Positions 1-64,000 of a stretch of 64,000 bases of DNA are shown in pieces. Position 1 is the stretch's first letter, and every line of letters starts with the position of its first letter. The DNA lies in the IMG/VR virus record IMGVR_UViG_3300011008_000026, positions 1 to 64,000 of that record; one strand, given 5' to 3'. The notes under the pieces are model-generated. The model had not been told where the DNA came from and made no database searches. It was given only the letters and a program-made list of their open reading frames with translations. Both the position numbers and the translations under genes were made by a program. This DNA is from a virus (Duplodnaviria > Caudoviricetes).

Positions 1-453
1 CGGGCCGGTACACACAACGTAGCTGGGATCGTAGGCATGGCAAAGGCAATGGAAGTTGCGCTGTCCTGCCGTCAGGAGACAAACGACAGGATTCAGGAGA
101 TGGCGTCTTATCTCGTAGATCGGATTTGTTACTCTATCCCGGACGCTATTCTGAACAGCGATCCGGAACATCTGGAGCACATCGTGCATTTCACGTTTAA
201 GGACGTGGACGAAAAGACATTGATAGACGATCTGGACAAAGCGGGAGTTGTCTGTTCCAGCGGCAGCGCGTGCGAAGCGTCCTGCGGAAAACCGAGTCAT
301 GTTATTTCGTCTATACGAACAGACGTTTCAGGGGCAAATCTGCGCGTTTCTTTCGGAAGGCTTAATTCCCTTCCCGAAGTGAAGAAAGCAGCAAACGCTA
401 TCATTTTTGCTGTAACGAATAAACGTTTCGAGAAAACGAATAAAAAAGGGTAA
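1..453 (+). CDS. iscS: Cysteine desulfurase (IscS/NifS family), C-terminal part; gene starts before the window
   Basis: Frame is open from base 1 (RAGTHNVAGIVGM, matching the RxGTxN motif); catalytic-loop motif SSGSAC; PSHVI and LRVSFGR motifs. Confidence 0.85.
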   Translation, partial: RAGTHNVAGIVGMAKAMEVALSCRQETNDRIQEMASYLVDRICYSIPDAILNSDPEHLEHIVHFTFKDVDEKTLIDDLDKAGVVCSSGSACEASCGKPSHVISSIRTDVSGANLRVSFGRLNSLPEVKKAANAIIFAVTNKRFEKTNKKG

Positions 454-507
454 CTCTCAAACGAGAATTACCCTTCTCAGGGGGAAGTTTTATACTTCCC
501 CCTTTTT
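446..507. terminator. Pair of intrinsic terminators between convergent iscS and lysis genes
   Basis: Hairpin aagggtaa..ttaccctt (446-475) preceded by an A-run (minus-strand U-tract); hairpin gggggaagt..acttccccc (480-502) followed by ttttt. Confidence 0.7.
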
Positions 508-1204
508 ATTCGATTTTACAGAATTCACCGCTGATCCACGCAACCTGATCCTTGTAGACGATTGCGTGCCAGTTGTTATCTGACGTGGCAACCCACGGAA
601 AAGAAGATCCCTTGGAAGTCTGTCCGGCTTTGAAGTAGTTCTTTCCGTTGCCTGTCCGGATGTTGACCTTGTCGCAGGTCGTGACAACCTGTTTGACTTC
701 CGGTTTTCCGTTGGCGTAGGCATTGAAGAACTTCTGCCCGAACTCAGCCCGGGTTTGTTTGAAAGTCTCAGACTGATTCTTCGGTTTCTCGTACCGCTCG
801 ACGACGATATCGGAAGCCTGACGAACGCTGGCGGCAGACTTCAAAGTATTGAGAACCGTCTTGTAGGAAAGAAGCTCCTGCCACAGATAGTCCAGCTGAA
901 GTTCAAGATTCCCGATAGACTTGTTCTGTTCCTTGGAGAGCTTATACAGCGCTTCTTTCCGGCTCCAGTATGACCATTGAGCGAGTCCGTACCCGGCCGA
1001 GTCGTTGACAAAATTCTGATAAGAACCGTCGTCGACCTTTTGAGTATACTCTTCGCTGGTCATATTCAGCTTTCTGGCATAGGAGCTTTGCAAAGTAACC
1101 GGATTGAGATGGCTTTCCACATAAAGGTTACCCATCAGTCCGGCAACACCGTAAGCATTGCCGATCTTTTTCATGAGATAGTCCCAGATCGTTTTGTCGC
1201 TCAT
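506..1204 (-). CDS. Endolysin or cell-wall hydrolase: Phage_lysozyme2-like domain plus C-terminal SH3b
   Basis: GVAGLMGNLYVES, GYGLAQWSYWSRK, QLDYLWQEL and YEKP motifs; C-terminal VNIRTG...W...AWIS; start moved to ATG 1204. Confidence 0.85.
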   Translation of the reverse strand: MSDKTIWDYLMKKIGNAYGVAGLMGNLYVESHLNPVTLQSSYARKLNMTSEEYTQKVDDGSYQNFVNDSAGYGLAQWSYWSRKEALYKLSKEQNKSIGNLELQLDYLWQELLSYKTVLNTLKSAASVRQASDIVVERYEKPKNQSETFKQTRAEFGQKFFNAYANGKPEVKQVVTTCDKVNIRTGNGKNYFKAGQTSKGSSFPWVATSDNNWHAIVYKDQVAWISGEFCKIE

Positions 1205-1229
1205 CGAGACCCAACCCCCTGTATGAGGA

Positions 1230-1562
1230 TTACTCGATGTCGAGATCATGTTTGAGGGCTAAAACGGCCGCTTCGACCGCAGCGTCGATGGCAGCGTCGT
1301 CCACGTTGTACCCCTGAGACTTCAGCAGACCCAGCACATATGACTTCTTCTTCTGTCCTTCTTCGGAGTTGTAGATCTGCTCGGCGGCCCGTACAGCCGT
1401 GGAAATAGCGAGCTTCAGCAGTTCCTGCTGATTGTAGTTCAGGTTGTCGATATTCAGATTGATTTTGGACTTCAGCCACGGGATAACAAACCCGGTCAGG
1501 ACTGCGCTGATCAGCGCGATAATCGCCAATGCAATCTGAGTTAAATCAAAAGTCGTATTCAT
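1230..1562 (-). CDS. Holin (LL-H-like family)
   Basis: N-terminal transmembrane helix, IPWLKSK, AVRAAEQ, G.KK.YV and IDAAVEAAV motifs; lies next to a lysin. Confidence 0.8.
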   Translation of the reverse strand: MNTTFDLTQIALAIIALISAVLTGFVIPWLKSKINLNIDNLNYNQQELLKLAISTAVRAAEQIYNSEEGQKKKSYVLGLLKSQGYNVDDAAIDAAVEAAVLALKHDLDIE

Positions 1563-1574
1563 ATTGTTCACTCC

Positions 1575-1880
1575 TTATCCGTTTGATTTTTCTTCTTGCT
1601 CTTTTTCGTTTTCGTCTTCTTCGTCGTCTTTGTTGTCTGATTTCATCTTAAAATATCCTAATGCAATCTTCTCGCTTACACTGTTTCCTGTATACGCGAG
1701 CACATTTACCATCGCGATATCGTCCACTCCACGGACAATCGCGGCCATAGAAGTTCCAGAGTCCGGGGAGACAATCACGGCAACAACGGATGCCAGCCGA
1801 ATAATTCCCCAGAATATCATAACAAAAGTAATAAGCTTTTTACTGAATTGAAGGAACTGCTTTTCTTTTGTTCTGGCCAT
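1575..1880 (-). CDS. Small membrane protein of the lysis cassette (holin/antiholin-like)
   Basis: QFSKKL followed by hydrophobic segments, acidic C-terminus; gene context. Confidence 0.55.
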   Translation of the reverse strand: MARTKEKQFLQFSKKLITFVMIFWGIIRLASVVAVIVSPDSGTSMAAIVRGVDDIAMVNVLAYTGNSVSEKIALGYFKMKSDNKDDEEDENEKEQEEKSNG

Positions 1881-1893
1881 CCGAATCACCGCC

Positions 1894-2541
1894 TCAGTCT
1901 TCTTCTTTCAGGAAGCTGTCTTCATCCTGGCACTTATGATAAACCTTCATAATATAATGGAAGTCTTCGGTGTATACGTCATTCTTCATACCATATTTGG
2001 AAACAAGCTCTTCATACTCTTCGTTTTCTTTGACTATATTGTCAAAGTCTTTCTTTGTGTGCTTTCTTTTGTTGTAGCACGAGTTCGCAAAATCTAATAC
2101 ATGAGCTTTAATCTGCCGTATGGTCTGCATATCGTTTGACTTTTCCATTTCGTCTAGTCGCGCTTTCAGCATTATGCAATTCGCGAAAGTTCCTTCTTTC
2201 ATATCAGTTATACTGGAGTTTGTTGCTTTTTCGAATCCGTCTAAATCAGACTGAAGAGCTATGATTTTATTATTGTAATCGCTCTTTAACTCTTCAATCT
2301 TGGCGGCGCGATCTGTTTTGACTTCTGCGAATTTAAGTTCAGTGTCAGCTTTCAGATCTGCCACATCCTTCCTGACGTCTTTTGTTAAAGCTCTTCCAAA
2401 CCAGTTTATAACCCACCCAAGAGGATCAATGTCTCTCTTTGTTACTTTAAATATACCCGATAAAACAAATAAAATAATAATAACAGACCAGCCAACGTTT
2501 CCAACAATCCATTGGCCGACTGCTTTAGATACTTCACCCAT
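1894..2541 (-). CDS. Membrane-anchored coiled-coil protein of the lysis cassette
   Basis: N-terminal TM helix, IDPLGW..WFGR; C-terminal IKAHVLDFAN...HTKKDF...YE..V motif common in Bacillota phage lysis regions. Confidence 0.6.
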   Translation of the reverse strand: MGEVSKAVGQWIVGNVGWSVIIILFVLSGIFKVTKRDIDPLGWVINWFGRALTKDVRKDVADLKADTELKFAEVKTDRAAKIEELKSDYNNKIIALQSDLDGFEKATNSSITDMKEGTFANCIMLKARLDEMEKSNDMQTIRQIKAHVLDFANSCYNKRKHTKKDFDNIVKENEEYEELVSKYGMKNDVYTEDFHYIMKVYHKCQDEDSFLKEED

Positions 2542-2554
2542 AAAAGTTCACTCC

Positions 2555-2833
2555 TTACTTACAAAGGGCGAGCTTCAACGCGTGATATAATTCGATTGCG
2601 GATTTTCTTGGTAGATTAACTGCAACCATGCCTGCGTCGAAGTTCTCGCTTCTAAGATAATTGGTACGAATATAACCGATGTAATCATGATATTTTACCT
2701 TCCACCATAACTCATTTATCTTTTCAACAACTTCGACAAGGTCTTTTTCATAGACGGTCGCAAGTTTTACAAAACTATCTGTTATAGCGAACATTAATGG
2801 TGTTTCAGGAACAGCAACAATCCTCGCATCCAT
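2555..2833 (-). CDS. SH3b-like cell-wall-binding protein
   Basis: VEVVEK...WWKVKY...GYIRTNYL pattern. Confidence 0.6.
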   Translation of the reverse strand: MDARIVAVPETPLMFAITDSFVKLATVYEKDLVEVVEKINELWWKVKYHDYIGYIRTNYLRSENFDAGMVAVNLPRKSAIELYHALKLALCK

Positions 2834-2834
2834 T

Positions 2835-3683
2835 TTAACCCCGAAGTCCTAACATATCGCCAATAATATCATATGCATTTTCAAGATTCTTTTTATCTAC
2901 AAACAACTGTCCTAAAGCTTTTTCCAGTTTAACATAAACCTGATTTAATTCATTCTTGGAAACAGTGATTGTTTCTTCTCCTGGCAAAGTCGATGCATTT
3001 GCAGCCTCGCTTGCTTGAAGGAATTTAGTCATCATATATCCTTCCCGGCCGCGAGCCTTGATCTTGCTCCAATCCTCATCGGAATTAAGAACTTCAACTT
3101 CTGTTCCAATTGGGATATCATAATATGTCGAACAAGATGTCGAAGGTTTTGCCCGCATCTTCACAGAAGAACCGGTATCAGCAAACACAACAGCAGTTGC
3201 ATAGGTTTCATTTGTCTCTGTCTTCTCAGTAACTTCACTCATATTATCACCCCCATAGTCAACATCTTTCAGCTTTCCCCAATAAGACCAACTATTGATT
3301 CTTGAATCTATTGTGACACGTTTTGCTTCGCTCGAAGCGTGAATGATTTTTAACGGGTTTATGCTTGCAACAAAACCTATATGTGATAAGTTTCCAGGCT
3401 GTTTCCCATACCACTTATTACCAACATCATTTCCTGTCCATTTTTTCAGCTTGAATACTGCCATTCCAGGTTGTAACTGAGAAACCTTTGTTAACACCTC
3501 TGTTTGGTTACAGTGATTGTGAAATATAGTATTGCTTCCGTGATAAATAGTCCGTCCCTGATCTTTGTACATTTTCACAAATAATCCAGAACAGTCAATG
3601 CCATGTGCATCATTTGAACCAGGACTGTCGTAAGGCCAGCCTATTGCTTCTTCTGCGGATGATATCATCTTTTGTACATCCAA
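2835..3683 (-). CDS. NlpC/P60 endopeptidase with SH3b domain (endolysin)
   Basis: GWPY..G, GIDCSGL (catalytic Cys), HIG, IIHASS; SH3b VKMRAKPS..W..GYMM. Confidence 0.85.
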   Translation of the reverse strand: MDVQKMISSAEEAIGWPYDSPGSNDAHGIDCSGLFVKMYKDQGRTIYHGSNTIFHNHCNQTEVLTKVSQLQPGMAVFKLKKWTGNDVGNKWYGKQPGNLSHIGFVASINPLKIIHASSEAKRVTIDSRINSWSYWGKLKDVDYGGDNMSEVTEKTETNETYATAVVFADTGSSVKMRAKPSTSCSTYYDIPIGTEVEVLNSDEDWSKIKARGREGYMMTKFLQASEAANASTLPGEETITVSKNELNQVYVKLEKALGQLFVDKKNLENAYDIIGDMLGLRG

Positions 3684-3762
3684 TTATATCCCTCCTTTCT
3701 TTAATGAAAAAATACTTCCCCTCTGTCAAACAGGGAAAGATTAAGTATATAAACTATAATAA

Positions 3763-4440
3763 TTAGTCAACCAGCACATTCTCAAAACGTATGCTTCCAT
3801 AATTTGTCGTAGATGCAAGACGAGAAAAAGAATGTGTATAGCCGTTTCTGATTGTCATAACAGCCCTGTCAACAAGAAATATGGTATTGTCGTCTGTGCT
3901 TGAGAGCCTGCATTTATTCATATTCAGGATCACATCATCCGTAACGATTATTGTTTCAGTTACATTTAAATCGCAGCCGAGGTCCACTTCACCGCCTTGA
4001 GAAATAAGAATTCTCAAAGATTCAACAGTTGTTGCAGATCTCGTGATCATGTCAATATCCATTTGCGACAGGCTGTCGAATTGAATGTTTTCCAGTTCTT
4101 CTTTTGTTGCTCCGTCTGTAATTCCATAACCTTCAAGAGTTGTGGGCTTATTCAGAACGTTTTCGAATGTTACGGCGCCGGCTGGAGTCCCAAAAGTACT
4201 TACAACTCCATCTTCGTTGATGAGCAGTCCGGATCCAATTTTTATACCGCCAAGCGTTTCAGAAGAAGCATTTGGAAGAGAATAGTTTTCTAAAGATTGT
4301 AGCTTTTCTTTTTCTTCTGCTGTAAAATTACTCTCAGACAGACCTTTGTTTCCATCCTTTTTAATATATATTTCTTCAGCCTTTTTCCAAAGATGTTTTA
4401 CGCCTTCGGCATCTATGTATTTGTTTTCGTAATCAGCCAT
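3763..4440 (-). CDS. Tail fibre/structural protein
   Basis: KYIDAEGVKHLW, GNKGLSESNFT.EEKEKL, LGGIKIG and NKPTTLEGYGITD fibre motifs. Confidence 0.6.
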   Translation of the reverse strand: MADYENKYIDAEGVKHLWKKAEEIYIKKDGNKGLSESNFTAEEKEKLQSLENYSLPNASSETLGGIKIGSGLLINEDGVVSTFGTPAGAVTFENVLNKPTTLEGYGITDGATKEELENIQFDSLSQMDIDMITRSATTVESLRILISQGGEVDLGCDLNVTETIIVTDDVILNMNKCRLSSTDDNTIFLVDRAVMTIRNGYTHSFSRLASTTNYGSIRFENVLVD

Positions 4441-4469
4441 TTTGTCAACCCCTTTCTTTAAACACGCCA

Positions 4470-5180
4470 TCAGCCATCATTATTGTTTGAATCATTGTCG
4501 GATGACGCATTTGAATTCTGGGGAGTGTTTTGGTCATCGTTCGAAACAGATGATTCCGACTCAAGCTCTTCAAGGATTGTATCAAGTTCTTCCGGAGTTA
4601 ACGCACTGGAGGCATAACTCCCGGCTGGCGAGATACCAAGATCTTCAAGTGAAACATTTCCTTTTATTGGAACGTTGTTAATCGTCGGAATATTTGACAA
4701 ATGATTATAATCACCATCAGAACCACTAATTGTCGCAGGTGTTTCGAGTTCGAGAATATGATAATCAGGAATAGAAACAATCAAGGTCGGCTGAGCAGAC
4801 TCCTGTGGGAGAGTAAAGTCTGTCTCTTCTTCTTCATCATCTTCGTTTTCATAATAGGTGATTTCTTTCTTTAGAACAAAATCTCCAACAAATGATTCTT
4901 TAATTAGATTTTTATAGGAAATCTGAATGTCAAATTCATAATCTCCTACAGAAAGTTTATTTGTATCATCCGGGTCTATCTTTAATTGATAGTCTCCTGC
5001 ATTGAGTTTATAGATCTCTCCACGTTTTAATGATTTCTGAAAAAGATACATTTTATCACTGGATTTTCTTTTAACTGTAAAATATATATTCGTAAAATCA
5101 ATGTCTGTAGTGGTGCCACTTGATGTAATAATCACAAAGCGTATCCACTTAATGTCGCCTCTTGGCATCGAGATTCGCAT
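4470..5180 (-). CDS. BppU-like baseplate/adaptor protein
   Basis: RGD start, YFTVK, IDPDDT..L..GDY.FDIQ; DY..L.N.PTIN motif; acidic tail. Confidence 0.6.
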   Translation of the reverse strand: MRISMPRGDIKWIRFVIITSSGTTTDIDFTNIYFTVKRKSSDKMYLFQKSLKRGEIYKLNAGDYQLKIDPDDTNKLSVGDYEFDIQISYKNLIKESFVGDFVLKKEITYYENEDDEEEETDFTLPQESAQPTLIVSIPDYHILELETPATISGSDGDYNHLSNIPTINNVPIKGNVSLEDLGISPAGSYASSALTPEELDTILEELESESSVSNDDQNTPQNSNASSDNDSNNNDG

Positions 5181-5202
5181 TTAGAATTCAACCCCCTTTC
5201 TG

Positions 5203-5616
5203 TTATTTTCGGGATACAGTTGTTCCGATGGAAACAGAGTTGTAGAACTCCTCTTTTACATACCAGTCGTCCTGAATGCCGTTGTTTTCGACAGTAATCT
5301 TCCATCTTTCACGCTTGGTGATTGTCTTTGTGACGGATGTGATCCGGCCGCCTGAAAGGATTTGACTCTTCACGATCTTTGTCTCAGCCGGAAGATGCTC
5401 CATTGCCACGATCACGCCGCTGTTCAGCTTTGTGTCCTCAACGGACAGCCAGGCAAATATGCATCCGGCCAGAAGAATAATCCCAAGAATGATGAGCAGC
5501 TGTGCGAAATAGAAATGCTTTGGAGGTTTCTTCGGGGTTTCAGGATATTCCGGCTCGTTTCCGGAAACAGAATATTTTTCGTTTGAAAAGAGATCTGCGG
5601 GGTTTTTTGCCTTCAT
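5203..5616 (-). CDS. Single-TM hypothetical protein
   Basis: Hydrophobic segment LLIILGIILLAGCIFAWL; C-terminal V.EE.YN...G. Confidence 0.55.
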   Translation of the reverse strand: MKAKNPADLFSNEKYSVSGNEPEYPETPKKPPKHFYFAQLLIILGIILLAGCIFAWLSVEDTKLNSGVIVAMEHLPAETKIVKSQILSGGRITSVTKTITKRERWKITVENNGIQDDWYVKEEFYNSVSIGTTVSRK

Positions 5617-5619
5617 AGC

Positions 5620-6249
5620 TTAGCCCCCTTCTTCGAATACTTTTTTCTCAACAATTTTCTTGACAAATCCATACGCTGCAGCCCCTTCAGGGAAGATCTT
5701 CCTCCCTTCGGCCATCCAGACTTTGAGGCGCTTTTTCGCTTCAAAATACTCACGTAATGTGAGGTTTCTCCGAAGCACTTTGCAGTAGATAGAATTCAGA
5801 ATCTCGTTTGTGGCAATCGCCATCTTGGAGCTCCGGGAGACGGAAACAGCCTCACCCTTTTCGTACTTGACGGACTTTGCCCCATGGATATAGATATAGC
5901 TGTCAGGCGTTATATAAATGTCAGCCTTTAACCCCAGAAAGATGGTAGCGGAGCTGCAGCATACGCCGTCGATCAGAATCCGCATCCTGGCTTTCCGGGA
6001 GAGCTTCTTCAGCGCGTCGTATACTCCGAAGGCGCTTTTGCCGTTGCCGCCCGTGCTGTTGATGTAAATGTCTATCTTGGAAAAAGGTTTGAACTGTTCG
6101 ATTTCTTCCTCAAATTTGTATTCGTACAGATATGTTTTACGGAACATCTTGCTTAAAGGCGTCTCTCCCGTGGTGATATAAACTTTGACTTTATCGTTTT
6201 CTTTCTCAAATCTCCACTTTGTCTCGTTAATCATCGTCATCCTGTTCAC
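5620..6249 (-). CDS. ClpP/crotonase-like serine protease
   Basis: IYINSTGG, IDGVCCSSAT (catalytic Ser position), YIYIHG (His), A..YGFV. Confidence 0.7.
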   Translation of the reverse strand: MNRMTMINETKWRFEKENDKVKVYITTGETPLSKMFRKTYLYEYKFEEEIEQFKPFSKIDIYINSTGGNGKSAFGVYDALKKLSRKARMRILIDGVCCSSATIFLGLKADIYITPDSYIYIHGAKSVKYEKGEAVSVSRSSKMAIATNEILNSIYCKVLRRNLTLREYFEAKKRLKVWMAEGRKIFPEGAAAYGFVKKIVEKKVFEEGG

Positions 6250-6253
6250 CTTC

Positions 6254-6445
6254 TTAAATAGAGCATGTGTCTTTACATGTCATAGATTTCACATCCTCAA
6301 TGCTTTCCAGTACCCTGTAGAAATCTCCGCCTCGCGCGATAACTTTCGTGCAGATACCGTCCTCTTCCAGCTTCAAAATATCGTCCGGCCGAAGCATGAT
6401 GATGTTCCCATATAAACCATGAAGTGTAATCAAATTGTTATTCAT
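6254..6445 (-). CDS. FlbD/SwrD-like small protein
   Basis: LITLHGLYG..I.L.PD.I..LE....T.V....G..Y.VLES.EDV resembles the FlbD consensus as I recall it. Confidence 0.5.
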   Translation of the reverse strand: MNNNLITLHGLYGNIIMLRPDDILKLEEDGICTKVIARGGDFYRVLESIEDVKSMTCKDTCSI

Positions 6446-6641
6446 TGTTTGTATCCTGCCCTTCTGAAGAATCGACAAACTCCGGATCAATCGTCCGGAG
6501 TTCTTTTAAATAGACGCCTTTGAAAACTCTTTTTCCGATTGCCACGCTGTTAGGGATTTCGGCAATCTGATTGTAAAAGGCGGAGCATCCGTAAAACGCT
6601 TCGTCTTCGATGGTCTTTAACCCCTTAGGGAATGAGATCAT
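6438..6641 (-). CDS. Short BspA-type leucine-rich repeat (LRR_5) protein, possibly a remnant
   Basis: FPKGLKTIEDEAFYGC...IPNSVAIGKRVF; only about 2 repeats; ATGA overlap with the upstream gene. Confidence 0.55.
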   Translation of the reverse strand: MISFPKGLKTIEDEAFYGCSAFYNQIAEIPNSVAIGKRVFKGVYLKELRTIDPEFVDSSEGQDTNNE

Positions 6642-6949
6642 TCAGCTCCACCCTCTTCCGGAGTTTCCTCCTCCTGCTCTTCCTCTTCCTCCTGCTCCGT
6701 CTCCGTCGCCGTGGGGGCCGTCACGTCGTGCTTGTAACAGGAATGAAGGATGGGGAAGCTCTCGTCACTTAAGATGATAGCGGAGTGCTTTTTGGTTTCT
6801 GAAATGGCCGCCGTAGCCAGAATGCTGTGATAAGTGCTCTCGGCTTTCAGTCTGGCTTTGTCCGCATCCTCATCCCATGCGTAATGAACCAGATGCGCGT
6901 ATTCCCCGTTCGCCAGCTGCTGAATCTCCACAATGTAGTACTGCGTCAT
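6638..6949 (-). CDS. Conserved hypothetical phage protein
   Basis: YYIVEIQ...AES.YH.ILA.AA.S...HS pattern; acidic tail. Confidence 0.6.
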   Translation of the reverse strand: MTQYYIVEIQQLANGEYAHLVHYAWDEDADKARLKAESTYHSILATAAISETKKHSAIILSDESFPILHSCYKHDVTAPTATETEQEEEEEQEEETPEEGGAE

Positions 6950-6997
6950 ATTCGTATCCGCCTTTCGTTGTTACTTTTGTTACTTTTGTTACCGCCG

Positions 6998-8479
6998 TTA
7001 CGACCCAAGCTGTGCGATGATGGCGTTCAGCTCCGCCTCGATGGTGGTCGTAGCGCAGTTGGTCCCCGGCGTGACCGTCTCACCTGTTACGATAGCCGCC
7101 GTCGCCTTGTAAAGCACCCCGTTCAGAAAGAAGATGCTTCCCACGGCATGGTTGGCAGTCGCGGTCGTGCTCTCCGTCTCACAGATCGCCGCCTGGACTG
7201 CAGCCTGTGCTGTGCCGATGGCCGTCTCCAGCGCATCCGCTTCCGTTTCCAGGGCGGTCGTTCTGCTCTTGACAGACTGCATCTCGTTATCCAGATCGTC
7301 ATAGGTTTCGCAGATCCAGAGTCTGCCCTGTACCAGACGGAAGCCCGCCAGCTGAACCACGGCCGTGTACTTCCTCCCGATGCCAAAAGCGACCTTCTTG
7401 TAATAATTGTATGACCGGACGGTCTTTGTGTTGTCACTGCTGTCCGTGGCCTCCGTGTACCAGTTTCCGGTCGGGTTGTAGGTAAATGTCCATGAGTACC
7501 TCGTCCAGTCCGACCCGGTAACTTCAATCCAGTCGGAGATGCCGCTTCTGTGGTTCGTCGAGTCGTTGGTCGGTGCATTGACATAACTGCCGCCATAGCC
7601 AAACCTTGCATACGCGCCGTCCCCGGAAATGACCCGTGCCCAGAACATGACCGTGTACGTCTGCCCCGGAGTCATCTCGCTGACCTGTCCGTAATCCTTC
7701 ACGATCTGCCCGGAGCCATACTTCGTATAGAAATATGGCGCGCCTGAAAGCAACCATTCCGTATTGGCATATGCCGTATTCGCTGTGATGCTAAACTGTA
7801 AAGCATGGTCATAGGTCACGCCGTCCAGCTCTGTGATGATGTTGTTTCCTGTCAGGGTAACCACAGAACATGCTACGCCATCTGTAGTATCATCACCAGG
7901 ATAATTGCCCTGCTGAATGCTCTTCAGGTACGGATAGCTTGTGCCGGAAATACGTGTCGCACTGCCATACGGCACGGTCGCTGTTGCGGAAGTACACAGC
8001 CACAGTTTGATGGTAACCGCCGCAGAGTGTTCCGATCTGGCCGCAATGGTAACCGTGGCTGACCCGGCGGCAAAAGTTGCGGTAACAAGCGTTGTCGGAA
8101 CGTTCGTATAATCTGAGCTTGTCTTCTGGAAAATCGCGTAACTGCTTGTAATCGCCTCATCCGTAATCGTGTATGTCAGCGTCTCAGCCGCAGCTGTCGC
8201 GTCCTCAATCGGGATCGTGTATGTGTTTGCAACTACCGTGCTTGTCGGCATGGCTCTCGATGTCCAAAATGTTTTCCCTGTGTTTATCAGGTTAGGCTTG
8301 TTCAGGACGCGAAGCCCCGCCTGTTCCAGAGCGTCTTCCATCTGGGAGAAACTTTCTTTCTGCTCCTCCCATTCCTGCTGGACGTCGTACATATCATCTT
8401 CCAGATCGCTGATATTGTAAGCTAAAACTGCAGCAATACCGTCTCGTGTCAGGTTGCTTTTTAATAATCCTTGTGCCAT
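6998..8479 (-). CDS. Tail fibre/adhesin with carbohydrate-binding (CBM4/9-like) domain and coiled coil
   Basis: PGQTYTVMFWAR...DWTRYSWTF; C-terminal coiled coil then G..F..NGVLYKAT.AI. Confidence 0.6.
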   Translation of the reverse strand: MAQGLLKSNLTRDGIAAVLAYNISDLEDDMYDVQQEWEEQKESFSQMEDALEQAGLRVLNKPNLINTGKTFWTSRAMPTSTVVANTYTIPIEDATAAAETLTYTITDEAITSSYAIFQKTSSDYTNVPTTLVTATFAAGSATVTIAARSEHSAAVTIKLWLCTSATATVPYGSATRISGTSYPYLKSIQQGNYPGDDTTDGVACSVVTLTGNNIITELDGVTYDHALQFSITANTAYANTEWLLSGAPYFYTKYGSGQIVKDYGQVSEMTPGQTYTVMFWARVISGDGAYARFGYGGSYVNAPTNDSTNHRSGISDWIEVTGSDWTRYSWTFTYNPTGNWYTEATDSSDNTKTVRSYNYYKKVAFGIGRKYTAVVQLAGFRLVQGRLWICETYDDLDNEMQSVKSRTTALETEADALETAIGTAQAAVQAAICETESTTATANHAVGSIFFLNGVLYKATAAIVTGETVTPGTNCATTTIEAELNAIIAQLGS

Positions 8480-8490
8480 TTTTACCTCCA

Positions 8491-9228
8491 TTAACTCAGC
8501 GTCGCCGCGACAAATGTAACGGTGCCGCTTTCTGCCTTATTGCTGCTGTCCAGCGTTGGAGCGATTTTACATTTGTAAACCGTTCCGTCTGTTAACGAGC
8601 GAGGCACTTGCTGGAACCACATCGTGTAGGTCGGATAGCTTGTCGTGGCGCCAATCGCGTATACCTGTGTTTCCGTGCTTCCGGAAACGGAATACAGATA
8701 CCAGGTATACTGAACCGTCGGAATCAGATTCTTTGCTTCCGCAACCAGATAGTTGCCGTTCGTGCTGGAGCTGTCCTGTTGTCTCAGCGTAATCGTAACA
8801 GAATCCTGTTCCAACCCGTAGCATTTGTGCAGCTTAATCTTCTTGTTTTCAAGCGTTGTCCCGCTGGGCAGGCTTCCGTACAGGATCAGCTTTCCGTCTG
8901 TTGTAACCCAGCCGAGATCTACGTTGTCGTCGAGAATCTCGTCCAAAACGATAAACTCTGGAGTTATCCTGGAGTCTGTAATCGTTTTCGGCAGACTGGT
9001 AATCTCGCCTGTTTCAACAATAAAGCACTCCTGTCCGAATCTGTTGCTGAAATAACTGGCAACAGCTGCGGACGTCGGAAGATTGACGCTCGTCGCGGAA
9101 GCGATGCTCGTGTCTACGTTCTTGCTTGCTGCCGTTCCAAGATTTGATAACTGCGTTCTGGCCTGCTCGTCTTTTAAATTGTACGTTGTACTGTCGCCAG
9201 GTAATTTTACTTTGCTAAGATCGGCCAT
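8491..9228 (-). CDS. Tail fibre/structural protein
   Basis: N-terminal MADLSKVKLPG..YNLKD.AR motif shared with neighbours; Ig-like C-terminus. Confidence 0.55.
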   Translation of the reverse strand: MADLSKVKLPGDSTTYNLKDEQARTQLSNLGTAASKNVDTSIASATSVNLPTSAAVASYFSNRFGQECFIVETGEITSLPKTITDSRITPEFIVLDEILDDNVDLGWVTTDGKLILYGSLPSGTTLENKKIKLHKCYGLEQDSVTITLRQQDSSSTNGNYLVAEAKNLIPTVQYTWYLYSVSGSTETQVYAIGATTSYPTYTMWFQQVPRSLTDGTVYKCKIAPTLDSSNKAESGTVTFVAATLS

Positions 9229-9246
9229 TGTATAGCCTCCTTTCTA

Positions 9247-10266
9247 TCAGGAGACGGTAACAGCCTTCTGCGTTCCCGTAAATGTCGGCTGGCTGACAGT
9301 GCCTTCCGGAGTTCCGGAAACAGACACGCTGCCAGAAGTTCCTGTGAACGACGGCTTGGAAACCGTGCCTCCAGGAGTAAACTTCCCGGAAGAAGACATC
9401 GTAGTTCCGTCAAACTTCAGATTCACGCCCGTTCCTGTAAAGGACGGCTGAGATGACGAAGCGCTGTCGATGCCGGTTACAATCGTCTTGCTGGTAAAAG
9501 TAGGCATAGTAACAGCCGTGGGAACGTTGGGCGTAAAGCTCCCTTCTGTCCAGCTGATTGTAAGTGTTTCTCCGGAGACGCTGGTGGTCAGCGTGGGCAA
9601 TGTGCACTGGGCGGCCGTTCCAGCCGTGCGGGAACCGCCTCCTGTCGCGGAAGCCGCCACATACCCCGTTGCAGTAGCCGGAGTTACGGTAATCGTAGGA
9701 GTAGAGATCGTTCCCGCAGGGGTGTAGTTTGCAGAACCTGTACCGACAGAGATTGTTCCGGCTGGAGTGCCGGACACAGAAACATTTCCTTCAGTTCCGG
9801 TGAAAGTCGGCTGAGAAACCCCGCCAGCCGGAGTGAACGTTCCTGTAGAAGTCATAGACGCACCTGTAAAAGTCGGCTGGCTGACAGTTCCGGCAGGAGT
9901 GTAGTTTCCGCTGGCGTTGTTCTTATACGCAAGATCCCCCAGATCGCTGAGGTTGATGTCGGTCGTACCGATCTTTTCCCACGTATAAGTCGAACCGTTG
10001 AGTACGGTAACGTATTCCGCGTACGTATCCTTACCGTCTTCAGTAGAGGCAGGAACAAGATAGAATTTACCCTTGGTCTCAGCCGAAGCCACAAGCGTGC
10101 CGGTGGCTGTGGTAGTTCCGCTGGTATACGTCACATCCTTCGGCGTGGTTGCGGCGCTTGTACACAAAACAAAGTTCACCGCGTTAGAAGCCATCTCCCG
10201 AGCTACAGTATCCTTAAGGTCGTATGTAGTGCCAGTCGGGAGCGTAATTTTACTAAGCTCTGGCAT
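9247..10266 (-). CDS. Thr/Ser-rich repetitive fibre protein
   Basis: Repeated TPAGTVSQPTFTG units; N-terminal MPELSKI..YDLKD.AR; WEKIG module. Confidence 0.65.
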   Translation of the reverse strand: MPELSKITLPTGTTYDLKDTVAREMASNAVNFVLCTSAATTPKDVTYTSGTTTATGTLVASAETKGKFYLVPASTEDGKDTYAEYVTVLNGSTYTWEKIGTTDINLSDLGDLAYKNNASGNYTPAGTVSQPTFTGASMTSTGTFTPAGGVSQPTFTGTEGNVSVSGTPAGTISVGTGSANYTPAGTISTPTITVTPATATGYVAASATGGGSRTAGTAAQCTLPTLTTSVSGETLTISWTEGSFTPNVPTAVTMPTFTSKTIVTGIDSASSSQPSFTGTGVNLKFDGTTMSSSGKFTPGGTVSKPSFTGTSGSVSVSGTPEGTVSQPTFTGTQKAVTVS

Positions 10267-10279
10267 AGTAGTATCCTCC

Positions 10280-10786
10280 TTATAACCTGTTGAAAATAAG
10301 TTCCTCTTCGTTGACAGAACAGTTGAGTTTGTTATTCCAGAAGTCTTTTTCGTCCGTTGTTACATGTTTTTCTTCGTCTTCTATATGTGCTTCAAGCACA
10401 TGTTGCAGCACGCTGATGTCGTTTGAAACAAACGGAAGATCAACAACGTAAGCATTTCCGTCTCCAACTTTTATGCCGGGGACAGGAATCTGATGACCAT
10501 CCTGCTCGATGAAATCGTAATCAGAATAGACAATAAGCTCTCCAAAACCCGGAATATACGTCGGAGTCAGACTCCATTCAGCAGTGGTTTTTACAGAGAT
10601 ATTCGCTGCGCTGAAATCCGACAGCTGTTTGTTTCCAACAACGGGGACACCGTTGATTGTCGGAATGTTTTTCAGCAGACTGTAATCATTCTCGTACACT
10701 TTCCGGACATTTTCAGCAGTTACTTTCACATTTGCCGGAGAATCAGACGCCTTAAGATGAATTCTGATGTCCTCTATTTTGCTCAT
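10280..10786 (-). CDS. Tail fibre-associated protein
   Basis: TTAEW...GE...IKVGDG...LP motif (Mtd/hyaluronidase N-terminal-like); HV...EK..WN. Confidence 0.55.
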   Translation of the reverse strand: MSKIEDIRIHLKASDSPANVKVTAENVRKVYENDYSLLKNIPTINGVPVVGNKQLSDFSAANISVKTTAEWSLTPTYIPGFGELIVYSDYDFIEQDGHQIPVPGIKVGDGNAYVVDLPFVSNDISVLQHVLEAHIEDEEKHVTTDEKDFWNNKLNCSVNEEELIFNRL

Positions 10787-11148
10787 GACTCTTCCACCTC
10801 CGGATCAGTTTCCTGATATGTTAACACAGCTTTGTAAAGAACATCATTAATATTAATTTTTACTTTGTCTGAAGCTCCTGCGTATCCTGTGTTATCAATC
10901 CACCGGACTTGCAATGTAACATCTCCAGGGGGAAGTTTCAATGTTTCTTCCTGTGTTAACCTTACGCGAATAATTGAGCTTAAAGGATCACCCGGATCCG
11001 TAAAAACAGAAAACCCTTCAGAATCCACGCTGTTCCATGTAATAATGTTTTGTGTTGGATATGTTTTCATACTTAAATAAACCTGACAGTCAGTTAAATC
11101 AACACCGTCTACTGTCAGTTGAATAGTTGGGGTTGTTCCCTGATACAT
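10783..11148 (-). CDS. BppU N-terminal-like protein
   Basis: MYQGTTPT...LTQEETL...QVR pattern. Confidence 0.6.
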   Translation of the reverse strand: MYQGTTPTIQLTVDGVDLTDCQVYLSMKTYPTQNIITWNSVDSEGFSVFTDPGDPLSSIIRVRLTQEETLKLPPGDVTLQVRWIDNTGYAGASDKVKININDVLYKAVLTYQETDPEVEES

Positions 11149-11275
11149 GTCTTCACCCCCTTCAAAAAGTATTATTTGAGTTTTCGATATGTTTCAGCCA
11201 ACGATAACCCTTTCTGATTAATCTAATTGTATCTGCTAAAAGCAAATTCTTTACTCGTGGTAAAATCATAAACCA

Positions 11276-11524
11276 TCAGGAGGTACCTGTATTTGCAAGT
11301 GCTGCCGCAACCCAGCTATAAGTTGGCATGCCGTTAGAAACAACAACTTGCAACAAATAAGTACCGTCTGTAGAAGGAGTTTCCGGGAGACAGGCTCCTT
11401 CAATGTTTTCAGACATTGCAGCGACCTCAGCCTTTAACTTCAACAATTCACTTCTTGCATAAGCATCTTTAATATTGCATATTTCGCCGTTGACTGTGGC
11501 TGATAATTTTGATATAACAGGCAT
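11276..11524 (-). CDS. Small structural protein
   Basis: MPVISKL...NIKDAYAR motif; P.TDGTY.L...V.NG..TY.W. Confidence 0.55.
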   Translation of the reverse strand: MPVISKLSATVNGEICNIKDAYARSELLKLKAEVAAMSENIEGACLPETPSTDGTYLLQVVVSNGMPTYSWVAAALANTGTS

Positions 11525-11542
11525 TGCTTTACCCCCTTGTTA

Positions 11543-11698
11543 TTATATTATTTCTATCGGAGGAGTTGGATCTCCTATATAAAGCACTTCGTTTTCTGGA
11601 AGCGCAAGAAAATCCAGTACAATTCGTGTTCTCAGCCAAGCATCTTTTAAGTCGCAAAGTCCTTCTCCCTCTGCGTAAATTTGTGATATTTCGGCCAT
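11543..11698 (-). CDS. 51-aa protein not in the ORF track (MAEISQIYAEGEGLCDLKDAWLR...)
   Basis: Translated by hand; AAGGAAG RBS upstream; shares the ..IS.I...DLKDA..R motif with three neighbours. Confidence 0.6.
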   Translation of the reverse strand: MAEISQIYAEGEGLCDLKDAWLRTRIVLDFLALPENEVLYIGDPTPPIEII

Positions 11699-11713
11699 GA
11701 AAATCGCTTCCTT

Positions 11714-12706
11714 TTAAGAGACTTTATACGAATAAACAGACAGCAATGACTTAAGCCAGTCTTCGATTGGCTCAGCTTCTACAAGTTCGTCTTTTGATTT
11801 GACGATTTGTTTATTTGTTTCATCGATCTTATTTAATGTCTTTTCATCGTCTACGTACTGGAGAAGTAAAGAATACTTGTTGAAGAACTTTATCAGCCGT
11901 TCGTGTGCAGCAGCAATATATTGCCCAACGCCTTCCTGATGCCACATTTTCCTTCTCATTTCATAATACGTTGCATATATGCAATACATAGCATAATAAC
12001 GCGCCTGGAAGCCAAATCCCCGTTCTTTCAAGTCGTTTACAAGACAGTCATAGCTGTCGATCATATGTGGCCACGTGTAAACTGTGTACATTTTACCGTT
12101 TTTTCGGCTGATAGATTCTGGATTATATTTCCATAAATAAAGAGAAATCTTGATAAACTTTGTTTTTTTCGCAATACTTCTTGCTAAAACATTGAACGCC
12201 GAGTCCTGATGTTCATGTAATTCCGAATGCCACTCAATGTGATGTTTTGTCAAAAAGTTTCTGCGATAAACTTTTCCGTGAACAAAAACAGCATCATTTT
12301 CATATAACCTGTATATGTACTTATCTTTATCAACGGGAATTTCTCCTGCGAAGTTGCAGACAATACATTCCGGATCGTCCTTTGTTGCATCTAGAATAAG
12401 ATTGATTGCAATATTGCTTAGAAACATATCGTCTGCGTCACAGTACATAATATAATCCGCAGATGATATATCGAACAGGTTCTTGCGGCATCCGGCTAGT
12501 CGAGAATGTTCAAATTTGTAATACTTGATCGAATAAGAATAGCTTTTGAGAAGCTCGTCTGATATAAAAGTTTCTGATCCGTCGTTGCCGATCAGAACTT
12601 CGACGTCTTTGAAATCTATATTCTGTTGCAATTCAATGCTGTTAAGCAAAGGTTTTATTAGTTTGTCATCTTCATTAAATTGAGTAATCAATATTTGTAA
12701 TCGCAT
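11714..12706 (-). CDS. Glycosyltransferase family 2
   Basis: IGNDGS, DYIMYCDADD (DxD motif), HGKVYRR.FL, HQDS.FN, Y.W.....SI. Confidence 0.85.
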   Translation of the reverse strand: MRLQILITQFNEDDKLIKPLLNSIELQQNIDFKDVEVLIGNDGSETFISDELLKSYSYSIKYYKFEHSRLAGCRKNLFDISSADYIMYCDADDMFLSNIAINLILDATKDDPECIVCNFAGEIPVDKDKYIYRLYENDAVFVHGKVYRRNFLTKHHIEWHSELHEHQDSAFNVLARSIAKKTKFIKISLYLWKYNPESISRKNGKMYTVYTWPHMIDSYDCLVNDLKERGFGFQARYYAMYCIYATYYEMRRKMWHQEGVGQYIAAAHERLIKFFNKYSLLLQYVDDEKTLNKIDETNKQIVKSKDELVEAEPIEDWLKSLLSVYSYKVS

Positions 12707-12742
12707 TTTAATCTCCTTTACAAACAATAGCAATCATAAAGG

Positions 12743-13414
12743 TTAGGACGGATCTGACGGAGTAACTACTAATTGGACTGTCCCTAATTCATGAAGTTGA
12801 TAGTTGTTTTCATTATCATATTTATAAAAAGTTAAAACATCACCCGTAATTTCTCCTACCAACGGAAAGCAACCATTGATCGTACTTGCATTCATAACAT
12901 GCACGATGTTGCTTGAATCTGAAACGGGGCAAATCTCAATAATACCAGAGCTAAACGAAATTCCCGTTCCAGAAGAAACAACCATTAAACAAGATTCAAG
13001 ATCAAGCTTATTATAATAATTATCATTCAAAGTGCTGTCATACATGGCAAGCTGAGTTGTAAGATAGTTTTGAGTAACATAACCGCTCAAATCGCTTTGA
13101 GATGCAAAGTTGACTAAATCGTTTTGAGATGCAAAGTTGACTAAATCGTTTTGAGATGCATAATTGGCTAAATCATCTGTTGTTACAATATCTTCTAAAG
13201 CAACAAGCATGCTGTTCCCAGCATATAACCGACCTGACTCATATACAACAGCGTTATCAGGGGCCAATGTTACTGCAAGATTGCTAAGAGATATTTTCAT
13301 GGATTCGTTTTCACTGCCGACGGTACCGTCATTGTAACATAGCAACATATAGCTATTATACTTGCTGTCATGATCGTTAAGAATTTGAGCTTCTGCTAAT
13401 TCACTTATTTTCAT
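12743..13414 (-). CDS. Structural/fibre protein with 9-aa repeats
   Basis: MKISEL start; ASQNDLVNF repeats. Confidence 0.55.
   Translation of the reverse strand: MKISELAEAQILNDHDSKYNSYMLLCYNDGTVGSENESMKISLSNLAVTLAPDNAVVYESGRLYAGNSMLVALEDIVTTDDLANYASQNDLVNFASQNDLVNFASQSDLSGYVTQNYLTTQLAMYDSTLNDNYYNKLDLESCLMVVSSGTGISFSSGIIEICPVSDSSNIVHVMNASTINGCFPLVGEITGDVLTFYKYDNENNYQLHELGTVQLVVTPSDPS
13089..13174. repeat. 27-bp coding tandem repeat, about 3 copies
   Basis: aaatcg(c/t)tttgagatgcaaagttgact at 13089, 13116 and 13143 (third copy diverged). Confidence 0.8.
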
Positions 13415-14631
13415 GTTCCTTCCTCCATTTCAATAGTTTCACCGTCTTCCGTTGTAAGGACTTCTCCATCTTCCATTTCCATGGCATTTTCAGTAAGATT
13501 ATCAAAATAATCTTCGTAATATGCAATTTCAGCTGCAGTTAAAGCTCTAAAGAATAAGCATTCTCTTACTCTCGTTGTCTGAACCGCTGAAGAAACACCC
13601 AGCGCTTCGATATCGGCCGCAGTTACGGCCTGCGCCGCAGTAACATGTCCTTCGCTGTTTGTTGTAATCTTATACAAACCAGAAGAAAACGCAGAGCCTT
13701 TATTTGTAACGGCGTGAGCATACGCAGCCGCACCGTAATCTCCTCGAAACGCAGAAGACGAAGTAGTTCCAAGTGTAATAGAAGATGTAATCTCAACATA
13801 TGTTGAGCCGCTCCAACGATAAGTTTTGTTTGTTGAAGCGTCGATATAGATCTTGTCCGATTCGCCTGTTACGGGCATAGCGGCAAGACTCTCGTACTCC
13901 AGAACGTCGTCAACATAAGAGGGGAGTTGCGAAGACGGAACTTTCCCGTTCTCATCCAACTCCGCAACTCCATAAGGCATACCCTTAAGAGCATAGTCAA
14001 TCTTGTTGTTCAGCACAGCCTGCGTGGCTGTAGAAATCGGCTTATCCGCATCGGATGTATTGTCCACCTGATCCAGCCCGACATCAGCCTGTGCCAGCTG
14101 CATATATTGCTTTAAAGCCGTTGCCGTGACTATGTTAGTCTGCGTTCCGTCAACTGTCTTTACGATTGCCGCTCTGGAAGAATCGAAGCTTATATCAACT
14201 TCATTTGCGTTGCTGGAAATACCGTCAAGCTTCAGCTTGTCCTGCGGCGACATAAGACCACTGGACATAGGAGATGCTACGTTATAAGTTGTATCAGAAT
14301 CTGGAGTTGTAATTGTTTGAAGAGTATTGTCGGAGCCGCTGATTCTTATAATATGCGGATCGCTCTGATCCTGTGTAAAACTATATGTCGTATTCGTCAA
14401 TGGCAATTGGGCTACGGGCACAAGGCCGTCTTGATCCAAAGAGGCAACCCCGTTGGCCACTCCTTTATCCGAAACGTCTACTTTTGAATCCAGCATCTCT
14501 TCAATTGTGTTCACAGCTGTTTCCATGGCATCCCAGTCCGGATAAACTTCATTCAGCTTTGAGGAGAAATGATTTAAGCCATTGACATCTAAAAACTTTT
14601 TGGTGTTCAAAGTCGCATAATCATTAGGCAC
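13411..14631 (-). CDS. Tail fibre protein
   Basis: KG..NGVA.LD..G.VP..QLP twice, VGL..VDNTSDADKPIS, GLMS..DK.KLD, P.TGE..KIY....NKTYRWSG. Confidence 0.7.
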   Translation of the reverse strand: MPNDYATLNTKKFLDVNGLNHFSSKLNEVYPDWDAMETAVNTIEEMLDSKVDVSDKGVANGVASLDQDGLVPVAQLPLTNTTYSFTQDQSDPHIIRISGSDNTLQTITTPDSDTTYNVASPMSSGLMSPQDKLKLDGISSNANEVDISFDSSRAAIVKTVDGTQTNIVTATALKQYMQLAQADVGLDQVDNTSDADKPISTATQAVLNNKIDYALKGMPYGVAELDENGKVPSSQLPSYVDDVLEYESLAAMPVTGESDKIYIDASTNKTYRWSGSTYVEITSSITLGTTSSSAFRGDYGAAAYAHAVTNKGSAFSSGLYKITTNSEGHVTAAQAVTAADIEALGVSSAVQTTRVRECLFFRALTAAEIAYYEDYFDNLTENAMEMEDGEVLTTEDGETIEMEEGT

Positions 14632-14763
14632 TGCAACAACCCCCTTTCTTTAAATTTATAATGTTAAGTTTTATTAATAAGAATTAGAACAATGCGATAA
14701 TGCTTCTAAGTCAGTCTTCAAAACTGGGCAACGGATGCGTTAAAACCGGTCTGTATTTTTGAG

Positions 14764-17208
14764 TTATGAAAGAAGCGCCAGTAAAGCTTGGAGTTGTGCC
14801 TCGGTTATTGTAGTATTCCCGATCGTGAGGGAGGTATGGCAAGTCAGCGTTCCGGCGAGGTTCTCGTTGCCGGACCAATCAAGCGTGCGAGCGTTGGAGC
14901 GGGCATTATCGGCGGTGCCTTTACCTACGATTTCTACATATTGTCCTCTTGTATAATTATTTGTGCTATCAATAATATTATACTCACCGAATACATGTTG
15001 CGATTCACAATTCGCTATAGTACCATTTCCTTCGGCATGAGAATAAATTCCTGATGCTTGTGTATTATTTCCTTCGGCATGAGAATAAGGCCGACTCGCT
15101 GTTGTACTGCCTCCTTCAGCGTGAGCACCATAATTAGACGCTGTTGTATTACTTCCTTCGGCATGAGCACCATAACCAGATGCCGTTGTGTTAGCGCCTT
15201 CTGCATGAGAACCTGTGTTAGTTGCAGTTGTCGAATTTCCTTCTGCGATATTACCATTCCAACCAACTGTAAACACATTAGATCGTGCATTATCTGATGT
15301 TCCATTGCCGATTACAAATAAATATTGACCGGATTCATCCCAATGAGAACTTGAGAATTCAGCATCAGAATTAGCTGTTTTACATTTGTAAATAACAGTA
15401 CGCGTTCTTTGTGTGTTACTTCTGTCGGTAAATGTTTCTGTTCGAGATACAAGTGCCCCTGCTACGTATTGCCTGTTAGCAATCCATTCCGGAGCTGTAT
15501 CAAGAATATTATACTGTCCAGAAACGTGCTCTGCATAGCCTATAGCTGTTGTGCTTTCCCCTTCAGCATGAGATTGAGTTCCGCTCGCAGTCGTTCTGGC
15601 GCCTTCAGCATGTGAAGCTCTGCCAAATGCTTTTGTATTATCTCCTTCTGCGTGAGCATAATAATTGCTTGCAATTGTTTGTTGACCTTCGGCATGAGTT
15701 CCGTCGTGGCCCGAAATCGTACGATAGCCTTCCGCATGAGCATTATAACCGCTTGCGTTTGTAGTGAACCCCTCAGCATGAGCATAATCTCCGCTTGCGG
15801 TTGTATAAGAACCTTCAGTGTGAGCAGCATATCCACTGGCAGTTGTATTTGAACCTTCGGCATGAGACCCATCTCCGATTGCCCATGTTTGCAGACCTTC
15901 TGAATGAGAAAAAAAATTGCTCGCCTTTGTATAAGTACCTTCTGCGTGAGCGGCATATCCACTCGCACGCGTATTGCTTCCTTCGGCATGAGACCCATCT
16001 CCGATTGCCCATGTTTGCAGACCTTCTGAATGAGAATAGGCACCATGGGCTCCTGAGCCAGTATATGTAGTATTGTTTACCGTCTCTGTCGTGCCTGTAG
16101 ATCCAGCACCTTCCGCGTGTGACTCTAGTCCTTTTGCTGTTGTTCCGTAACCCTCAGAATGAGAATAATCGCCATCAGCATGTGTCCTTGAACCTTCTGC
16201 ATGAGATTGTGCTCCAGAAGCAGTTGTGGTAGCACCTTCTGCATGAGATTGTACTCCTGAAGCAGTTGTTCCGGCGCCTTCAGCATGAGCAGCTTCTTTA
16301 CTTGCGGTAGTTGAAACGCCTTCTGCATGAGATTGTATTCCTGAAGCAGTTGTGTTAGCACCCTCGGCGTGAGAGTTGTCGCCTGAAGCAGTTGTGTAAA
16401 CGCCTTCTGCATGAGATTGTGCTCCAGAAGCAGTTGTGTTAGCACCCTCGGCGTGAGAGTTGTCGCCTGAAGCAGTTGTGTAAACACCTTCAGCAACGCT
16501 TTGAGCGCCAACAGTAGTTCCTGATTTTCTACCCATCGAAATGCTTCCAGTAAATTCTGGGTTTGCTATCGGAGCAAAATTGTTATAAGCAGCGCTTGTT
16601 GTTAAATAACCGCTCAAATTGGTTTCTGTACTTCCAATCTTTTCCCATACAAAATTATTTTCATCTGTCTGAACAGTCAAATATTCATCATATATGTTTC
16701 TCGTTCCATTGATTGACGGAACAAGATAAATCTTATTCTTTGTAGACGCACTCGCAACAAGCGTTCCAACAACCGTCGTGTCTTGCTGGTCCTGTTCTGT
16801 AGCCGCAATTGTAAAACTGACTCCATATGGTGTATTTGCATCGGAAGAACAGACAATATAGTCTATTCCGGTAATCCCGGCCGCTGCAAAACTGGCGGGA
16901 GAGTATGCGCTGTTGACAATATTTCCTTCCGCATCCAGCGTCGCAAAGTTGCCTGAAACAGCGTTAGCCGCTTTGGTAGCATATGTACTTGCAGAGCTAA
17001 AAGCATCAAGCTTTGTCTTGTCTTCCGCAGACATAAGCCCTGCTGCTTGTTGAGTAGCTTCGTCATATTCAACAGAACTTGTGGATATTGAATTAATTGC
17101 ACTGACAAAGCCTGTTGGATAAACTAAAGAGTCTTCGGTTTCTGTTTTCGTTCGAATTGCATCCGCAACTGAAGTTAATTCAGAATCTGTTGTATAATAC
17201 CTTGGCAT
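14764..17208 (-). CDS. YadA-head-like (Hep/Hag) repeat adhesin or tail fibre
   Basis: More than 25 14-aa xxSHAEGxxTxASG repeats, two neck-like IG(N/K)GT...RSN motifs, CBM5/12-like insert. Confidence 0.8.
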   Translation of the reverse strand: MPRYYTTDSELTSVADAIRTKTETEDSLVYPTGFVSAINSISTSSVEYDEATQQAAGLMSAEDKTKLDAFSSASTYATKAANAVSGNFATLDAEGNIVNSAYSPASFAAAGITGIDYIVCSSDANTPYGVSFTIAATEQDQQDTTVVGTLVASASTKNKIYLVPSINGTRNIYDEYLTVQTDENNFVWEKIGSTETNLSGYLTTSAAYNNFAPIANPEFTGSISMGRKSGTTVGAQSVAEGVYTTASGDNSHAEGANTTASGAQSHAEGVYTTASGDNSHAEGANTTASGIQSHAEGVSTTASKEAAHAEGAGTTASGVQSHAEGATTTASGAQSHAEGSRTHADGDYSHSEGYGTTAKGLESHAEGAGSTGTTETVNNTTYTGSGAHGAYSHSEGLQTWAIGDGSHAEGSNTRASGYAAHAEGTYTKASNFFSHSEGLQTWAIGDGSHAEGSNTTASGYAAHTEGSYTTASGDYAHAEGFTTNASGYNAHAEGYRTISGHDGTHAEGQQTIASNYYAHAEGDNTKAFGRASHAEGARTTASGTQSHAEGESTTAIGYAEHVSGQYNILDTAPEWIANRQYVAGALVSRTETFTDRSNTQRTRTVIYKCKTANSDAEFSSSHWDESGQYLFVIGNGTSDNARSNVFTVGWNGNIAEGNSTTATNTGSHAEGANTTASGYGAHAEGSNTTASNYGAHAEGGSTTASRPYSHAEGNNTQASGIYSHAEGNGTIANCESQHVFGEYNIIDSTNNYTRGQYVEIVGKGTADNARSNARTLDWSGNENLAGTLTCHTSLTIGNTTITEAQLQALLALLS

Positions 17209-17280
17209 GCAACGACGCTCCTTTCTGTAAGGATAGAGCTGGGATAGAATTTTCTACCACGGCTTTTTTTTTAATTTCCA

Positions 17281-18240
17281 TTAAAAGCTTTGACCGTTTG
17301 CGCTGGGATCAACAGCCGCAATCGCCGAATCAATTTCAGCATTTGTCATAGCGATAATCGCCGAATACGCATCGGAAGCGTACTGTTTTACACCGTACAC
17401 AGTAATGGTGGCGGCTGTGTCGTTACTTGCTCCAAGAACAGCGTCAGCCGCTCCAGAAGCATCGTACGCATTGGCGTTAGTATAAGCGGCTGATCCGAGC
17501 CCGTGGACAGCAACATCTGTGTTGTCAACAGAAATAGTACCGTTGGTAGAACCTTCGGATACGCTCTGAACAGCATTGCCAATAGCGGCAAGCTGACTTC
17601 GAAGCTCCAAAGTAAGCTTGGAACCGTCAATACTGTTATCGGCAACTTCAGCTGTAATTTCGTGAGTCGCAGGATCAACAGTAACCATAACTGTGTCCCC
17701 GATCTGAGAACCTGAAGTCACATATTCGATTAAGCTGTCGACAGGAATGTATAAATTAGTGTTATCTGCGTTGGCAAGGATCAGATGGATATAAGTACCA
17801 GCTTCGCCCCATTCGCCAATAGTTGTTTTAGTTTCAACCGCACCGCCCTGAACAACCATGTCTTTGGGGATATTGATTACGCCAACGTCTGTACCAGTGC
17901 CTTCCCCGTTTTCATATTTCTTCAGTCGGTATACAGCCGCGTAATCGCCGCTGGAAGCATCTTGAACAATGGCATAAGAATCATTATTGCCGCCGCTGCC
18001 TCCGGATGCCTGGGAAACATACAAACCACGATACGCGCCTGTGTTAATTAGCTGAATGGCGTTGCCTGTCTGAGCAGAGATTCTAACGGAAATTTCATTG
18101 TCGTTCGAAACGCTAATAGAGTCGTTAGCGGCAACAACTTCATCCAGCTTTGAATTAAAACGATTCTTGATAAGGGTCCATAAATAACCAGCACCAGCAC
18201 CATCTATAAACTTTTTATTGGTGATGTTTTCGACTGCCAT
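17281..18240 (-). CDS. Structural/fibre protein
   Basis: KKFID..G..YLW, INIPKDMVV..G, YI.V..L, GLGSAAY and T.AEID motifs. Confidence 0.6.
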   Translation of the reverse strand: MAVENITNKKFIDGAGAGYLWTLIKNRFNSKLDEVVAANDSISVSNDNEISVRISAQTGNAIQLINTGAYRGLYVSQASGGSGGNNDSYAIVQDASSGDYAAVYRLKKYENGEGTGTDVGVINIPKDMVVQGGAVETKTTIGEWGEAGTYIHLILANADNTNLYIPVDSLIEYVTSGSQIGDTVMVTVDPATHEITAEVADNSIDGSKLTLELRSQLAAIGNAVQSVSEGSTNGTISVDNTDVAVHGLGSAAYTNANAYDASGAADAVLGASNDTAATITVYGVKQYASDAYSAIIAMTNAEIDSAIAAVDPSANGQSF

Positions 18241-18273
18241 AATAATTTCACTCCCTTACAAACTGTAGTTTTC

Positions 18274-18311
18274 GTAACAGAGGACGGCATATTTATGCCG
18301 TCCTCTGTTAC
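18274..18311. other. Perfect intergenic inverted repeat with 18-bp arms
   Basis: gtaacagaggacggcata-tt-tatgccgtcctctgttac; no U-tract on the coding strand. Confidence 0.75.
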
Positions 18312-18321
18312 ATAAATAAGT

Positions 18322-18750
18322 TTACATCTGTGTTAACCGTTGCATAAGAACATTGATTTGCTCTTGTTGTTTTGCAATTATTTCACGCATTTCTGCTATA
18401 GACAGAGGTTTTTCAACCGCTTCTTCTTGGTGCAGTTCCGGGGATTCCAGAGCTGGTTCAGGTTCAACAAGCTCCTGAGAAACAGTTTCTCCTTCTGACA
18501 ACAAAAGCTTAATGTCTTCATATTCACCTTGAGTGATTTCTACAACTTCAGATGCAGGATATAATCCCGCTTCTTCGGGGTGCGGTTTCATCCATGATGC
18601 ATAATATACATTTTTTTCGTCATAAGACTGAATAAACTGTCCGTCATCAACGTCGCATACAAACAGTTTCTGATATTTTTTGTTCCATTTTAAAAAAACA
18701 AAGCCAACATCTATGACTTCATTATCTTTTAGGATTTTAAAGAATGTCAT
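18322..18750 (-). CDS. Hypothetical phage protein
   Basis: ORF with RBS; EIT..EY motif and C-terminal coiled coil. Confidence 0.6.
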   Translation of the reverse strand: MTFFKILKDNEVIDVGFVFLKWNKKYQKLFVCDVDDGQFIQSYDEKNVYYASWMKPHPEEAGLYPASEVVEITQGEYEDIKLLLSEGETVSQELVEPEPALESPELHQEEAVEKPLSIAEMREIIAKQQEQINVLMQRLTQM

Positions 18751-18764
18751 TTAAACCACACTCC

Positions 18765-21700
18765 TTAAATTGTCCACATCAAAACAATACCGTCGTGTGT
18801 GTAACTAGAATTACTATATGAATAATATGTCGTTACTGAACCCGTCGTGCTTACTGTGTATTGATAGTTAGTGTTTGTTTCAGAAGAAGACCTTGTTAAA
18901 TAATAACGCGGTAAAATCCAAAGTCCGCCTACCTCTGTATTGGCAGCTGCTATGTTGTTACTATCTGATGTATAACGACCACCAATAACGCCGTGTGTAG
19001 TTGCTTTATCAGCCGGGACATAATAGTAATAAAGGCTGGTAGAATTGCTCGGATTCCAAATGTCGCCTTCTTTGGGTCTTTTGTTCTCTTCTGTGTATAG
19101 CGTCGGGTCTTGATCAGTAGGTTCGGTAAACAGCCTGGAGTTGTCAGGAACAACAAACCCAATATACTTTATCCTATCATAGTTTGTGTTCATCCACGAT
19201 GCCTGTCGCCCTTCCTGCGCTAAAGATTGAACAGAAGAAGAGGTAAGGTCTGCGTATGCGGGCAGATACAATTTGTCGAAAGTTACCGTGTTGGTATTCG
19301 ACGTGCTGTCAGACGAATAAGGATTTTTAGTACTGAGCCTTACGAGACAAATAATCGATTGCCATTCATAAGGCAAAGCTTCGAAACAACGTTTGTTGAC
19401 AAACGCACGCATTCTCGAGTCGCTCCACTTGTAATTCGAAGCAGTATACAAATAATCAATAAAGCCATCTAACGGAGCGGCTGCAATAAATGTCATGCCG
19501 GTTTTCAAGCCGGTGGAGTCTGCTCTGTTGTATATCCCGGACCCCTTGTATTGCATTGTCCAAATTTCATGTGGCCATGAAGCAAGTTCACGTGCGTTAA
19601 ATTCTCCAAGGTCATCATACCAGATTTTCGCCCAATGTATCCACCCTTTGGCTTCGCTGCTTGCGCCTTGTGATCCTTGAGCTATAGCACCAAACGAGAG
19701 AGAAGCATCGGTAATTGTATCCTGTGCTCGAACAAGTTCAGTTGCGAGTATACTTTCATTATAGCCGTCGTACATATACGCACTGCTCACGTAACTGTTG
19801 CCATAGTATTGATAATGATACAAATAAACGCCGCCGTTATCAGAATAAACGCTTAAGCCTTTTGTTCCTTGCCTATGTTTAAGTACAACAATGTGTCGGC
19901 CAAGGCCATGCGCAATTGTCGCGGTTTTATCTCCCCATTGAACACGGATTGAGTGATTGAGATTCGAAGAGCTGCTTGTGTAATAATAAACTCTGAAACC
20001 TTCAGACGTTCCGGATGTATCACAGCAGGAAATAAGAGTAGAATCACTCGTTGCTTCCGTGAATTCGAAGTCTACAGCAAGAGTAAAGCTGGGTGCATTT
20101 TCTTCAAACAATTTAATGTCATCAAACCGTTGTATATCACTTACCGTTTTGTTGTTTACTTTGTATTGTCCTTTGAAATATCTTGGTTCGCCGATAAGTG
20201 TAGCCGATGCGACGTTTGAATATTCAAAATCTTTGCCGACTTGAATCTGTACAGAGTCTTTCTGTTGGAAATAATCGTCAGCTGCTTCTTTCTGAGAGAT
20301 AGCGTATATCTGAGAAATAGAAAGATCTTTCATCTCCGGCAGATTGTCCGGATCAGTTATCGCAGGAGCCTTGCCGCGATCCCATTGAGCATACACTTTA
20401 AGATTATCCCGAATATATCCGGTAGACTTATCCCAACCCTTAAAAACATTGTAAATTTGAAGACTTTCTTCTTCTTTGTAGACAGGAAGATCTCTTGCGC
20501 GTTCCACTGCTCCGGTAGTCGTGTTGTATTCAAACATATAATCTACACAGCTTCCGTATTGAATATCTGATACTGTCCGCAGCGGATCTTCGTCCTTTTC
20601 ATGAGCAAACCATTGTACAGTAAAAGTTTTCTCTGTTTTCAAATAGTCCGCGTAAATCTCCGTGTCAGATTCAATCTCAGAAGTCAATCCTGTCCAGCCT
20701 TGATAGACGTATGTGTATCTTTCGTCTTCAGGCCTGCTCGGAGCTTGACAATATCCTGATACTACGGGGTCAGGGGCAAAGGACCCACTCTTTACATATG
20801 TAGTATAAACAACACTGCCATCGTAATTCAAATAGTTAACAACATATTCATCTACGGTCTCTCTTGTGACAATGATCTCCAAATCCTCTCCGTATATTTC
20901 TCTCATATCCAATAATGTCTTATTTCCAATATAGGCCGTTCTGATTACGCCCGTAATAACAGGATAAGCATTCTTGTTGTTTACAACGAAACCGTCATCG
21001 CCCATGCGTTTACCCTTAGGCATATCAGACGTTAATAATCTGAAAATATTATAATCAATATCGGTTACAGTTTCGTTCAAATCTATCAGCCGAAGTCCCA
21101 ATGTAAGGTTTGAAAGAACTTCCCGTTCAACAACCTCTTCAACCCCATCGACAATGATTGTCTGAGGAACCTTGGTTGTCAGGAAATCCAGAACATGGGT
21201 GTTCGGAGTTCCTTCGATACGGACAGCTGCGAGATTGTTGAGACTATCATAGGAGAAATTTTGCAGCAAAGCTTGATTTTGAAGAAGAATACGTCTTGGA
21301 GTTCCAAGCTCAAGCGTATCGAGAATTCCACCGTTGGCAAAAGTAAAGTACGGCACAGTAGATCCGCCTGCATAAACCTTTCGAATGAGCTTGTTTTCTG
21401 AGAGGTTAATGGGAGAGTCTGTAAAACCTGTGCAATTCTGGATATTCAACACTTCAAGCAAGGCCATATTTGCCGTGTTTAACGACGAAAGACTGCCGTT
21501 TGAATATCCTTCTTTGCTGGATCCGATCAGAAGTGTTCTCAGTTTCTTCGCACCCGTTAAACCAATTTCATAAGGGTGGAAAATAGAAAGGTCAGAGATC
21601 TCTGTAAGGTTTGAAGCGCCAAGAATATAGCAGTTATCAGACCGTCCAAGATCGTTCGGAGCATAAACAGTTGCTTCGATGCCCGCGTTTGTCTTTGAGG

Positions 21701-24700
21701 TCATAACGGGAGAACCACTATCGCCATATTGAACACCCATGTACAAAGCCTGTACAGCCGCCATGGTAATCCCAGCATCAGCTTTAGCAACAGGGCTCCC
21801 GCACCGGAATGCCAGACGGTCGTTTTTAAACTGATCGCACAGATACTTAGAATAAAGCATATTGCTTCGCCGATAAATGAAGCTTTCTTTTTGCTCTGTT
21901 CTGGAACCGCGTTGCAGGTACTTGTATTCAGAGGTGCGAACCCACTCCGGATTTTTACTGTCTTTACTGTAATCCCAATAGCCCTTAGTCCAAGCATCTT
22001 CATACTTATAGATCATATCCGGGTTGACAACAGCAGGGCATACGAGTTCCGCATTGTTGGTAATATGAACTTCTTTTAAGACGCCATAATTTAGCGTGCC
22101 GGCACCGTTATCATATTTTGTAATTACTTTTGCTCGAGCTGAAATCTCGCTTGCAAAAGCTTCTTCAAACATACACCACAGCCGGCTATCCCATCCGTTG
22201 AATTGATGCGGATCTTCTTCAGTTCCTACCATTCTTCCGAGCTCATAATTCCAGTCGGCATAATATGGGATGCGAATGTAACCGGAGTTTTCCGCTCCAA
22301 AGCAGCTGTCCAAATCATAAAGATCTGTATACCATAAGCCGAATGTAGAATTGTCCCAGTCAATCATAGATTCTTCTACAACGCCGGTGCCGTTTTCTCT
22401 GTCGACAATATCCCATATAGACGTGATATTAGAATCCTTAAACACAATATGTTCTGCCGTAACGTCTTTACATGATAAGAACATATTCTTTGCGCGATTA
22501 TCGCAAAGAGCGACCCATTCAATAAACAAATAATAAACAAGAGCGTGTTCAAGGTTAAAATGCAACGGAAACTCTTTTTTGAAAATAGCCCGTTTTAGCG
22601 ATTTATCATTTGTATAATTTTGCCCGTCATACTTCTTGTAAATGATGTTACCGCTTCCGTCTCTTCCGTATGTTTTAGTGGACGCATCCCAAAAGTTGGC
22701 ACGCTGGTACAGCCATGTATAAAGCAACTGGATATAACTATAATCAGGCTCAAGCCCATCATCCTCCAGATCTCCTTCATCAGGATAACAACTTTCAAGG
22801 CCGAGTTTGCATGCCAGCTTTTGCTCTGTTGTTCCATCATCTTTTTCAATTGTAATTGCTTCAAAAAGACGATCCGTCTTAAAGGAACACAAAGGCTGCG
22901 AGTTATCTTTAAACTCCCACTTCTGCTGCTTGGTGACATTGCCACTGTCATAGTTCTTTGTTTCAAGCCCGAATGTCTTTGTGTTTGATTTGTCGTTGTT
23001 CAAACATCCGTCTCCGGCAAACATAATCGTCCCGGAAGGATAGTCTTCGAATGGAGTACCTGGGACATAGCTTTCTTCCGGCATATTAAACAGAAGACAC
23101 CTGAATCCCCATATGGTATTCTGCACAAGAGATCCGGAAGGTTTATCATTGAACAGCGTATCAGCAATGTTTGCGTTGAACGTATTTGCGTGGTCAGTAG
23201 ACATATAGTCCATCTTAAAGCACAAAGTGCTTTCGCCAATACTCAGCGGTTTCTCCGGATCGTTGTCTTGATAGCCTTTTAATACGTATTTTACCTTTTC
23301 TGTAGATTCTGCTTGTGTTTCTTCGTCTACGACCTTCTTTACAAGGTAAACCTTAAAGTTCTTTCTCATGAAGCGCTGAGAACTGGTTCCTTGCACTTTG
23401 ATCGAAGAAACAAACTTTGCAACATTGTCTTTTGTTATCCGATCCAGAAGTGAGAATTCCGTTGTGTAACCACCGCCATCTTTCGGTTTGGTCAGAATTA
23501 CACCAACATATTTTCTGTCATTCTTAAAGTTAGAAAGCTGACCTATGAACAACAGACACGGATACTTTTCCCGGGCTTTAATATAATCAACACTCTTTGT
23601 GTCTTCATCCAGAACATCGTTGTATTCATTCGCAGCAATACGTTCTCTGATGTCAATATTCGAGTTCATATAATTCTGAAGAATTTCATCATTGCTTAAC
23701 CCGCGATTGTACATCCTGATATCATAAATCTTGGTCGTGCACTCTGAAGACCCAATAGTAATAGTTGCTTCAGACCCATACACAGCATCAGCCGCATATG
23801 AATAAGAATTTGCATATTCACCATTGATGAAAATGTTCACAAAGCTTGCAAAATAGCTGCTGCTCTCTCCCTTGTCGGGATCGTATGACGTGATAGTGTT
23901 TTGTTTCTGGATAACAAAAGCAACACGTATTCTTTTTTCGTCCTTAATATATGCACACGGAATACTCTCTTCGTTCTCGATAAATCCTGTACTGTCGATT
24001 ATAGGAGTCTGACCGTGAGCAAGCAGATAGCAAACCTGAGGAGTAATAACAAATCCAATTCCCTGACTGTCTAAACAACTGAAAACAACAGCGTTTTCGT
24101 TTGTTACGTTATCAAATCTAAACTCAAATTCAATGGTTCGTCCGTTGGTAGTAACAACAGCGCCGTCTGTGGCGTCGAGCATAACCACATCTTCCTCTTC
24201 TTCAGGTGTTGGAACTGTATGATACTTGGGATTATTGGGATCAGTATCTACAGCACGATTGCGGTTATATGCATTGTTGGAAATATTATTAATAAAGGAT
24301 GTTGCCAGAATAGGAAGATTAATCTCCATTCTTGCATCGCCAGACAGAGTAAGAGCATTATCTTTCAAGTATCCGTCTGTGATCCAGTTGAAGTCAATCA
24401 TCTTTGTTGAAATTGTCTTTTCTGCGCCTGTAGCATCCTTCATCTTATAATTATACTGATTCTTTCCGGTAGAGTTATTCGTATATCCAATGGGCTTATA
24501 AGAATAGACAAGTCCGGTTTCGATTGAATTCAAATCATATTCACTTTGAATGTCAACAACGTTGAATATCAAAGTTAAAACTGTTTTGTTGTCGCCTTCT
24601 CCGCAGGAAAGTTCCACATAGCCCACACCACGGTCCTGGTATGTGTTGAGAGGCAGAGGAATTATCTTATTGTTATCAATGTTTTCTTCAGTGTTGTCAT

Positions 24701-26564
24701 AATAGTCCGTAATGACAATTTGAGTTCCTTGCTCAATCTCCGGCGTATCCGGATCGTCTTCGATTTCTTCTTCCGTTTCGGTGTACACACGAATACGTAA
24801 TGAGTCTGTCTTTTCCTGACCGGGCGTATAGACAACATATTGCAAATTCAAAGCTTCACCGTTTTCAACTTCAATAATACCGCTGTCATTGAGATCGTTA
24901 TTTAAAGAAGCAGATATAATTGTCTTTGCTGAACTTCCATCATCGTAAATAATGGGAATAGTAAGAACATTGGAAGAGGCGCTTTCTTCCGTCTCGAACC
25001 ACATACGGGCTGTATGAAGGCCATAAGCGAATACCCCGGTCATGGTTACATCGTAATACAAATCCTGATTATGGGACGTACCAATAGGAACCGGATCGTA
25101 AATTGCATCGTCTATTGTCAGATGAACATATTTGGTAAGGCCGCGACCTTTACAGCTGTAGGGAATACGGAAGTTTCCCTTATACGTGGCGGTGCTGTCA
25201 AAAGTTGAAGAAATTTCAACTTCAACGCTTGTGATGTTATACGTTAAAGTATCTGTAGACAGCTTTCCTTCATCTCTCCCGTTGGAAGCAGTTACCCTCA
25301 CCTTGGTAAGAAGTCCTTTTTCTATATAATCAGTGACTTCAATTCTCTGAGCTTCGTTGCAAGCGATTTCCTTGTTGCTATAACCTTTTATGGTTTTCCA
25401 TGCCGTGTCGTCTTCTGTAGACAGTTTGTACTCAATAGTAATATAACCGTTCTGATTCTGAACGGTGCCGCCGTAAGTTTCTATATATTTGAAGGAAATA
25501 AAAACTCTTTGAGAAGAAGCAACTGTAAGGTTTACAGAGCTTGTTTGATTTTCAAGCCGAGCAACATAAGTAGGAACCGTGCTGCCGCCGCCTTCGATTT
25601 TAACAGGATCGAAGTAGTTCAAGTTTCCTTCTTTGCGAAAATACAAATAAGAACCATCATATGAAACAGACTTGATAGGGAAGTCGTAAGAAAGTTCTAT
25701 TATTCGACTTTCGTCATTCATATAGGTAACCTGAACACCGTCTCCATCTGGATTCTGTTGAATCCATTTAACTGCATCGTTGAGCAGATCTGCGGATGCT
25801 GCCCCGATATTATTTCTTGCTGTTATCTTTTGAGTGGAATTTAGGTCTTGAGCAACAAACTTCACAGCGTCAGCCGCCGAAACGCTGACATATGCAGGAG
25901 TCTGCGCATCGGCATCCCAACGATATATGTCGTTGGTAGACTTGTCAATATAGACTACTCCTGTGCTTCCTTGTTTCGGGAAGTCACTTACAGTGGCACC
26001 TTCTATGACGTTGGCACTTGCCGCTGAAAGCAAAACGAATTCCTCGTTTTCGGGATCCCACCGGTAGGTATTATTTGTGGCCGTATCAATGTAGATAACT
26101 CCAGTTTCTCCAGTTTCAGGGAATCCTTCTCCGTCTTTGAGTGTGATCTCTACAACGTTGTTGGCTGCTTCCGGCACATCGTCCAGAGAGATAGCCCCGA
26201 TGTTATTTCTGGCGTTCTGTTGCTGTTCCGGAGTCAGTCCCTGATTGCTTGTATACTTAACAGTTTCCTGTATCGACGTGCTGACATAGCCGCCATTCAC
26301 TTCTTCATCCCCGGGATTCCAGCGATACAGATTGTTTGTAGACAAATCAATATACAGAGTACCGGTTTCACCTTCGGCCGGAAACGCACTCAGAGTTGCA
26401 TATTCTCTGATGTTCTTAACAGATGACGGAAGATAGGAATCTGCGATCAGCCCTTGCTCGTTTACTTTTACAGCGCCATTTGTTGCTGTGTCAATCCTGT
26501 TGTCTATATCGGTTGAAAGATTGTTTTTAAACCGTTCAAGATTTTCCAGTGATATTAATGGCAT
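18765..26564 (-). CDS. Giant multidomain tail protein (fibre repeats, LamG-like, CotH-kinase-like, LRR, InlB-B-like repeats, C-terminal DUF6273/C-lectin-like)
   Basis: 3x FP..GETG..YID..TN..YRW; IYDIRMYNRGLS; VQGTSS...RKNFK, DNRAKNMF, YDLDSCFG; LRR-like L..L.I.NC; F.GWD. Confidence 0.7.
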   Translation of the reverse strand: MPLISLENLERFKNNLSTDIDNRIDTATNGAVKVNEQGLIADSYLPSSVKNIREYATLSAFPAEGETGTLYIDLSTNNLYRWNPGDEEVNGGYVSTSIQETVKYTSNQGLTPEQQQNARNNIGAISLDDVPEAANNVVEITLKDGEGFPETGETGVIYIDTATNNTYRWDPENEEFVLLSAASANVIEGATVSDFPKQGSTGVVYIDKSTNDIYRWDADAQTPAYVSVSAADAVKFVAQDLNSTQKITARNNIGAASADLLNDAVKWIQQNPDGDGVQVTYMNDESRIIELSYDFPIKSVSYDGSYLYFRKEGNLNYFDPVKIEGGGSTVPTYVARLENQTSSVNLTVASSQRVFISFKYIETYGGTVQNQNGYITIEYKLSTEDDTAWKTIKGYSNKEIACNEAQRIEVTDYIEKGLLTKVRVTASNGRDEGKLSTDTLTYNITSVEVEISSTFDSTATYKGNFRIPYSCKGRGLTKYVHLTIDDAIYDPVPIGTSHNQDLYYDVTMTGVFAYGLHTARMWFETEESASSNVLTIPIIYDDGSSAKTIISASLNNDLNDSGIIEVENGEALNLQYVVYTPGQEKTDSLRIRVYTETEEEIEDDPDTPEIEQGTQIVITDYYDNTEENIDNNKIIPLPLNTYQDRGVGYVELSCGEGDNKTVLTLIFNVVDIQSEYDLNSIETGLVYSYKPIGYTNNSTGKNQYNYKMKDATGAEKTISTKMIDFNWITDGYLKDNALTLSGDARMEINLPILATSFINNISNNAYNRNRAVDTDPNNPKYHTVPTPEEEEDVVMLDATDGAVVTTNGRTIEFEFRFDNVTNENAVVFSCLDSQGIGFVITPQVCYLLAHGQTPIIDSTGFIENEESIPCAYIKDEKRIRVAFVIQKQNTITSYDPDKGESSSYFASFVNIFINGEYANSYSYAADAVYGSEATITIGSSECTTKIYDIRMYNRGLSNDEILQNYMNSNIDIRERIAANEYNDVLDEDTKSVDYIKAREKYPCLLFIGQLSNFKNDRKYVGVILTKPKDGGGYTTEFSLLDRITKDNVAKFVSSIKVQGTSSQRFMRKNFKVYLVKKVVDEETQAESTEKVKYVLKGYQDNDPEKPLSIGESTLCFKMDYMSTDHANTFNANIADTLFNDKPSGSLVQNTIWGFRCLLFNMPEESYVPGTPFEDYPSGTIMFAGDGCLNNDKSNTKTFGLETKNYDSGNVTKQQKWEFKDNSQPLCSFKTDRLFEAITIEKDDGTTEQKLACKLGLESCYPDEGDLEDDGLEPDYSYIQLLYTWLYQRANFWDASTKTYGRDGSGNIIYKKYDGQNYTNDKSLKRAIFKKEFPLHFNLEHALVYYLFIEWVALCDNRAKNMFLSCKDVTAEHIVFKDSNITSIWDIVDRENGTGVVEESMIDWDNSTFGLWYTDLYDLDSCFGAENSGYIRIPYYADWNYELGRMVGTEEDPHQFNGWDSRLWCMFEEAFASEISARAKVITKYDNGAGTLNYGVLKEVHITNNAELVCPAVVNPDMIYKYEDAWTKGYWDYSKDSKNPEWVRTSEYKYLQRGSRTEQKESFIYRRSNMLYSKYLCDQFKNDRLAFRCGSPVAKADAGITMAAVQALYMGVQYGDSGSPVMTSKTNAGIEATVYAPNDLGRSDNCYILGASNLTEISDLSIFHPYEIGLTGAKKLRTLLIGSSKEGYSNGSLSSLNTANMALLEVLNIQNCTGFTDSPINLSENKLIRKVYAGGSTVPYFTFANGGILDTLELGTPRRILLQNQALLQNFSYDSLNNLAAVRIEGTPNTHVLDFLTTKVPQTIIVDGVEEVVEREVLSNLTLGLRLIDLNETVTDIDYNIFRLLTSDMPKGKRMGDDGFVVNNKNAYPVITGVIRTAYIGNKTLLDMREIYGEDLEIIVTRETVDEYVVNYLNYDGSVVYTTYVKSGSFAPDPVVSGYCQAPSRPEDERYTYVYQGWTGLTSEIESDTEIYADYLKTEKTFTVQWFAHEKDEDPLRTVSDIQYGSCVDYMFEYNTTTGAVERARDLPVYKEEESLQIYNVFKGWDKSTGYIRDNLKVYAQWDRGKAPAITDPDNLPEMKDLSISQIYAISQKEAADDYFQQKDSVQIQVGKDFEYSNVASATLIGEPRYFKGQYKVNNKTVSDIQRFDDIKLFEENAPSFTLAVDFEFTEATSDSTLISCCDTSGTSEGFRVYYYTSSSSNLNHSIRVQWGDKTATIAHGLGRHIVVLKHRQGTKGLSVYSDNGGVYLYHYQYYGNSYVSSAYMYDGYNESILATELVRAQDTITDASLSFGAIAQGSQGASSEAKGWIHWAKIWYDDLGEFNARELASWPHEIWTMQYKGSGIYNRADSTGLKTGMTFIAAAPLDGFIDYLYTASNYKWSDSRMRAFVNKRCFEALPYEWQSIICLVRLSTKNPYSSDSTSNTNTVTFDKLYLPAYADLTSSSVQSLAQEGRQASWMNTNYDRIKYIGFVVPDNSRLFTEPTDQDPTLYTEENKRPKEGDIWNPSNSTSLYYYYVPADKATTHGVIGGRYTSDSNNIAAANTEVGGLWILPRYYLTRSSSETNTNYQYTVSTTGSVTTYYSYSNSSYTHDGIVLMWTI

Positions 26565-26664
26565 TTTCTCGTCTCCTTTCCGTATCAGAATGTTATGAGC
26601 GTTCCGTGACTTTCAAGTATTTTAACCGGAATGCTCTTTATTTAATAAAGTATTTGATTAGAAT

Positions 26665-26702
26665 CGGAGCGAAGCGAGGTTTCAAAACCTCGCTTCGCTC
26701 CG
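26665..26702. other. Perfect intergenic inverted repeat with 18-bp arms
   Basis: cggagcgaagcgaggttt-ca-aaacctcgcttcgctccg. Confidence 0.75.
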
Positions 26703-26737
26703 GATAGTGAATATAAAAAGTATTCTACAGAAATTTA

Positions 26738-27469
26738 TTAGGGTTCATCACCGGAGTTGTTTTCTTCAGAATTGTCTCCTGAGTTTTCATTCGAATTGTC
26801 GTCAGGATTATTTTCAGGGTTATTCTCCGGATCTTCTTCTGGATCTTCTTCAGGCGTCACAATCCCGAACAGAGCGTCAATCTGAGCGTTTGTCGCAGTT
26901 TCAGGTGTAAGACTGTCAATATAATTTTTGATAGTCTGTTCGTGATCCCCATCGATCATGATATTGTCTCCGTAAAGAAGAACTTCTCCAACGGAACCGT
27001 TTACACTTTCAACTGATCCATCTTCTCCTTGATAGGACACGCTATAGATAGTTGTTGTTGTACTGTCGATCCATCGCAGATCGATCTTTGTCCATACGTA
27101 TTTGCCTTTTTCGGGAGTAGGAGTTTCAGCCCAGTCTTCACTCTCCGGATCGGGATGATTCTGTCCGTCGTCAGTTGTCATATACGCAATAGAAGCAGTT
27201 GCACCTTTAACCAGTGCGGCCACTTCAAGGATCATTTGAGTCCACTGTGCTTCCGTTCCTGTGTAACCATTTGCCTTCGCAACGGCATACATAGAAACAG
27301 ATCCAAGCTCTTCGACCATACCATCTTCGTACATGACATAAATCATTCCAGACGTATTGAATCCGGGCTTAGTATTTTTGCCGTCTCCGAGCCATACGTT
27401 TGTGACATTGTGATACAGCGGGAGGTATTCTTTAAAATTTGGATAGAAAGTATAAACATTTGTAGCCAT
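26738..27469 (-). CDS. Tail structural protein
   Basis: SMYAVAKANGYTGTEAQW, KGKYVWTK, VESVNG..G.V.L and TNAQIDALF motifs. Confidence 0.6.
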   Translation of the reverse strand: MATNVYTFYPNFKEYLPLYHNVTNVWLGDGKNTKPGFNTSGMIYVMYEDGMVEELGSVSMYAVAKANGYTGTEAQWTQMILEVAALVKGATASIAYMTTDDGQNHPDPESEDWAETPTPEKGKYVWTKIDLRWIDSTTTTIYSVSYQGEDGSVESVNGSVGEVLLYGDNIMIDGDHEQTIKNYIDSLTPETATNAQIDALFGIVTPEEDPEEDPENNPENNPDDNSNENSGDNSEENNSGDEP

Positions 27470-27823
27470 TTAACTAATCGCCTCCCTATAATGCTGGATG
27501 CCTGTTGCTCCGCTTGCCGGAATACTTGTTAACCGGCTTCCTGACGTGGTGTAAACATTTACTTGGACAGTAAACGGAACACTGTTTTTGTTAAACCGGT
27601 TTATTTCCGGGCTTTCAAACAAAAGAGATTCTGTTTGAGTTAAAGCAATCTGCACTTTGCTTTTAGTCTTATTGTCATAGTCTAATACACTTCCCGACCC
27701 AATAACTCTCGGAGTCATAACCAGACGATCATTTTGTTCATAAGTTACAACAACTTTTTTTACTTCGCTTTTAGGAATGGGAAGGATAAACTCATGTATA
27801 ATAGTTTCCCCAGGGAGAAACAT
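27470..27823 (-). CDS. BppU-like protein
   Basis: G.T..H.F..P...TY.Q...LTQ.ESL.F...QV pattern. Confidence 0.55.
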   Translation of the reverse strand: MFLPGETIIHEFILPIPKSEVKKVVVTYEQNDRLVMTPRVIGSGSVLDYDNKTKSKVQIALTQTESLLFESPEINRFNKNSVPFTVQVNVYTTSGSRLTSIPASGATGIQHYREAIS

Positions 27824-27850
27824 AACGGTTCACCCCCTTGCTTTGATTGA

Positions 27851-28210
27851 TTATTCGAATTCTATAAAGTTGTCCAAAGCTTCAACGTCCGCAATGGACA
27901 GCTTCATGCGGTCTCCAATAGAGATCGGGATCTTTTCAAAGTCTTCCAGAACTTCGAGATCGGCAAGTTCCGCAAAGGCTTCAGCAAATTTGGCTTTTGT
28001 TTCAGCATCGTTAAAAACAAGATTGCCGTTTTCATCTTGCTTGGAAGGATACTTTTCGAAGATCTTTTCTTCTTCTTTAATTTGGAATTCCCATTGATCT
28101 GACAGCGCCTTTTTCAGCCTGAAGAATGCAAGACTGATATCAAGCGGCAATTCTTCCTTTTCAAACCTGAGAATCGTTTTATAAGCGCTGACTACGTTTT
28201 GCTGTTTCAT
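27851..28210 (-). CDS. Hypothetical phage protein (DUF1617-like)
   Basis: Helical LP...S.....K pattern; follows the Tal gene. Confidence 0.5.
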   Translation of the reverse strand: MKQQNVVSAYKTILRFEKEELPLDISLAFFRLKKALSDQWEFQIKEEEKIFEKYPSKQDENGNLVFNDAETKAKFAEAFAELADLEVLEDFEKIPISIGDRMKLSIADVEALDNFIEFE

Positions 28211-28288
28211 TAAAATTATCTCCTTTATCCTATTATGTCAATTATTTAGTGTTTATACCTTGATCAGTTAGACACGCTAATGTTTTAT

Positions 28289-31200
28289 TTATGAACTAGT
28301 CTTTTTATAATAAGTAGTTTTATAGGTAGCTCCTTTATAATACAAGTGCGTCCCAACTTCATTATATTTTCCATTATGCAAATAATACAAAGGATAGTTT
28401 TCTGAATCCCATTGACTTCCTACCAATGTAACTTCAGCATACGAAAATTTAGCAACACCATCTGCAACACCTTGAGTGTGCCCTTTGTTATATCCGCTAC
28501 TGTATCCGTCATTGTATATGTTTTGTGTGGTAATTCTTCCAATTACAGCTCCATCCAAGTCTAAGTTAACACAATTATGACTTACATTTTTACCATTTTC
28601 TACAACAGTATAAGTATATTGATAAAGATTTAACCATTTGTCCGTGCTCTTAGAATCATTAGTTTTACTGTTTGTAGTTGTTGCTGTTATGTGAGGCCAT
28701 CCACTTGTAGCTGTGCTACCAATCGTTTCCCCTGTAAAGATTGGAGCACTCATATCGTCGTAACACTTCTGGTAATACGTATCTTGTATATGAGGAACTG
28801 CCAAAGTATACTTCGTACTTCCCCATGTGGAACTCGACAAAACAACATTATTTCCGTTTGAATCTTCTCCAAAGGTAACGGTTATCGTATCTGTTACTAC
28901 ACTTCCACTCTTGCTTTGAATTGATAAAGTACCCCAGCCATATCCATAGCTCGTACCGCCAGTCCAGGTGGGTGCTGATATTTTTACTGAACCGGCTGTA
29001 TTAAAAGTTGTTCTTTGAGTCCCGCCGTTATTATCTGTGTAATTAATAGTCACCTGGCCAGTTTGACTATTTTTGGTTATACTTTTTATCGTCTGGAATT
29101 TTAACTTGCCCATTGCATAGTTCATGGAATAAACAGTTCCTTGGTCGTCGCTGTCAAACCATTTTTGCATATCAACAGTTTGAAAAATACCGTTTCCTTG
29201 TGCATCCTCGCCCGTCTTTACGCGAAGTTTTGAAATAGTAACAGTTCCATCTTTTGTCACAGAAAACGGAGCCGCATTCGGAGCGTCTTTCCCGCACCAT
29301 ATTGCATAATAAGTTTTGCTTGTCGCAGTATCAGATAGACCTGATAGTGGATATAAAGTATAAGAACTATCAAGCTTTACATGATTGCTCCCGCTTCCGG
29401 AATACAGGCTTCCTTCTGCGATTGTCCAGCCACCAATATGCCCAGATTTCGAAGTAAGCTCTCCTTTATTTGTAACTTGAAAATTTACTGTATTCGTAGT
29501 AGAATCCGTAATAGCTATTGTGCCACCTGTAATATTAAGGTTTTTTGCAGTAACCTTACCTGCGCTTGTAACTTCAAACTGTTTAACAGATGTCTGTGTT
29601 CCAGATGAATTAGTTTCTAAGGCACTGATTGTTATTGATCCACCTGTTATGTTTAAATTTGAAGCATACACAGTTCCGCTTCTTTGAACTCTGAATGGAG
29701 CATCTGAAATATTTTCTGCGCCGGCCCAAATCACATATGAAGTACTAGATGTGCCGGATTTTTTAGAATCCAAAGCAACATATGACATGCTTGATCCTGA
29801 ACTCAACCGGCCATCCTCGATTGTCCAACCACCGATCAATCCTGTTTTCGATTGAATTTCACCTTGCACAGCGAGAGTGTTATTGGAAAGTGAGTATTTA
29901 AACTTTCCGCCGCCAATAGACAAACCATCTGTACCTATATAAATTCCGGACGCCATTGAATCAAGATTTGTCATTCCATAGTAAATATACGCATCAGTTG
30001 AATTGCCCCCAACCGTAAAAGGCTTGTTCCCGTTTCCTATCTTTACATATCCATTTGAAACAAGTGTAAGCGATTTGTTGGCTGCAACGTTAATTACACT
30101 GCTGCCTTTAATGTTTAAGGCACCGCGGGCAGCATCAATCTCCATATAGGTTCCATCGATAAATGTTCCAGCTTCTTTAAGCGAATACCAGTTTGTTTCG
30201 TTCACCCATTTTGGCGGATTTGTCAGGTTAAACCAGCTGTCTTTGTTTGCGATAACGCATCTATAAACAATGTTGTTGTATATTACTTTATCGCCAACTG
30301 CGTATTCGGTGTTTGCAACCCAATCTACAGCAGTTGCAGTTCCGCTTTCTCTTGTCCCTAAGAATATAGCGGAAGCATCCATCTTAACAAAAGACTTTCC
30401 TCCGTTCCCGCTATAATCCATATATATTTTGTTGGCAAGATTGATACCGTCGGTTCCGATGTATATTCCATCATTAGCCGCACTAAGACTGTCTGCTCCT
30501 TTTGCACGGATGGCAAATTCACCTGTTGAAGAAATATCCAACTTTCCCTGAGAGGCGATATTGATAGTGCCGCCTTTCATGTTGATCTCGCCGCCGCTGA
30601 TAATATTGATCTGAGCCGGATTTATAATAGGTGTATTTGGATCGCTCGGATCGACAGTTTCTTTTCCTGCTTTAATTTCAATCAGAGCATCTGTTGTTTT
30701 AAGAGCTCCGGCAGGGCGGGAACCGTTTACAGTAGCAAATAGATTCAAAGCCTTGTTGCTGCTGATATCAAGCATTTGTCCAATGTTGGCTGACAGTTGT
30801 GTGGTGGTAATAGTCCCGGCTTCAATTCGCTCGCCGGCCAAATAGCCTGTCGTAATGGAGTTTGCAACAATACCGTATCCCGTTGCACAGTTTTCCCATT
30901 GCCACTGTCCGTCAAGGTTCTTGCTTGAAGCGATGCCGAACCCACGGCCGCCGAGAATCATGGCCGACAATCCGTCTGCTGATTCCAGAATAAAGTTCCC
31001 TTTGCTGTCGTTGGACCAGTTTGAAGCGCCACTGTCCAGTTCATTTCTGGCTATCTCTATAGCTCCTGTAAGTTTCGCAGAGGGAAGAGAACCATCAGCA
31101 TTGAACACTTCTACTCTGTCATACAGCTGTTGTTTTGACTTGGTTTCCTTTGCTACTTCGGCAATTCTGGAAAGCATGTCCGTAAACTCATGTCTGCTTG

Positions 31201-34200
31201 AAAGAGTAAGTTTTGTATTTATCTCAAGAGTAGTTTCCCATGGCTTGTCGTAGCATTTGTTAATCTTGTCGATGTATGCCCAGCAGTTGATACCCGCTTC
31301 CGGATCGACAAGATGAGCTGCGTCAGTAATGAGAACATCCGGCCAATCAACATCCTCTTCTTCGTAGAACTCAAGATCTTCGTTCGAACCATACGGGTCT
31401 AAAAATGTGAATTCATACGTTGTTTCCGGCATGGATATTTCTTTTAGCATATCCATACTGTCCGCATACAGCCGGTCTGCGTCTCCTTCTACGTAGTTAG
31501 AATCCTGCCAGCGTCCATCCCGCAAGAGATCACCCAACACATTTGCCAGCTCAAGGTTGCGATCTTTGATGACATTTTGTGCGTTTTGAAGTGCCTTTAA
31601 CTGCACTCCATAGCAATTATCCGCAAGAGTAGCAAACTTTGAAATGAGATTGTTAATCCCAAGACGTTCTCCGCTTGCGGAAACCGATGCGAAAACAGTA
31701 TACACTTCATCTTTGTAGTAAAACTTGTTTGCGTAATTCGCAACCCGGAGGTAATAATACGAAGTAAAACTGGCAACAGACGAAACTATCCGAATATATT
31801 TTGTTTTTGCAGGAGTTGTAAATGTACCTGTTCTATTTCCGTTGGCTTCTGAAAGCACATAAGTATTTAAATATGTTTGATTGATATCATACGCAATACA
31901 AGAAGTCCCGGGCGGAGCACAATACTCATATATTGTGTTTTCGCGTGCTGTTATCAGTCCGGTTCGGTATTGGCCTGTACTTACTTCTGTGGTTTTGACA
32001 AGAAGGTTTTCACCCTTCGGTTCTGCTCCTTCAGCTTGCTCGGTCTCTTCGTTCATCTTGTAGAAATAAGTGTTGTTGAGACTGACTGTAGGAACATTTA
32101 TCCTGACATATCTGATGTTTTCAGGAATGATAATGCTGTCTTCCTTCCAATTGTCTTCTGTCAAAAATACGCGGTCGGTTGCTGCACCGCCGCTGTTGCA
32201 TAACAGACAATAGCTTTCAGCCGGAAGACGATACTTGTAGGTACTTCCTTCTTCCACAGCGATATTTGGCGTTTCAAAACGTCTGATAGAGTCTTCTTCT
32301 ACGCCCGTAAACAGATTAAGCGTGCCAGAAGTAAGAACCATATTCTGTTCAAACTCATTGCTTGAAGGATAAGTAACCGTATCGTAAGGAACAGCAGACG
32401 CCACCACCAGAGTATCGGGGTCATCCAACTCCTGATAAACATGTCCTTCTTTTGTATCAAGCTTAATAATTCCTGTGTTTTTCTGATCTGTAGTAAATGT
32501 GTAATAGAAAGCATAGTCTGTTTTAAACGCATAATTTCCAACCGGAAGTTCGCTGACTGTCGTCTGATAATATTCATACAGACCTTTATAAAGCATGTCT
32601 CTTCTGCGGCAATAATAATAAACACGAGTGAACATGGATGCCACTCTCAGGTCTGCCGCTGTTTCATACTTAACCCAGGAATTACTTTCACCGTGATATA
32701 ACACTTTTCCTCTGGCGTCAAAGTAATAAGCGCCATTGTAAACACTGGGTTTTATTCCGTTCTCGGTAATATAGACACGCTTCCAGTTTGTATCTCCTTT
32801 GGCCCCCCAGCAGAAATAGAGATCCCCAACTTTGTCAGCTGACTTATACCATTTGTAATACCAGCCATATGTATTAGCTACTGCATCAATATCAGGATCA
32901 AGAGTTCCTTCTATTTGAAAATACACCTGATGCTTCTCAGTTGTATTGAAGAGATTTTCAACAGAAGCTTCATCTTCAGCCGTTTTAGCTCCCAGCATAC
33001 CTGACATGCTGTTTGTAGCAAAGAGATAAAACTTGTCGCTGCTGCTGAAGGAAAGCCCCTTCGCCCAAACTGTGATCGCTCCCGGCCGAGAGTCATAGGA
33101 ATACACAAAATCTCCGGCTTCTCCGTTGCTGTTCAGGTAAATGTCGCCATCGTCGTTGTAGATATACCGAAGATAAGCCTTGTCCCATGTAATAGGGTTT
33201 GTATTGTGAACGATGTATATAAGGCTCCCGATTCCGGAAGTGGGTTCTCCGTCTGCACGAAGCTTCTTGGCGACATGCCATTGGAAGAACTTTCTCTCGG
33301 CTTCATCGTAGTCTGTCCTGTAAATAACGCCATCCGGATAAGTGGTAGACTTTTTAATGATCAGTTTGGAATATCCTTCTGCTTCTTCTTCGAATTCACC
33401 AGGATCTCTGTCGATTTGAAGAACATCCAACTTCAAAAATCCAGTATTGGATTGAGCCGTTTCGCTAAGCTGGTTTTCCAGTTCAATCATTTCAGCCGCA
33501 GCGTTTTCAGCATTTGTATAATAGCCCGGAAGATCTCTCTGGAATTTCGCCGTGGTCTGAAACATGGTATCCGTTAAAATGCCGGCTTCGTCATAATACT
33601 TTAAACTCAACAGGAACGGAAATTTATTTTCAACAACAGAGACTTCCGGCTCCGGCAAAGGAAGGTAAGACCCTGTTGGAACTTTGGTAAGTTTATAGGC
33701 TTTAGTTCGCCTGTTATTCCAGATGTATGATTTGGATGTAATGTCCAATTGGCTCCAGACGAGTGTATTTCCAACCGCAAGATCGGTAGCCTTAAAGAAA
33801 TAATCCGTACCATATTCGTCTTCAAATGTAAATTCCTGAATGAGCGCTCCGGTTTCTTCGTCTCTTTGGTTTACAATATCTTCAGTAACAGTGAAAGTAT
33901 ATTCAATGTGCTGACATTTCTGAATGGTTACGGTACCATTCTGATCCCCGTATGAACCATAAGCATACAGCCGGGTGGAAATGTTATCCGTATTCTGAAC
34001 CTTGCTGAGATTGTGGACATTCTTGTCATAGTGAAGCTCAAAGACATTCCCACTCTCCAGAATTTCTTCCGGAATCTCCCCGGCGTCAACTTCCTCAAAG
34101 GGATTCATCGGAAGAATGTCCACTGTTCTGGTATAGCCGTGATATATAGGCTTGGCTTCAAACAGATCACATAGTTTCTCAATCAGCCCAAGAACGCCCG

Positions 34201-34720
34201 TATTTGCGGAAGCAACAAGAGTTCTTTGCTTGATCTCGTCGCTGTTTTTCTCTTTGAATTCATAGACTTCACCCCTGCTCCAGCTGCTTCCTTCCAGAAT
34301 CGTGTCAAGAAGCATTTCAGCTGTACCGACATTATTCCCTTCTTCCGCAGAGAATTCAAGATCCAGATTCTTGTATTTCAAAATCTGTGAGTTGTGTCCG
34401 GCTCGGACTTCCCACAAATGTTCTTCATCGTTGTGGGTGATCTTCGGTTCAGAGATCAGATAATAGTCCGTTTCATAATCGTCGATTGTTCGGAGAAGAT
34501 AATCTCCTTTTAAATAGTCAATTCGATAATTTCGCTCTTCTTCCATTTCATCCGTATAACATACCGACGGAATGGAAAAGTTCAGTTCTTTCCAGCCGTT
34601 GCGTTCCGTTACTCCAAACACATTAAACGCACCGCCGGAAAGATCATGTTCGCTGTCGTATAAATTGCATAGCAATGCGCCGCTGTAATCGCATACGTCT
34701 ACCTTTAAAATTCGCTTCAC
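28289..34720 (-). CDS. Tail spike/Tal (prophage tail endopeptidase-like N-terminus), large minor tail protein
   Basis: TRLYAYG; A..ITTG.L; repeated G.IGGWTI and APF.V...G; directly follows Dit. Confidence 0.75.
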   Translation of the reverse strand: MKRILKVDVCDYSGALLCNLYDSEHDLSGGAFNVFGVTERNGWKELNFSIPSVCYTDEMEEERNYRIDYLKGDYLLRTIDDYETDYYLISEPKITHNDEEHLWEVRAGHNSQILKYKNLDLEFSAEEGNNVGTAEMLLDTILEGSSWSRGEVYEFKEKNSDEIKQRTLVASANTGVLGLIEKLCDLFEAKPIYHGYTRTVDILPMNPFEEVDAGEIPEEILESGNVFELHYDKNVHNLSKVQNTDNISTRLYAYGSYGDQNGTVTIQKCQHIEYTFTVTEDIVNQRDEETGALIQEFTFEDEYGTDYFFKATDLAVGNTLVWSQLDITSKSYIWNNRRTKAYKLTKVPTGSYLPLPEPEVSVVENKFPFLLSLKYYDEAGILTDTMFQTTAKFQRDLPGYYTNAENAAAEMIELENQLSETAQSNTGFLKLDVLQIDRDPGEFEEEAEGYSKLIIKKSTTYPDGVIYRTDYDEAERKFFQWHVAKKLRADGEPTSGIGSLIYIVHNTNPITWDKAYLRYIYNDDGDIYLNSNGEAGDFVYSYDSRPGAITVWAKGLSFSSSDKFYLFATNSMSGMLGAKTAEDEASVENLFNTTEKHQVYFQIEGTLDPDIDAVANTYGWYYKWYKSADKVGDLYFCWGAKGDTNWKRVYITENGIKPSVYNGAYYFDARGKVLYHGESNSWVKYETAADLRVASMFTRVYYYCRRRDMLYKGLYEYYQTTVSELPVGNYAFKTDYAFYYTFTTDQKNTGIIKLDTKEGHVYQELDDPDTLVVASAVPYDTVTYPSSNEFEQNMVLTSGTLNLFTGVEEDSIRRFETPNIAVEEGSTYKYRLPAESYCLLCNSGGAATDRVFLTEDNWKEDSIIIPENIRYVRINVPTVSLNNTYFYKMNEETEQAEGAEPKGENLLVKTTEVSTGQYRTGLITARENTIYEYCAPPGTSCIAYDINQTYLNTYVLSEANGNRTGTFTTPAKTKYIRIVSSVASFTSYYYLRVANYANKFYYKDEVYTVFASVSASGERLGINNLISKFATLADNCYGVQLKALQNAQNVIKDRNLELANVLGDLLRDGRWQDSNYVEGDADRLYADSMDMLKEISMPETTYEFTFLDPYGSNEDLEFYEEEDVDWPDVLITDAAHLVDPEAGINCWAYIDKINKCYDKPWETTLEINTKLTLSSRHEFTDMLSRIAEVAKETKSKQQLYDRVEVFNADGSLPSAKLTGAIEIARNELDSGASNWSNDSKGNFILESADGLSAMILGGRGFGIASSKNLDGQWQWENCATGYGIVANSITTGYLAGERIEAGTITTTQLSANIGQMLDISSNKALNLFATVNGSRPAGALKTTDALIEIKAGKETVDPSDPNTPIINPAQINIISGGEINMKGGTINIASQGKLDISSTGEFAIRAKGADSLSAANDGIYIGTDGINLANKIYMDYSGNGGKSFVKMDASAIFLGTRESGTATAVDWVANTEYAVGDKVIYNNIVYRCVIANKDSWFNLTNPPKWVNETNWYSLKEAGTFIDGTYMEIDAARGALNIKGSSVINVAANKSLTLVSNGYVKIGNGNKPFTVGGNSTDAYIYYGMTNLDSMASGIYIGTDGLSIGGGKFKYSLSNNTLAVQGEIQSKTGLIGGWTIEDGRLSSGSSMSYVALDSKKSGTSSTSYVIWAGAENISDAPFRVQRSGTVYASNLNITGGSITISALETNSSGTQTSVKQFEVTSAGKVTAKNLNITGGTIAITDSTTNTVNFQVTNKGELTSKSGHIGGWTIAEGSLYSGSGSNHVKLDSSYTLYPLSGLSDTATSKTYYAIWCGKDAPNAAPFSVTKDGTVTISKLRVKTGEDAQGNGIFQTVDMQKWFDSDDQGTVYSMNYAMGKLKFQTIKSITKNSQTGQVTINYTDNNGGTQRTTFNTAGSVKISAPTWTGGTSYGYGWGTLSIQSKSGSVVTDTITVTFGEDSNGNNVVLSSSTWGSTKYTLAVPHIQDTYYQKCYDDMSAPIFTGETIGSTATSGWPHITATTTNSKTNDSKSTDKWLNLYQYTYTVVENGKNVSHNCVNLDLDGAVIGRITTQNIYNDGYSSGYNKGHTQGVADGVAKFSYAEVTLVGSQWDSENYPLYYLHNGKYNEVGTHLYYKGATYKTTYYKKTSS

Positions 34721-34736
34721 CTTTTGATCACCACCT

Positions 34737-35840
34737 TTAAGCGAATGTCGGGCTGTAAATAAACTTCAACGAATATAGATACATGCTTGTATCCGGTATG
34801 ATTTCGAGCTCATTCATTTTCATGATTGTAGTTCTTTCACTGCCGCTCGATGAAAGCGCATATTCTTCAGCGAGAGTCAGCGTATGTTCATCCGTCTGAT
34901 TTTCGATCTTTCGCCATTCGTTGTTGAGAAATATATATTCTCCTGTATAATCCTGATAAAGAATATTAGCAACGTCAACAGTTGTGCCGTTATAAGTGGT
35001 ATATATTTCACGGGTGCTCGGGAAAGCAGGATCAAGCGTAATAAAACCCTGATCGTGAAATAAGGAGGCTAACTGAGAAGATGTGCCGTCGTTGCTTCTG
35101 AGCATTGTTTTCCCGCTGATTCCATCAAGATATACATATTTATTCTGCTGGCGGGTATTGTTGGCTGTAATTGCAACAAATCTGCAGAAGGTGTTGTTTG
35201 TTTTATTTTTTATCGTCACACCGTTGCCAACCGATCCGGAAAGTGAAATGCTTAAAGGAGCTTTTTCTGTTCCGGGGTTTGCTAAGATAATGGTTCTGCC
35301 TGTTCCTATATTGGTATATTCCGATACCGGTTTCATTCCGTCTTTATCAAAGAGCGCAGTATTTTGCATGACTTCAAAATAATGATCCCGTGTATTGGAA
35401 TATGTAAACTTATTTTTATCAACAACATTCCAATCTGCATTGTTCAGCCTTCCGTAAGGGTACATGGCTCTCAGCGTAATCGTAATAAGCCCGCTGAGAT
35501 AAGTAATCCCGCCGGAATCATCTATGTCAACGACAGTAGCATTATAGTAGATCCACGGCCGCCGTTGGAATACCAGCCTGCCGCTTTTGCCAATCTTGAA
35601 CAGCGCATAGAATTTTGCCATTAATCCACGATCAATCTGTTTCTCATAAAAACATCTCAGTTTAAACTCCTTGGGTTCTTTCCATGCACCGTAAAAATAT
35701 CCACCGTTATGCCCGTCGTAAGTTTCTTCATGTGTATTGGATCTCGAAGGTTTATAAACATAAGTATCTTCAATCTCAGGAGCGTACTCAATTCCGAGAT
35801 CTCCAATATCAACACCGCAAAATGTAAAACCGCCTTTCAT
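34737..35840 (-). CDS. Distal tail protein (Dit)
   Basis: MKGGFTFCG..., G.L.F...P..YY.A, ..AMYPYG, N.GT..AP; position between TMP and Tal; RBS AAAGGAGG. Confidence 0.75.
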   Translation of the reverse strand: MKGGFTFCGVDIGDLGIEYAPEIEDTYVYKPSRSNTHEETYDGHNGGYFYGAWKEPKEFKLRCFYEKQIDRGLMAKFYALFKIGKSGRLVFQRRPWIYYNATVVDIDDSGGITYLSGLITITLRAMYPYGRLNNADWNVVDKNKFTYSNTRDHYFEVMQNTALFDKDGMKPVSEYTNIGTGRTIILANPGTEKAPLSISLSGSVGNGVTIKNKTNNTFCRFVAITANNTRQQNKYVYLDGISGKTMLRSNDGTSSQLASLFHDQGFITLDPAFPSTREIYTTYNGTTVDVANILYQDYTGEYIFLNNEWRKIENQTDEHTLTLAEEYALSSSGSERTTIMKMNELEIIPDTSMYLYSLKFIYSPTFA

Positions 35841-35929
35841 CTGAGCACCTCCTTTTGTAAATAGGGTAGAGGAGGAGGGGCCGTCAGGAGCCCCTCCTCC
35901 GAATAAATAACCGGAAAGTAATCCTCTCT

Positions 35930-35951
35930 CCATTATGGTGTTTTTCGAATG
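35930..35951 (-). promoter_or_regulatory. Candidate phage late promoter motif CATTCG-N9-ATAATGG upstream of Dit
   Basis: One of four copies (others at about 38653, 59331 and 61266). Confidence 0.5.
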
Positions 35952-35979
35952 GAGAGAAAACTAAATCTAATCGAATCGT

Positions 35980-37722
35980 TTAAAAAGCTAATGCACCCAT
36001 ATTGAAACCTCTGGTAGAAATTTCTTTCTGGAACTGCTTTCCAACCTTCTTTGCGACCGCTCTGATATCTTCATCCGTATTCAGATTGGCCTGAGTAACA
36101 TTTATAATCACGTCTCCGATACTCTGGTTGTAAGTTTGCCCAAGGCTTTCCGGATTCTGCAAGGACATCAACTGAATGTTGATCGAGTTAAGGTAGTCGT
36201 TTAAATCAGCGCTATAATCTTTAATCGCAGTAAGATCGATACTCATCTGATCCATATAGAAGCCAAGCATGTCATAGGTGTCTTGAGCAATCATAAACTC
36301 GGGATCGCCAAGCATTGAAAGTTTAGACGATGAAATGGTACTTGTTTCTCCCGCTTCGTCTATCCCATCAAGAAGTGTCCGTATTAATCTTGTGTCTCCG
36401 GAGCTGAGAAACGCTTCCGGATTTGTTTTCGTTCCGTCAACCCAAGCAGGGCCTGTGAAATCAACTAAGCCACCTTTTTTATAAACTGACATACCTTTCT
36501 TTGCAGTGGTAACCATAGGTGTTACACTTGCGGTAGCTTCATCGGATGTATACCCCTGCTTTTTCAGCAATGAAACTGTAGATGACTTCAAACTATCGAG
36601 ACTTGCGTTCGCTGCATTTTGAGCTTCTGTTTTCGTTTTGAAACCCTTGTTACTGTATGTCCGACCATCAAAAGAGAACGAATAACCATGTTCATCATTT
36701 GTGGTGGTGGTATTAGTGCTTTTATTTCCAGAAGAGCCACTATAACTGGACGAACTTCCGTTTACGTTTATGGTAATTACCGGAACGGAAGTTGTCTCAG
36801 CAGACGCGTTAACATTGTTTGCAAAGTCTGCGGCATAGCTGCCGATAACATGGCTGTACTCATCGTACGGATCGTAGTTCTGAAGTTCAGGATCAACCTG
36901 TTTGGTGCGCTCATAATAATACTTGACTTCACTTGTGTAAAGACCAGTGTCGTATCCTGTACCATTGGCAATTTCTACTTTGTAGGTATAATCCTTCAAA
37001 TCTTCCAGTTTCTCTACGATCTCGTGATTATCAGTCCACTCGGCGTCGTTCTTAGTAGAAGCTTCGAAGTCGTCATACAGTTTTTCCCAATAGGAAATAA
37101 GCGCTTTCTGACCGGCTTCAGAGGCAATCTGATATTCCTGACTCTCTTTCATGAACGCAATAAAGGATTCCTGCGAACGCATTTCTTTGTCAACCTGATC
37201 CCAGTAGGTCTGGACATAACCTTTCATATTATCCCAGGTGTCGCTCCAGCCCTGCTCCATTTGTTTCCGGCTTTCTTCCGATGCGTTTTTATAGGCTTCA
37301 TTATATTGCTTCATCCAGTTCAGGTAATCTTCGAATGACCCGCTCATGATCTTGGAAAGCTCTTCAGAGAAGTTGTTGGAATTTTCCAGCATCTCATTCA
37401 GATCTTCCTCGTAGGCTTCTTCATAGTTGCCGATAGCTTCAATCTGATCGTCTATAATCTGAATAGCGGTATCAGCTTCCTGCTGGGCAATATCCCAGGA
37501 TATCTCCTTTTGAAGATCCGCGATCTGCCTGCGAAGCTCTTTAGCATCCTTTGTACGGGTAGAGTCAGCGGAAATTACGGCAAGCTGACGCTGTAACTCA
37601 GCCAGTTCTTCATACTTATCCGCTTCGTCAATAGCCGACTTCCGGGCATTTAATCTTTCGTTAATCAGACTCTTCTCCTGATTTAACGCTTGCTTCTTCT
37701 TCTCCAGATCTTTCTTCAGTAG
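35980..37722 (-). CDS. Tape measure protein, exon 2 (C-terminal 580 aa)
   Basis: Continues exon 1 in frame (..EWA|LLKKDLEKKK); coiled coil; typical TMP C-terminus YKKGGLVDFTGPAWVDGT..PEAFL. Confidence 0.85.
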   Translation of the reverse strand, partial: LLKKDLEKKKQALNQEKSLINERLNARKSAIDEADKYEELAELQRQLAVISADSTRTKDAKELRRQIADLQKEISWDIAQQEADTAIQIIDDQIEAIGNYEEAYEEDLNEMLENSNNFSEELSKIMSGSFEDYLNWMKQYNEAYKNASEESRKQMEQGWSDTWDNMKGYVQTYWDQVDKEMRSQESFIAFMKESQEYQIASEAGQKALISYWEKLYDDFEASTKNDAEWTDNHEIVEKLEDLKDYTYKVEIANGTGYDTGLYTSEVKYYYERTKQVDPELQNYDPYDEYSHVIGSYAADFANNVNASAETTSVPVITINVNGSSSSYSGSSGNKSTNTTTTNDEHGYSFSFDGRTYSNKGFKTKTEAQNAANASLDSLKSSTVSLLKKQGYTSDEATASVTPMVTTAKKGMSVYKKGGLVDFTGPAWVDGTKTNPEAFLSSGDTRLIRTLLDGIDEAGETSTISSSKLSMLGDPEFMIAQDTYDMLGFYMDQMSIDLTAIKDYSADLNDYLNSINIQLMSLQNPESLGQTYNQSIGDVIINVTQANLNTDEDIRAVAKKVGKQFQKEISTRGFNMGALAF

Positions 37723-38821
37723 CAATTTACGTTAGCACTATTAGGTTGTCATCCTCCGTGCTGTTACACAACAAATTTCCAATGATATCCTCCTGCCGAT
37801 TTTCTTCTTCCTTCGGCGACGGCTTGAATATTTAAGTTTCCCGGCATTGCTTTATTGGCTTCCGTACAACTCGAATAAATTACACCTGTTTCAACGCACA
37901 TAACTGGTCTTGAAACTGCTTTCTTTATCTTTTCTATATGTTCTTCAGATATTGTATGGCCCATATGTGATTTGCTGATTTTTTTTCTCTATACTCTTTA
38001 CTGGATCGTAATCTTCGATATTCGGCGTAAAAGACTGGGTCTTGGAACTGCTTTAATGTTTGCTCTCTTCTTGCTTTTCTGGACTCTTCTTTTTGCAATG
38101 CTTCTTTTACATGCTCAAAGCGGATTTTTGCCTTCTCTGGATTTTCACGATAATGTTTCTTTAGAGACTCGCTTTTCATTTTTGAGTACTCTTCATTGCA
38201 AACCAGCGCCCCATCTCCACCGCAAGTCCAATTATACCCTTTGGCTGAATCCGTAGTATTATAAAGCGCAATATAATATATTTCACGATCATTTATAACA
38301 TCCGGAGTACAAAGCTCTACGATCTCAAATCTAAAGCTATCAGGGCCATATTTATCCCATGCGTTTTGTAAATGCATATTATTATGAATACCTTTTTTTA
38401 ATTTCCAAATATGTAATGCCCATCTTGCTTGAATATCAATTGATCTTCCAATATATCGTTTCCCGTTTACCAAGTTTGTAATAGAATAGACACCGCATTG
38501 CTTCATTGCAATTACTCCTTTTCGTTGTGTAACTCTCATACTTTCGCATGAGTTCAGACTATATCTTACGCACATAAAGTGCGCACCAACCGCTTCGGCA
38601 GAGTGACGAGTTCTGCCTACTCCCAAAGGGGATAGTCGTTGAACCTTACTCTCCATTATGCGTATTTTCGAATGCGCGAATAATGAGGGAGTCTTGGCTG
38701 CTGATTGCCCATTCTAATGCTTGTTATTTTTAAGCGTTCACGTTTGCCTTTTCAGACTGCGTTGTAGCTAGCAAGCCTTTAGGGTGTTCCAGCAATTCGA
38801 TTGGTAGGGCCCTACTGTTTG
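37723..38821 (-). ncRNA. Group I intron in the TMP gene (1,099 nt)
   Basis: 5' exon ends in U with P1 GGGCU/GGCCC; P10 CAGUAG/CUACUG; P AAUUGCUGGAA, Q AAUCAGCAG, R CAACGACUA, S AAGAUAUAGUC; terminal G. Confidence 0.9.
37764..38506 (-). CDS. Intron-encoded GIY-YIG homing endonuclease with NUMOD3/NUMOD1, split by a frameshift at an A8 run
   Basis: GVYSITN..NGKRYIGRS, R...H, E..YI, GYN; C-terminal V.C.ETG..Y.S..EA lies in another frame (37764..37964). Confidence 0.8.
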
Positions 38822-41800
38822 AGCCCACTCATTCTTATATCTGGTTCGAATAACATCAAGCATTGAATCCTGAGCCGAGACCGTCGCTGACAGCATTTCT
38901 TTCTCCAGCTTAATCCGGTTCTTAATTTCTTTATCGATTGCGTTTTCAACCGAAGTCCTGGCTTTGATAATATTATCCGCGTTTGTTTTGATCGCCTGAT
39001 TGTTCTTCTCAATCGCATTGTTAACAGAAGAATATTCTTCTTCCATACTCATGATCTTTTGATTGATCTCATCGTATATGGCAGAACCCGGCTCGACTGT
39101 TTTAAGCTGTTCTTGCAGCCGTTCGATTGTCTCTTCGATAGCCTTGGCTCTTTTCTCCTGAAGCTCTGTTTCGATGTTCAGCATCGTCCCGTAGTTTGTA
39201 AGTTCTCCGGAATTCTGATACTTTGTCTCTTCATACTGAACAAGTTTGATCTGATGCTTTGTAAGATCATCCTGATCTGTAAAATCATCCAGAATGCTCT
39301 GGAATTCAGCTTCCTGAATTTCCTGAACAAGATCATCGTAGGAATTCTGTGTCTGCAACAGGGTTTCCCGAAGACTCATAATCTCAGACTTCAAGGTCTT
39401 CCATTGCGTACTGCCTTCCGTGACACTGCCATCAGTCAGCTTCTCTTCCATTTCAGCGAGACTATCACTTGTTACACCAATGCTTCTGGCCGTAATATCC
39501 AGCTCTTCGTTAAGCATGTTGATGTAATTCGTGTTGTCATTCTGGTTTTTATATCCGGTCGCAGTCAGTTGCGCCATCTTAAGCTCGTGCTCAACATCAG
39601 CAGACTTCTCGTTGTATTTCGTGGTTAACTCCGAAACGATAGACTCTTCAATGGCTTGATCGTTTTCCTGTATTGCCAGAGTTGCAGAAGCAATTGCTTC
39701 TTCGTATTCATAGATTGCGTCACGAGCAGAATACCACGCAGAAGTACCTTCTTCCAGCGAACTCATCTCTTTTTTCATCTCATTCATAGCGTCGCTATAA
39801 AGAGATATCTGAGCGCTGTAATAATCGTTTTGATCGCTTAGCGTGTCACGGTATAAGCCCCACTGTTCTCCGTTTTGATATATGTTCCCCCATGTAGAGA
39901 GCATATTTTGTTCGTGAGTAAGCGGGTCCATCTGGTTTGTCAGATCTGTAGCAATTTGCGAAACGATCGCAGAATTTAACGCTTCCGTATCTTCCAGAGC
40001 CTGATTTTCAAGCTGAGCGTTTTCTTCTTTCAGAGCCCAGATCTTATCCCGGACATCCATCCAGTTCTTGGTACCTTCTTCGTACGTACCGATCAGGTCT
40101 TCCCATTCTTCGAGCTGAGCATTGTTGGTCGCAATATCATTTTGATAGTTTGAAATCTGAAAGCGTGTTGCGACAACATAGCTTTCAAAGTCATTTTGAT
40201 CAAGATAGTTCTGTGCCTTCAGCTGCAACATGGTAGAAGCATGCTGGATAGGGGCATCTTCGTTTGCCTGTTTTGCGGCTACAACAGAGATTTTCTTTCC
40301 GTTGACTTCATCAATGGTATTGGCAACGTCTGCCATAGACTCGTTTGCGGAGTCAATAGCTTCCTGAAGCTTGTACCATTCTGTGGAACCTTCTTCTGTT
40401 GCGTTTCTTTGTGCTACAAGAGCTTCGATATTTGCGTTATATTGATTCCAGAGATTCTGTTGAGCGTCTATTTCCTTATCAATAGCATTAATGTATCCCT
40501 GATAATCATTGGCGCGCTCGTAGTAAGTCTCTTCAGACTGGGCCATGTTTACAAAATGCTGATAGCGTTTAATGTAATGGCTTTGTCCTTCAATCAAAGA
40601 ATCTGCCGCAGAAGTATTGTTCGAGTTTTTATTAGCTTTGGAAGAATCTCGACGAGGCGTATAATTGCTATTTGTTCCAACAACTCTTGGCTTAACAGAA
40701 GTAATTGTGCCGTCTCCGTTTGAGTAAATGTCCCAAAGAATGTCCAATCCCATCTCTTCGGCCATTTCAATCATCTTCTGTTTGTCTTCAGTCAATCGCT
40801 CCCAGAACAGATCTTTAATCTGCTGAGTATCCATCGTAAAAGTGCCGGACGTTACCGAAACATCAACGCCATCTATAATGAGGGGATTTTCACGAACGTA
40901 ATTGGTTAGTATGTCGTTGATGTTTCCGAATGCGCTCTGGAAATCTTCGGTAAGAGCCTCAAGCTGGGCATCTCTATCCTTCTTTGCGGCGTCAAGCATT
41001 TCATCTTGTTTTGTTTTAACGTCATTCTTATAATCATATCCAAGAGAGTTGAAGTAATTCTTGGTTTCTTCATCTACTCTCTTTCCGCTCTCGAACTGTT
41101 TTCGGGAATATTCATCATTGGAGAAATTCTTCATCGAAGTTCTGAGCTTTTTAATTGCTTCGTTTTGATCTGAAACAGTACGATTTGCATTCTTTGTTCG
41201 ATTGATGATAGCTTCAGTTTGTTCTCCCCATGGTTTATAAATTTCTATAAGACCGTCCCGAATATTCTCGTTTAAGTTTTTGATCGTTTCTCCGGTTCCA
41301 TTTAATGTGCCGTTAAGGTCTTTTGAAAGTTCATCGACTTCTTCAAATTGGCCTATCCAATCTTTAAAAGCAGGATCGTCGCCCATCAGGCTTTGCAGTT
41401 CATCGACATTAAGCCCGCCATTGCTGTTTAAAAGATTATTGTATTTTTGATATTGTAATTCATAATTTTGATCTTGCGTAAGTGCGGCTGCGGACGACAG
41501 TTGTTTGAGCGAATTAACCTGCTCTTTTCCAAACTTGTCGTTGTTTGCTTCGGCTTGCTGGAATATATTGGCAACATCAGTATTGCGGTTCAAGAACTTA
41601 GCCCATTCTTCTTCGGTGAAAATAGCTCCTTTATGAGTTCCAACGTACTGTCTGAGCCAAGCTTCTCGTGACATGTCTTCGGTTACGGTGTTGGCAATTT
41701 GATCTATTGACGCAGCGTCCTTAACTGTTTTTGTCCATGTTCCATATTTGTCAATCGCATCTTCCGGAGTTAAGGTTTCTGACCCGCTCTCTAAGGCGTC

Positions 41801-44800
41801 AATTATTCCTTGAATCTTTTCTTTTGCGGCGTCATCAAGACCTTCTGACGCTGTTTTGAGTTCTTCAATGAAAGAAGGCCAGTTTTCTTCTTTTAATTCG
41901 ATTCCAAACGCACTTGACATTTCCGTTCGAACTGTTTCAAGAAGATCGCTAGACTTTTCACGAATCATATCGGCTAGTTTGTCTTTTCCGTCTTCTGTTT
42001 TCAGAACACTTTTTATGTAATCAGAATTTAAACCAAGCGAGGTAGCAAGAAGTTCAATGTTATCATCATCTGTCAGATCTCCTGACCAGGCATTGTTTGC
42101 CATAGCAAGTTTGGAACGCTCACTGTAAAAGCCAGCTGCAACAGATGCTGCCTCAGCCTTTCCGCCTTCTCTTAGGTCGGTGATGTTCTTAGCAATCTCA
42201 GAAGCATTTTGTGCAATATTTCTATCTTCGCTTAATTGGAGCGACTTCTCTAAATCCGATTGCGCTCCTTCGATAACAGCTTTATCAATTTCCGCCTGCG
42301 CCTTTGCCAGTTGCGCATCCAACTCATCCTGAGAATAGCTTCCGGCTTCCTTCATTCGGATATATTCCGTCGCCTGTTCTCCCATTTTGCCGGCAGCCTG
42401 AGTATATAAAGCGTTTTCTTCTGTGTTTTTACTTGTCAGATCTCCTGTTAAAATGCGCCCCTGTGCTTCGGCAAGTTCAGTGGACGTAAAGAGTTCTGTG
42501 GCATTATAGAAAGGATTGCTACGGTCAACTTCAGTTGAAGATCCCATATAATACGCTTTGCCTTTATATATACGATATCCATTTTCACGAGCTTCAGCCT
42601 TTATACGGCGCCGCTCTTCATCGTTTTCTGCTGCCGCATAACGATCGGCATAAGTTCCGGCTTGCTGATCTGTAAGAATCTTAAACTGCTGATTGGCTTC
42701 TGCCCGTGCTGCTTCGTAGTCATTCTGAATACGGGCATCATCCCAGCCAGTCAGTTCCTTGATCATTTCATACTGCTCGCTCTTGGTCCCGTTGTTTAAC
42801 TTCGCTCCGATCTGAGCATTTGAATGCGCTTTATTGGCAAGCTCAAGCTCGGCTTTAATCTTAAGATTGCCGCCCTTCTTGATATTTTCAATTGCAGAGG
42901 CAGTTCCTTCCAGAACTTCGCCAAGTTCTTCAGCCTGTTTAATTCCATCAATCGTTAATTTAATATCCGCATTTCTCTCGAATATCTCAAGTTGAGCGTT
43001 ATACTGTTCAAGAAGTTCAAGATCTCTCTCGGATAACTTTTCGCCATTTTGCTGTTTTTGCACAAGCGCTGAATACTCGTTCCATCCGGAAAAGTCTGAC
43101 ATGTACTGGGCCGCAACTGTCGAGTCGTAAGAAGAAAGGCCACCGTTGCGAATTTTATCAATAACTTCTTTCTGTCCGTTATATTTGTCTGTAGAAGTTA
43201 AACCTTTAACGCCATATCTGCTGCTGTCGATTAAACGCCTTGCATACTTAACCTGTTCATCAGTCGCGTTCTGAGAAAGGAGAGACGTTAAAAGGTCTTC
43301 GTCTCCGACAATTTCTTTCAGATAGGCACGTTCATTATCATCCAGCACGGTGCTTCCTGCCGCCCATTGCTTAAATGTCTGTGGGCTGTAATACTTCTTA
43401 ACGGCATCTATTGCCTGCTGTGGCGCTCCCTGCTTTGTCAGGAAGTCTATCTGAGTCTGTTTCTCATCAGCGATATACTGATCATATTCCTGCATTCTTG
43501 CAGTTTCAGAGTAGAAAACCCGATTGTCCTTATTAAGTAAACTGTCGAGCGCAGACGTCGCAATGTCTGCTTTTTGACCTTTTGTCAGCGTGCTCTTTCC
43601 GATAGACGATTTGCCTGCAATCCAGTTGAGAAGAGCAAGATAGGTGCCTTCATCTTCAAATTTTACTTCTCCGTTTTCTACAACTGCTCCGCTTAGAATG
43701 TTAGCGAGTTCGCCGTTCTTCTCGTCAGTCCTGAGAAGATTTACAAGAAGCTGCTGACCTTCAGTTCCCGTTTGAGCCAGGAAGTCTTTATATGAAGAAA
43801 TCTCTTTCCCCTGAATAAGATCGTTGAACTGATCGGCATATGTCTTCTGCTGATTGGCAGTAGCATATGTCTGAGATCCAGTAGTGACAAGAGGGGAAAC
43901 AATATCTTGATAGGCGGTAAAAATGATTTTGTTAATCTTATTTTGAATTTCTTCCTGGATTGTCTTTATGTCTTCGACAATGTCATACGAATCGGCAAAC
44001 ACTTCTGGCGAATCAGGAACATTATCTTCTATCTCAGAAATCAAATCGTCTGCGAGCGCAATTGTATAATCATTGACCGCACGAACTGTTCCTTCAGAAA
44101 TCTCTCCATATACAGTTAAAACCGCAGCTTGCCATGTTTCATCGATACCGTTTTCGTTAATTACAGGCTTTCCGTCAGGCTCCATGCTCGAAAGAGTTTG
44201 ATAGACTTCAACGATTTCTTGCATTTTCTCATCGGAAATATTATCGGACTTATACGGAGATATTTCACTAATTTTTGGAGCTTCTACTGGTAAAACCTCT
44301 GCAGAAACGTTGTTGAACGCGCCTTCGTATTCTTTAACAGCTTCTTGCCATGCCAAGTCATTTTCACTTTTATCTACAGCGATTTGTCCGTGTCCTTTGC
44401 TATGTTCTGCGACAAGACTCCAATAAAATCCTTCGCGAGCATCTTCCAGCATTTCCCATTCGTCTTCCAAGGATTCCACAAGAATTTCGTAATCGTCACT
44501 TTCCTGCTTTTCTCCGTTGTGATCGATGTAATAATACATGCCTTTAACAGCATCAATCTCCGCTTGAGCAGCTTTTTTGCCTTCTTCGTTAACACCAAGA
44601 AGGGTTTCGCCCATCCAATACTGAACTTCATTCAGTTTGTCTCGCCATGCCTGAAGTCCTTCTTCGCCAATACCATAACTCATGCCGGTATTGGCATCCC
44701 GATAATCTGTTAAACTGCTGACGTAACTCTCGGCCTGTTCCCGTCCTTCTTCTTCGGAAAAGGTTTTAACGATTTGGCCTTCGCTGTCTAACACAACATA

Positions 44801-47800
44801 TTTGTTTTCTGAAATCTCTCTATTTCGTTTTGCGTCCAATAGAGTTTTTGCATACATTGGATCGGTCGGACTGATTTGCCGAAGTTCTTTGCTGGCTTCT
44901 TTTATCGCTTCATTTTCTTTATTGTGCGCATGCAGTATTCCATCTGAATCTTCATAAAATAAGAAATCAGAAAAACCTAGCACATCTCTTGCAAATCTTG
45001 CTGCTTCGTTCTTGTCTCTGCCAGCCGCATATGTAAATGACCCAGGATGAATATCTTCAGCTCTTTGTGTTTCGTCTCCGAATAATCCATGATAAGTATA
45101 CGAATATTTGTCACGATTCTCATCTTTAAAATCGCTTATCGTCTGATCTCTTAAATGAATGCTTTCAGAATGTAATGCTTCAGCTTCGGCGTTAGCAGCT
45201 TCCCATGTTTCAAATTCATCTTCCAGAACTTCACCTGTTCGTTTATTCTTTAACGTATAAGTCGCCTTAGTAGTTTCGATAATTGTCGGCTTCTCGGCTT
45301 CATTCTGTTTGTCAGCAATGGCCTTTGCTTCTTCGTAGGAATATCTCTTTCCGTCTGACCCGATATAATACGTTCCAGCTCCAAGATATTCTAGGCCAGC
45401 GTCAGCAGCCTGTTGCTCAACGGTTTCCTGCTTTTTTTGTTGACGATAATCTACCAATGTATTGTCAATGTTTTGTTGATAATTACCGTCTGTTCCAAAT
45501 ATGCTATTGTAAGCATCGGTTTTCCCGTTTGTAACATATACTCCAGCGTATTTGCCTGCCAGATAATCTATTTCATCTGAAGTATATCTTCCACCGAGAA
45601 TAGAACTATCACTGGCCCACTCTATAAAAGACGCTTTCGCGCTATCGTAAACCGCCGTAGGAGCAGAATCATATCCCGAACTGTTTAAATAATTAAAAGC
45701 TGCTTCAAGTTCTTGCTGTGTTACAACTCCATCGGATAGCCGCTTCGCCCATGCGTCTTTGGTGATACCGGTTGGATCGCTTTCAAAATCGTCCATTTTG
45801 CCAGCCAAGGCTGCGCTATACAACAAACTACTTAACGGGTCTTTTAAATCATTTGAAAAGCTTATTGTGCTTCCCCCGAGCGCTCCTGAAATAGCTCCGC
45901 CTAAGCCCCAGAATCTGTCGTTAACTTTTCCTGCTTCAATCTGGGAATTCATGGCACGCAAAGCGTTAGAATACATTTTGTATTCTTTAGCATCTTCATC
46001 AAAATACCATAAAATATTATTAAACAGAGGATTGGAAATATCTACTTCTTTACTTGCGGTTTCAACTTTTGAGGAAATACCTTTATCAATTGCATCTATA
46101 GAATCACCTCTGGTACCCGTCATGTGGCTTTCCCATAGTTGATTCTTTTTCTCATCCGCTTCTTTGATGACATTATCAGCCGCTTCGTCTGCTGTTCCAG
46201 ATAGTTCTTTTAACGAATCCGTTAATGTATCAATGCTATAAATTGTATCTTTGGCAGAAGAATCAGTTAAACCAAGCGATACTGCAAATTTATTTATTAA
46301 ATTTGCGTATTCTTTATTTTCTTCCGATGTTCTGTTTTTTGTATTCCTTAATTCGGTCAAACGATCGATTCCGTTGAAGCGTGTTTCGTATGCTTCTTTA
46401 TACTGCGTATTGCTCGTGCTAACTCTTTGCTCGGCTGTAGTTGATTTTCCAACATTATCAAGAGCAAGAGCAGAAACGCCAGCTATTCCGAGTCCTATTA
46501 CAATGCCGGGAAGACTTCCGCTCTTCAAACCCGCCATTATAGCGGCTATGGGAATCAGCGCAGATAAAACTCCCGGTAAAGAACCGGCAGAGGTAACAAT
46601 ATTGTTAATACCTTGAACAATGCGGGTCAAACCATCTACAAAACTTGTCGCAAGTCCTGATTTAATAACATCCTGAACAAGCCCGTCAAATGTGTTTTTC
46701 AGATTGTCTAAGGAAGCCTGAACACTTTCAACATAGACGTCGTATTTCTTATCTGTAATTCCATCCGCCTGATCCAGAAGATCAAGATACTTGTCGATTT
46801 CTCCTTCCTTAATACCAGTCATAATGGCACTAAAGTTAGAGAATTGACGAGTGCCGGCAATAGCCGTTGCAAGCTGTCTCTGCTCGTCATCACTCATCGT
46901 ATCATACTTCTGAGCCAGATCATACAGTAAATCAAAAGAAGATCTTCTTGAACCGTCGGAATTATTTGTTTGTATTCCATGGGAACGGAGCAGTGTCGCT
47001 ACGGCAGAACCACTTATGGTGTTGCCATTCTCATCTGTGATGATCTCTTTGGTTCCGACCTTATTCATCCGGCCGAAAATAGAGTTCAAGGTTGTACCAG
47101 CAACATTACCTGTTACCTGTGTCGTTGCAGTTACAGCAGTAAGCAAGGCGACGAGCTGTCCATAGGTTGTTCCGTCTATTGCGGCGGCCGCACCGGACTT
47201 TTCAATTCCCTTTTCAATCTGGGCGGCATTGGTAGCGGCACTGTCACCTAACATGGTAACAACATCAGCTGCATACTGCGCATCGTCTACCAGTCCAGTA
47301 TTAAGGGCGGTTGTAATCAGCTTGGTTGCGTCAGTTGCTTTTGTACCAGAAACTTTGGAGAACTTGGCAATTGTATCAAGCCGTTCTTCCATCTCTTCGT
47401 CAGAAAGACCCTGACGATAGAGCTCCGTACTCATCTGAGCAATTTCAGAGAAAGAGATCTTGAGTTCCTTGGCCTTGTCAATCAGACCTTGTCCAAGCGT
47501 TTCCATTTCAGAGTTACTCTTCAGAGTAATCATCTGAATATTGGTAAGTGTCTTATCGTATTCCTTGACGAACCGCTTAACTTCTTGAAGTATCTTGTTG
47601 AAGATTTGTCTGCCAAATCTGGTGGCGAGCATACTGATCGTATTGCCAAACTGAACAGAAGCGGCGTTTGCAATGCCGAAAGGCCCTGACAGCTTAGCAA
47701 TCTGAGATCCGGCACGTTCTGATGCAGCTTCCAAATCTCTTAATTCGGCAGCAGTCTTATCGTAATCCTTATCGCCTTCTCCTTTTCCTTTTTCAACCAT

Positions 47801-50800
47801 TTCGTTAAGGCGATTCTGTACTGTATATTTTTGAGCATCTACTTTTACTTTATAATTCTGCCAGCCGCTAAGAGCGGAGTCTCTTGATTGTATAGCACGT
47901 CCAATAAATCCACGATTCATGCCGTAGGTTGACCTTGTCAGCTGGTCCCCCTGCCGCATAAGCTGGTCATGCTGAAAATCTCTGGACTGAGATCGAAGCG
48001 CTATGCTTTCATCTGTATGTGCTTTAAATTCCTTTTGTTCGGCTTTTAACCTTTCCAGGTCAGCACTAAGTCTTTTAGCTCCATCCGCATATTCTTGGCG
48101 GGTTTGTTTGCTATAAGATTGGTCTCTGGCCATATCATTAAGCTTTTGCAGTTCTTTTTCTACTTCAGCGATTTTTTCTCTCCACTTTTCAAGTGCTTCG
48201 ATTTGGGGATCATAGGTTCCTGCAATTTTGTCATTAGCCGTGGAGAGACTTTCAATCATACTCTTGGATCCAGCCAAAGAATAATTCATGAAATCCCGGC
48301 CGGCCATAGAGGAAAGAGTATTATCACCTTTAACGAATCTGAGTAGTTCGGATTGTTGCTCGTCGCTTAATGTATCAAATTGACTTGATTTAACAAATTC
48401 GTTAATTCGTTTTTCGTAACCACGTGCAATACCTGTATTTACTTCCAAACGCCTGATTGCGGCAGGTGTTTCTTTAACCTTTGCAATGGAAGATAAATTA
48501 CCGGAATACAGTTGTTTAGAAAATTCGGTACTTCCTTGAATCAGCTGCGCAAAACGATCTTGGGCTAGTTGCCTGAACTCCGGATCCGCCATCATCCCGC
48601 CAGGTCCGGAAGGTCCACTGGGCGGATTGTTTGGCGGAGAAGGAGAAGAAGGAGGATTGTTACCCGTGTTATTTTGGCCTGTCTGATTACCGAGTACAAC
48701 AGGAACATTGTTTGTTGTTGTGTTGTGATTGGCTGCATTCGGGCATTGAGATAAAGATGCATCATATTCAATGCCACAAATCGGACACTTCTTTTTCGGT
48801 GTTTTACCTGAAGAAGTTCCCCCGCCTTGTCCGGTTTGTCCATTTGTGGTGGTTTGACTTCCGGATGCGGCAGGCGTTGCAGAAGCATTATTCGTTTGTG
48901 TTTTATGATTAGCCGCATTGGGGCATTCTGGAAGATTATGATCATACCAAGTGCCACAAATAGGGCATTTTGTTCTCGGGGGAATAGTCCAAGGTTCACG
49001 AGAGTCATAGAATGGAATATCTTCCATGCCCGGTTCTTCTTCAAATCTGCCTCTAATTCTCAGTATCTGACTTGCCGATTTAACTTGCGATCCTCTTCCC
49101 CTTGCTAACGTATAATGCTTTTTGATTGAGCTATCACTTTCCGTTGTAATATTTGGGATGGCTTCAGTTGCAACCAAAGCTTCTTTCTCTTTTTCTTCCT
49201 GCGTTTTCTGTGCAACTTTCCACCCCAACTCTGGCTTGGATGAAGGTTGATAATTTACATATTGACTGCCTTGTAATAATGCGATTGCCTTTTCTGCGGA
49301 AACTTGTCCAACTCCATTAGTTACTAATTGCTGCCAATTTCCAGAAGAGACAGCTGCGGCGACAGTCTCTCTTGGTAAATTCAGAATTGCATCAATTTGA
49401 GAATCATTTAATTTTCTGCCGGACGCAGGCTTTTGCGACAATAAATCACGAGCTTCATCTTTTGCCGTCTTCTGAACTTGATTTGCTACTTCAGCTTTTG
49501 CTTCAGCCGCCTTCTGTTCTTCTTTCGCCTGTTCCTGTTTTGCATCAGTTGCTTTTTGAGCAGCTTCTTCAGCCTTTGTTTCAAGAGCCGTATCAGGAAC
49601 TTTGTCTGTTGTTGTAACCTGTACGCTTTTTTCGCGTACATCCTTTAATACTTCATCGGCCTTTAACTTTTGCGCTTCAATTTCTGCTTGCGCAGCAGCT
49701 TCTTCTGCTTTGACCTGCTCTTGAGTCTGAACAATCTTTTTTCTTTTCGGTTTCGTTTCCTTTGGTTTTGGCTGTTCTACAATCTGTTCTGCCGCTGGCT
49801 CTTCGACTTGTGGCGCTTTAGATGCTGTAATTCTGGAATACAGCATAGAAGGATCAACGCCTAAAGAAGCGGCAAGCTTTTCAGCGGATGCTTTTCTCTC
49901 CGAATCACTTTCTATTGCACGCTGAGTATATGAATAGTTACTAATTTGCTCAGCTACCATCAGACCGGCAGCTTTACGTCTCTTTGCATATTCATCGTCG
50001 AGATTAAAATATTCACCATTCTTTTGCTTTTGCTTTTGTTCTTTTTTCAAATCAGCCCAGATTTCTTCGTCTGCAAGCCTTTTTTGCGCGAGTATAGCAT
50101 CTTCATCTTCCTGAGAAAGAGCAATAAAATCTCCATTTAATAAGCCTGCTTTCGCCTGACGAAGCATCATAGTAAGTTTGTAGGCTTCAGTTCCTTCTCG
50201 TTCCGATGTTGGCATGTTCTTTGAATCGAGAATTGTATTCCAGTCATAGAGAGAATTGCCGTGTATATCGTGACCATTGATTTCAAGACCCTGCTGTTTA
50301 AGCTTACTTCTTTGACGAAGTGTTCCAAGAACCGCACCGTTGGTTAATGTCGGAAGATTAACTTCGTCGAGTCTTCTTTTGTTAAATTTTTCTTGTGCTG
50401 CCTGATCCCATACATATCCGGATTCGTCATTAGCGCCTTTTGTAGTAACATCTTTAGCGGCCCATTCGAAAATTCTTGCAAAAGAACGACCAAAAGAAGA
50501 TGCACTTGTTTGTTCTTCTGTCTGCGCCCATTTTTCTGCTGTTTTTAAGTGAGTAGAAACAACATCATATTGATCTTCGTGGTCCAACAGAGCCTGAGCA
50601 AATTCAGGATTAATCTCGCCATTTCTATTATAAAGAGCCGCAATAATATCTGTAGCTCTATCTGCTTGACCCATCATGGGACTGGTTACGCCGACACCAA
50701 ACATATAATCAATGAGGTCATCCATGCTGTCCAGTTTCCATGTTTTATCAGGGTTGTCCGGTAGACTTAGTGTGCGATTCTCTTTTCGCGCTTTTTGATT

Positions 50801-53800
50801 TTTCCGAACGTATGCTATTTTTTGTTCATCGGTCCATTTTGACGCATCAGGGAATTGTTCTTCAGGGTGTTTCTTTGCCTTTTCCTGCATATTGTCAAAG
50901 GCTGCCAGAAGAATGCCGTTAACTTGCTTGGTCGCTTCCTCGTTCAACAATCCCATTACCTGTGCGAAATCTTTTTTGTCCGTGCTGGATAAATTATCAA
51001 TGTTGAACATTGTGGACAGATCAAACTGACCTGTTTTATCACCATCGAAATCCATTCCCTGTAGGAATCCAAGAATTGGAGATACGGGATTAAAATAAAT
51101 GCCTTTCTCATCCAGCCCGCGATTTGACATAGATTTACGGATGGCAGCACCAACAGTAGACCGCCCGCCGCCTACCACATCATTGCTGTTCCAAAGGTTT
51201 TTTGCCTTTATGTTACCGCTTAAGGTTGCGGGAAATCGAACAAGGGAAAGAAATTTTGAATTGGATTTAGCAGAGACAACGTCGTTTTCTCCAAGATGCA
51301 GCTTTCTCTGCAAAGGTGTTAACTGTTGTCCGTTACGAACAAACATTTCATTAAGTACATTCTGCGCCCATGGGGCCGCCATGCCATAAGACATGACGCC
51401 TGTTGGCATCAATCTGTCACCTTCAGTATATCGCTGAAGCATATTGTCGATATGATCCTGCTTTTTCTTTCTGGCTTCTTCAGAATTTAAATCAATTGTT
51501 TGATCTCCGCCAAAGATAACATCGCGGGCATATTGTTCGTCGTCAAGATGCGCTATTTCTTTTTGCAGAATATTTGCAAAATAGGCTTCAATATCTTCTC
51601 TTTGAAACGCTCCTGCAAGCTGTCCGTTCACAATTTGTTTGGACAGCCACCGAGAAGAAGTACCAGCACCATCGTATGTTGTTTTAGCATATATATGGTG
51701 TCTGGAATAATCTCTGGAACGCCGATCATTTAACTGTGCCTGAGTCAGATCATTTCCTTGGTCGTCTTTAAATATAGCCTTATTTTTAATATTGTCATCA
51801 ACTTCAAGAAAATCAGTGTCCCAAGGTACAATAAGATCACTGCGCCAAACGACATTGCCCTTTTCGTCTTTTCTGACGTCCATTCCGGCTCCGGGAATAA
51901 CAAAATCGCCATATTGCATCATAATGCTCTGAACCATCTTGTTGCGCTTACGTCCGCGAATAGATGGATCGATTGCGGCAATTTTAGCTCTTGTGATATC
52001 ATTGTCTATGATCTGGTCAGGATTATCGCGTTTCATCCCAATCAAATCTTGCTTAACAAACGTGGCTTTTCCGCCGTAAACACGTCCCTGGAAGCTCTCC
52101 TGAACACCCTTGTTAAATGCCCAGTTTGCGCCGTCCATCAACTTGATTGCATCTTTCCCTTCGCCTGTAGCAAAGTGCCCGACAACAACCTTCATATTAG
52201 GTTTGCCGAGCTGTTCCATGATACGCTTCTCTTGCTGAGGATGAGTGAGTTCACCGCTTGCCTTTTTTTCCGCAATTTTCTTTTCCGCTTCCGGAGTGCT
52301 TTCAAAACCAAAGTTCATTCCCCAATAGGAACTTAGGTCTTCGCCATCTGTAGCTAACAGATTCATATTGTAAGCGGCTTTTGCAAAATCTTTACGGCTG
52401 GAAAATTCATTTCCGGCCCCATTCCGAAGTAATTTTAAACCAGCAGCCCGAATTTCATCAGAATATGGAGCGTCAGGCGCCAAACCAAGCTCATAGCGGC
52501 CTAGATCGTCTACGATTGAAGCCTTCATAAATTCTGTATGAGTTTTGCTTACACGAGTTGCGATATAAGGTGTATTATTAACTTCATAGCCGTTAGTTAG
52601 ACGTTCCTTTAATTCCGCCTTCAGCTTTGCTTTTTCTTTCTCGGGCAAATATTGATTCGCAAGACGCTCGTCGTGTTTTAGATAGATCATGTTGTCGTCA
52701 AAGTCATTATGCCCGGCTTTAGAAGCAGAAGGCATAGAATGAACAAGATCCATCAGCATGCTGCCGTTCATTCCGATAGTATGAAAATCATCGGGTGAAA
52801 TGGAAAGCTGTCCATTTTTTGCAGATGCTCTTTGCGGTCCGTGAATATGTGGAAATGCTGTCCATGTGCCATTAATGTTTTTAACGGGACTTATTCCGGT
52901 TATTTGGACATTTTGCGCCATCATATCCAGCGCATATTCAGCAAAGCCACGGTTTACTTCATGGGGCAAGTGATTTATTTGCCCGACATATCGTTTTTTC
53001 GGAGAAGTATTAGGATCAAACTGGGGAGCCTGATCCATCCTATAGTATCCCGGATTGTACCAGCTAAAACTTTCATCCATAGAACGTGCTGTTCTAAGTT
53101 CGCTATCTAAAGTTTTATTATGTCCAATCTTTCGGGAAATATTCGGCCGGTTGTCCGGATCTTCGACATCATGCGTTCCGTATCTGTAGTGGCCACGTGC
53201 ACCGGTGACAATGCCGCTAAAATTAATACCACCCATGGCATTAACCATATCGCGTGTGGCTTCGTTGTTGTAATACAGTTTGCCCTGACTTCTTCCATAT
53301 ACACCGGCAGCAACAGCAGCATCTGCGGCAAGATGATCTTTTTGAACAATTTTATCCAGCTTGGCCTGTTCTTCTCTTGTCAGTTTCGTGTTTCCGTCTG
53401 GCGTGCTTCCAAATGTACGAAGTTCTTCCTTTTTTGTTGGACGTCGAACGGGGATGGTCCGATAAGACGCGGGTACCATTTCACGGAAGGATTCAGGAGC
53501 CGCCCTAAAAACGACGTTTGAATTGCCTGCTACGTCACTCCGCATGGATTGCGGAAGTAAAATTGGCATCTGGCTTTTAATATAAGCAGACATAACGCTG
53601 GTTTTAGCGGCTTGAGGGTTTACAGATTTAATCTGCGCCTGTAAAGATTTCCCTTCTGAACTGGATATGAAAGCTTTTAGCAGCTCATCGTCAGAAAGCA
53701 TACTGCTTTTTTTGATTCCCTTCGAAGCCTGAGCCGAAGCTTGTGCAGTGGCCCTTGTCGCAACGGTAAGAAGGGATTTTTTTATTTTATCAGCAAAGCT

Positions 53801-54187
53801 AACGAGAGTATTTGTAATTGCAGGAGTAATATCTTTGGCAAAGTCCTGTGTATTGGAAACTGATTTTTGAATATCCTGAATTGTCTTGTCTGCCATTTCG
53901 ACTTTGCGTCTGTAGACTGCTGTCAAATCTGCCCGTTCAATTGAATTTGAGGCATTGTCGATTGCGTTTCTGGCTCGAACAATATCGGTCAGACTTGAAA
54001 TCCAGTGATCATATTTTGTTTTGATTGCTTCACCGTATCCGGAAAGACCCGTTCCCTGAGCCATGGGGACAAGAGAAGAAGCCTTCTCCTGCAGGCTGGT
54101 GATCTTACTTTCGATCTCTTCTGCTTTCTGGTTAAAGGGATCATCGTTAATATCGACACCTAAACTTAAAATTTCATTTTCATCCAT
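38822..54187 (-). CDS. Giant tape measure protein, exon 1 (5,122 codons), with N-terminal two-barrel RNA-polymerase-like domain
   Basis: TMP core (EYDKTLTNIQMIT..AKELK....EI......YRQG; GTTLNSIFGR; AGTRQ) at about 47570-46700; long coiled coils; DFDGD at 51052-51038; position between chaperones and Dit. Confidence 0.85.
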
Positions 54188-54217
54188 TGGAAAAGACTCC
54201 TTTCTTTTAGTGGATTA

Positions 54218-54247
54218 TTGACAACTGTATATCAAAAACCATATAAT
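54218..54247 (+). promoter_or_regulatory. Sigma70/SigA-type promoter for the helicase
   Basis: TTGACA-18 nt-TATAAT. Confidence 0.75.
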
Positions 54248-54287
54248 ATGATGGTTGAATTTTCAGATAGGGGAGGGGATTAAAGAG

Positions 54288-55829
54288 TTGTTTAAAAAGA
54301 ATAAAGATATAGGGGATGAATTGTTTTTACTTAAAAGCGAATACGAAAAAATAAAAATACAGCAAAAGAAATCTATGGATAAGATTTCTTCTTTAGAAAG
54401 CGTCGTTTCTGATCTCACAGGAAAAATCAAAGTCCTTGAAAAGAAGCTCGAAGATACAGAGAAGTCCAAACCGGTTGCTGCCTCAAACTCAGATATTAAA
54501 CTAACGCCCGAACAACAACAGGCGCTTACAAAACTCACAACAACAGACGATAATTATTTCGTCACGGGAAAGGCGGGGACAGGGAAGTCCACGCTGTTAA
54601 GAAAACTGGTGGAAATATCCGACCCGAAATCCACAGCAGTTGTTGCGTTTACAGGGGCGGCCGCGTTAAATGTCGGAGGTCAGACAATTCATACTTTCTT
54701 CAGATTGAGCCTTGGCCCTCAGGATGTTTTGAACTCAGACAATATTCAGTCGCCCCCGTATATCGAAGATGTTCTTGCCGTATTGAAAATCCTGATCATT
54801 GACGAAATATCCATGGTCAGATCAGACATTCTGGACATGATGGATCATAAGCTCCGGAAAGTAAAAGACGGCAATCTGCCGTTTGGCGGCTGTCGAATAA
54901 TTGCGTTTGGAGACCCGTATCAGCTTCCTCCGATTGCCAGTTCCCGTGAAGAAGAAAAATTCATCCGGCTCAGATACAATACGCTTCACTTCTTTGGCGC
55001 TCCCGGCTCGAAGACATTCAAAAGGATTGAGCTGCAGAATATTATGCGTCAGACTGATCAGCGGTTTATTGCCGCCCTGAATGAGATTCGCCTTGGGAAC
55101 CCTTCTGCAGAAACCCTTCGATACATTAATGCAAGCGGAAGAAAAGATTTCCCGGACAACTGGACACGTCTGACACTGAAGAAAAGTGTAGCCGCCGAGA
55201 TCAACCGTAAAATGCTTGAGAAAATTCCCGGCGAGGAGTTTATATTTAAAGCACAGTTTGGAGGAGACGATCCCCCTACAAGGAGCGATCTGACCTTCGA
55301 GCCTGTTTTGAACGTGAAGATCGGCGCTCGTGTAATTGCCGTTAAAAACGATCTGCAAAAACGTTATGTAAATGGATCGATTGGAATTGTAGTAGCCGTC
55401 AAAGACGATGAAATAATTGTCAACTTCAACGGAGTGGATATTCCTGTCTCGACAATGCTGGATGAAAAAGCGCAGTATTACTATGACAGAAAGAAAAGAG
55501 AGCTGTCCAAGCAAATCGTTGGGTGGTGCAATCAATACCCTCTGAAGCTGGCCTACGCAATTACCGTACACAAATCACAGGGCCAGACATTTGACAATAT
55601 CATTCTCGATTTCTCAGGATGCACAGCGTTTGCTCCGGGGCAGACCTATGTAGCCTTATCCAGATGCAAATCTCTGCTTGGCTTAAGACTGACAAGACCA
55701 ATTGACAGGCGGGATGTTTATGTTGATCCGGATATTACCGCGTACATGAACAATCAGTTTCAGCCGCGAAACGAAGAAGACATACTTGTCAGCAAATGGA
55801 TGGAAGAAATAGAACTGCCGTTTGAATGA
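54288..55829 (+). CDS. PIF1/RecD-like SF1B DNA helicase with N-terminal coiled coil
   Basis: GKAGTGKS, IIDEISM, GDPYQLPP, MRQ, AYAITVHKSQGQT, YVALSR; likely TTG start after GGGAGG (ORF track starts at 54255). Confidence 0.9.
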   Translation: MFKKNKDIGDELFLLKSEYEKIKIQQKKSMDKISSLESVVSDLTGKIKVLEKKLEDTEKSKPVAASNSDIKLTPEQQQALTKLTTTDDNYFVTGKAGTGKSTLLRKLVEISDPKSTAVVAFTGAAALNVGGQTIHTFFRLSLGPQDVLNSDNIQSPPYIEDVLAVLKILIIDEISMVRSDILDMMDHKLRKVKDGNLPFGGCRIIAFGDPYQLPPIASSREEEKFIRLRYNTLHFFGAPGSKTFKRIELQNIMRQTDQRFIAALNEIRLGNPSAETLRYINASGRKDFPDNWTRLTLKKSVAAEINRKMLEKIPGEEFIFKAQFGGDDPPTRSDLTFEPVLNVKIGARVIAVKNDLQKRYVNGSIGIVVAVKDDEIIVNFNGVDIPVSTMLDEKAQYYYDRKKRELSKQIVGWCNQYPLKLAYAITVHKSQGQTFDNIILDFSGCTAFAPGQTYVALSRCKSLLGLRLTRPIDRRDVYVDPDITAYMNNQFQPRNEEDILVSKWMEEIELPFE

Positions 55830-55830
55830 T

Positions 55831-55859
55831 TTGACAAAAAGGAATTTATCTGGCATAAT
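55831..55859 (+). promoter_or_regulatory. Sigma70/SigA-type promoter for the zinc-ribbon gene
   Basis: TTGACA-17 nt-CATAAT with TG extension. Confidence 0.65.
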
Positions 55860-55888
55860 CCTGCATTATGCTACGATTGGAGGATTTC

Positions 55889-56125
55889 ATGAACGGATTG
55901 ATTTGCCCGGAATGCAACGAAGACAAGCACGTACCGAAATACGAAATGGACGGCCTTTATGTTTGCCAGTCCTGCGGCAAGGTGCTGGGTTATCTGTGCC
56001 GTGGATGCGACAAGGTGTATCTGCAAAACAGGCTCGGAAAACACGGCGACGTCTGGGAGTGTAAACTCTGCGGTCAAATCCAGTGGGGATATACGGAATA
56101 CAAGAGAAGCAAGGCGGAAGGATAA
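55889..56125 (+). CDS. Small double zinc-ribbon protein
   Basis: Four CxxC pairs (CPEC, CQSC, CRGC, CKLC); GGAGG RBS. Confidence 0.7.
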   Translation: MNGLICPECNEDKHVPKYEMDGLYVCQSCGKVLGYLCRGCDKVYLQNRLGKHGDVWECKLCGQIQWGYTEYKRSKAEG

Positions 56126-56143
56126 AACCTTCCGCCTTGCTTC
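56106..56143. terminator. 16-bp hairpin between convergent genes (probable terminator)
   Basis: gaagcaaggcggaagg-ataaaa-ccttccgccttgcttc; weak U-tracts. Confidence 0.6.
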
Positions 56144-56153
56144 GTCTATGGCG

Positions 56154-56516
56154 TCATTTCATGGGGATAACATTATCTTCTTCATGTGTCGGTCTGAAAA
56201 ATTCAAGGATCTTCTTCATGTAATCTGCTTCTTCTTCAAGCATGGCTGGTTCCACCGTGGTTGAAATCATGTCATAAAGCCAGTTAATAACCGCATTCTT
56301 CTTGGACTCTGTGGCATTTCTTCTTTCAACTTCCAGCTTGAGAATATCTTCTACGTCGTACCATCCGGAAAGATAACTGTCTTCCAGATCTTCCAGATCT
56401 CCAAGTCCTTCCCGATACAGCATGTCCTGCCATTCAGGTTCCAGATACCAAACACCATTGTCGGCCTGTTGTACAGTCAGGTCTTTTGCCTTTAAAATAA
56501 AGTTTGAATATAACAT
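56154..56516 (-). CDS. Hypothetical protein
   Basis: ORF with AAGGAG RBS before ATG 56516. Confidence 0.6.
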   Translation of the reverse strand: MLYSNFILKAKDLTVQQADNGVWYLEPEWQDMLYREGLGDLEDLEDSYLSGWYDVEDILKLEVERRNATESKKNAVINWLYDMISTTVEPAMLEEEADYMKKILEFFRPTHEEDNVIPMK

Positions 56517-56526
56517 TTTGATCTCC

Positions 56527-56685
56527 TTACATAATCTTAACAATCAGCCCTTCTTGATAACCGTAATCACTTGCATAGTAAAGTTCTTCTCGAATCAGAA
56601 CTTCTTCAGCTTCGCCTGAGTTCACCACAACCGGAAGATCGTAGGGCATTTCTTCCAGTAATTCGATAAGATCTCTTACTGTCAC
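56527..56685 (-). CDS. 52-aa hypothetical protein not in the ORF track (MTVRDLIELLEEMPYDLPV...)
   Basis: Translated by hand; AAGGAG RBS, GTG start; MTV.ELI..L...P.D..V is a common small phage protein start. Confidence 0.65.
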   Translation of the reverse strand: MTVRDLIELLEEMPYDLPVVVNSGEAEEVLIREELYYASDYGYQEGLIVKIM

Positions 56686-56690
56686 AAGGA

Positions 56691-57161
56691 TCACTCCTTG
56701 CGACGTTTAAAGAACTTTGGCTTCTGTTCAGGCACAACACCCAGAACAACTGTCGGCTCTTCAAGCTTCTTCAATGCTTCGTCAATTTCTTTGTTGGTAA
56801 TGGGCGTTCCTTCCAGTACGGAATCAATAACTTTCTCGTCGGCCTTTTCTTCAGCCGCAGGCTCTGCTTCAACTGCCTTCGGCGCATCGTCAGCCGAATA
56901 GGGGTTTGCCGCTTCTAATTGAGCCAGCTCTTTAATAAATCTTTCCATCCGGACTCTGGAAACCCGATAGTCGATTCCGCCCTTATTCCACTTCTGGAGG
57001 GCTCTCTTCGCCTTAAAGAAAAGTCCATGTTCCAGAGTATCGCTCTTAAAGGGATTTGTGTCCTCTTTTCCGAGCCATTCGACCGCAATGCCGACGGCTT
57101 CATTTTCCTTGTTATTCTTATGGTAGTCCATAAAAGAATCATATAATTCTCTGCAATCCAT
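56691..57161 (-). CDS. Hypothetical protein
   Basis: ORF with AAAGGAG RBS. Confidence 0.6.
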   Translation of the reverse strand: MDCRELYDSFMDYHKNNKENEAVGIAVEWLGKEDTNPFKSDTLEHGLFFKAKRALQKWNKGGIDYRVSRVRMERFIKELAQLEAANPYSADDAPKAVEAEPAAEEKADEKVIDSVLEGTPITNKEIDEALKKLEEPTVVLGVVPEQKPKFFKRRKE

Positions 57162-57186
57162 GTTGGTTCTCCTTTCGTGTTATATA

Positions 57187-57582
57187 TCAACCAAGATAGT
57201 CTTCGAACCAGCTCGTGTCTCCAAGCTGATCCTGAACCTTCTTCATTTGCTGTTCCTTTGACCCGGACTTGATAACTGTCATACTGCTTGGCATTGCCAT
57301 CAGTACAGATGCGCTGTTGGAAGTGCTCGGCTTCGTCAGCGGGTTAGCCTGGTCAACCATTCTGTTAATGCTTTCTCCGGCCTTCTTGTCCAAGACAGTC
57401 CGGCCAAGCATATTGATAACAGTTTCATAGTTCAGCTTCTTTCCAAGTGCGTCCAGCACACTCTGGAAAAAGACATATGTCATATGGTTTATTTTCTCTT
57501 CGTCGACTTCGCCCAAGTGAACCGCTACTGCGGCAACCGCTTCATCCAGATTTAACGACTCCCTTGGGCTTGCTGATTTTTT
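57187..57582 (-). CDS. Tail assembly chaperone, -1 frameshift extension (gpGT-like)
   Basis: -1 frame is open from slippery A AAA AAT (57582-57576) into LGEVDEEKINHMTY.. Confidence 0.7.
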   Translation of the reverse strand, partial: KKSASPRESLNLDEAVAAVAVHLGEVDEEKINHMTYVFFQSVLDALGKKLNYETVINMLGRTVLDKKAGESINRMVDQANPLTKPSTSNSASVLMAMPSSMTVIKSGSKEQQMKKVQDQLGDTSWFEDYLG

Positions 57583-58166
57583 CTTGCTTGTTCCTCTTTT
57601 TCGTCGATATGATTAATTCGACCGAAGATCTTCACAATCCGGTCAACATCGTCGGCAGTCATTTCATCATAATGATCCCGAACGAACTCCGAACTGTCGA
57701 AGACAGCAACAAGAAAATCGTACAGCATCTCATCAGGACTGCGGTTTCCCAGCACGCCCTTTTGATAAGTGAAAAACGTAGTAAGAGGGATGGCTTTGAT
57801 AAAGTTATACGAAGACACAGCCTGATTTCTGAAATATCTGAGCTGAGTCGGCTTGATCTCGATTGGCTCGTTCTTAATAAAAACAACGTTCTCCATATTC
57901 AGTCCGGACGGTAGCTCTGTCTTCTGAGGAGTTTCTTCCGGAGTATTTTCAACAAATGGAGTCTCTTCCGGAGCTCCCTTCATGACCGGGGATGCTTCCG
58001 GAGTCTTATCAATTGCATCGCTCTGTGTTGGTTTTGTTTCCAGCTGAGAAGTCTCTTTCGGGACTTCTTCATTCAGAGGAAGATTATCAGGCAGAGCAGA
58101 TACAGGTTCGGTTTCCTTCGGAACATCCTTCCTGAGTCTCGTAGGAAACGGGATTTGCTTTGGCAT
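57552..58166 (-). CDS. Tail assembly chaperone (gpG-like)
   Basis: Directly after the major tail protein; ends in ..ARKN with a slippery site; start at MPKQ. Confidence 0.7.
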   Translation of the reverse strand: MPKQIPFPTRLRKDVPKETEPVSALPDNLPLNEEVPKETSQLETKPTQSDAIDKTPEASPVMKGAPEETPFVENTPEETPQKTELPSGLNMENVVFIKNEPIEIKPTQLRYFRNQAVSSYNFIKAIPLTTFFTYQKGVLGNRSPDEMLYDFLVAVFDSSEFVRDHYDEMTADDVDRIVKIFGRINHIDEKEEQARKNQQAQGSR

Positions 58167-58219
58167 TGTTCCTTCTCCCTTCAAATATATAATGCTTTTG
58201 TGTGGGCGCAAAAGCAAAT

Positions 58220-58251
58220 AAAAAGGGGATACCGTTATTCGCGGTATCCCC
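58220..58251 (-). terminator. Intrinsic terminator after the major tail protein gene
   Basis: GGGGATACCG-7 nt-CGGTATCCCC followed by TTTTTATTT on the minus strand. Confidence 0.8.
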
Positions 58252-58376
58252 TGAATGTGCATTGGAACGTCTTCCCTTACAGGAATCCGTTTATCACACA
58301 TAAAACACGTATGAATACGTGCGTGATAATATCTCCGCTAATAACCTTTTTAAACCTTATATAACCAAGATATTAA

Positions 58377-61300
58377 TCATCCATTCTGCTTTGCTTTTTC
58401 AATGTAAGCAGTGCTGTAGCAGCCGCCGTCGTTCCGCTTCGCATCCCAAAATATGTTCAGCATGAGTCGTTAATTCATGCCCGCTCTGTTTTGAGCAGCT
58501 CTATGTCACCATAGAAGTTCAGACTATATCACGAACTCTCTTAAAGAGTCCCTCTTCATTTCGGGCCACTTGGCCCTACTCTACTCACTCGATTTTAATC
58601 GGCTTTCGATAGTCGTTAGGCTTTTATTCACACACACGTTCAAATTTAAAACCTTTGCAAAGTCTGTTTTCCTTAATTGATGCAAAAATAGCTTCTGAAG
58701 AACATCCCACAGATCGTCCTGCAGCCGCACCACTACGAAACACTTCCCCAGTGTCGATATTACGAACAGCAACATGCATGGAGTTTAGATTACCTTTACG
58801 TGCCTCTGAAAATTTAGCTTTTTGCAATTCTGTTAAAGGCCCCGTTTTTAATCCTTTATTCCACGCTCTCTGTCCCATGTGCCCTTCAGATAGATGTTTT
58901 CGATATTCTTCAGATCTATGTTGTGCATTATATTTCATTTTCTGTTTTGTTTCTTCAGCCATTATTGAGCCGTAATGAGCTGGTTCTGAATCATACAAAT
59001 TATATCCGTATTCTTGTTTATTTGAATGAAATGATTGAATGTAACATTTTTCAAGCTCGATACTTTCCTCGTAAGTCAAGTTATCTGCAAGAATTTCTAA
59101 TGTGAAATTATTCCATCCGTATTTGCAAATAGCATGCCAAAACTTTGTACATTCTTTATAGTTGTTTCCATTTTTACCAGCTCTGTTTTTAATCGTTTGC
59201 ATAGTTCTTCCTATATACACCTTATTGTTTATTACATTGGTGTATTTATAAACCACATTCTTTTTCATCGAATCTCCTTTGTGTAATTTTATGTGTGTGA
59301 AATTTAGCACGGGATTGTCTCTTCTCCTCCCCATTATGGTATTTTTCGAATGCGGAGAATTATATTTTATCAAATACAAATACAGAGAGTTTCCCCGTTT
59401 AGAAGAGTTTTTCAATGCCTCTCGCAAGGCAAAGCCTCAGATAAATATTTAAGGCAGTAAGTGTCAGCTGGAAGCTGGCAGCGCTCTTATCTTAAATGAT
59501 AAAAGTCATTTTGTTTATTCACTATTGTTCGCTACGCAATAGCCGCTTTCGCAGCTGCATGTCACCATGCAGAATAGACTATATCTTCACCCTGTAAAAC
59601 AGGGGCTCTTCTTTTCGGATCGCTTGATCCTACTCTACTCGCTTCTTCAGGCTTTCGCCCTATGCTTTCGATAGTCGTTAGGCATTTACAAGCATTCGCT
59701 TGATTTAGCACGGGATTGTCTGCTTGAGAGTTTCCCCGTTTAGAAGAGTTTGTTCATGCTTATTACTAAGCAGCCTCCCTAAGAGTCGCTAAGGAGGTAT
59801 CGAAGCCGGGAGCGGTTGTAATCCGAGCCCGGAAGACCTTAACCACATAGTAGCCGATAATATCGGACTCTGTGCAGTCATCGCCGTTGCCATACACCGG
59901 CCAAATGCAAGCAGCCTGTCCAATAGCAGAGCTCTTGTTGTCGATGATGGCTTCCATGGCTTCCTGCTCATAATCGTACACGACCTCGATGATCTTCAGA
60001 TTATCCGCAGCGGCAAAGGTGATCACGGTCTTCTGCTCATCACCCGTGCCAGAGGTTGCAACCTTATACTCACCTGCGCTGGGAGTAGTCTCGGTTGTCT
60101 CTTCCATGCCGGAAATGTAGATGGTTCCATCCACGGCCACATGGTCCAGTGTGACGGTGTGGTCATTCTTCACTTCATAGCGCTCGGAAGTCGCCAGTGT
60201 GTACGTCTCTTCTCCGTCGCCACCGCGATGAACATAGTCAACACGGTTCGCCATGGAGAACAGTTCGGCATCAAATTGACCACTCGTAATTGTCATCTCG
60301 AAAGAAGACTGTCCGGGCAGCACAGCCACAGGATACATGCTCCAACCCGCGTTAATAGGGGTTGTTTCAATGTTGGGGGTAACAGTCGCGGCAGTCAGCT
60401 CATCGAACGCGAAACGCTTACCGTCGCAGCGATCGAAGATGACCTTCGGCACGTCGGCGATATCATTATATGTTCAATGCAATTCGCTAGATTGCATCCG
60501 TCTTTCGACAGCTATATGTCTCCATATAGATCAGATCATATCTTCACCCTAAATAATAGGGGCACACCGTTTCAGCCCGCTTGGGCTTACGTCTTTCGAC
60601 TGATCGTTAGGCTTTTAAACATATTTCCAATGAGGGCCACGGTTTCTTGAAGGAGCATTCAAATGATTTCTGCGAGCTGAATTACCAATCTGCCCAACAG
60701 TCCAACCTGTCTTTTCAGAAGCTTCAGCAACAGATGCATAGATAAAGCCTGTTTCAATACACATTACTTTTCTTCCTCTGGCAAGTCTGTTGCCTCTGCT
60801 AATCGCGGCCTTTGTTTCATCGCTTTGTCGTGTTCCTCTGTGAGCAGCAGCAGTCTTTTCTATTGCTTCTCGTGTAATAACCTGCCTTGCTCTTGCTTCT
60901 TTGATTTTTCTTCTTGCTTCATCAGATCTTGGCCCTTGATTTACACCGCCAGGTTCTTGGTTATAACCGTTATCAATTGTGTCGAACAATTTAATAAGCA
61001 AAGATTCTGTATGGCTTGCTTCTTGTTGTGTAAGATTTTTTGCAAAAATAAAATGTTCAAATGAATTCCATCCGTATTTCTGAATAGCGTGATAGAACTT
61101 TACACAACCACGATAATTTATTCCTTTTGAACCCCAGCGATGTTTTGGATACTGTTCAGATGTAACACCAACATACATTTTGCCATTTGCTTTATTAATG
61201 TGCACATAAACAGTCCATTTTCCATTTTCAATTACCATAATATATCTCCTTGTCTTTTTGTTTCTCCATTATGGTATTTTCGAATGCGAAGAAATAGATT

Positions 61301-61459
61301 TTATAATATATGGAAATATGTTATTTAGCACGGTAGGTTGTCGATAAAAGAGTGCCGTTCTTTTACAGACTTTCCCCGTTTAAGTGTGATTTTGACATGC
61401 ATTGCTGCATGAAAGAGCTATTTTGCTAACCCTCTGAATTTTGCAACATACGTAGCCAT
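58377..61459 (-). CDS. Major tail (tube) protein, 4 exons: 61459-61429, 60463-59792, 59490-59451, 58446-58377; 270 aa spliced
   Basis: Exons sum to 813 nt in frame: MATYVAKFRG|YIADVPK...PGFDTS|YKSAASFQLTLTA|LDAKRNDG...; RBS AAAAGGAGG; position between tail terminator and chaperone. Confidence 0.8.
58447..59450 (-). ncRNA. Group I intron 3 of the major tail protein gene (1,004 nt)
   Basis: P1 GCCUU/GAGGC with U.G; AAACGGGGAA..AAUCCCGUG; R AACGACUA; S GAUAUAGUC; terminal G. Confidence 0.85.
58624..59268 (-). CDS. Intron-encoded GIY-YIG homing endonuclease (NUMOD3/NUMOD1)
   Basis: VVYKYTN.INNKVYIGRT, AI.KYGW.NF, E..YI, GYN; AAAGGAG RBS. Confidence 0.85.
   Translation of the reverse strand: MKKNVVYKYTNVINNKVYIGRTMQTIKNRAGKNGNNYKECTKFWHAICKYGWNNFTLEILADNLTYEESIELEKCYIQSFHSNKQEYGYNLYDSEPAHYGSIMAEETKQKMKYNAQHRSEEYRKHLSEGHMGQRAWNKGLKTGPLTELQKAKFSEARKGNLNSMHVAVRNIDTGEVFRSGAAAGRSVGCSSEAIFASIKENRLCKGFKFERVCE
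59491..59791 (-). ncRNA. Group I intron 2 of the major tail protein gene (301 nt, no ORF)
   Basis: P1 CCUCCU/GGGAGG; P10 CUCUUA/UAAGAG; P3 CUCUUC/GAAGAG; R AACGACUA; S AAGAUAUAGUC; terminal G. Confidence 0.9.
60464..61428 (-). ncRNA. Group I intron 1 of the major tail protein gene (965 nt)
   Basis: P1 GAGGGU/GCUCUU; P3 CACAC/GUGUG; P7 GAUCA/UGAUC (covaries against GACUA/UAGUC in the other introns); terminal G. Confidence 0.85.
60615..61238 (-). CDS. Intron-encoded GIY-YIG homing endonuclease
   Basis: TVYVHINKANGKMYVGVT, RW, AIQKYGW..F, E..LI, GYN..PGG; C-terminal V.CIETG..Y.S..EA. Confidence 0.85.
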   Translation of the reverse strand: MVIENGKWTVYVHINKANGKMYVGVTSEQYPKHRWGSKGINYRGCVKFYHAIQKYGWNSFEHFIFAKNLTQQEASHTESLLIKLFDTIDNGYNQEPGGVNQGPRSDEARRKIKEARARQVITREAIEKTAAAHRGTRQSDETKAAISRGNRLARGRKVMCIETGFIYASVAEASEKTGWTVGQIGNSARRNHLNAPSRNRGPHWKYV

Positions 61460-61624
61460 AATTCATGGCCTCCTTTTATGTTTATTCATATCGAGCCGCT
61501 GTGCTTCTCCCACAAGCAATGCGACCTGATATACCAAAACTGAGGCCTTCAAATACCCTTTGCTGTTCACCCGCAGCTCGGGGAGAAAGTATTTAGAATC
61601 CGCCCTTGTCTCAGGCGGAGAAAG

Positions 61625-62089
61625 TCAATAGACCTTCATGTAATAAAAAGCAATGGTATACCTTGAATACCCTGACGTTCTTGTTCCGAGATCCCAGTCT
61701 CCCGCAATCCAGAACCGATATCCGGTCTCTGCCAGATAGCGTTCCTTTGTCAGAAGATAATTCAGCCGTTCCGCAATCAGGTGCGTTCTCAGCTGAAGTC
61801 CGTCATCTCCGACATTGCGCAGTTCGTCTGTCTTCACATAGATATCGAACGTCATCATATTTCGTTTTACATTGGAAACAGGTGTATCCGTTCCCTGTAT
61901 GTCCGAGTAGACAACACGGCATACTTCATCTGTAAGTAACTTGTTGGTATACCCTGCCCGAATAAAGTAATTATCCGTAAACTGTATAACTCCGGTTTTA
62001 GCTGGAATTTTCATCAGTTGTTTCAGCTCATAATCCTTGAAGATTACAGTACGGATAATTCTATTCCAGTTATTTATCCATCCAAGCAT
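61625..62089 (-). CDS. Probable tail completion/terminator protein
   Basis: Position before the major tail protein; FDIYV...R...IAERL pattern. Confidence 0.55.
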   Translation of the reverse strand: MLGWINNWNRIIRTVIFKDYELKQLMKIPAKTGVIQFTDNYFIRAGYTNKLLTDEVCRVVYSDIQGTDTPVSNVKRNMMTFDIYVKTDELRNVGDDGLQLRTHLIAERLNYLLTKERYLAETGYRFWIAGDWDLGTRTSGYSRYTIAFYYMKVY

Positions 62090-62664
62090 TATGAACCTCC
62101 TATGGCATTATGTATTCTTGACTGAAGTTCCTGCTTTGCCAGCTTCTTGATTTCAACCTTTGTCTCTTCAAGCTTTTCCATAAAGAAATCATGAAATAAA
62201 CTCTTCAGCATGGTTTTGATTTCATTGATAACGCCGGTACCTTCTTTGGAAAAGTCCGGTCTTCCATCGCTTCCATCAAGAGGTTTCCCGTATGCGCTGA
62301 GAGGAGCCAGTGATTTATATGTAGAACCGTCCGGCCTATGAGCCGTTCCGTTATCTCCGCCTACGAGAGGAGCAGGCATACCTGCGTCTACGATTTCCAG
62401 AAATCCTCCGGGATCACGTTCATACATATAGAACATTAAAGAGAACTGGCCGTCAGATTGTTTAATTTCACATCGGAAGGACTCCGCAATAGCATCCATT
62501 TCAGCCCATTCAGCTTCGGCTGCCCAGTCACCTTCCCCCGGTGCGGGTACTTCTGACTTGTAGACGAGGAATCTGGCCCTGCCAAGACTTTCGGCAAGGG
62601 AAACAAAATTGTTCAGCTTCCCGGCCAGAATGCTTGTGGCGTCACTTCTTATACTCAATGCCAC
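62089..62664 (-). CDS. Probable neck/tail component
   Basis: Gene order in the head-tail joining module. Confidence 0.45.
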   Translation of the reverse strand: MALSIRSDATSILAGKLNNFVSLAESLGRARFLVYKSEVPAPGEGDWAAEAEWAEMDAIAESFRCEIKQSDGQFSLMFYMYERDPGGFLEIVDAGMPAPLVGGDNGTAHRPDGSTYKSLAPLSAYGKPLDGSDGRPDFSKEGTGVINEIKTMLKSLFHDFFMEKLEETKVEIKKLAKQELQSRIHNAIGGS

Positions 62665-63385
62665 CAGCCGCCTTCTTAGCCTGAATTTTCAAAGTCCCGA
62701 AGCTCTCTGTAATATCAATTCCCACGCGGCCTATATCCACGATTTCATACCATTCGTCCCCCCATTGGAAACGATCTCCAATGTGGATGTTCTTCGTATG
62801 CTTGTTGTACTGAACTGTGATCAGCGTTAAGGCGTTGGGAATAGAGCCCGGAGTTCCGGACACGGCCACAAATTCAGGACGCCCATCGTAACGATATGCA
62901 TTGCATGGAATAGACGGCACAACCGTTTTCCAGCCTTCTTCCAGCTTGTGGATCAGATAGCCGTCTTCGTCGTATTCCGCTTCCTGATTGCTGAATCGCT
63001 TGATTTCAAGATTCAGATTGCATCGTACAGCCCGGGAAGGAGCATTGTTGGTTTGAAGAGCAACAAACCAGTCCAGAACGAAAATTGTTCCGTCAGGCTG
63101 AATCAGCATGTCTCCTTTGCGAATTCCGCTGTCAACTGCCGCCCGGAAGTTCATGTTATTATCTGTGTTTTCATAGCGGCTCTTGGTAGAGTCCGCATAA
63201 ATTTCTCCACGGATTATACGCTCTTCATAATCTTCTTCAAATTGTGCGTACCAGTCCTGAATAACGACAAAGTCCATTACGGCATTGGGAACATCATGAT
63301 TCAGAAACTTTGTAAAGTCTGCGGCCAGTGTTCGCGGAACCTTGAACCGCATGCTCGATGCCGCAGGAACATAAGGAACAGACAT
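62642..63385 (-). CDS. Probable head closure/head-tail adaptor protein
   Basis: GD.L.....F..., CN..L, VQYN..T..I.IGDRF pattern; gene order. Confidence 0.5.
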   Translation of the reverse strand: MSVPYVPAASSMRFKVPRTLAADFTKFLNHDVPNAVMDFVVIQDWYAQFEEDYEERIIRGEIYADSTKSRYENTDNNMNFRAAVDSGIRKGDMLIQPDGTIFVLDWFVALQTNNAPSRAVRCNLNLEIKRFSNQEAEYDEDGYLIHKLEEGWKTVVPSIPCNAYRYDGRPEFVAVSGTPGSIPNALTLITVQYNKHTKNIHIGDRFQWGDEWYEIVDIGRVGIDITESFGTLKIQAKKAAGGIEYKK

Positions 63386-63403
63386 CTGACCGCACCTTCT
63401 TTC

Positions 63404-63742
63404 TTAATTGAATAGGTTTGCAAAATACGTTCCGGCGTTCACTTCGTTAGGGGAGTGTCCGTCGTGCGTAAGAGTCTGGGGCAGACGCTTGATTGCGTTT
63501 GCCTGATCCAGTAACTTGTGACGAATCTTCCTGAACCGTTGTTTCAGGTCTTCGTCCCAGTCATCCTTTTGTTTATTCCCTGAAAACATATAAAAGGCGT
63601 CTTCAATATCCATGATGATGCGCTTCAGTTCCAGTTGAAGCATATCGGTATATTGAATAAAATCATATTCCTTTTCCACGATTGTTTCCAGGTTCTCGTT
63701 CTTAAATTCGATCTTCACTGTCCAATCGCTCATTTCCTTCAC
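63404..63742 (-). CDS. Hypothetical protein in the head-tail module
   Basis: F.KIRHKLLD.AN.I.RLP motif. Confidence 0.55.
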   Translation of the reverse strand: MKEMSDWTVKIEFKNENLETIVEKEYDFIQYTDMLQLELKRIIMDIEDAFYMFSGNKQKDDWDEDLKQRFRKIRHKLLDQANAIKRLPQTLTHDGHSPNEVNAGTYFANLFN

Positions 63743-63745
63743 CCT

Positions 63746-64000
63746 TTACGACTCGCCAAGTGTATAGCGAATCATTTTATTGAAAACGATGCGGCGCTCA
63801 TGCTCAAGCTTTTCAATTTTGTCTTTCAGGTTTGCGTATGGCTTATCAGCGTTGGCAACAGAATATGCGTCTGTCGAGTAGCTGACCATATCGCTGTACT
63901 GAAGACTTACTATCTCGAAGAATTTTAATTGCGCCAGTATTTCAACGTAGCGTTCTTCTGTAACTGTAAAGTCCCGATCGTAGCACAATTCGCCTTCATC
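63746..64000 (-). CDS. Probable head-tail connector, C-terminal part (starts beyond the window)
   Basis: Frame is open to the window edge; YSTDAYSV.N..KPY.NL. Confidence 0.5.
   Translation of the reverse strand, partial: DEGELCYDRDFTVTEERYVEILAQLKFFEIVSLQYSDMVSYSTDAYSVANADKPYANLKDKIEKLEHERRIVFNKMIRYTLGES

Follow-up and report, generated by a model that had tools for sequence, protein, structure and literature searches.

A conserved non-coding motif as a candidate phage-specific promoter carried by structural, tRNA and replication loci and by intron endonuclease genes

The window, by which we mean the whole 64,000-nt stretch of DNA analysed here from the 94.5-kb contig of an uncultured SPbeta-like phage, carries a Dit-like distal tail gene, a tape-measure ORF of 5139 aa (38768–54187) and group I introns in the tape-measure and tail-tube genes, with four copies of a conserved motif (s1 to s4, scored in bits with a sequence model) distributed among them. 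Megablast of window regions against GenBank phages gave no useful match. The features are:
34737–35840, minus strand: gene for a Dit-like distal tail protein, preceded by s1 (weak match to Sipho_tail)
35912–35932, minus strand: hairpin GGAGAG/CTTTCC, starting at the GG directly after the ATAAT of s1
35923–35960, minus strand: motif copy s1 (42.2 bits)
37934–38506, minus strand: GIY-YIG homing endonuclease ORF of the tape-measure intron (Pfam GIY-YIG, E = 2.4e-9)
38535–38875, minus strand: tape-measure group I intron core, P1 to P9.0 (Rfam RF00028)
38646–38683, minus strand: motif s2, within the P6 loop of the tape-measure group I intron (36.9 bits)
51038–51052, minus strand: DFDGD in the N-terminal part of the tape-measure ORF, a candidate virion polymerase according to the preliminary description
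58624–59268, minus strand: GIY-YIG/NUMOD3 endonuclease ORF downstream of s3
59326–59360, minus strand: motif s3, within the P5 loop of tail-tube intron 3 (42.9 bits)
59555–59801, minus strand: ORF-less group I intron without the motif (Rfam, 71.8 bits)
60615–61238, minus strand: GIY-YIG/NUMOD3 endonuclease ORF downstream of s4 (Pfam GIY-YIG, E = 7e-6)
61259–61295, minus strand: motif s4, within the P6 loop of tail-tube intron 1 (40.1 bits)

Copy s1 lies past the stop codon of the second tape-measure exon (35980) and ahead of the true start of the Dit-like gene, likely ATG 35840, which follows AAAGGAGG. The tape-measure intron core scored 67.4 bits against RF00028 (gathering score 50), with s2 inside a P6 hairpin insertion in the Rfam alignment, and the intron extends 3′ of the core with its endonuclease ORF, whose likely start (ATG 38506, after AAAGGAG) lies 148 nt past the GG of s2. 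A partial Rfam match spans P4–P6 around s3, the endonuclease behind s3 likely starts at ATG 59268, again after AAAGGAG, and 29 nt separate s4 from the start codon of its endonuclease.

In its short form, CATTCG-N8/9-ATAATGG, the motif had 4 matches in the window, all on the minus strand and all where the preliminary description had placed them (35951–35930, 38674–38653, 59352–59331 and 61286–61266), compared with 0 matches in 100 dinucleotide-preserving shuffles. The conserved stretch is longer than had been described, running ~10 nt further upstream and ~8 nt further downstream of the short form, and the full motif comprises ~38 nt (TTTTCTCCGCATTCGAAAAATACCATAATGGAGAGAGA). Three further copies (s5 to s7) lie outside the window on the same contig, at 73918(−), 83749(+) and 84663(+); the sequence model built from the copies returned 7 matches on the contig and nothing weaker up to E = 10, and the contig's most repeated non-coding 12-mer belongs to the motif. 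All 7 copies are non-coding, co-oriented with the local genes and placed at co-oriented gene borders or in introns. The ATG within ATAATGG was rejected as a start codon, as the real starts lie 30–150 nt downstream with strong Shine-Dalgarno sequences and one copy has no ATG.

We compared the studied contig (G000) with a complete relative of 150.8 kb (G005) and a second relative (G006), both syntenic with it at 35–75% protein identity and with almost no nucleotide identity. Copies were placed upstream of, and co-oriented with, genes and in non-coding DNA in all three (7/7 in G000, 6/6 in G005 and 7/7 in G006). Across the clade, the core of the motif is TTTCGAAAA-N4-YATAAK-GGAG, preceded by a lineage-specific 9-nt block (TTCTCCGCA in the studied phage) and, beyond this block at many sites, by a palindromic operator-like sequence, which reads ATTTGATNAAAT at sites of G005, G003 and G004 as well as at s3 and s4, and TTCGGTACCGAA at G006 sites. 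The motif numbers only 6–7 per ~150-kb genome, too few to explain all transcription.

Four non-intron site classes are common to the three genomes: the head of the late, packaging/structural operon, the site before the Dit-like gene (s1 and its orthologues at 5529(−) in G005 and 62408(−) in G006), and the s6 and s7 classes. Two conserved sites belong to the tRNA region, with tRNA genes following the s7-class site after 271 nt in G000 and 91 nt in G005; a tRNA right behind the G006 site at 110461 was suspected, and the search gave no confirmation. In a fifth class, the motif lies 60–170 nt upstream of a yonO orthologue (G001, G002, G003, G005 and G006), and in relatives it heads a yonO/primase-helicase/PolIII-alpha module. 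The preliminary description had called the motif a candidate late promoter; this interpretation is partly supported by these results, but "late" is too narrow, since the motif heads the replication module in relatives and precedes tRNA genes. At two homologous genes, the GGAG of the motif lies 7–9 nt before the start codon and serves as the ribosome site, such that GGAG must be present in the RNA.

Three copies reside in group I introns, each ahead of a GIY-YIG ORF, and the sequence model gave no match in the ORF-less intron (59801–59555); the preliminary description had likewise placed three copies before intron endonuclease ORFs and none in the ORF-less intron. Its view that the motif is a phage-specific expression signal acting at the DNA level, rather than a ribozyme element, agrees with the placement of these copies in differing peripheral loops (L6, L5 and L6), always upstream of the endonuclease ORF, and with the occurrence of the motif at four non-intron gene borders that are position-conserved in relatives. 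The relatives have no introns at the corresponding four borders, which argues that the introns borrowed a pre-existing phage signal. Across genomes, non-intron copies are positionally ancient while intron copies are variable; G004, the closest relative by nucleotide sequence, has within its 46.8 kb only an intron copy and none before Dit, and its second endonuclease intron is without the motif.

Strong intrinsic terminators were found 50–110 nt upstream of the motif at six sites in two classes, the s6 class in three genomes and the yonO class in three genomes (stems of −12 to −25 kcal/mol followed by T6–T8), and none was seen at the late-operon and Dit sites. This order of terminator and then motif is an argument for transcription starting anew there. 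Hairpins that begin with the motif's GG occurred at 9/19 non-intron sites compared with 16% of GGAGA controls (P ~0.0015), and the enrichment peaked at offset 0 from GG. Their stems differ in sequence between orthologous sites, as at the G006 Dit site, where the hairpin (−26.6 kcal/mol) is unlike that of s1. Such hairpins suggest a transcription start at the GG after ATAAT. At s6, a terminator-like hairpin with a T-run directly follows the motif, which counts against a promoter.

From these patterns we infer promoter activity, a start site and a reading polymerase, and we consider it somewhat probable that the motif is a phage-specific promoter, likely read by the phage's own YonO-type RNA polymerase, of which three intron endonuclease genes picked up copies. 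Transcription would most likely start at or beside the invariant GG that comes immediately after ATAAT, a layout known from single-chain phage polymerases, whose promoters abut the start site. Such a promoter would head the packaging/structural operon, restart transcription before the Dit-like gene and drive the tRNA region, and in relatives also the yonO/replication module. Within the three mobile group I introns, a copy held in a dispensable loop upstream of the GIY-YIG gene would allow the endonuclease to be transcribed independently and on the phage's schedule, as for T4 intron endonucleases.

The identity of the reader was assessed from promoter architecture and from the transcription enzymes that the genomes encode. 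A sigma-A promoter has a TTGACA-like −35, a spacer of 16–18 nt and a TATAAT-like −10 whose second base is A and whose sixth is T. CATAAT matches TATAAT at 5 of 6 positions, and many sites have, just upstream, palindromes of the kind bound by dimeric regulators, as expected if the motif were a promoter of host RNA polymerase that a phage activator, or a sigma-like factor not recognised as such, had redirected, with YATAAT as the −10 and the upstream part and palindromes as the activator site; the transcription of P23-45 late genes by a modified host polymerase would offer a precedent. However, the best sigma-A register has a spacer of 15 nt that contains the invariant TTTCGAAAA and has no usable −35, and the T at −7, the sixth base of the hexamer, is replaced by A or G at 7/7 G006 sites, at s5 and at two G003 sites. 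A promoter scanner returned no sigma-70-type site at s1, s6 and s7, and no palindrome lies upstream of the motif at s1, s5, s6, s7 and in G001. We reject a plain sigma-A promoter on the spacing, the missing −7 T and the scanner result, and a redirected host polymerase seems unlikely to us.

A phage sigma factor, which the preliminary description had entertained as reader, fared no better: a six-frame Pfam search (E ≤ 0.1) found no Sigma70_r2 in G000, the complete relative G005 or G006, with the control matched in 10 genomes, though very divergent factors, or an activator, could escape this search. No T7-type polymerase was found in the same three genomes by a search whose positive control was also without a match. 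RdRP-family matches were present in G000, G005 and G006, and YonO/RdRP-type polymerases are the only recognisable transcription enzymes in these genomes.

Single-chain two-barrel RNA polymerases form a family, widespread among Bacillota phages and prophages, of which YonO is the founding member. The phage clade studied here encodes such an enzyme: a 942-aa protein of G005 is a YonO orthologue (aligned over 92% of its length with SPbeta YonO at 33% identity, E = 2e-112), and a free-standing 1013-aa ORF on the studied contig gave a YonO-like profile match across RxP...DVDGD (hhalign, 95.8% probability, E = 6.6e-9). This ORF had no BLASTP match to the tape-measure N-terminus, and searches of PDB sequences returned nothing for the 1013-aa ORF, the tape-measure N-terminus or a 522-aa YonO-like N-terminal ORF of G003. 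The tape-measure DFDGD is conserved in G005, and the tape-measure N-terminus had no detectable homology to the YonO profile (hhalign), PDB sequences or Pfam. By analogy with P23-45, a tape-measure polymerase, being tethered to the tail, would be the less likely reader of promoters before structural genes. The reader would most likely be one of the phage's YonO-type two-barrel polymerases and not the host sigma-A holoenzyme.

SPbeta, Perkons and D-1873 lack the motif, as do 72 bacterial YonO loci (812 kb in all), such that motif and YonO are linked through their joint occurrence in a single clade. This absence would be expected if promoters co-evolve with the enzyme, but lends the YonO reading no positive support. 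Because the motif precedes the yonO orthologue itself, the first YonO would have to come from transcription by another enzyme, or the reader would be the other paralogue. A more specific version of the promoter reading, which we hold possible and put forward tentatively, is that the motif is the cognate promoter of the YonO-type polymerase, with a GG start abutting YATAAT, a block that sets specificity in each lineage and palindromic operators at some sites, and that introns copied it to time their endonucleases.

The conserved sequence could also act in RNA, as a leader or processing element (a GGAG-masking hairpin, or a nuclease or antitermination site), with the start further upstream, for example at a TGnTAAAAT-like sequence within the palindrome. 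GGAGAG is Shine-Dalgarno-like, the flanks TTTTCTCC and GGAGAGAG are complementary in the studied phage, and the extended −10-like TTTGATAAAAT lies upstream of several copies. The partial self-complementarity of the flanks, which the preliminary description had remarked on, is not conserved across copies, however: a hairpin across the motif is absent in G006, 61.8% of cells pair compared with 61.3% in shuffles, and neither support beyond column composition nor excess covariation was found, such that conserved base-pairing with covariation was not detected. The −10-like sequence is missing upstream of many sites, tRNA genes lie behind the motif and terminators ahead of it, and a 20-nt invariant single-stranded core would be unusual for such elements, which together make an RNA element quite improbable. 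Very improbable is a termination signal or other DNA site of a phage enzyme (endonuclease target, recombination site or mobile cassette end), for although all non-intron copies lie between co-oriented genes, where an end-of-unit signal would also fit, hairpins follow s6 and s1, and P23-45 virion polymerase termination sites carry a conserved 26-nt motif, a terminator within the tail-tube and tape-measure introns would cut off essential exons, canonical terminators already stand 50–110 nt upstream of several copies, GGAG is the next gene's ribosome site at two loci, and a cassette end predicts the opposite of ancient non-intron and variable intron copies.

If the cognate-promoter reading is correct, the motif would be the first sequence-defined promoter of the YonO-type enzyme family. 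As a compact, invariant motif that is position-conserved in phages with a true YonO orthologue, it offers a template for in vitro transcription and reporter assays, and it could guide transcription-unit annotation across a large set of rumen/gut-type phages known only from uncultured material.

Among known systems, the P_YonO promoter of the Bacillus prophage SPbeta is close: the studied clade has a true YonO orthologue together with an SPbeta-like terminase. YonO initiates the SPbeta late operon upstream of yonK, and Forrest et al. (2017, PMC5467207) state that its promoter sequence, with whatever cofactors it may need, is yet to be established. The motif at the head of the packaging/structural operon parallels this start, but SPbeta has one such start compared with 6–7 in the studied clade. 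The yonN–yonK gap of SPbeta contains a tandem pair, TCG-N2-TAAT-N2-TCATTTATGARGG, the second copy of which lies within the published primer-extension amplicon; the pair is only loosely similar in layout to our motif and may be a lead rather than a match.

In Thermus phage P23-45, the virion polymerase promoter TTATTCCTTTA abuts mapped start sites (Chaban et al. 2024, PMC10770324), and the two-barrel polymerases use their promoters for pre-early and early genes, late RNA being made by host polymerase (PMC10770324). Both phages have short, strongly conserved, phage-private motifs, which in P23-45 lie directly upstream of mapped starts, and both combine a giant tape measure bearing DFDGD with a free-standing two-barrel polymerase, the tape-measure polymerase of the studied phage being a candidate. 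The P23-45 promoter sequences (TTATTCCTTTA; GGTCTAGGGGCTTT) are nevertheless unrelated to the motif, which precedes structural, tRNA, replication and endonuclease genes. T7, T3 and SP6 promoters likewise form a contiguous conserved block of ~20–40 bp that runs into a purine-rich initiating sequence (GGGAGA compared with GGAGAG), with a lineage-specific upstream block and a frequent hairpin at the transcript 5′ end, but the motif is unrelated to them in sequence and no T7-type polymerase gene was detected (the search control again being without a match).

The nearest parallel for the intron copies is T4, whose intron endonucleases are transcribed from T4 late or middle promoters; Gott et al. 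reportedly located these in 1988 within the td, nrdB and nrdD (sunY) introns, where they drive I-TevI to I-TevIII. In both phages, looped-out endonuclease ORFs carry what is, or in ours would be, the phage's own stage-specific promoter, with transcription independent of the interrupted gene. In T4, the late promoter TATAAATA is recognised by host core polymerase together with gp55, whereas the signal in the studied phage is a 38-nt non-sigma-A motif, its copies occupy L5 or L6, and a portion of the ribozyme core can separate the copy from the ORF (s2 and s3). If our reading holds, this would be a second, independent case of homing endonucleases taking their host phage's private promoter, and would extend the T4 paradigm to a different polymerase system.

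All four copies of CATTCG-N8/9-ATAATGG named in the preliminary description were recovered on the minus strand of the window at exactly the positions reported there (s1 to s4 below), and the pattern occurred in none of 100 dinucleotide-preserving shuffles. Reading of the flanks and alignment showed the conserved unit to be longer, ~38 nt (TTTTCTCCGCATTCGAAAAATACCATAATGGAGAGAGA). The IMG/VR phage contig is 94.5 kb long, with an estimated completeness of 67%, and its first 64 kb make up the window; a fuzzy search of the whole contig added three copies. A sequence-only model (R1) built on a 40-nt alignment of the motif found the seven copies at 37-50 bits and no eighth match on the contig up to E=10, while a mismatch-tolerant 12-mer census ranked the motif first among repeated non-coding words. 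All seven copies are non-coding and oriented as the neighbouring genes. The random genomic distribution that was to count against a promoter is not what the contig shows; the motif is genuine, not random, and under functional constraint.

Exact-pattern scanning of IMG/VR yielded 13 contigs with the extended motif, and six relatives (G001 to G006) were taken whole. G005, a complete genome (150.8 kb, terminal repeats), and G006, at 92% completeness, share synteny with the contig under study (G000) at 35-75% protein identity and essentially no nucleotide similarity. Motif-bearing gene borders are the same in these three genomes for four site classes.

Motif copies on the contig and their counterparts in G005 and G006
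s1, 35951-35930 (-): between the tape-measure exon 2 stop and the Dit-like gene; G005 5529-, G006 62408-
s2, 38674-38653 (-): P6 loop of the tape-measure intron; endonuclease ATG at 38506, only after P9.0
s3, 59352-59331 (-): P5 loop of an intron, ORF in L6
s4, 61286-61266 (-): L6 of an intron, adjoining its ORF
s5, 73918 (-): outside the window, slightly degenerate; upstream of and close to a 190-aa gene, a 309-aa gene, large terminase and portal; G005 39192-, G006 94284-
s6, 83749 (+): outside the window, plus-strand arm; G005 46837+, G006 102779+
s7, 84663 (+): outside the window, plus-strand arm, tRNA-Thr 271 nt downstream; G005 47496+ (tRNA-Gln after 91 nt), G006 110443+

The s5 copy heads a long minus-strand structural operon that extends down through the window. 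In G001, G002, G003, G005 and G006 a fifth site class precedes a large gene by 60-170 nt; this class is missing from G000, an incomplete contig. In G005 the large gene is followed by primase-helicase, PD-(D/E)XK nuclease and PolIII-alpha. The core that does not vary within the clade reads TTTCGAAAA-N4-YATAAK-GG(A/G), and the nine bases 5' of it are lineage-specific (TTCTCCGCA in G000, TTCTCCSGT in G005, TTGAAGCCT in G006).

Other repeats were seen as well. The ~140-nt leader of the late operon, downstream of s5 (73760-73890), repeats TGCATG / TTATTGCA words, as does G005 39100-39170, and these are possibly a further regulatory site. At 15040-16480 (-), inside the 814-aa ORF (14764-17208) of a tail-module gene, a repeat with the word TCATGCNGAAGG occurs at least 14 times at spacings that are multiples of 42 nt, so that part of the protein is repetitive.

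Copies s2, s3 and s4 lie within group I introns (Rfam RF00028), each with a GIY-YIG ORF downstream, and Rfam alignments and sequence place them in different loops (P6, P5 and L6); as first described, the ORF-less intron carries no copy. The G005 tail-tube gene has neither introns nor a motif copy, and intron-borne copies number one in G006 and one in G004. Since intron copies vary among genomes, it follows that the non-intron sites are ancestral and that the signal was acquired by the introns. The closest relative, G004, has a second GIY-YIG-bearing group I intron in the tail-tube gene, whose P5 hairpin is plain and lacks the motif (12051-12140), so an own promoter is not obligatory for these endonucleases. 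Use of the ATG within ATAATGG as a start codon was ruled out: each gene downstream of a copy begins at an ATG of its own, with a strong Shine-Dalgarno sequence. At s1, s2 and s3 the internal ATG shares the reading frame of the ORF that follows; it is out of frame at s4, s6 and s7, and missing at s5.

In all three genomes at the s6-class site, and in three genomes at the fifth-class (yonO) site, the motif is preceded at a distance of 50-110 nt by a strong intrinsic terminator (a -12 to -25 kcal/mol stem, then T6-T8), so transcription must restart there. RNA folded from the GG directly after ATAAT has a hairpin starting at base 1 or 2 at 9/19 non-intron sites, compared with 16% of control GGAGA sites (n = 1474, P about 0.0015); the signal is maximal at offset 0 and declines on both sides, and stem sequences differ between orthologous sites. 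At two homologous genes (G005 85311, G003 22546) the motif GGAG, 7-9 nt 5' of the ATG, serves as ribosome site. Together these features suggest that RNA begins at or very near GG; the promoter of the P23-45 virion polymerase (Thermus phage) likewise adjoins its mapped start sites (PMC10770324). Directly after s6 is a terminator-like hairpin with a T7 run (83769-83815, record L014 769-815, outside the window), which may act as an attenuator or be disregarded by the phage polymerase.

Judged by these sequence features, the motif behaves as a phage-private promoter for structural genes and also for tRNA, replication and intron-endonuclease genes, so that "late", as first proposed, is too narrow.

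A sigma-A promoter did not fit. At s1, s6 and s7 a scanner detected no site of sigma-70 type; the sole -35-like register has a 15-nt spacer, into which the most strictly invariant bases fall; and T is absent from the sixth hexamer position at 7/7 G006 sites, s5 and two G003 sites. Six-frame searches of G000, G005 and G006 found no Sigma70_r2 domain and no T7-type polymerase, the latter a weak negative given that the T7 control was also without a match. RdRP-family (two-barrel) genes are present in both G005 and G006. In G005 the gene that follows the fifth-class site encodes a 942-aa protein that shares 33% identity with SPbeta YonO over 92% of its length (E=2e-112) and is a true YonO orthologue; the terminase is SPbeta/c-st-like. 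An 859-aa G005 paralogue exceeds the Pfam RdRP threshold, and its positional counterpart in G000, a 1013-aa ORF (76922-79963), matches a YonO-like profile across the RxP...DVDGD region (95.8% probability, E=6.6e-9). In the N-terminus of the tape-measure protein, a protein mooted earlier to bear a polymerase, only DFDGD was confirmed, conserved in G005, and hhalign, Pfam and PDB sequence searches gave no match.

In our assessment the motif is somewhat more probably than otherwise a promoter at which a YonO-type phage polymerase initiates, with GG as the start. Host polymerase reading it with the help of a phage factor seems rather unlikely. An RNA-level element, to which the hairpin first noted in the flanks might point, is improbable: that hairpin did not hold up (61.8% paired cells vs. 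61.3% in shuffles), and covariation did not exceed controls. A terminator or other DNA site is scarcely credible, a termination signal being unlikely since, at the copies within introns, it would cut short the tail-tube and tape-measure messages.

In G005 a reverse transcriptase gene (64986-66122 (+), RVT_1, E=6.5e-20) lies directly 5' of terminator, motif and yonO orthologue. The yonO orthologue is itself interrupted after residue 386 in G001/G002 by ~1 kb with group I-like P4/P6 sequence (G001 11930-12925), and after residue 522 in G003 (42400-42520), followed there by an endonuclease-like ORF.

Palindromes abut the motif on its 5' side at many sites, as ATTTGATNAAAT in most lineages and as TTCGGTACCGAA or TTAGGTGCCTAA in G006, and resemble operator sites of a dimeric regulator; none stands beside the motif at s1, s5, s6, s7 or in G001. 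A second element, CGGGTGAGG-ATTTGCA-CCTCACATG, is repeated in relatives, in a region missing from G000. Its loop is invariant, all copies share one strand, and its stem shows compensatory changes (GTGAGG/CCTCAC, GTGGGG/CCCCAC, GTAAGG/CCTTAC, GAAAGG/CCTTTC); it could be an N4-type hairpin promoter, a terminator or an RNA element.

Palindromes and second-element copies
59363-59377 (s3) and 61296-61310 (s4): palindromes in the window
G005 46837+, 47496+, 66401+, 85311+; also G003, G004: palindromes
G006 2366+, 102779+, 110443+, 82182-: palindromes
G005 54553-, 95025-, 102872-, 103034-, 106249-, 106459-, 113626-: second element
G006 115561-, 115940-: second element

In SPbeta, Forrest et al. mapped a single YonO-dependent start 5' of yonK, where the late operon begins, and left the P_YonO sequence undefined (PMC5467207); we found no later paper defining it. 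SPbeta, Perkons and D-1873 lack the motif, as do 72 YonO loci of bacterial genomes. The yonN-yonK gap of SPbeta (L066, NC_001884; 60434-60457(-), 60591-60614(-)) and phi3T (L069; 8704, 8861) holds a tandem 24-nt repeat, TCG-N2-TAAT-N2-TCATTTATGARGG, which is unique in the SPbeta genome. Its second copy lies inside the published P_YonO primer-extension amplicon, between the primers, and is a candidate YonO promoter of SPbeta. In layout (TCG followed by A/T-rich sequence, CAT, a run of A/T and then G-rich sequence) the repeat loosely resembles our motif, a likeness we treat as a lead only. Phage-private promoters, and endonucleases borrowing them, are already known; new here are the motif sequence and the likely enzyme family.

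Follow-up and report, generated by a model that had tools for sequence, protein, structure and literature searches.

The phage sequence analysed here, from an animal-gut metagenome, encodes a siphovirus tape measure protein (TMP) of 5,702 aa that carries the predicted fold of a single-chain two-barrel RNA polymerase ahead of its tape measure core. The window comprises 64,000 nucleotides (positions 1 to 64,000 of IMG/VR record IMGVR_UViG_3300011008_000026), and the contig is ~67% complete. It is probable that residues ~468-1302 form a catalytically intact enzyme of the YonO/QDE-1 class, which would be delivered with the TMP to start transcription. Polymerase and TMP are fused in one continuous frame, with the polymerase N-terminal, running from aa 1 through the tape measure core domain at aa 2238-2445.

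Architecture of the tape measure gene

The preliminary description of this DNA gave the TMP a length of 5,700 aa, a figure that holds only after splicing; the raw ORF (38768-54187(-), translated from the ORF list) encodes 5,139 aa and runs past the exon into an intron, where it meets a stop at 38768. Exon 1 (38822-54187(-)) encodes aa 1-5122 of the spliced protein, and exon 2 (35980-37722(-)) contributes 580 aa plus the stop, within a 581-aa ORF at 35980-37725(-). Between them lies a group I intron (37723-38821(-)), whose boundaries were derived from protein alignment. It was matched by Rfam RF00028 at 38535-38875(-) with 67.4 bits and carries a GIY-YIG endonuclease ORF (37934-38656(-)) with a PHROG homing endonuclease match (E 2.5e-33). 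When aligned to the homologue P0002, the tail of exon 1 ends at residue 5153 and exon 2 resumes at residue 5154, so the two exons are contiguous and the spliced TMP amounts to 5,702 aa.

The identification of this protein as a TMP draws on its domain content, its position in the tail module and its hydrophobic segments. The core domain PF10145 (PhageMin_Tail; aa 2238-2445, 46853-47476(-)) scored 84.2 bits, above the Pfam gathering cut-off of 33.2, and PHROG TMP families matched aa ~1990-2590, down to E 1e-32, in agreement with the earlier placement of the core from about aa 2,200. A hydropathy scan found hydrophobic segments after the core, at aa ~2529-2580. Since the gene for the distal tail protein Dit (34737-35933(-); phrog_33, E 3.9e-16) lies directly downstream, the giant gene has the place of a TMP gene in a tail module of siphovirus type.

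The polymerase fold is preceded by a region (aa 1-467, 52787-54187(-)) that is conserved among homologues, with many invariant columns in an alignment of four full-length proteins. Searches of Pfam and PHROGs returned no match within aa 1-1700, and when the N-terminal region was compared with PDB sequences by phmmer and a family profile, the hits were all coiled-coil noise. The polymerase is connected to the PF10145 core by an acidic/basic coiled-coil stretch and a linker rich in Pro, Asn, Thr, Ser and Gly by composition count. This linker contains two paralogous zinc-ribbon-like CPxCG...CP motifs, found by pattern search on the translation (aa 1741-1756 and 1801-1816, 48740-48967(-)); its sole Pfam match was weak and rubredoxin-like (E 0.09).

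Catalytic motifs and predicted fold

Four motifs were located on the translation by script: LMDGANWAF starting at aa 683, FQGRVYGGK at aa 699, LVRFPAT at aa 982 and MDFDGDK at aa 1045. The first two make up the motif of the first barrel (DPBB-B, beta-like), D685-G686 ... F699-Q-G-R702 ... K707 (52067-52135(-)), where D685, G686, Q700, G701, R702 and K707 are invariant among homologues. The third contains R984-F-P986 (51230-51238(-)), an [RK]xP motif with R984 and P986 invariant, and the fourth contains D1046-F-D-G-D1050, the candidate Mg-binding loop of the second barrel (DPBB-A, beta-prime-like), in which D1046, D1048 and D1050 are invariant and G1049 nearly so. The script placed DFDGD at aa 1046-1050 and nt 51038-51052(-), exactly as first reported. 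An [RK]xP motif 20-100 residues before DxDxD has been used as a filter for two-barrel RNA polymerases (PMC10770324, Supplementary Data 4), and here 59 residues separate P986 from D1046.

A lone DxDGD would be expected by chance in ~7% of cases for a protein this long, by a rough estimate. The motif set as a whole exceeds chance, because these 11 motif residues are found among only 30 invariant columns in an alignment of 24 homologues sharing 24-68% identity. The Asp, Arg and Lys residues singled out in the preliminary description are thus invariant in all 24 sequences, down to 24% identity. The R702/K707 block is colinear with FxxRxxxxK of YonO, and the structural alignments with RDR2, QDE-1 and PolD span this region.

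The two-barrel fold was assigned to aa ~468-1302 (50282-52786(-); model residues 39-873) from a structure model (pLDDT 84.5, pTM 0.80) and fold searches. The DFDGD loop itself was poorly modelled, with pLDDT <50 for model residues 616-630. The top ranks of a Foldseek search against the PDB were taken by QDE-1, RDR2, P74-26 gp62, gp64 (8F72) and phi14:2 gp66, two of which, QDE-1 and phi14:2 gp66, had been named at the outset for comparison. The TMP-fused polymerase gp96 (8H2M/8H2N), which is unusually flat (PMC10770324), was absent from the Foldseek PDB matches but was listed by a second structural search independent of Foldseek. Model residues 501-634, which contain the DFDGD loop, could be aligned with single DPBB domains, among them 7dww and 7dvc. 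Fold and motifs are independent lines of evidence.

Right behind the second barrel, DSSP assigned a 39-residue helix (aa 1068-1106, 50870-50986(-); model residues 639-677), which by its position would be the bridge helix, the order of elements being that described in PMC10770324. A helical connector of ~90 residues was modelled with confidence. From the shared fold, the three aspartates D1046, D1048 and D1050 are predicted to face R702 and K707. In sum, the DxDGD loop, the upstream RxP, a second barrel with conserved basic residues and the overall fold, all features of the two-barrel RNA polymerase superfamily, were found in this region, and the original two-barrel reading is supported by motif conservation, a confident model and three fold searches. 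The folded domain, of ~95 kDa, is hard to accommodate in a tail tube.

Homologues of the fusion and a second polymerase

HMMER, run exhaustively over 1.84 billion representatives, retrieved 28 clusters at 50% identity. Nearly all of them consist of proteins of 3,800-6,000 aa with the polymerase domain at the same offset, and the remaining homologues are shorter (107-1,818 aa) and fragment-like in appearance. The fusion is kept in distant relatives, as P0017 (28% identity) and P0020 (26%) both have PF10145 downstream of the domain. No relative was found by scanning IMG/VR and GTDB genomes with the polymerase domain, and sequence-level links of the domain to every known polymerase family fell below significance.

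The same genome encodes a second, free-standing polymerase, P0029, of 1,013 aa (genome position 76922-79963(+), 12.9 kb beyond the window). It is a relative of YonO, to which hhalign aligned it with a probability of 98% (E 1.5e-13); it matches phrog_8308, the PHROG family of YonO itself, and also has the two-barrel fold. In tblastn searches of 50,697 GenBank phage records, neither the TMP domain nor P0029 had a match. Profile-profile comparison of the TMP-domain family with the P0029 family was not significant (probability 0.1-0.3%, E 0.18-0.49), though the alignment covers the right region (GD-LLP ... RFPA ... DxDGD). In the case of phage P23-45, the two polymerases have reportedly been proposed as paralogues. 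Simple k-mer counting over the genome revealed no repeated promoter-like motif, and no RNA run containing this stretch was among those listed.

Proposed mode of action

By analogy with gp96 of P23-45, the polymerase would enter the virion as a segment of the TMP during assembly, exit the tail together with it at infection and remain at or near the conduit that the TMP forms in the envelope. There, the fused enzyme would transcribe the first-entering phage genes independently of the host polymerase, and the YonO-family P0029 would later take over later gene classes, so that labour would be divided between the two polymerases.

Among the competing accounts, the one that survives best assumes an active polymerase that is not injected and instead works late in the infected cell, as a TMP precursor or in a cleaved-off form, for example by boosting late transcription, and never acts in the next host. 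As the TMP is a late structural product, the domain would be present late in the cell anyway; many TMPs undergo processing, the second polymerase could serve other gene classes, and the presence of the domain in virions is argued here by analogy. We nevertheless regard this account as unlikely. If being joined to the TMP served no purpose, it would be difficult to see why the two modules have stayed fused throughout the family, down to 26% identity. In P23-45, virions contain the full-length fusion, and 5 min into infection it occupies the genes that enter first (PMC10770324).

A further rival reading is that the domain uses another template or makes another product. Its best structural neighbours, RDR2 and QDE-1, are RNA-templated enzymes, and the fold does not settle template preference; the best-scoring BFVD entries come from phages and bear the name RNA-dependent RNA polymerase. 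That the domain is such an enzyme, akin to QDE-1 and RDR2, or else a primase-like or DNA-synthesising two-barrel enzyme akin to PolD that primes replication of the entering DNA, has a slimmer chance still of being the correct description. The BFVD names were assigned automatically, the colinear sequence alignment is to YonO, and the tested members of the phage clade (YonO, gp96, gp64 and phi14:2 gp66) are DNA-dependent transcriptases (PMC5467207, PMC10770324). Moreover, no RNA template is evident for a dsDNA phage when it enters the cell. We infer that the fused enzyme depends on a DNA template.

That the domain is a catalytically dead relic, retained only for structure or spacing within the tape measure, is very improbable. 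In its favour, confidence in the model of the catalytic loop is low and giant TMPs accept many inserted modules; against it, the three aspartates, RxP and the basic residues in the first barrel stay invariant while their surroundings diverge to 24% identity, which is a signature of selection on catalysis.

Comparison with known systems

The resemblance to YonO of Bacillus phage SPbeta, pointed out in the preliminary description, was borne out by comparison with the YonO sequence. YonO is a single-chain DNA-dependent RNA polymerase that transcribes late genes (Forrest et al. 2017, PMC5467207). The DG-x12-FxxRxxxxK block comprises 23 residues with identical spacing in both proteins (residues 249-271 of YonO), and RxP followed by DxDGD is also common to both. 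The hhalign alignment of YonO and the TMP domain is colinear across 366 columns that start at the DG motif and end at DxDGD, but below significance (E 0.0086, probability 4.7%). Unlike YonO, the TMP domain has no PHROG match at E <= 0.01, hence none to phrog_8308, and its inter-motif spacers are longer (299 versus 243 and 62 versus 43 residues). YonO also differs in being free-standing, of 839 aa, with no known presence in virions and with its activity directed to late genes. The large terminase of this phage is 27.6% identical to YonF of SPbeta.

QDE-1 (2J7N, 7Y7P) and RDR2 (7W84, 7EU0) share only ~10% identity with the domain over aligned residues, and they are cellular RNA-silencing enzymes of eukaryotes that take RNA or single-stranded templates. 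The QDE-1 alignment of the fused enzyme stops at residue 1180, whereas that of P0029 continues to 1367; judged by these alignment ranges only, the fused enzyme may be without the C-terminal clamp element. The virion polymerases of N4 and of crAss-like phages (phi14:2 gp66, 6VR4) travel in podovirus capsids or as ejection proteins and are not part of a tape measure. The different architecture initially proposed with respect to both holds for N4, whose virion polymerase is T7-like with an unrelated fold, but not for the crAss-like enzyme, which is itself a two-barrel polymerase.

The closest parallel in design is gp96 of Thermus phage P23-45 (also present in P74-26, G20c and TSP4), a TMP-fused virion RNA polymerase (Chaban et al., Nat Commun 2024, PMC10770324; PDB 8H2M, 8H2N), and the earlier statement that no characterised case was known has to be withdrawn. 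N-terminal fragments of gp96 polymerise RNA and occur in virions; gp96 occupies pre-early genes, among them the gene of the second polymerase, gp64, which is a non-virion protein (PMC10770324). The same study presented the fusion as a previously unsuspected association (PMC10770324). Both proteins are giant TMPs, of 5,002 aa (gp96) and 5,702 aa (here), with an N-terminal single-chain two-barrel RNA polymerase that has a DFDGD loop and an upstream RxP. In each phage, another two-barrel polymerase is encoded as a protein of its own, in a region of small ORFs on the other arm of the genome from the structural genes.

The two proteins nevertheless differ in many respects. BLASTP between them finds nothing significant, the protein described here has no match to phrog_23188 of gp96, and hhalign aligns merely 32 columns around DFDGD with a probability of 1.8%. 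The polymerase lies deeper in the chain (aa ~468-1302 versus 327-1124 in gp96), and RDR2 and QDE-1 are higher-scoring matches to it than gp96 is. The TMP part has PF10145 and no M23 domain, whereas gp96 has Peptidase_M23 and no PF10145, and the gene is interrupted by a group I intron. The source is an animal gut instead of a hot spring, and gp96 is experimentally characterised, whereas the present protein is known from sequence and a model. It thus appears to share the design of gp96 without being a detectable member of the gp96 family. Given the lack of detectable sequence similarity to gp96 in either module, the two fusions are possibly independent. The fuller scenario, in which a gut-phage lineage distantly resembling SPbeta formed the fusion from a YonO-type enzyme, independently of the Thermus case, has in our view slightly less than an even chance of being correct. 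If the fusion is independent, tethering a transcriptase to the DNA conduit would be a recurrent, convergent solution, and transcription by the tethered enzyme may also help to draw the genome into the cell.

In such "tape measure proteins", ~1,500 residues would not belong to the ruler, and so tail length cannot be read from total protein length; their annotation should be corrected accordingly. To our knowledge, a TMP-fused virion polymerase has so far been characterised only in a small group of Thermus phages. The idea of a polymerase fused to a TMP is therefore already known from gp96 of P23-45; what is added here is the occurrence of this design in an uncultured phage of the animal gut, with neither module recognisably related to its Thermus counterpart by sequence, which argues that the strategy is not an oddity of thermophiles. 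With its 28 clusters at 50% identity, this second, mesophilic family can be set beside gp96 for studying how a large folded enzyme is carried along by the tape measure, how it locates promoters and whether such fusions have formed repeatedly.

The tape measure gene

The minus-strand tail module in the window includes a 5,139-aa ORF (38768-54187, minus strand) with the core of a tape measure protein (TMP): PF10145 matches aa 2238-2445 (84.2 bits against a Pfam cut-off of 33.2), and hits to six PHROG tape-measure families cover aa ~1990-2590. The gene for the distal tail protein, Dit, comes next, which places the giant gene where a siphovirus-type tail module has its TMP. A group I intron (38535-38875, minus strand; Rfam RF00028, 67.4 bits) was detected in this gene; the whole intron spans 37723-38821 (minus strand), carries a GIY-YIG homing endonuclease ORF (37934-38656, minus strand) and splits the TMP gene, the final 17 residues of the raw ORF being intron read-through. 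The continuation, exon 2, lies in a 581-aa ORF (35980-37725, minus strand). Exon 1 ends at aa 5122, and in an alignment the two exons abut at residues 5153/5154 of an uninterrupted homologue, giving 5,702 aa. The length of 5,700 aa in the preliminary description thus holds for the spliced protein and not for the raw ORF.

A second group I intron match (59555-59801, minus strand; 71.8 bits) was found, and a 228-aa fragment of a virion structural protein lies between two further ORFs for GIY-YIG endonucleases (58624-59427 and 60615-61238, minus strand); the tail-tube region (58624-61238) therefore also looks intron-split. Two further giant tail-module proteins are encoded downstream of Dit, one of 2,599 aa (18765-26564, minus strand) with hits to minor tail proteins and to PHROGs whose function is unknown, the other of 2,143 aa (28289-34720, minus strand) with no match. 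A Dda-like helicase gene (54255-55829, plus strand; phrog_325, E 1e-84) is separated from the start codon of the TMP gene by 67 bp and lies on the opposite strand within an otherwise minus-strand tail module.

A two-barrel polymerase domain in the TMP

The first 1,700 residues of the TMP (aa 1-1700) had no match in Pfam or PHROGs, and sequence searches with the polymerase domain reached no known family at significance. Against YonO, the single-chain polymerase of SPbeta, the domain profile aligned colinearly from the DG motif through to DxDGD, a stretch of 366 columns, with an E-value of 0.0086 and a probability of only 4.7%. The motifs quoted in the preliminary description are all present at the residues it gave (DFDGD at aa 1046-1050, nt 51038-51052), and its statement that their spacing agrees with YonO was accurate, the first-barrel block DG-x12-FxxRxxxxK measuring 23 residues in both proteins.

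With a 24-homologue family alignment, AlphaFold2 modelled aa 430-1500 confidently (pLDDT 84.5, pTM 0.80); the surroundings of DFDGD (model residues 616-630) are poorly defined. Foldseek against the PDB placed QDE-1 first (E 2.5e-5), then RDR2, P74-26 gp62, gp64 (8F72) and crAss-like phi14:2 gp66. In a Foldseek-independent search of 48,161 representative chains, the seven best rows were all two-barrel polymerases (ZmRDR2 13.4, QDE-1 10.9, P74-26 gp62 9.4, P23-45 gp96 9.2 and 9.0, phi14:2 gp66 5.8, PolD 5.7), the first unrelated row scoring 4.7. Isolated double-psi beta-barrels rank next and align to model residues ~501-634, the stretch with RxP and DFDGD; directly after it the model has a 39-residue helix, in the place occupied by the bridge helix in two-barrel enzymes (PMC10770324). 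The closest BFVD entries are phage proteins annotated as RNA-dependent RNA polymerase. The predicted two-barrel polymerase fold of aa ~468-1302 is therefore well supported. The crAss-like virion enzyme, which the preliminary description had set apart as a different architecture, is of the same structural class.

When aa 430-1500 were searched exhaustively with HMMER against 1.84 billion representative proteins, only 28 clusters were recovered, nearly all of them proteins of 3,800-6,000 aa with the polymerase domain at the same offset, the others being short entries resembling N-terminal fragments. PF10145 also follows the domain in two members that are among the most distant (26-28% identity), and the fusion is therefore a conserved family property, not an assembly accident. 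Across 24 members (24-68% identity to the query), only 30 of 1,071 aligned positions are invariant, and 11 of these are the polymerase-motif residues D685, G686, Q700, G701, R702, K707, R984, P986, D1046, D1048 and D1050.

In the Pro/Asn/Gly-rich linker joining the polymerase to the TMP core sit two paralogous zinc-ribbon-like CPICG...CP motifs (aa 1741-1756 and 1801-1816; 48740-48967, minus strand), with an Ala/Lys/Glu-rich stretch (aa 1450-1560) upstream of them.

A second, free-standing polymerase

The phage has a second, YonO-type polymerase besides the TMP-fused one. This 1,013-aa YonO-family two-barrel RNA polymerase, P0029, is encoded 12.9 kb beyond the window on the plus strand (genome position 76922-79963; 2922-5960 of L004, a later stretch of the same record). 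It matches phrog_8308, YonO's own family (E 5.3e-14), and its homologue profile shares a 562-column alignment with YonO (probability 98%, E 1.5e-13). Its motifs read MADG, VRFPAN and DVDGD. Metagenomes contain about 43 homologues, 970-1,390 aa long, and some of these come from contigs of 150-178 kb. When the phage's two polymerase families were compared, the right region aligned without significance, and searches of GenBank phage records, of IMG/VR and of GTDB genomes found no match to either polymerase.

The minus-strand structural arm and a plus-strand arm of small ORFs diverge, and P0029 is encoded near the beginning of the latter. At the arm junction are three tandem A/T-rich repeats of 41-49 nt with a GGGAATGGG-type end (L004:167-315; genome position 74167-74315), a possible origin or regulatory array. 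The record itself is a 94.5 kb IMG/VR contig, estimated to be 67% complete, whose DNA was found in animal-gut metagenome runs of two studies. Its large terminase (genome position 70683-72350, in the L002 stretch, minus strand) and SPbeta YonF share 27.6% identity in a 551-aa alignment (E 3e-42); the terminase and the YonO-like polymerase are the only clear protein links to SPbeta.

Proposed role of the two enzymes

The TMP polymerase looks catalytically intact and is covalently part of the TMP. It would enter the tail during assembly, be ejected with the TMP at infection and transcribe the first-entering genes independently of the host polymerase; the free-standing enzyme would then transcribe later gene classes. 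We consider this whole reading probable. In siphoviruses, the TMP has its C-terminus at the tail tip and its N-terminus toward the head. The polymerase would then leave after the rest of the TMP and lie beside the leading DNA end, which is consistent with the proposed model. That the enzyme is active and never reaches the next host seems unlikely. A different template or product has a low probability; YonO is a DNA-dependent polymerase that transcribes SPbeta late genes (PMC5467207). That a domain with its motif residues invariant is a dead relic is very improbable.

Comparison with known systems

The preliminary description was right in substance about a polymerase fused to a TMP, and the idea has already been characterised by experiment elsewhere, in a case it did not know of: gp96 of Thermus phage P23-45 (Chaban et al., Nat Commun 2024; PMC10770324). 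[quoted passage not shown] Much as P0029 is placed here, gp64 is encoded among small ORFs near the left genome end. The two TMPs differ: the domain profile alignment with gp96 is limited to the DFDGD stretch, whole-protein BLASTP between them returned nothing, and gp96 has Peptidase_M23 and no PF10145, whereas the present protein has PF10145 and no M23. Whether the fusion arose independently of the gp96 case is finely balanced, and we place it just short of an even chance. A virion polymerase fused to a TMP and accompanied by another polymerase is a known and characterised kind of system; the present instance is a family unrelated in sequence, with another TMP core, an enzyme resembling YonO and QDE-1, and a mesophilic setting in the gut.

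Follow-up and report, generated by a model that had tools for sequence, protein, structure and literature searches.

Three group I introns in a siphophage-type tail tube gene of a metagenome-derived phage

How might a phage make a full-length tail tube protein from a gene that automatic annotation shows only in part? The question is raised by a locus at 58377-61459 of a 64,000-nt stretch of an IMG/VR record (IMGVR_UViG_3300011008_000026), hereafter the window. The ORF list of the window holds a single piece of the tail tube gene, a 228-aa fragment at 59766-60452, as the initial annotation had said in proposing that the gene is split by three group I introns. Recognition of the introns restores a 270-aa tail tube protein, the product of an essential virion gene, where automatic annotation shows only a fragment of 228 aa.

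Results

When joined, four exons on the minus strand, of 31, 672, 40 and 70 nt, give 813 nt that read without interruption as 270 codons and a terminal stop codon, and all of the coordinates and lengths first proposed for them proved correct. Exon 1 (61459-61429, 31 nt), which has an AGGAGG Shine-Dalgarno sequence 9 nt 5' of it, encodes Met1-Gly10 and the first base of Tyr11, and in the alignment its N-terminus, MATYVAKFRG, matches the MATYxxxxxG start of nearly all homologues. Exon 2 (60463-59792, 672 nt) completes Tyr11 and continues up to the first base of Tyr235. Exon 3 is a micro-exon (59490-59451, 40 nt) that completes Tyr235 and stops two bases into the Leu249 codon; its product, (Y)KSAASFQLTLTA(L), aligns to YKSAATFQFTLSAL in intron-less homologues, and homologue alignment across its junctions supports the proposal of an exon this short. 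Exon 4 (58446-58377, 70 nt) supplies the final base of Leu249 through Gly270 and TGA, and its product, DAKRNDGGCYSTAYIEKAKQNG, is identical to the intron-less homologue P0004 from DAKRND onward and aligns to the family sequence DAKRNDEGAYSTAY... The introns account for 2270 of the 3083 nt of the locus (73.6%, against the 74% first estimated). Reading through from exon 1 gives TAG as the fourth intron codon (TTA GCA AAA TAG), which is the in-frame stop that had been placed three codons into intron 1. Since exon 1 has just 10 codons before this stop, and since exons 1, 3 and 4 encode the conserved block at the N-terminus (MATY....GY) and the strands at the C-terminus, a full-length tube protein would require all three splices, as the initial annotation had argued.

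A protein search with the exon 2 translation (P0001) returned 200 homologues. Alignment to intron-less homologues had been suggested as a check on the reconstruction, and the joined protein is colinear at all three junctions with 57 full-length homologues. The intron-less homologues are 250-270 aa long, among them P0004, which is about 88% identical, and the intron-less alleles have uninterrupted coding DNA with a T at each -1 position. The insertion sites fall in the invariant protein blocks G10-P16, P228-K235 and D248-R251, as expected for homing sites. A search of IMG/VR with degenerate junction patterns found no near-identical intron-less allele and nothing new, and a metagenome scan yielded one intron-less locus (L058), 62% identical. 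Among GenBank phages, megablast of the locus gave 32-nt chance matches only and tblastn of P0004 gave no match.

The product, judged from a structural model of P0004, belongs to the tail tube (major tail) proteins of the siphophage type. The AF2 model (pLDDT 85.9) has the tail-tube beta-sandwich fold of the SPR/SPbeta-, YSD1- and Chi-type proteins; in Foldseek its best matches were the tail tube proteins 8xkn_B and 8ygm_A (E 4e-12, TM 0.68-0.75), and almost all of its top matches at E <= 0.001 were tail tube or major tail proteins. The A1 profile searched against the PDB matched the tail tube proteins 8k98_A and 9jgh_A at E 1e-6. Together, the Foldseek and PDB profile results support the major tail protein identity given in the initial annotation. 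The exon 2 product also matched PHROG 2729, 'virion structural protein', at E 3e-9, and the gene lies upstream of a 5139-aa ORF (38768-54187). A Pfam search of exon 2 gave no match; PF27173 is assigned to homologues in the protein database and is apparently missing from the Pfam copy searched. A PHROG search of the eight ORFs neighbouring the tail tube gene gave essentially nothing.

All three introns, on the minus strand like the exons, are group I introns of IA type. Intron 1 (61428-60464, 965 nt) and intron 3 (59450-58447, 1004 nt) each have an ORF in the P6 loop, and intron 2 (59791-59491, 301 nt) has none. The introns end in G, at 60464, 59491 and 58447, and every 5' exon ends in a U that faces a G within a guide helix of 5-7 bp, the position being equivalent in all three introns; thus the P1 and terminal G signals that the initial annotation had read were present at all three sites. 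In P1, exon AGAGGGU pairs with guide GCUCUUU (61418-61412) for intron 1, CCUCCU with GGGAGG (59779-59774) for intron 2, and GCCUU with GAGGC (59438-59434) for intron 3. The P10 pairings reported for introns 2 and 3 were also found, being 6 bp (CUCUUA, 59785-59780, with UAAGAG of exon 3) and 5 bp (UAUCU, 59443-59439, with GGAUG), respectively. Intron 1 has a weak P10 of about 3 bp, and three of the 7 bp of its P1 are G.U pairs. P3 is CACACU/GGUGUG in intron 1 and CUCUUC/GAAGAG in introns 2 and 3. The ORF loops are closed by P6a stems of 7-9 bp, AACAUAU (61322-61316)/AUAUGUU (60624-60618) in intron 1 and UUCACACAC (59301-59293)/GUGUGUGAA (58635-58627) in intron 3. Two hairpins at the P7.1/P7.2 position, between P7 and P3', place all three introns in subgroup IA. 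The minimum-free-energy fold of intron 2 yields P3, P4-P6, P7.2, P8, P9 and P9.1.

A group I covariance model had also been suggested as a check. With Rfam RF00028, whose gathering score is 50, intron 2 scored 71.8 bits (E 3e-16, model positions 1-253), while intron 1 gave a partial match on the 3' core (30.2 bits) and intron 3 gave partial matches on the 3' core (26.9 bits) and P4-P6 (22.2 bits). Introns 1 and 3 fall below the threshold because an endonuclease ORF of about 640 nt is inserted in the P6 loop. The same effect is seen among 18 intron-bearing relatives, in which Rfam at the gathering threshold gave three matches, to ORF-less introns only; covariation analysis was therefore used. 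Aligned to intron 2, the cores of introns 1 and 3 are 61% and 67% identical, respectively, and the three introns overall are 55-67% identical. In about 25 related introns P3, P7, P7.1, P7.2, P9, P9.1 and P9.2 covary, and RNAalifold of the 3' halves of 22 introns found compensatory changes at 24 of 30 pairs in P7, P7.1, P7.2, P9, P9.1 and P9.2. P7 of intron 1 has a double compensatory change, and P3, which pairs across the ORF, covaries through about eight other pair combinations among the relatives. The claim of three group I introns thus holds, for intron 2 by Rfam and for introns 1 and 3 by core alignment and covariation. A group II intron, an intein and a free-standing endonuclease were rejected given the group I core, the in-frame stops and the exact U...G boundaries. 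On the sequence evidence, the interruption of the tail tube gene by three introns is confirmed, and the intron/exon arrangement is far beyond chance, given the E value for intron 2 and the residue-for-residue match to homologues at every junction.

The intron 1 ORF (60615-61238, minus strand) encodes a GIY-YIG homing endonuclease of 207 aa with its own RBS, AAGGAGA; it matched Pfam GIY-YIG (PF01541) at 26.7 bits against a cut-off of 22.6, and PHROG 314, 'homing endonuclease', at E 4e-29. The intron 3 ORF (58624-59268, minus strand; 214 aa from the ATG at 59268, RBS AAAGGAGA) also encodes a GIY-YIG homing endonuclease, 30% identical to that of intron 1, which matched PHROG 314 at E 2e-19 and Pfam GIY-YIG at 20.4 bits, slightly below the cut-off. 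For NUMOD3 both proteins gave borderline matches (20.3 bits in the intron 3 protein). The final codons of the intron 3 endonuclease double as the 3' strand of P6a. Upstream of each ORF on the minus strand is a copy of a motif, CATTCG-N8-ATAATGG at 61266-61286, flanked by an inverted repeat and 28 nt 5' of the intron 1 endonuclease start, and CATTCG-N9-ATAATGG at 59331-59352, in the P5 extension of intron 3 and 63 nt 5' of the endonuclease start. CATTCG-N8-9-ATAATGG occurs four times in the window versus 0.02 expected by chance, and we infer that this phage-specific, promoter-like motif is a promoter.

Very probably, then, related group I introns of IA type have invaded a siphophage-type tail tube gene on three occasions. 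The late pre-mRNA would undergo three independent guanosine-initiated self-splicing reactions, with each 5' splice site chosen by the intron's own P1 guide, and the three splices would join the exons into one 270-codon message. The endonuclease genes each have their own RBS and upstream promoter-like motif, and their products probably propagate the introns through cleavage of intron-less alleles in co-infecting relatives. Splicing, its efficiency and the endonuclease activity are what we infer for this locus.

Exon skipping around the 40-nt exon, giving a second form of the tube protein with a different C-terminus, could coexist with triple splicing, and we consider it unlikely. It has a parallel in Staphylococcus phage Twort, where the 23-nt exon of orf142, flanked by two similar IA2 introns, is skipped (PMC10136302), and the cores of introns 2 and 3 are alike here as well, at 67% identity. 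However, loss of 40 nt shifts the frame, so that an unrelated tail of 24 residues stands in place of the conserved DAKRND...YS.AY end, and the P1/P10 guides of introns 2 and 3 differ and fit only their own exons; in a Tetrahymena model, such guide differences favour exon inclusion (PMC10136302). Lower still is the likelihood that the gene is decaying, with at least one intron no longer splicing, so that the locus is a tail tube pseudogene or the phage is defective. Introns 1 and 3 are under the Rfam threshold and intron 1 has a weak P1 and P10, as would fit such decay, but the four exons are intact, in frame and retain conserved residues, the core helices of introns 1 and 3 are all intact with changes that are compensatory and not disruptive, both endonuclease ORFs are open, and the 94.5-kb record, a metagenome assembly that is 67% complete, showed no further tail tube gene.

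Introns interrupt the tail tube gene at 19 of 53 IMG/VR loci, at about ten sites. The record is a metagenome-derived contig, yet the idea that an assembler wrongly joined intron-like repeats into the gene is scarcely credible, since the three introns are too divergent to collapse or be mis-joined, the same 228-aa fragment is on a 48.5-kb contig (possibly this genome's own record), and the 19 interrupted loci are on independent contigs. This locus and the related contigs show that a single structural gene can serve as a hot spot for repeated homing.

Discussion

The initial annotation set three introns in one tail-tube gene against phage group I introns best known in DNA-metabolism genes. That contrast was overstated, since Twort orf142, which has since been identified as a tail tube gene, carries three group I introns and skips an internal exon of 23 nt (Landthaler & Shub 1999, as related in PMC11878797 and PMC10136302). 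The three-intron tail tube gene described here is real but not unprecedented, and its novelty is modest. Both are tail tube genes with three phage IA-type group I introns, a very short exon between introns 2 and 3 (23 nt in Twort, 40 nt here), and introns 2 and 3 that are similar to each other. Twort orf142 encodes a 142-aa myophage tube, unlike the 270-aa siphophage-type tube here, and experiments demonstrated both its splicing and its exon skipping, whereas splicing at the present locus is predicted from the sequence. Landthaler and Shub are said to have found in 1999 that the orf142 introns are without ORFs; here, in contrast, two of the three carry GIY-YIG endonuclease genes. The locus thus extends the Twort precedent to a second tail-tube family, unrelated to the first, and it is a convenient natural system for asking how mis-pairing, and skipping of a 40-nt exon, are avoided when three similar ribozymes share one highly expressed late message.

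As in T4 td/I-TevI, a GIY-YIG/NUMOD3 endonuclease ORF is looped out of the core of an IA-type group I ribozyme and is probably transcribed from a promoter of its own within the intron. In td, however, the ORF is in a peripheral-region loop and the host gene functions in nucleotide metabolism, whereas here the ORF occupies the P6 loop, its final codons form P6a, and the interrupted gene encodes a virion protein. Self-splicing introns in highly expressed virion genes are also found in Cluster J mycobacteriophages, in capsid and minor tail genes, where efficient splicing was shown in late infection; those are single introns of another lineage, with a LAGLIDADG-like endonuclease on the opposite strand or none (PMC3706429). 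Bastillevirinae (PMC11878797) and gut crAss-like/Jug phages (PMC12880540) likewise have two or three group I introns per essential gene, with endonuclease ORFs that break up Rfam matches and fragmentation that hides genes from annotation, and uncultured gut phages heavily loaded with introns have already been published (PMC12880540). The cases described there are genes for DNA polymerase, terminase and RNR, and small introns of about 206 nt that lack ORFs (PMC11878797, PMC12880540), unlike the present target, a tail tube family without a match in GenBank phages.

The invaded gene also offers a natural system for asking whether intron endonucleases shape competition between related phages. It is a doubtful idea that the tail tube gene of this uncultured phage clade is a battleground and not a passive target, in which case the intron endonucleases may be weapons against co-infecting relatives without introns, whose essential tube gene they would cut. 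The idea fits the loci because of their roughly ten insertion sites, their differing intron combinations and the endonuclease cassettes with a promoter-like motif, and an intron endonuclease of phage PhiPA3 is a precedent for such a role against co-infecting relatives (PMC11620839). If it were true, tail assembly would also gain a timing or quality checkpoint from its dependence on three splices. The window does not stand alone in its intron number: two of the related IMG/VR loci also have three introns in the tail tube gene.

Exon structure and colinearity with homologues

The tail tube gene lies on the minus strand, where the ORF list of the window contains a 228-aa fragment (59766-60452) flanked by one ORF of 207 aa on the 5' side (60615-61238, minus strand) and one of 267 aa on the 3' side (58624-59427, minus strand). 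The initial annotation divided the gene into four exons, and when the reverse strand was read and these were concatenated by script, its coordinates, lengths and intron share all proved right. Exon 1 (61459-61429, 31 nt), exon 2 (60463-59792, 672 nt), exon 3 (59490-59451, 40 nt) and exon 4 (58446-58377, 70 nt), all on the minus strand, join to give 813 nt, i.e., 270 codons plus a stop, with no internal stops. Reading on from exon 1, a stop is met at the fourth codon of intron 1. Introns 1, 2 and 3 measure 965, 301 and 1004 nt, respectively, and together make up 73.6% of the locus. As had been claimed, the last base is T in every 5' exon and G in every intron.

A search with the exon-2 translation (P0001) gave 200 homologues, most of them 250-270 aa long. 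Aligned with homologues, the joined protein was continuous across all three junctions: MATYxxxxxG/YIADVP for exons 1 and 2, PGxDTS/YKSAATFQFTLSAL for exons 2 and 3, and AL/DAKRNDEGxYSxAY for exons 3 and 4. The colinearity with intron-less homologues that the initial annotation had asked to see checked was thus found at every junction. One homologue without introns, P0004 (269 aa), is about 88% identical to the joined protein, and exon 4 matches it without difference from DAKRND to the C-terminal end. In intron-less relatives the coding DNA is unbroken at each insertion site, the -1 base being T, and the three sites fall within the family's invariant blocks (G10-P16, P228-K235 and D248-R251). 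The exon 3/exon 4 joint is trivially ambiguous, since a boundary of either the TT/G or the TTA/ type encodes Leu; the former, that of the initial annotation, is preferred because of the U.G rule.

Identity of the joined product

Exon 2 was assigned to a virion structural protein (PHROGs, E 3e-9). P0004 was modeled with AlphaFold2 from a 57-sequence family alignment (A1), giving a pLDDT of 85.9, and nearly all significant Foldseek matches of the model in the PDB were tail tube or major tail proteins. The top-ranking matches were 8xkn_B and 8ygm_A (E 4e-12, TM 0.68-0.75), with the tubes of YSD1, Chi and JBD30 next; the A1 profile matched by sequence the same solved tail tube protein (8k98_A, E 1e-6). 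Together with the gene's position upstream of a 5139-aa ORF, these results support the proposed identity of the 270-aa product as the major tail (tube) protein. Strands 239-246 and 257-263 at the C-terminal end of the model are encoded by exons 3 and 4, so that the 228-aa fragment by itself would lack part of the fold.

Ribozyme cores and predicted splicing

The group I covariance model of Rfam matched intron 2 over its full length (71.8 bits, E 3e-16), but introns 1 and 3 only in part (30.2, 26.9 and 22.2 bits), owing to the roughly 640-nt ORF that each carries in its P6 loop. For introns 1 and 3 the group I assignment comes instead from core alignment and covariation. Once the ORFs had been deleted, the cores of all three introns could be aligned from P1 to P9.2 at 55-67% identity. 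RNAalifold was applied to the 3' halves of 22 introns, 19 from relatives plus these three, and showed compensatory changes in 24 of 30 predicted pairs, spanning P7, P7.1, P7.2, P9, P9.1 and P9.2. P7 of intron 1 is doubly compensated, with GAUCA/UGAUC in place of GACUA/UAGUC. The P3 strands pair across the ORF and covary (CACACU/GGUGUG in intron 1, CUCUUC/GAAGAG in introns 2 and 3, and about eight further combinations in relatives), the partner strand being at a constant distance from P7' in every case. Long-range P6a stems of 7 bp in intron 1 and 9 bp in intron 3 close the ORF loops, and the 3' strand of each is formed by the last codons of the respective ORF. The covariation, the compensated P7, the covarying P3 and the closed loops show introns 1 and 3 to be intact ribozymes as predicted from sequence, and the presence of P7.1 and P7.2 marks all three as predicted IA-type introns, as is usual in phages.

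The P1 guides are distinct (GCUCUUU, GGGAGG and GAGGC for introns 1, 2 and 3); P10 is clear in introns 2 and 3, where it had been noted initially, and weak in intron 1. The late transcript would undergo three splicing events, one per intron and each directed by a separate guide, and tube protein would arise only from triple-spliced message. Twort orf142, which has three group I introns, the second and third similar and of type IA2, with a 23-nt exon between them, provides a precedent for exon skipping (PMC10136302). Similar skipping of the 40-nt exon here is improbable, as its loss would shift the reading frame and the P1 and P10 guides of the introns do not match.

Intron endonucleases and an associated motif

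The ORFs in introns 1 and 3 both encode GIY-YIG endonucleases, with Pfam scores of 26.7 bits (over the cut-off) and 20.4 bits (just under it), borderline NUMOD3 matches in both, and matches to PHROG 314, "homing endonuclease" (E 4e-29 and 2e-19, respectively). The two proteins share only 30% identity, and each ORF is preceded by a strong ribosome-binding site. The endonucleases might be translated from transcripts starting within the introns, and in co-infections would spread the introns by homing to alleles that lack them.

The motif CATTCG-N8-9-ATAATGG lies 28 nt (intron 1) and 63 nt (intron 3) upstream of the endonuclease ORFs. The window has four copies, against 0.02 expected by chance, all on the minus strand: at 61266-61286 in the P6 loop of intron 1, at 59331-59352 in a P5 extension of intron 3, at 38653-38674 in the P6 loop of a fourth group I intron, and at 35930-35951 outside any intron. 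Three of the four are thus intronic and upstream of endonuclease ORFs, at varying positions in the ribozyme. Short inverted repeats (UUCUCC...GGAGAA-like) flank the copies. Two related contigs, L033 and L046, have the motif in their introns too. Its role could be that of a promoter or of an RNA module.

Relatives and known systems

Among 53 IMG/VR loci with a member of this family, the gene is broken up in 19, at about ten different sites that cluster near residues 11, 19-21, 47, 49-50, 53-57, 64-66, 72, 197, 238-241 and 248-249. The intron 2 site (residue 234/235) was spanned by one of the search patterns, so that it is under-sampled in these loci; it is occupied in about a dozen of the best 120 protein-database homologues, which end after DTS with an intron read-through tail, e.g., LATLRDVA. 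Two loci, L046 (3038-6630) and L049 (553-3979), have three introns each in other site combinations, and the ORF-less introns of L026, L039 and L054 exceed the Rfam threshold. In L024 and L040 (about 2600-4760) the family motifs ADVP, YKxA and DAKR occur twice, about 1 kb apart, which suggests two tandem paralogous tail tube genes.

The family had no tblastn match among 50,697 GenBank phage records. Three copies were found on 100-300-kb contigs binned to Clostridia MAGs, two in Acutalibacteraceae (L059 and L060, MAG JAZQFG01) and one in Eubacteriales (L061), a weak hint that the hosts are Clostridia. L059 and L060 align only from residue 50-59 on, and therefore probably have N-terminal introns as well.

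The observation of a tail tube gene with three predicted group I introns was confirmed and its interpretation supported, except for the rarity initially claimed. Twort orf142 was later identified as a tail tube gene (PMC11878797), Cluster J mycobacteriophages splice introns out of virion genes (PMC3706429), and Bastillevirinae polymerase and terminase genes have two or three introns each (PMC11878797). Gut-phage introns are also published, with a mean of 18.5 group I introns per genome in Jug phages and reported introns in crAss-like phages (PMC12880540). The present locus differs from these systems in its siphophage-type tail tube family, in having GIY-YIG ORFs in the P6 loop of two introns, and in belonging to a gene family that behaves as a hot spot.

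The source record, a 94.5-kb IMG/VR contig that is 67% complete, has four group I matches in total. The fourth intron (locus 37934-38875; Rfam 67.4 bits at 38535-38875, minus strand) is at the 3' end of the 5139-aa ORF (38768-54187), a giant gene that probably goes on in ORF 35980-37725. ORF 37934-38656 runs out of the fourth ribozyme, with a GIY-YIG domain starting near residue 54. On the opposite (plus) strand, a 524-aa ORF for a PIF1-like helicase (54255-55829; Pfam PF05970, E 1.5e-29) separates the giant gene from the small genes that follow the tail tube gene.
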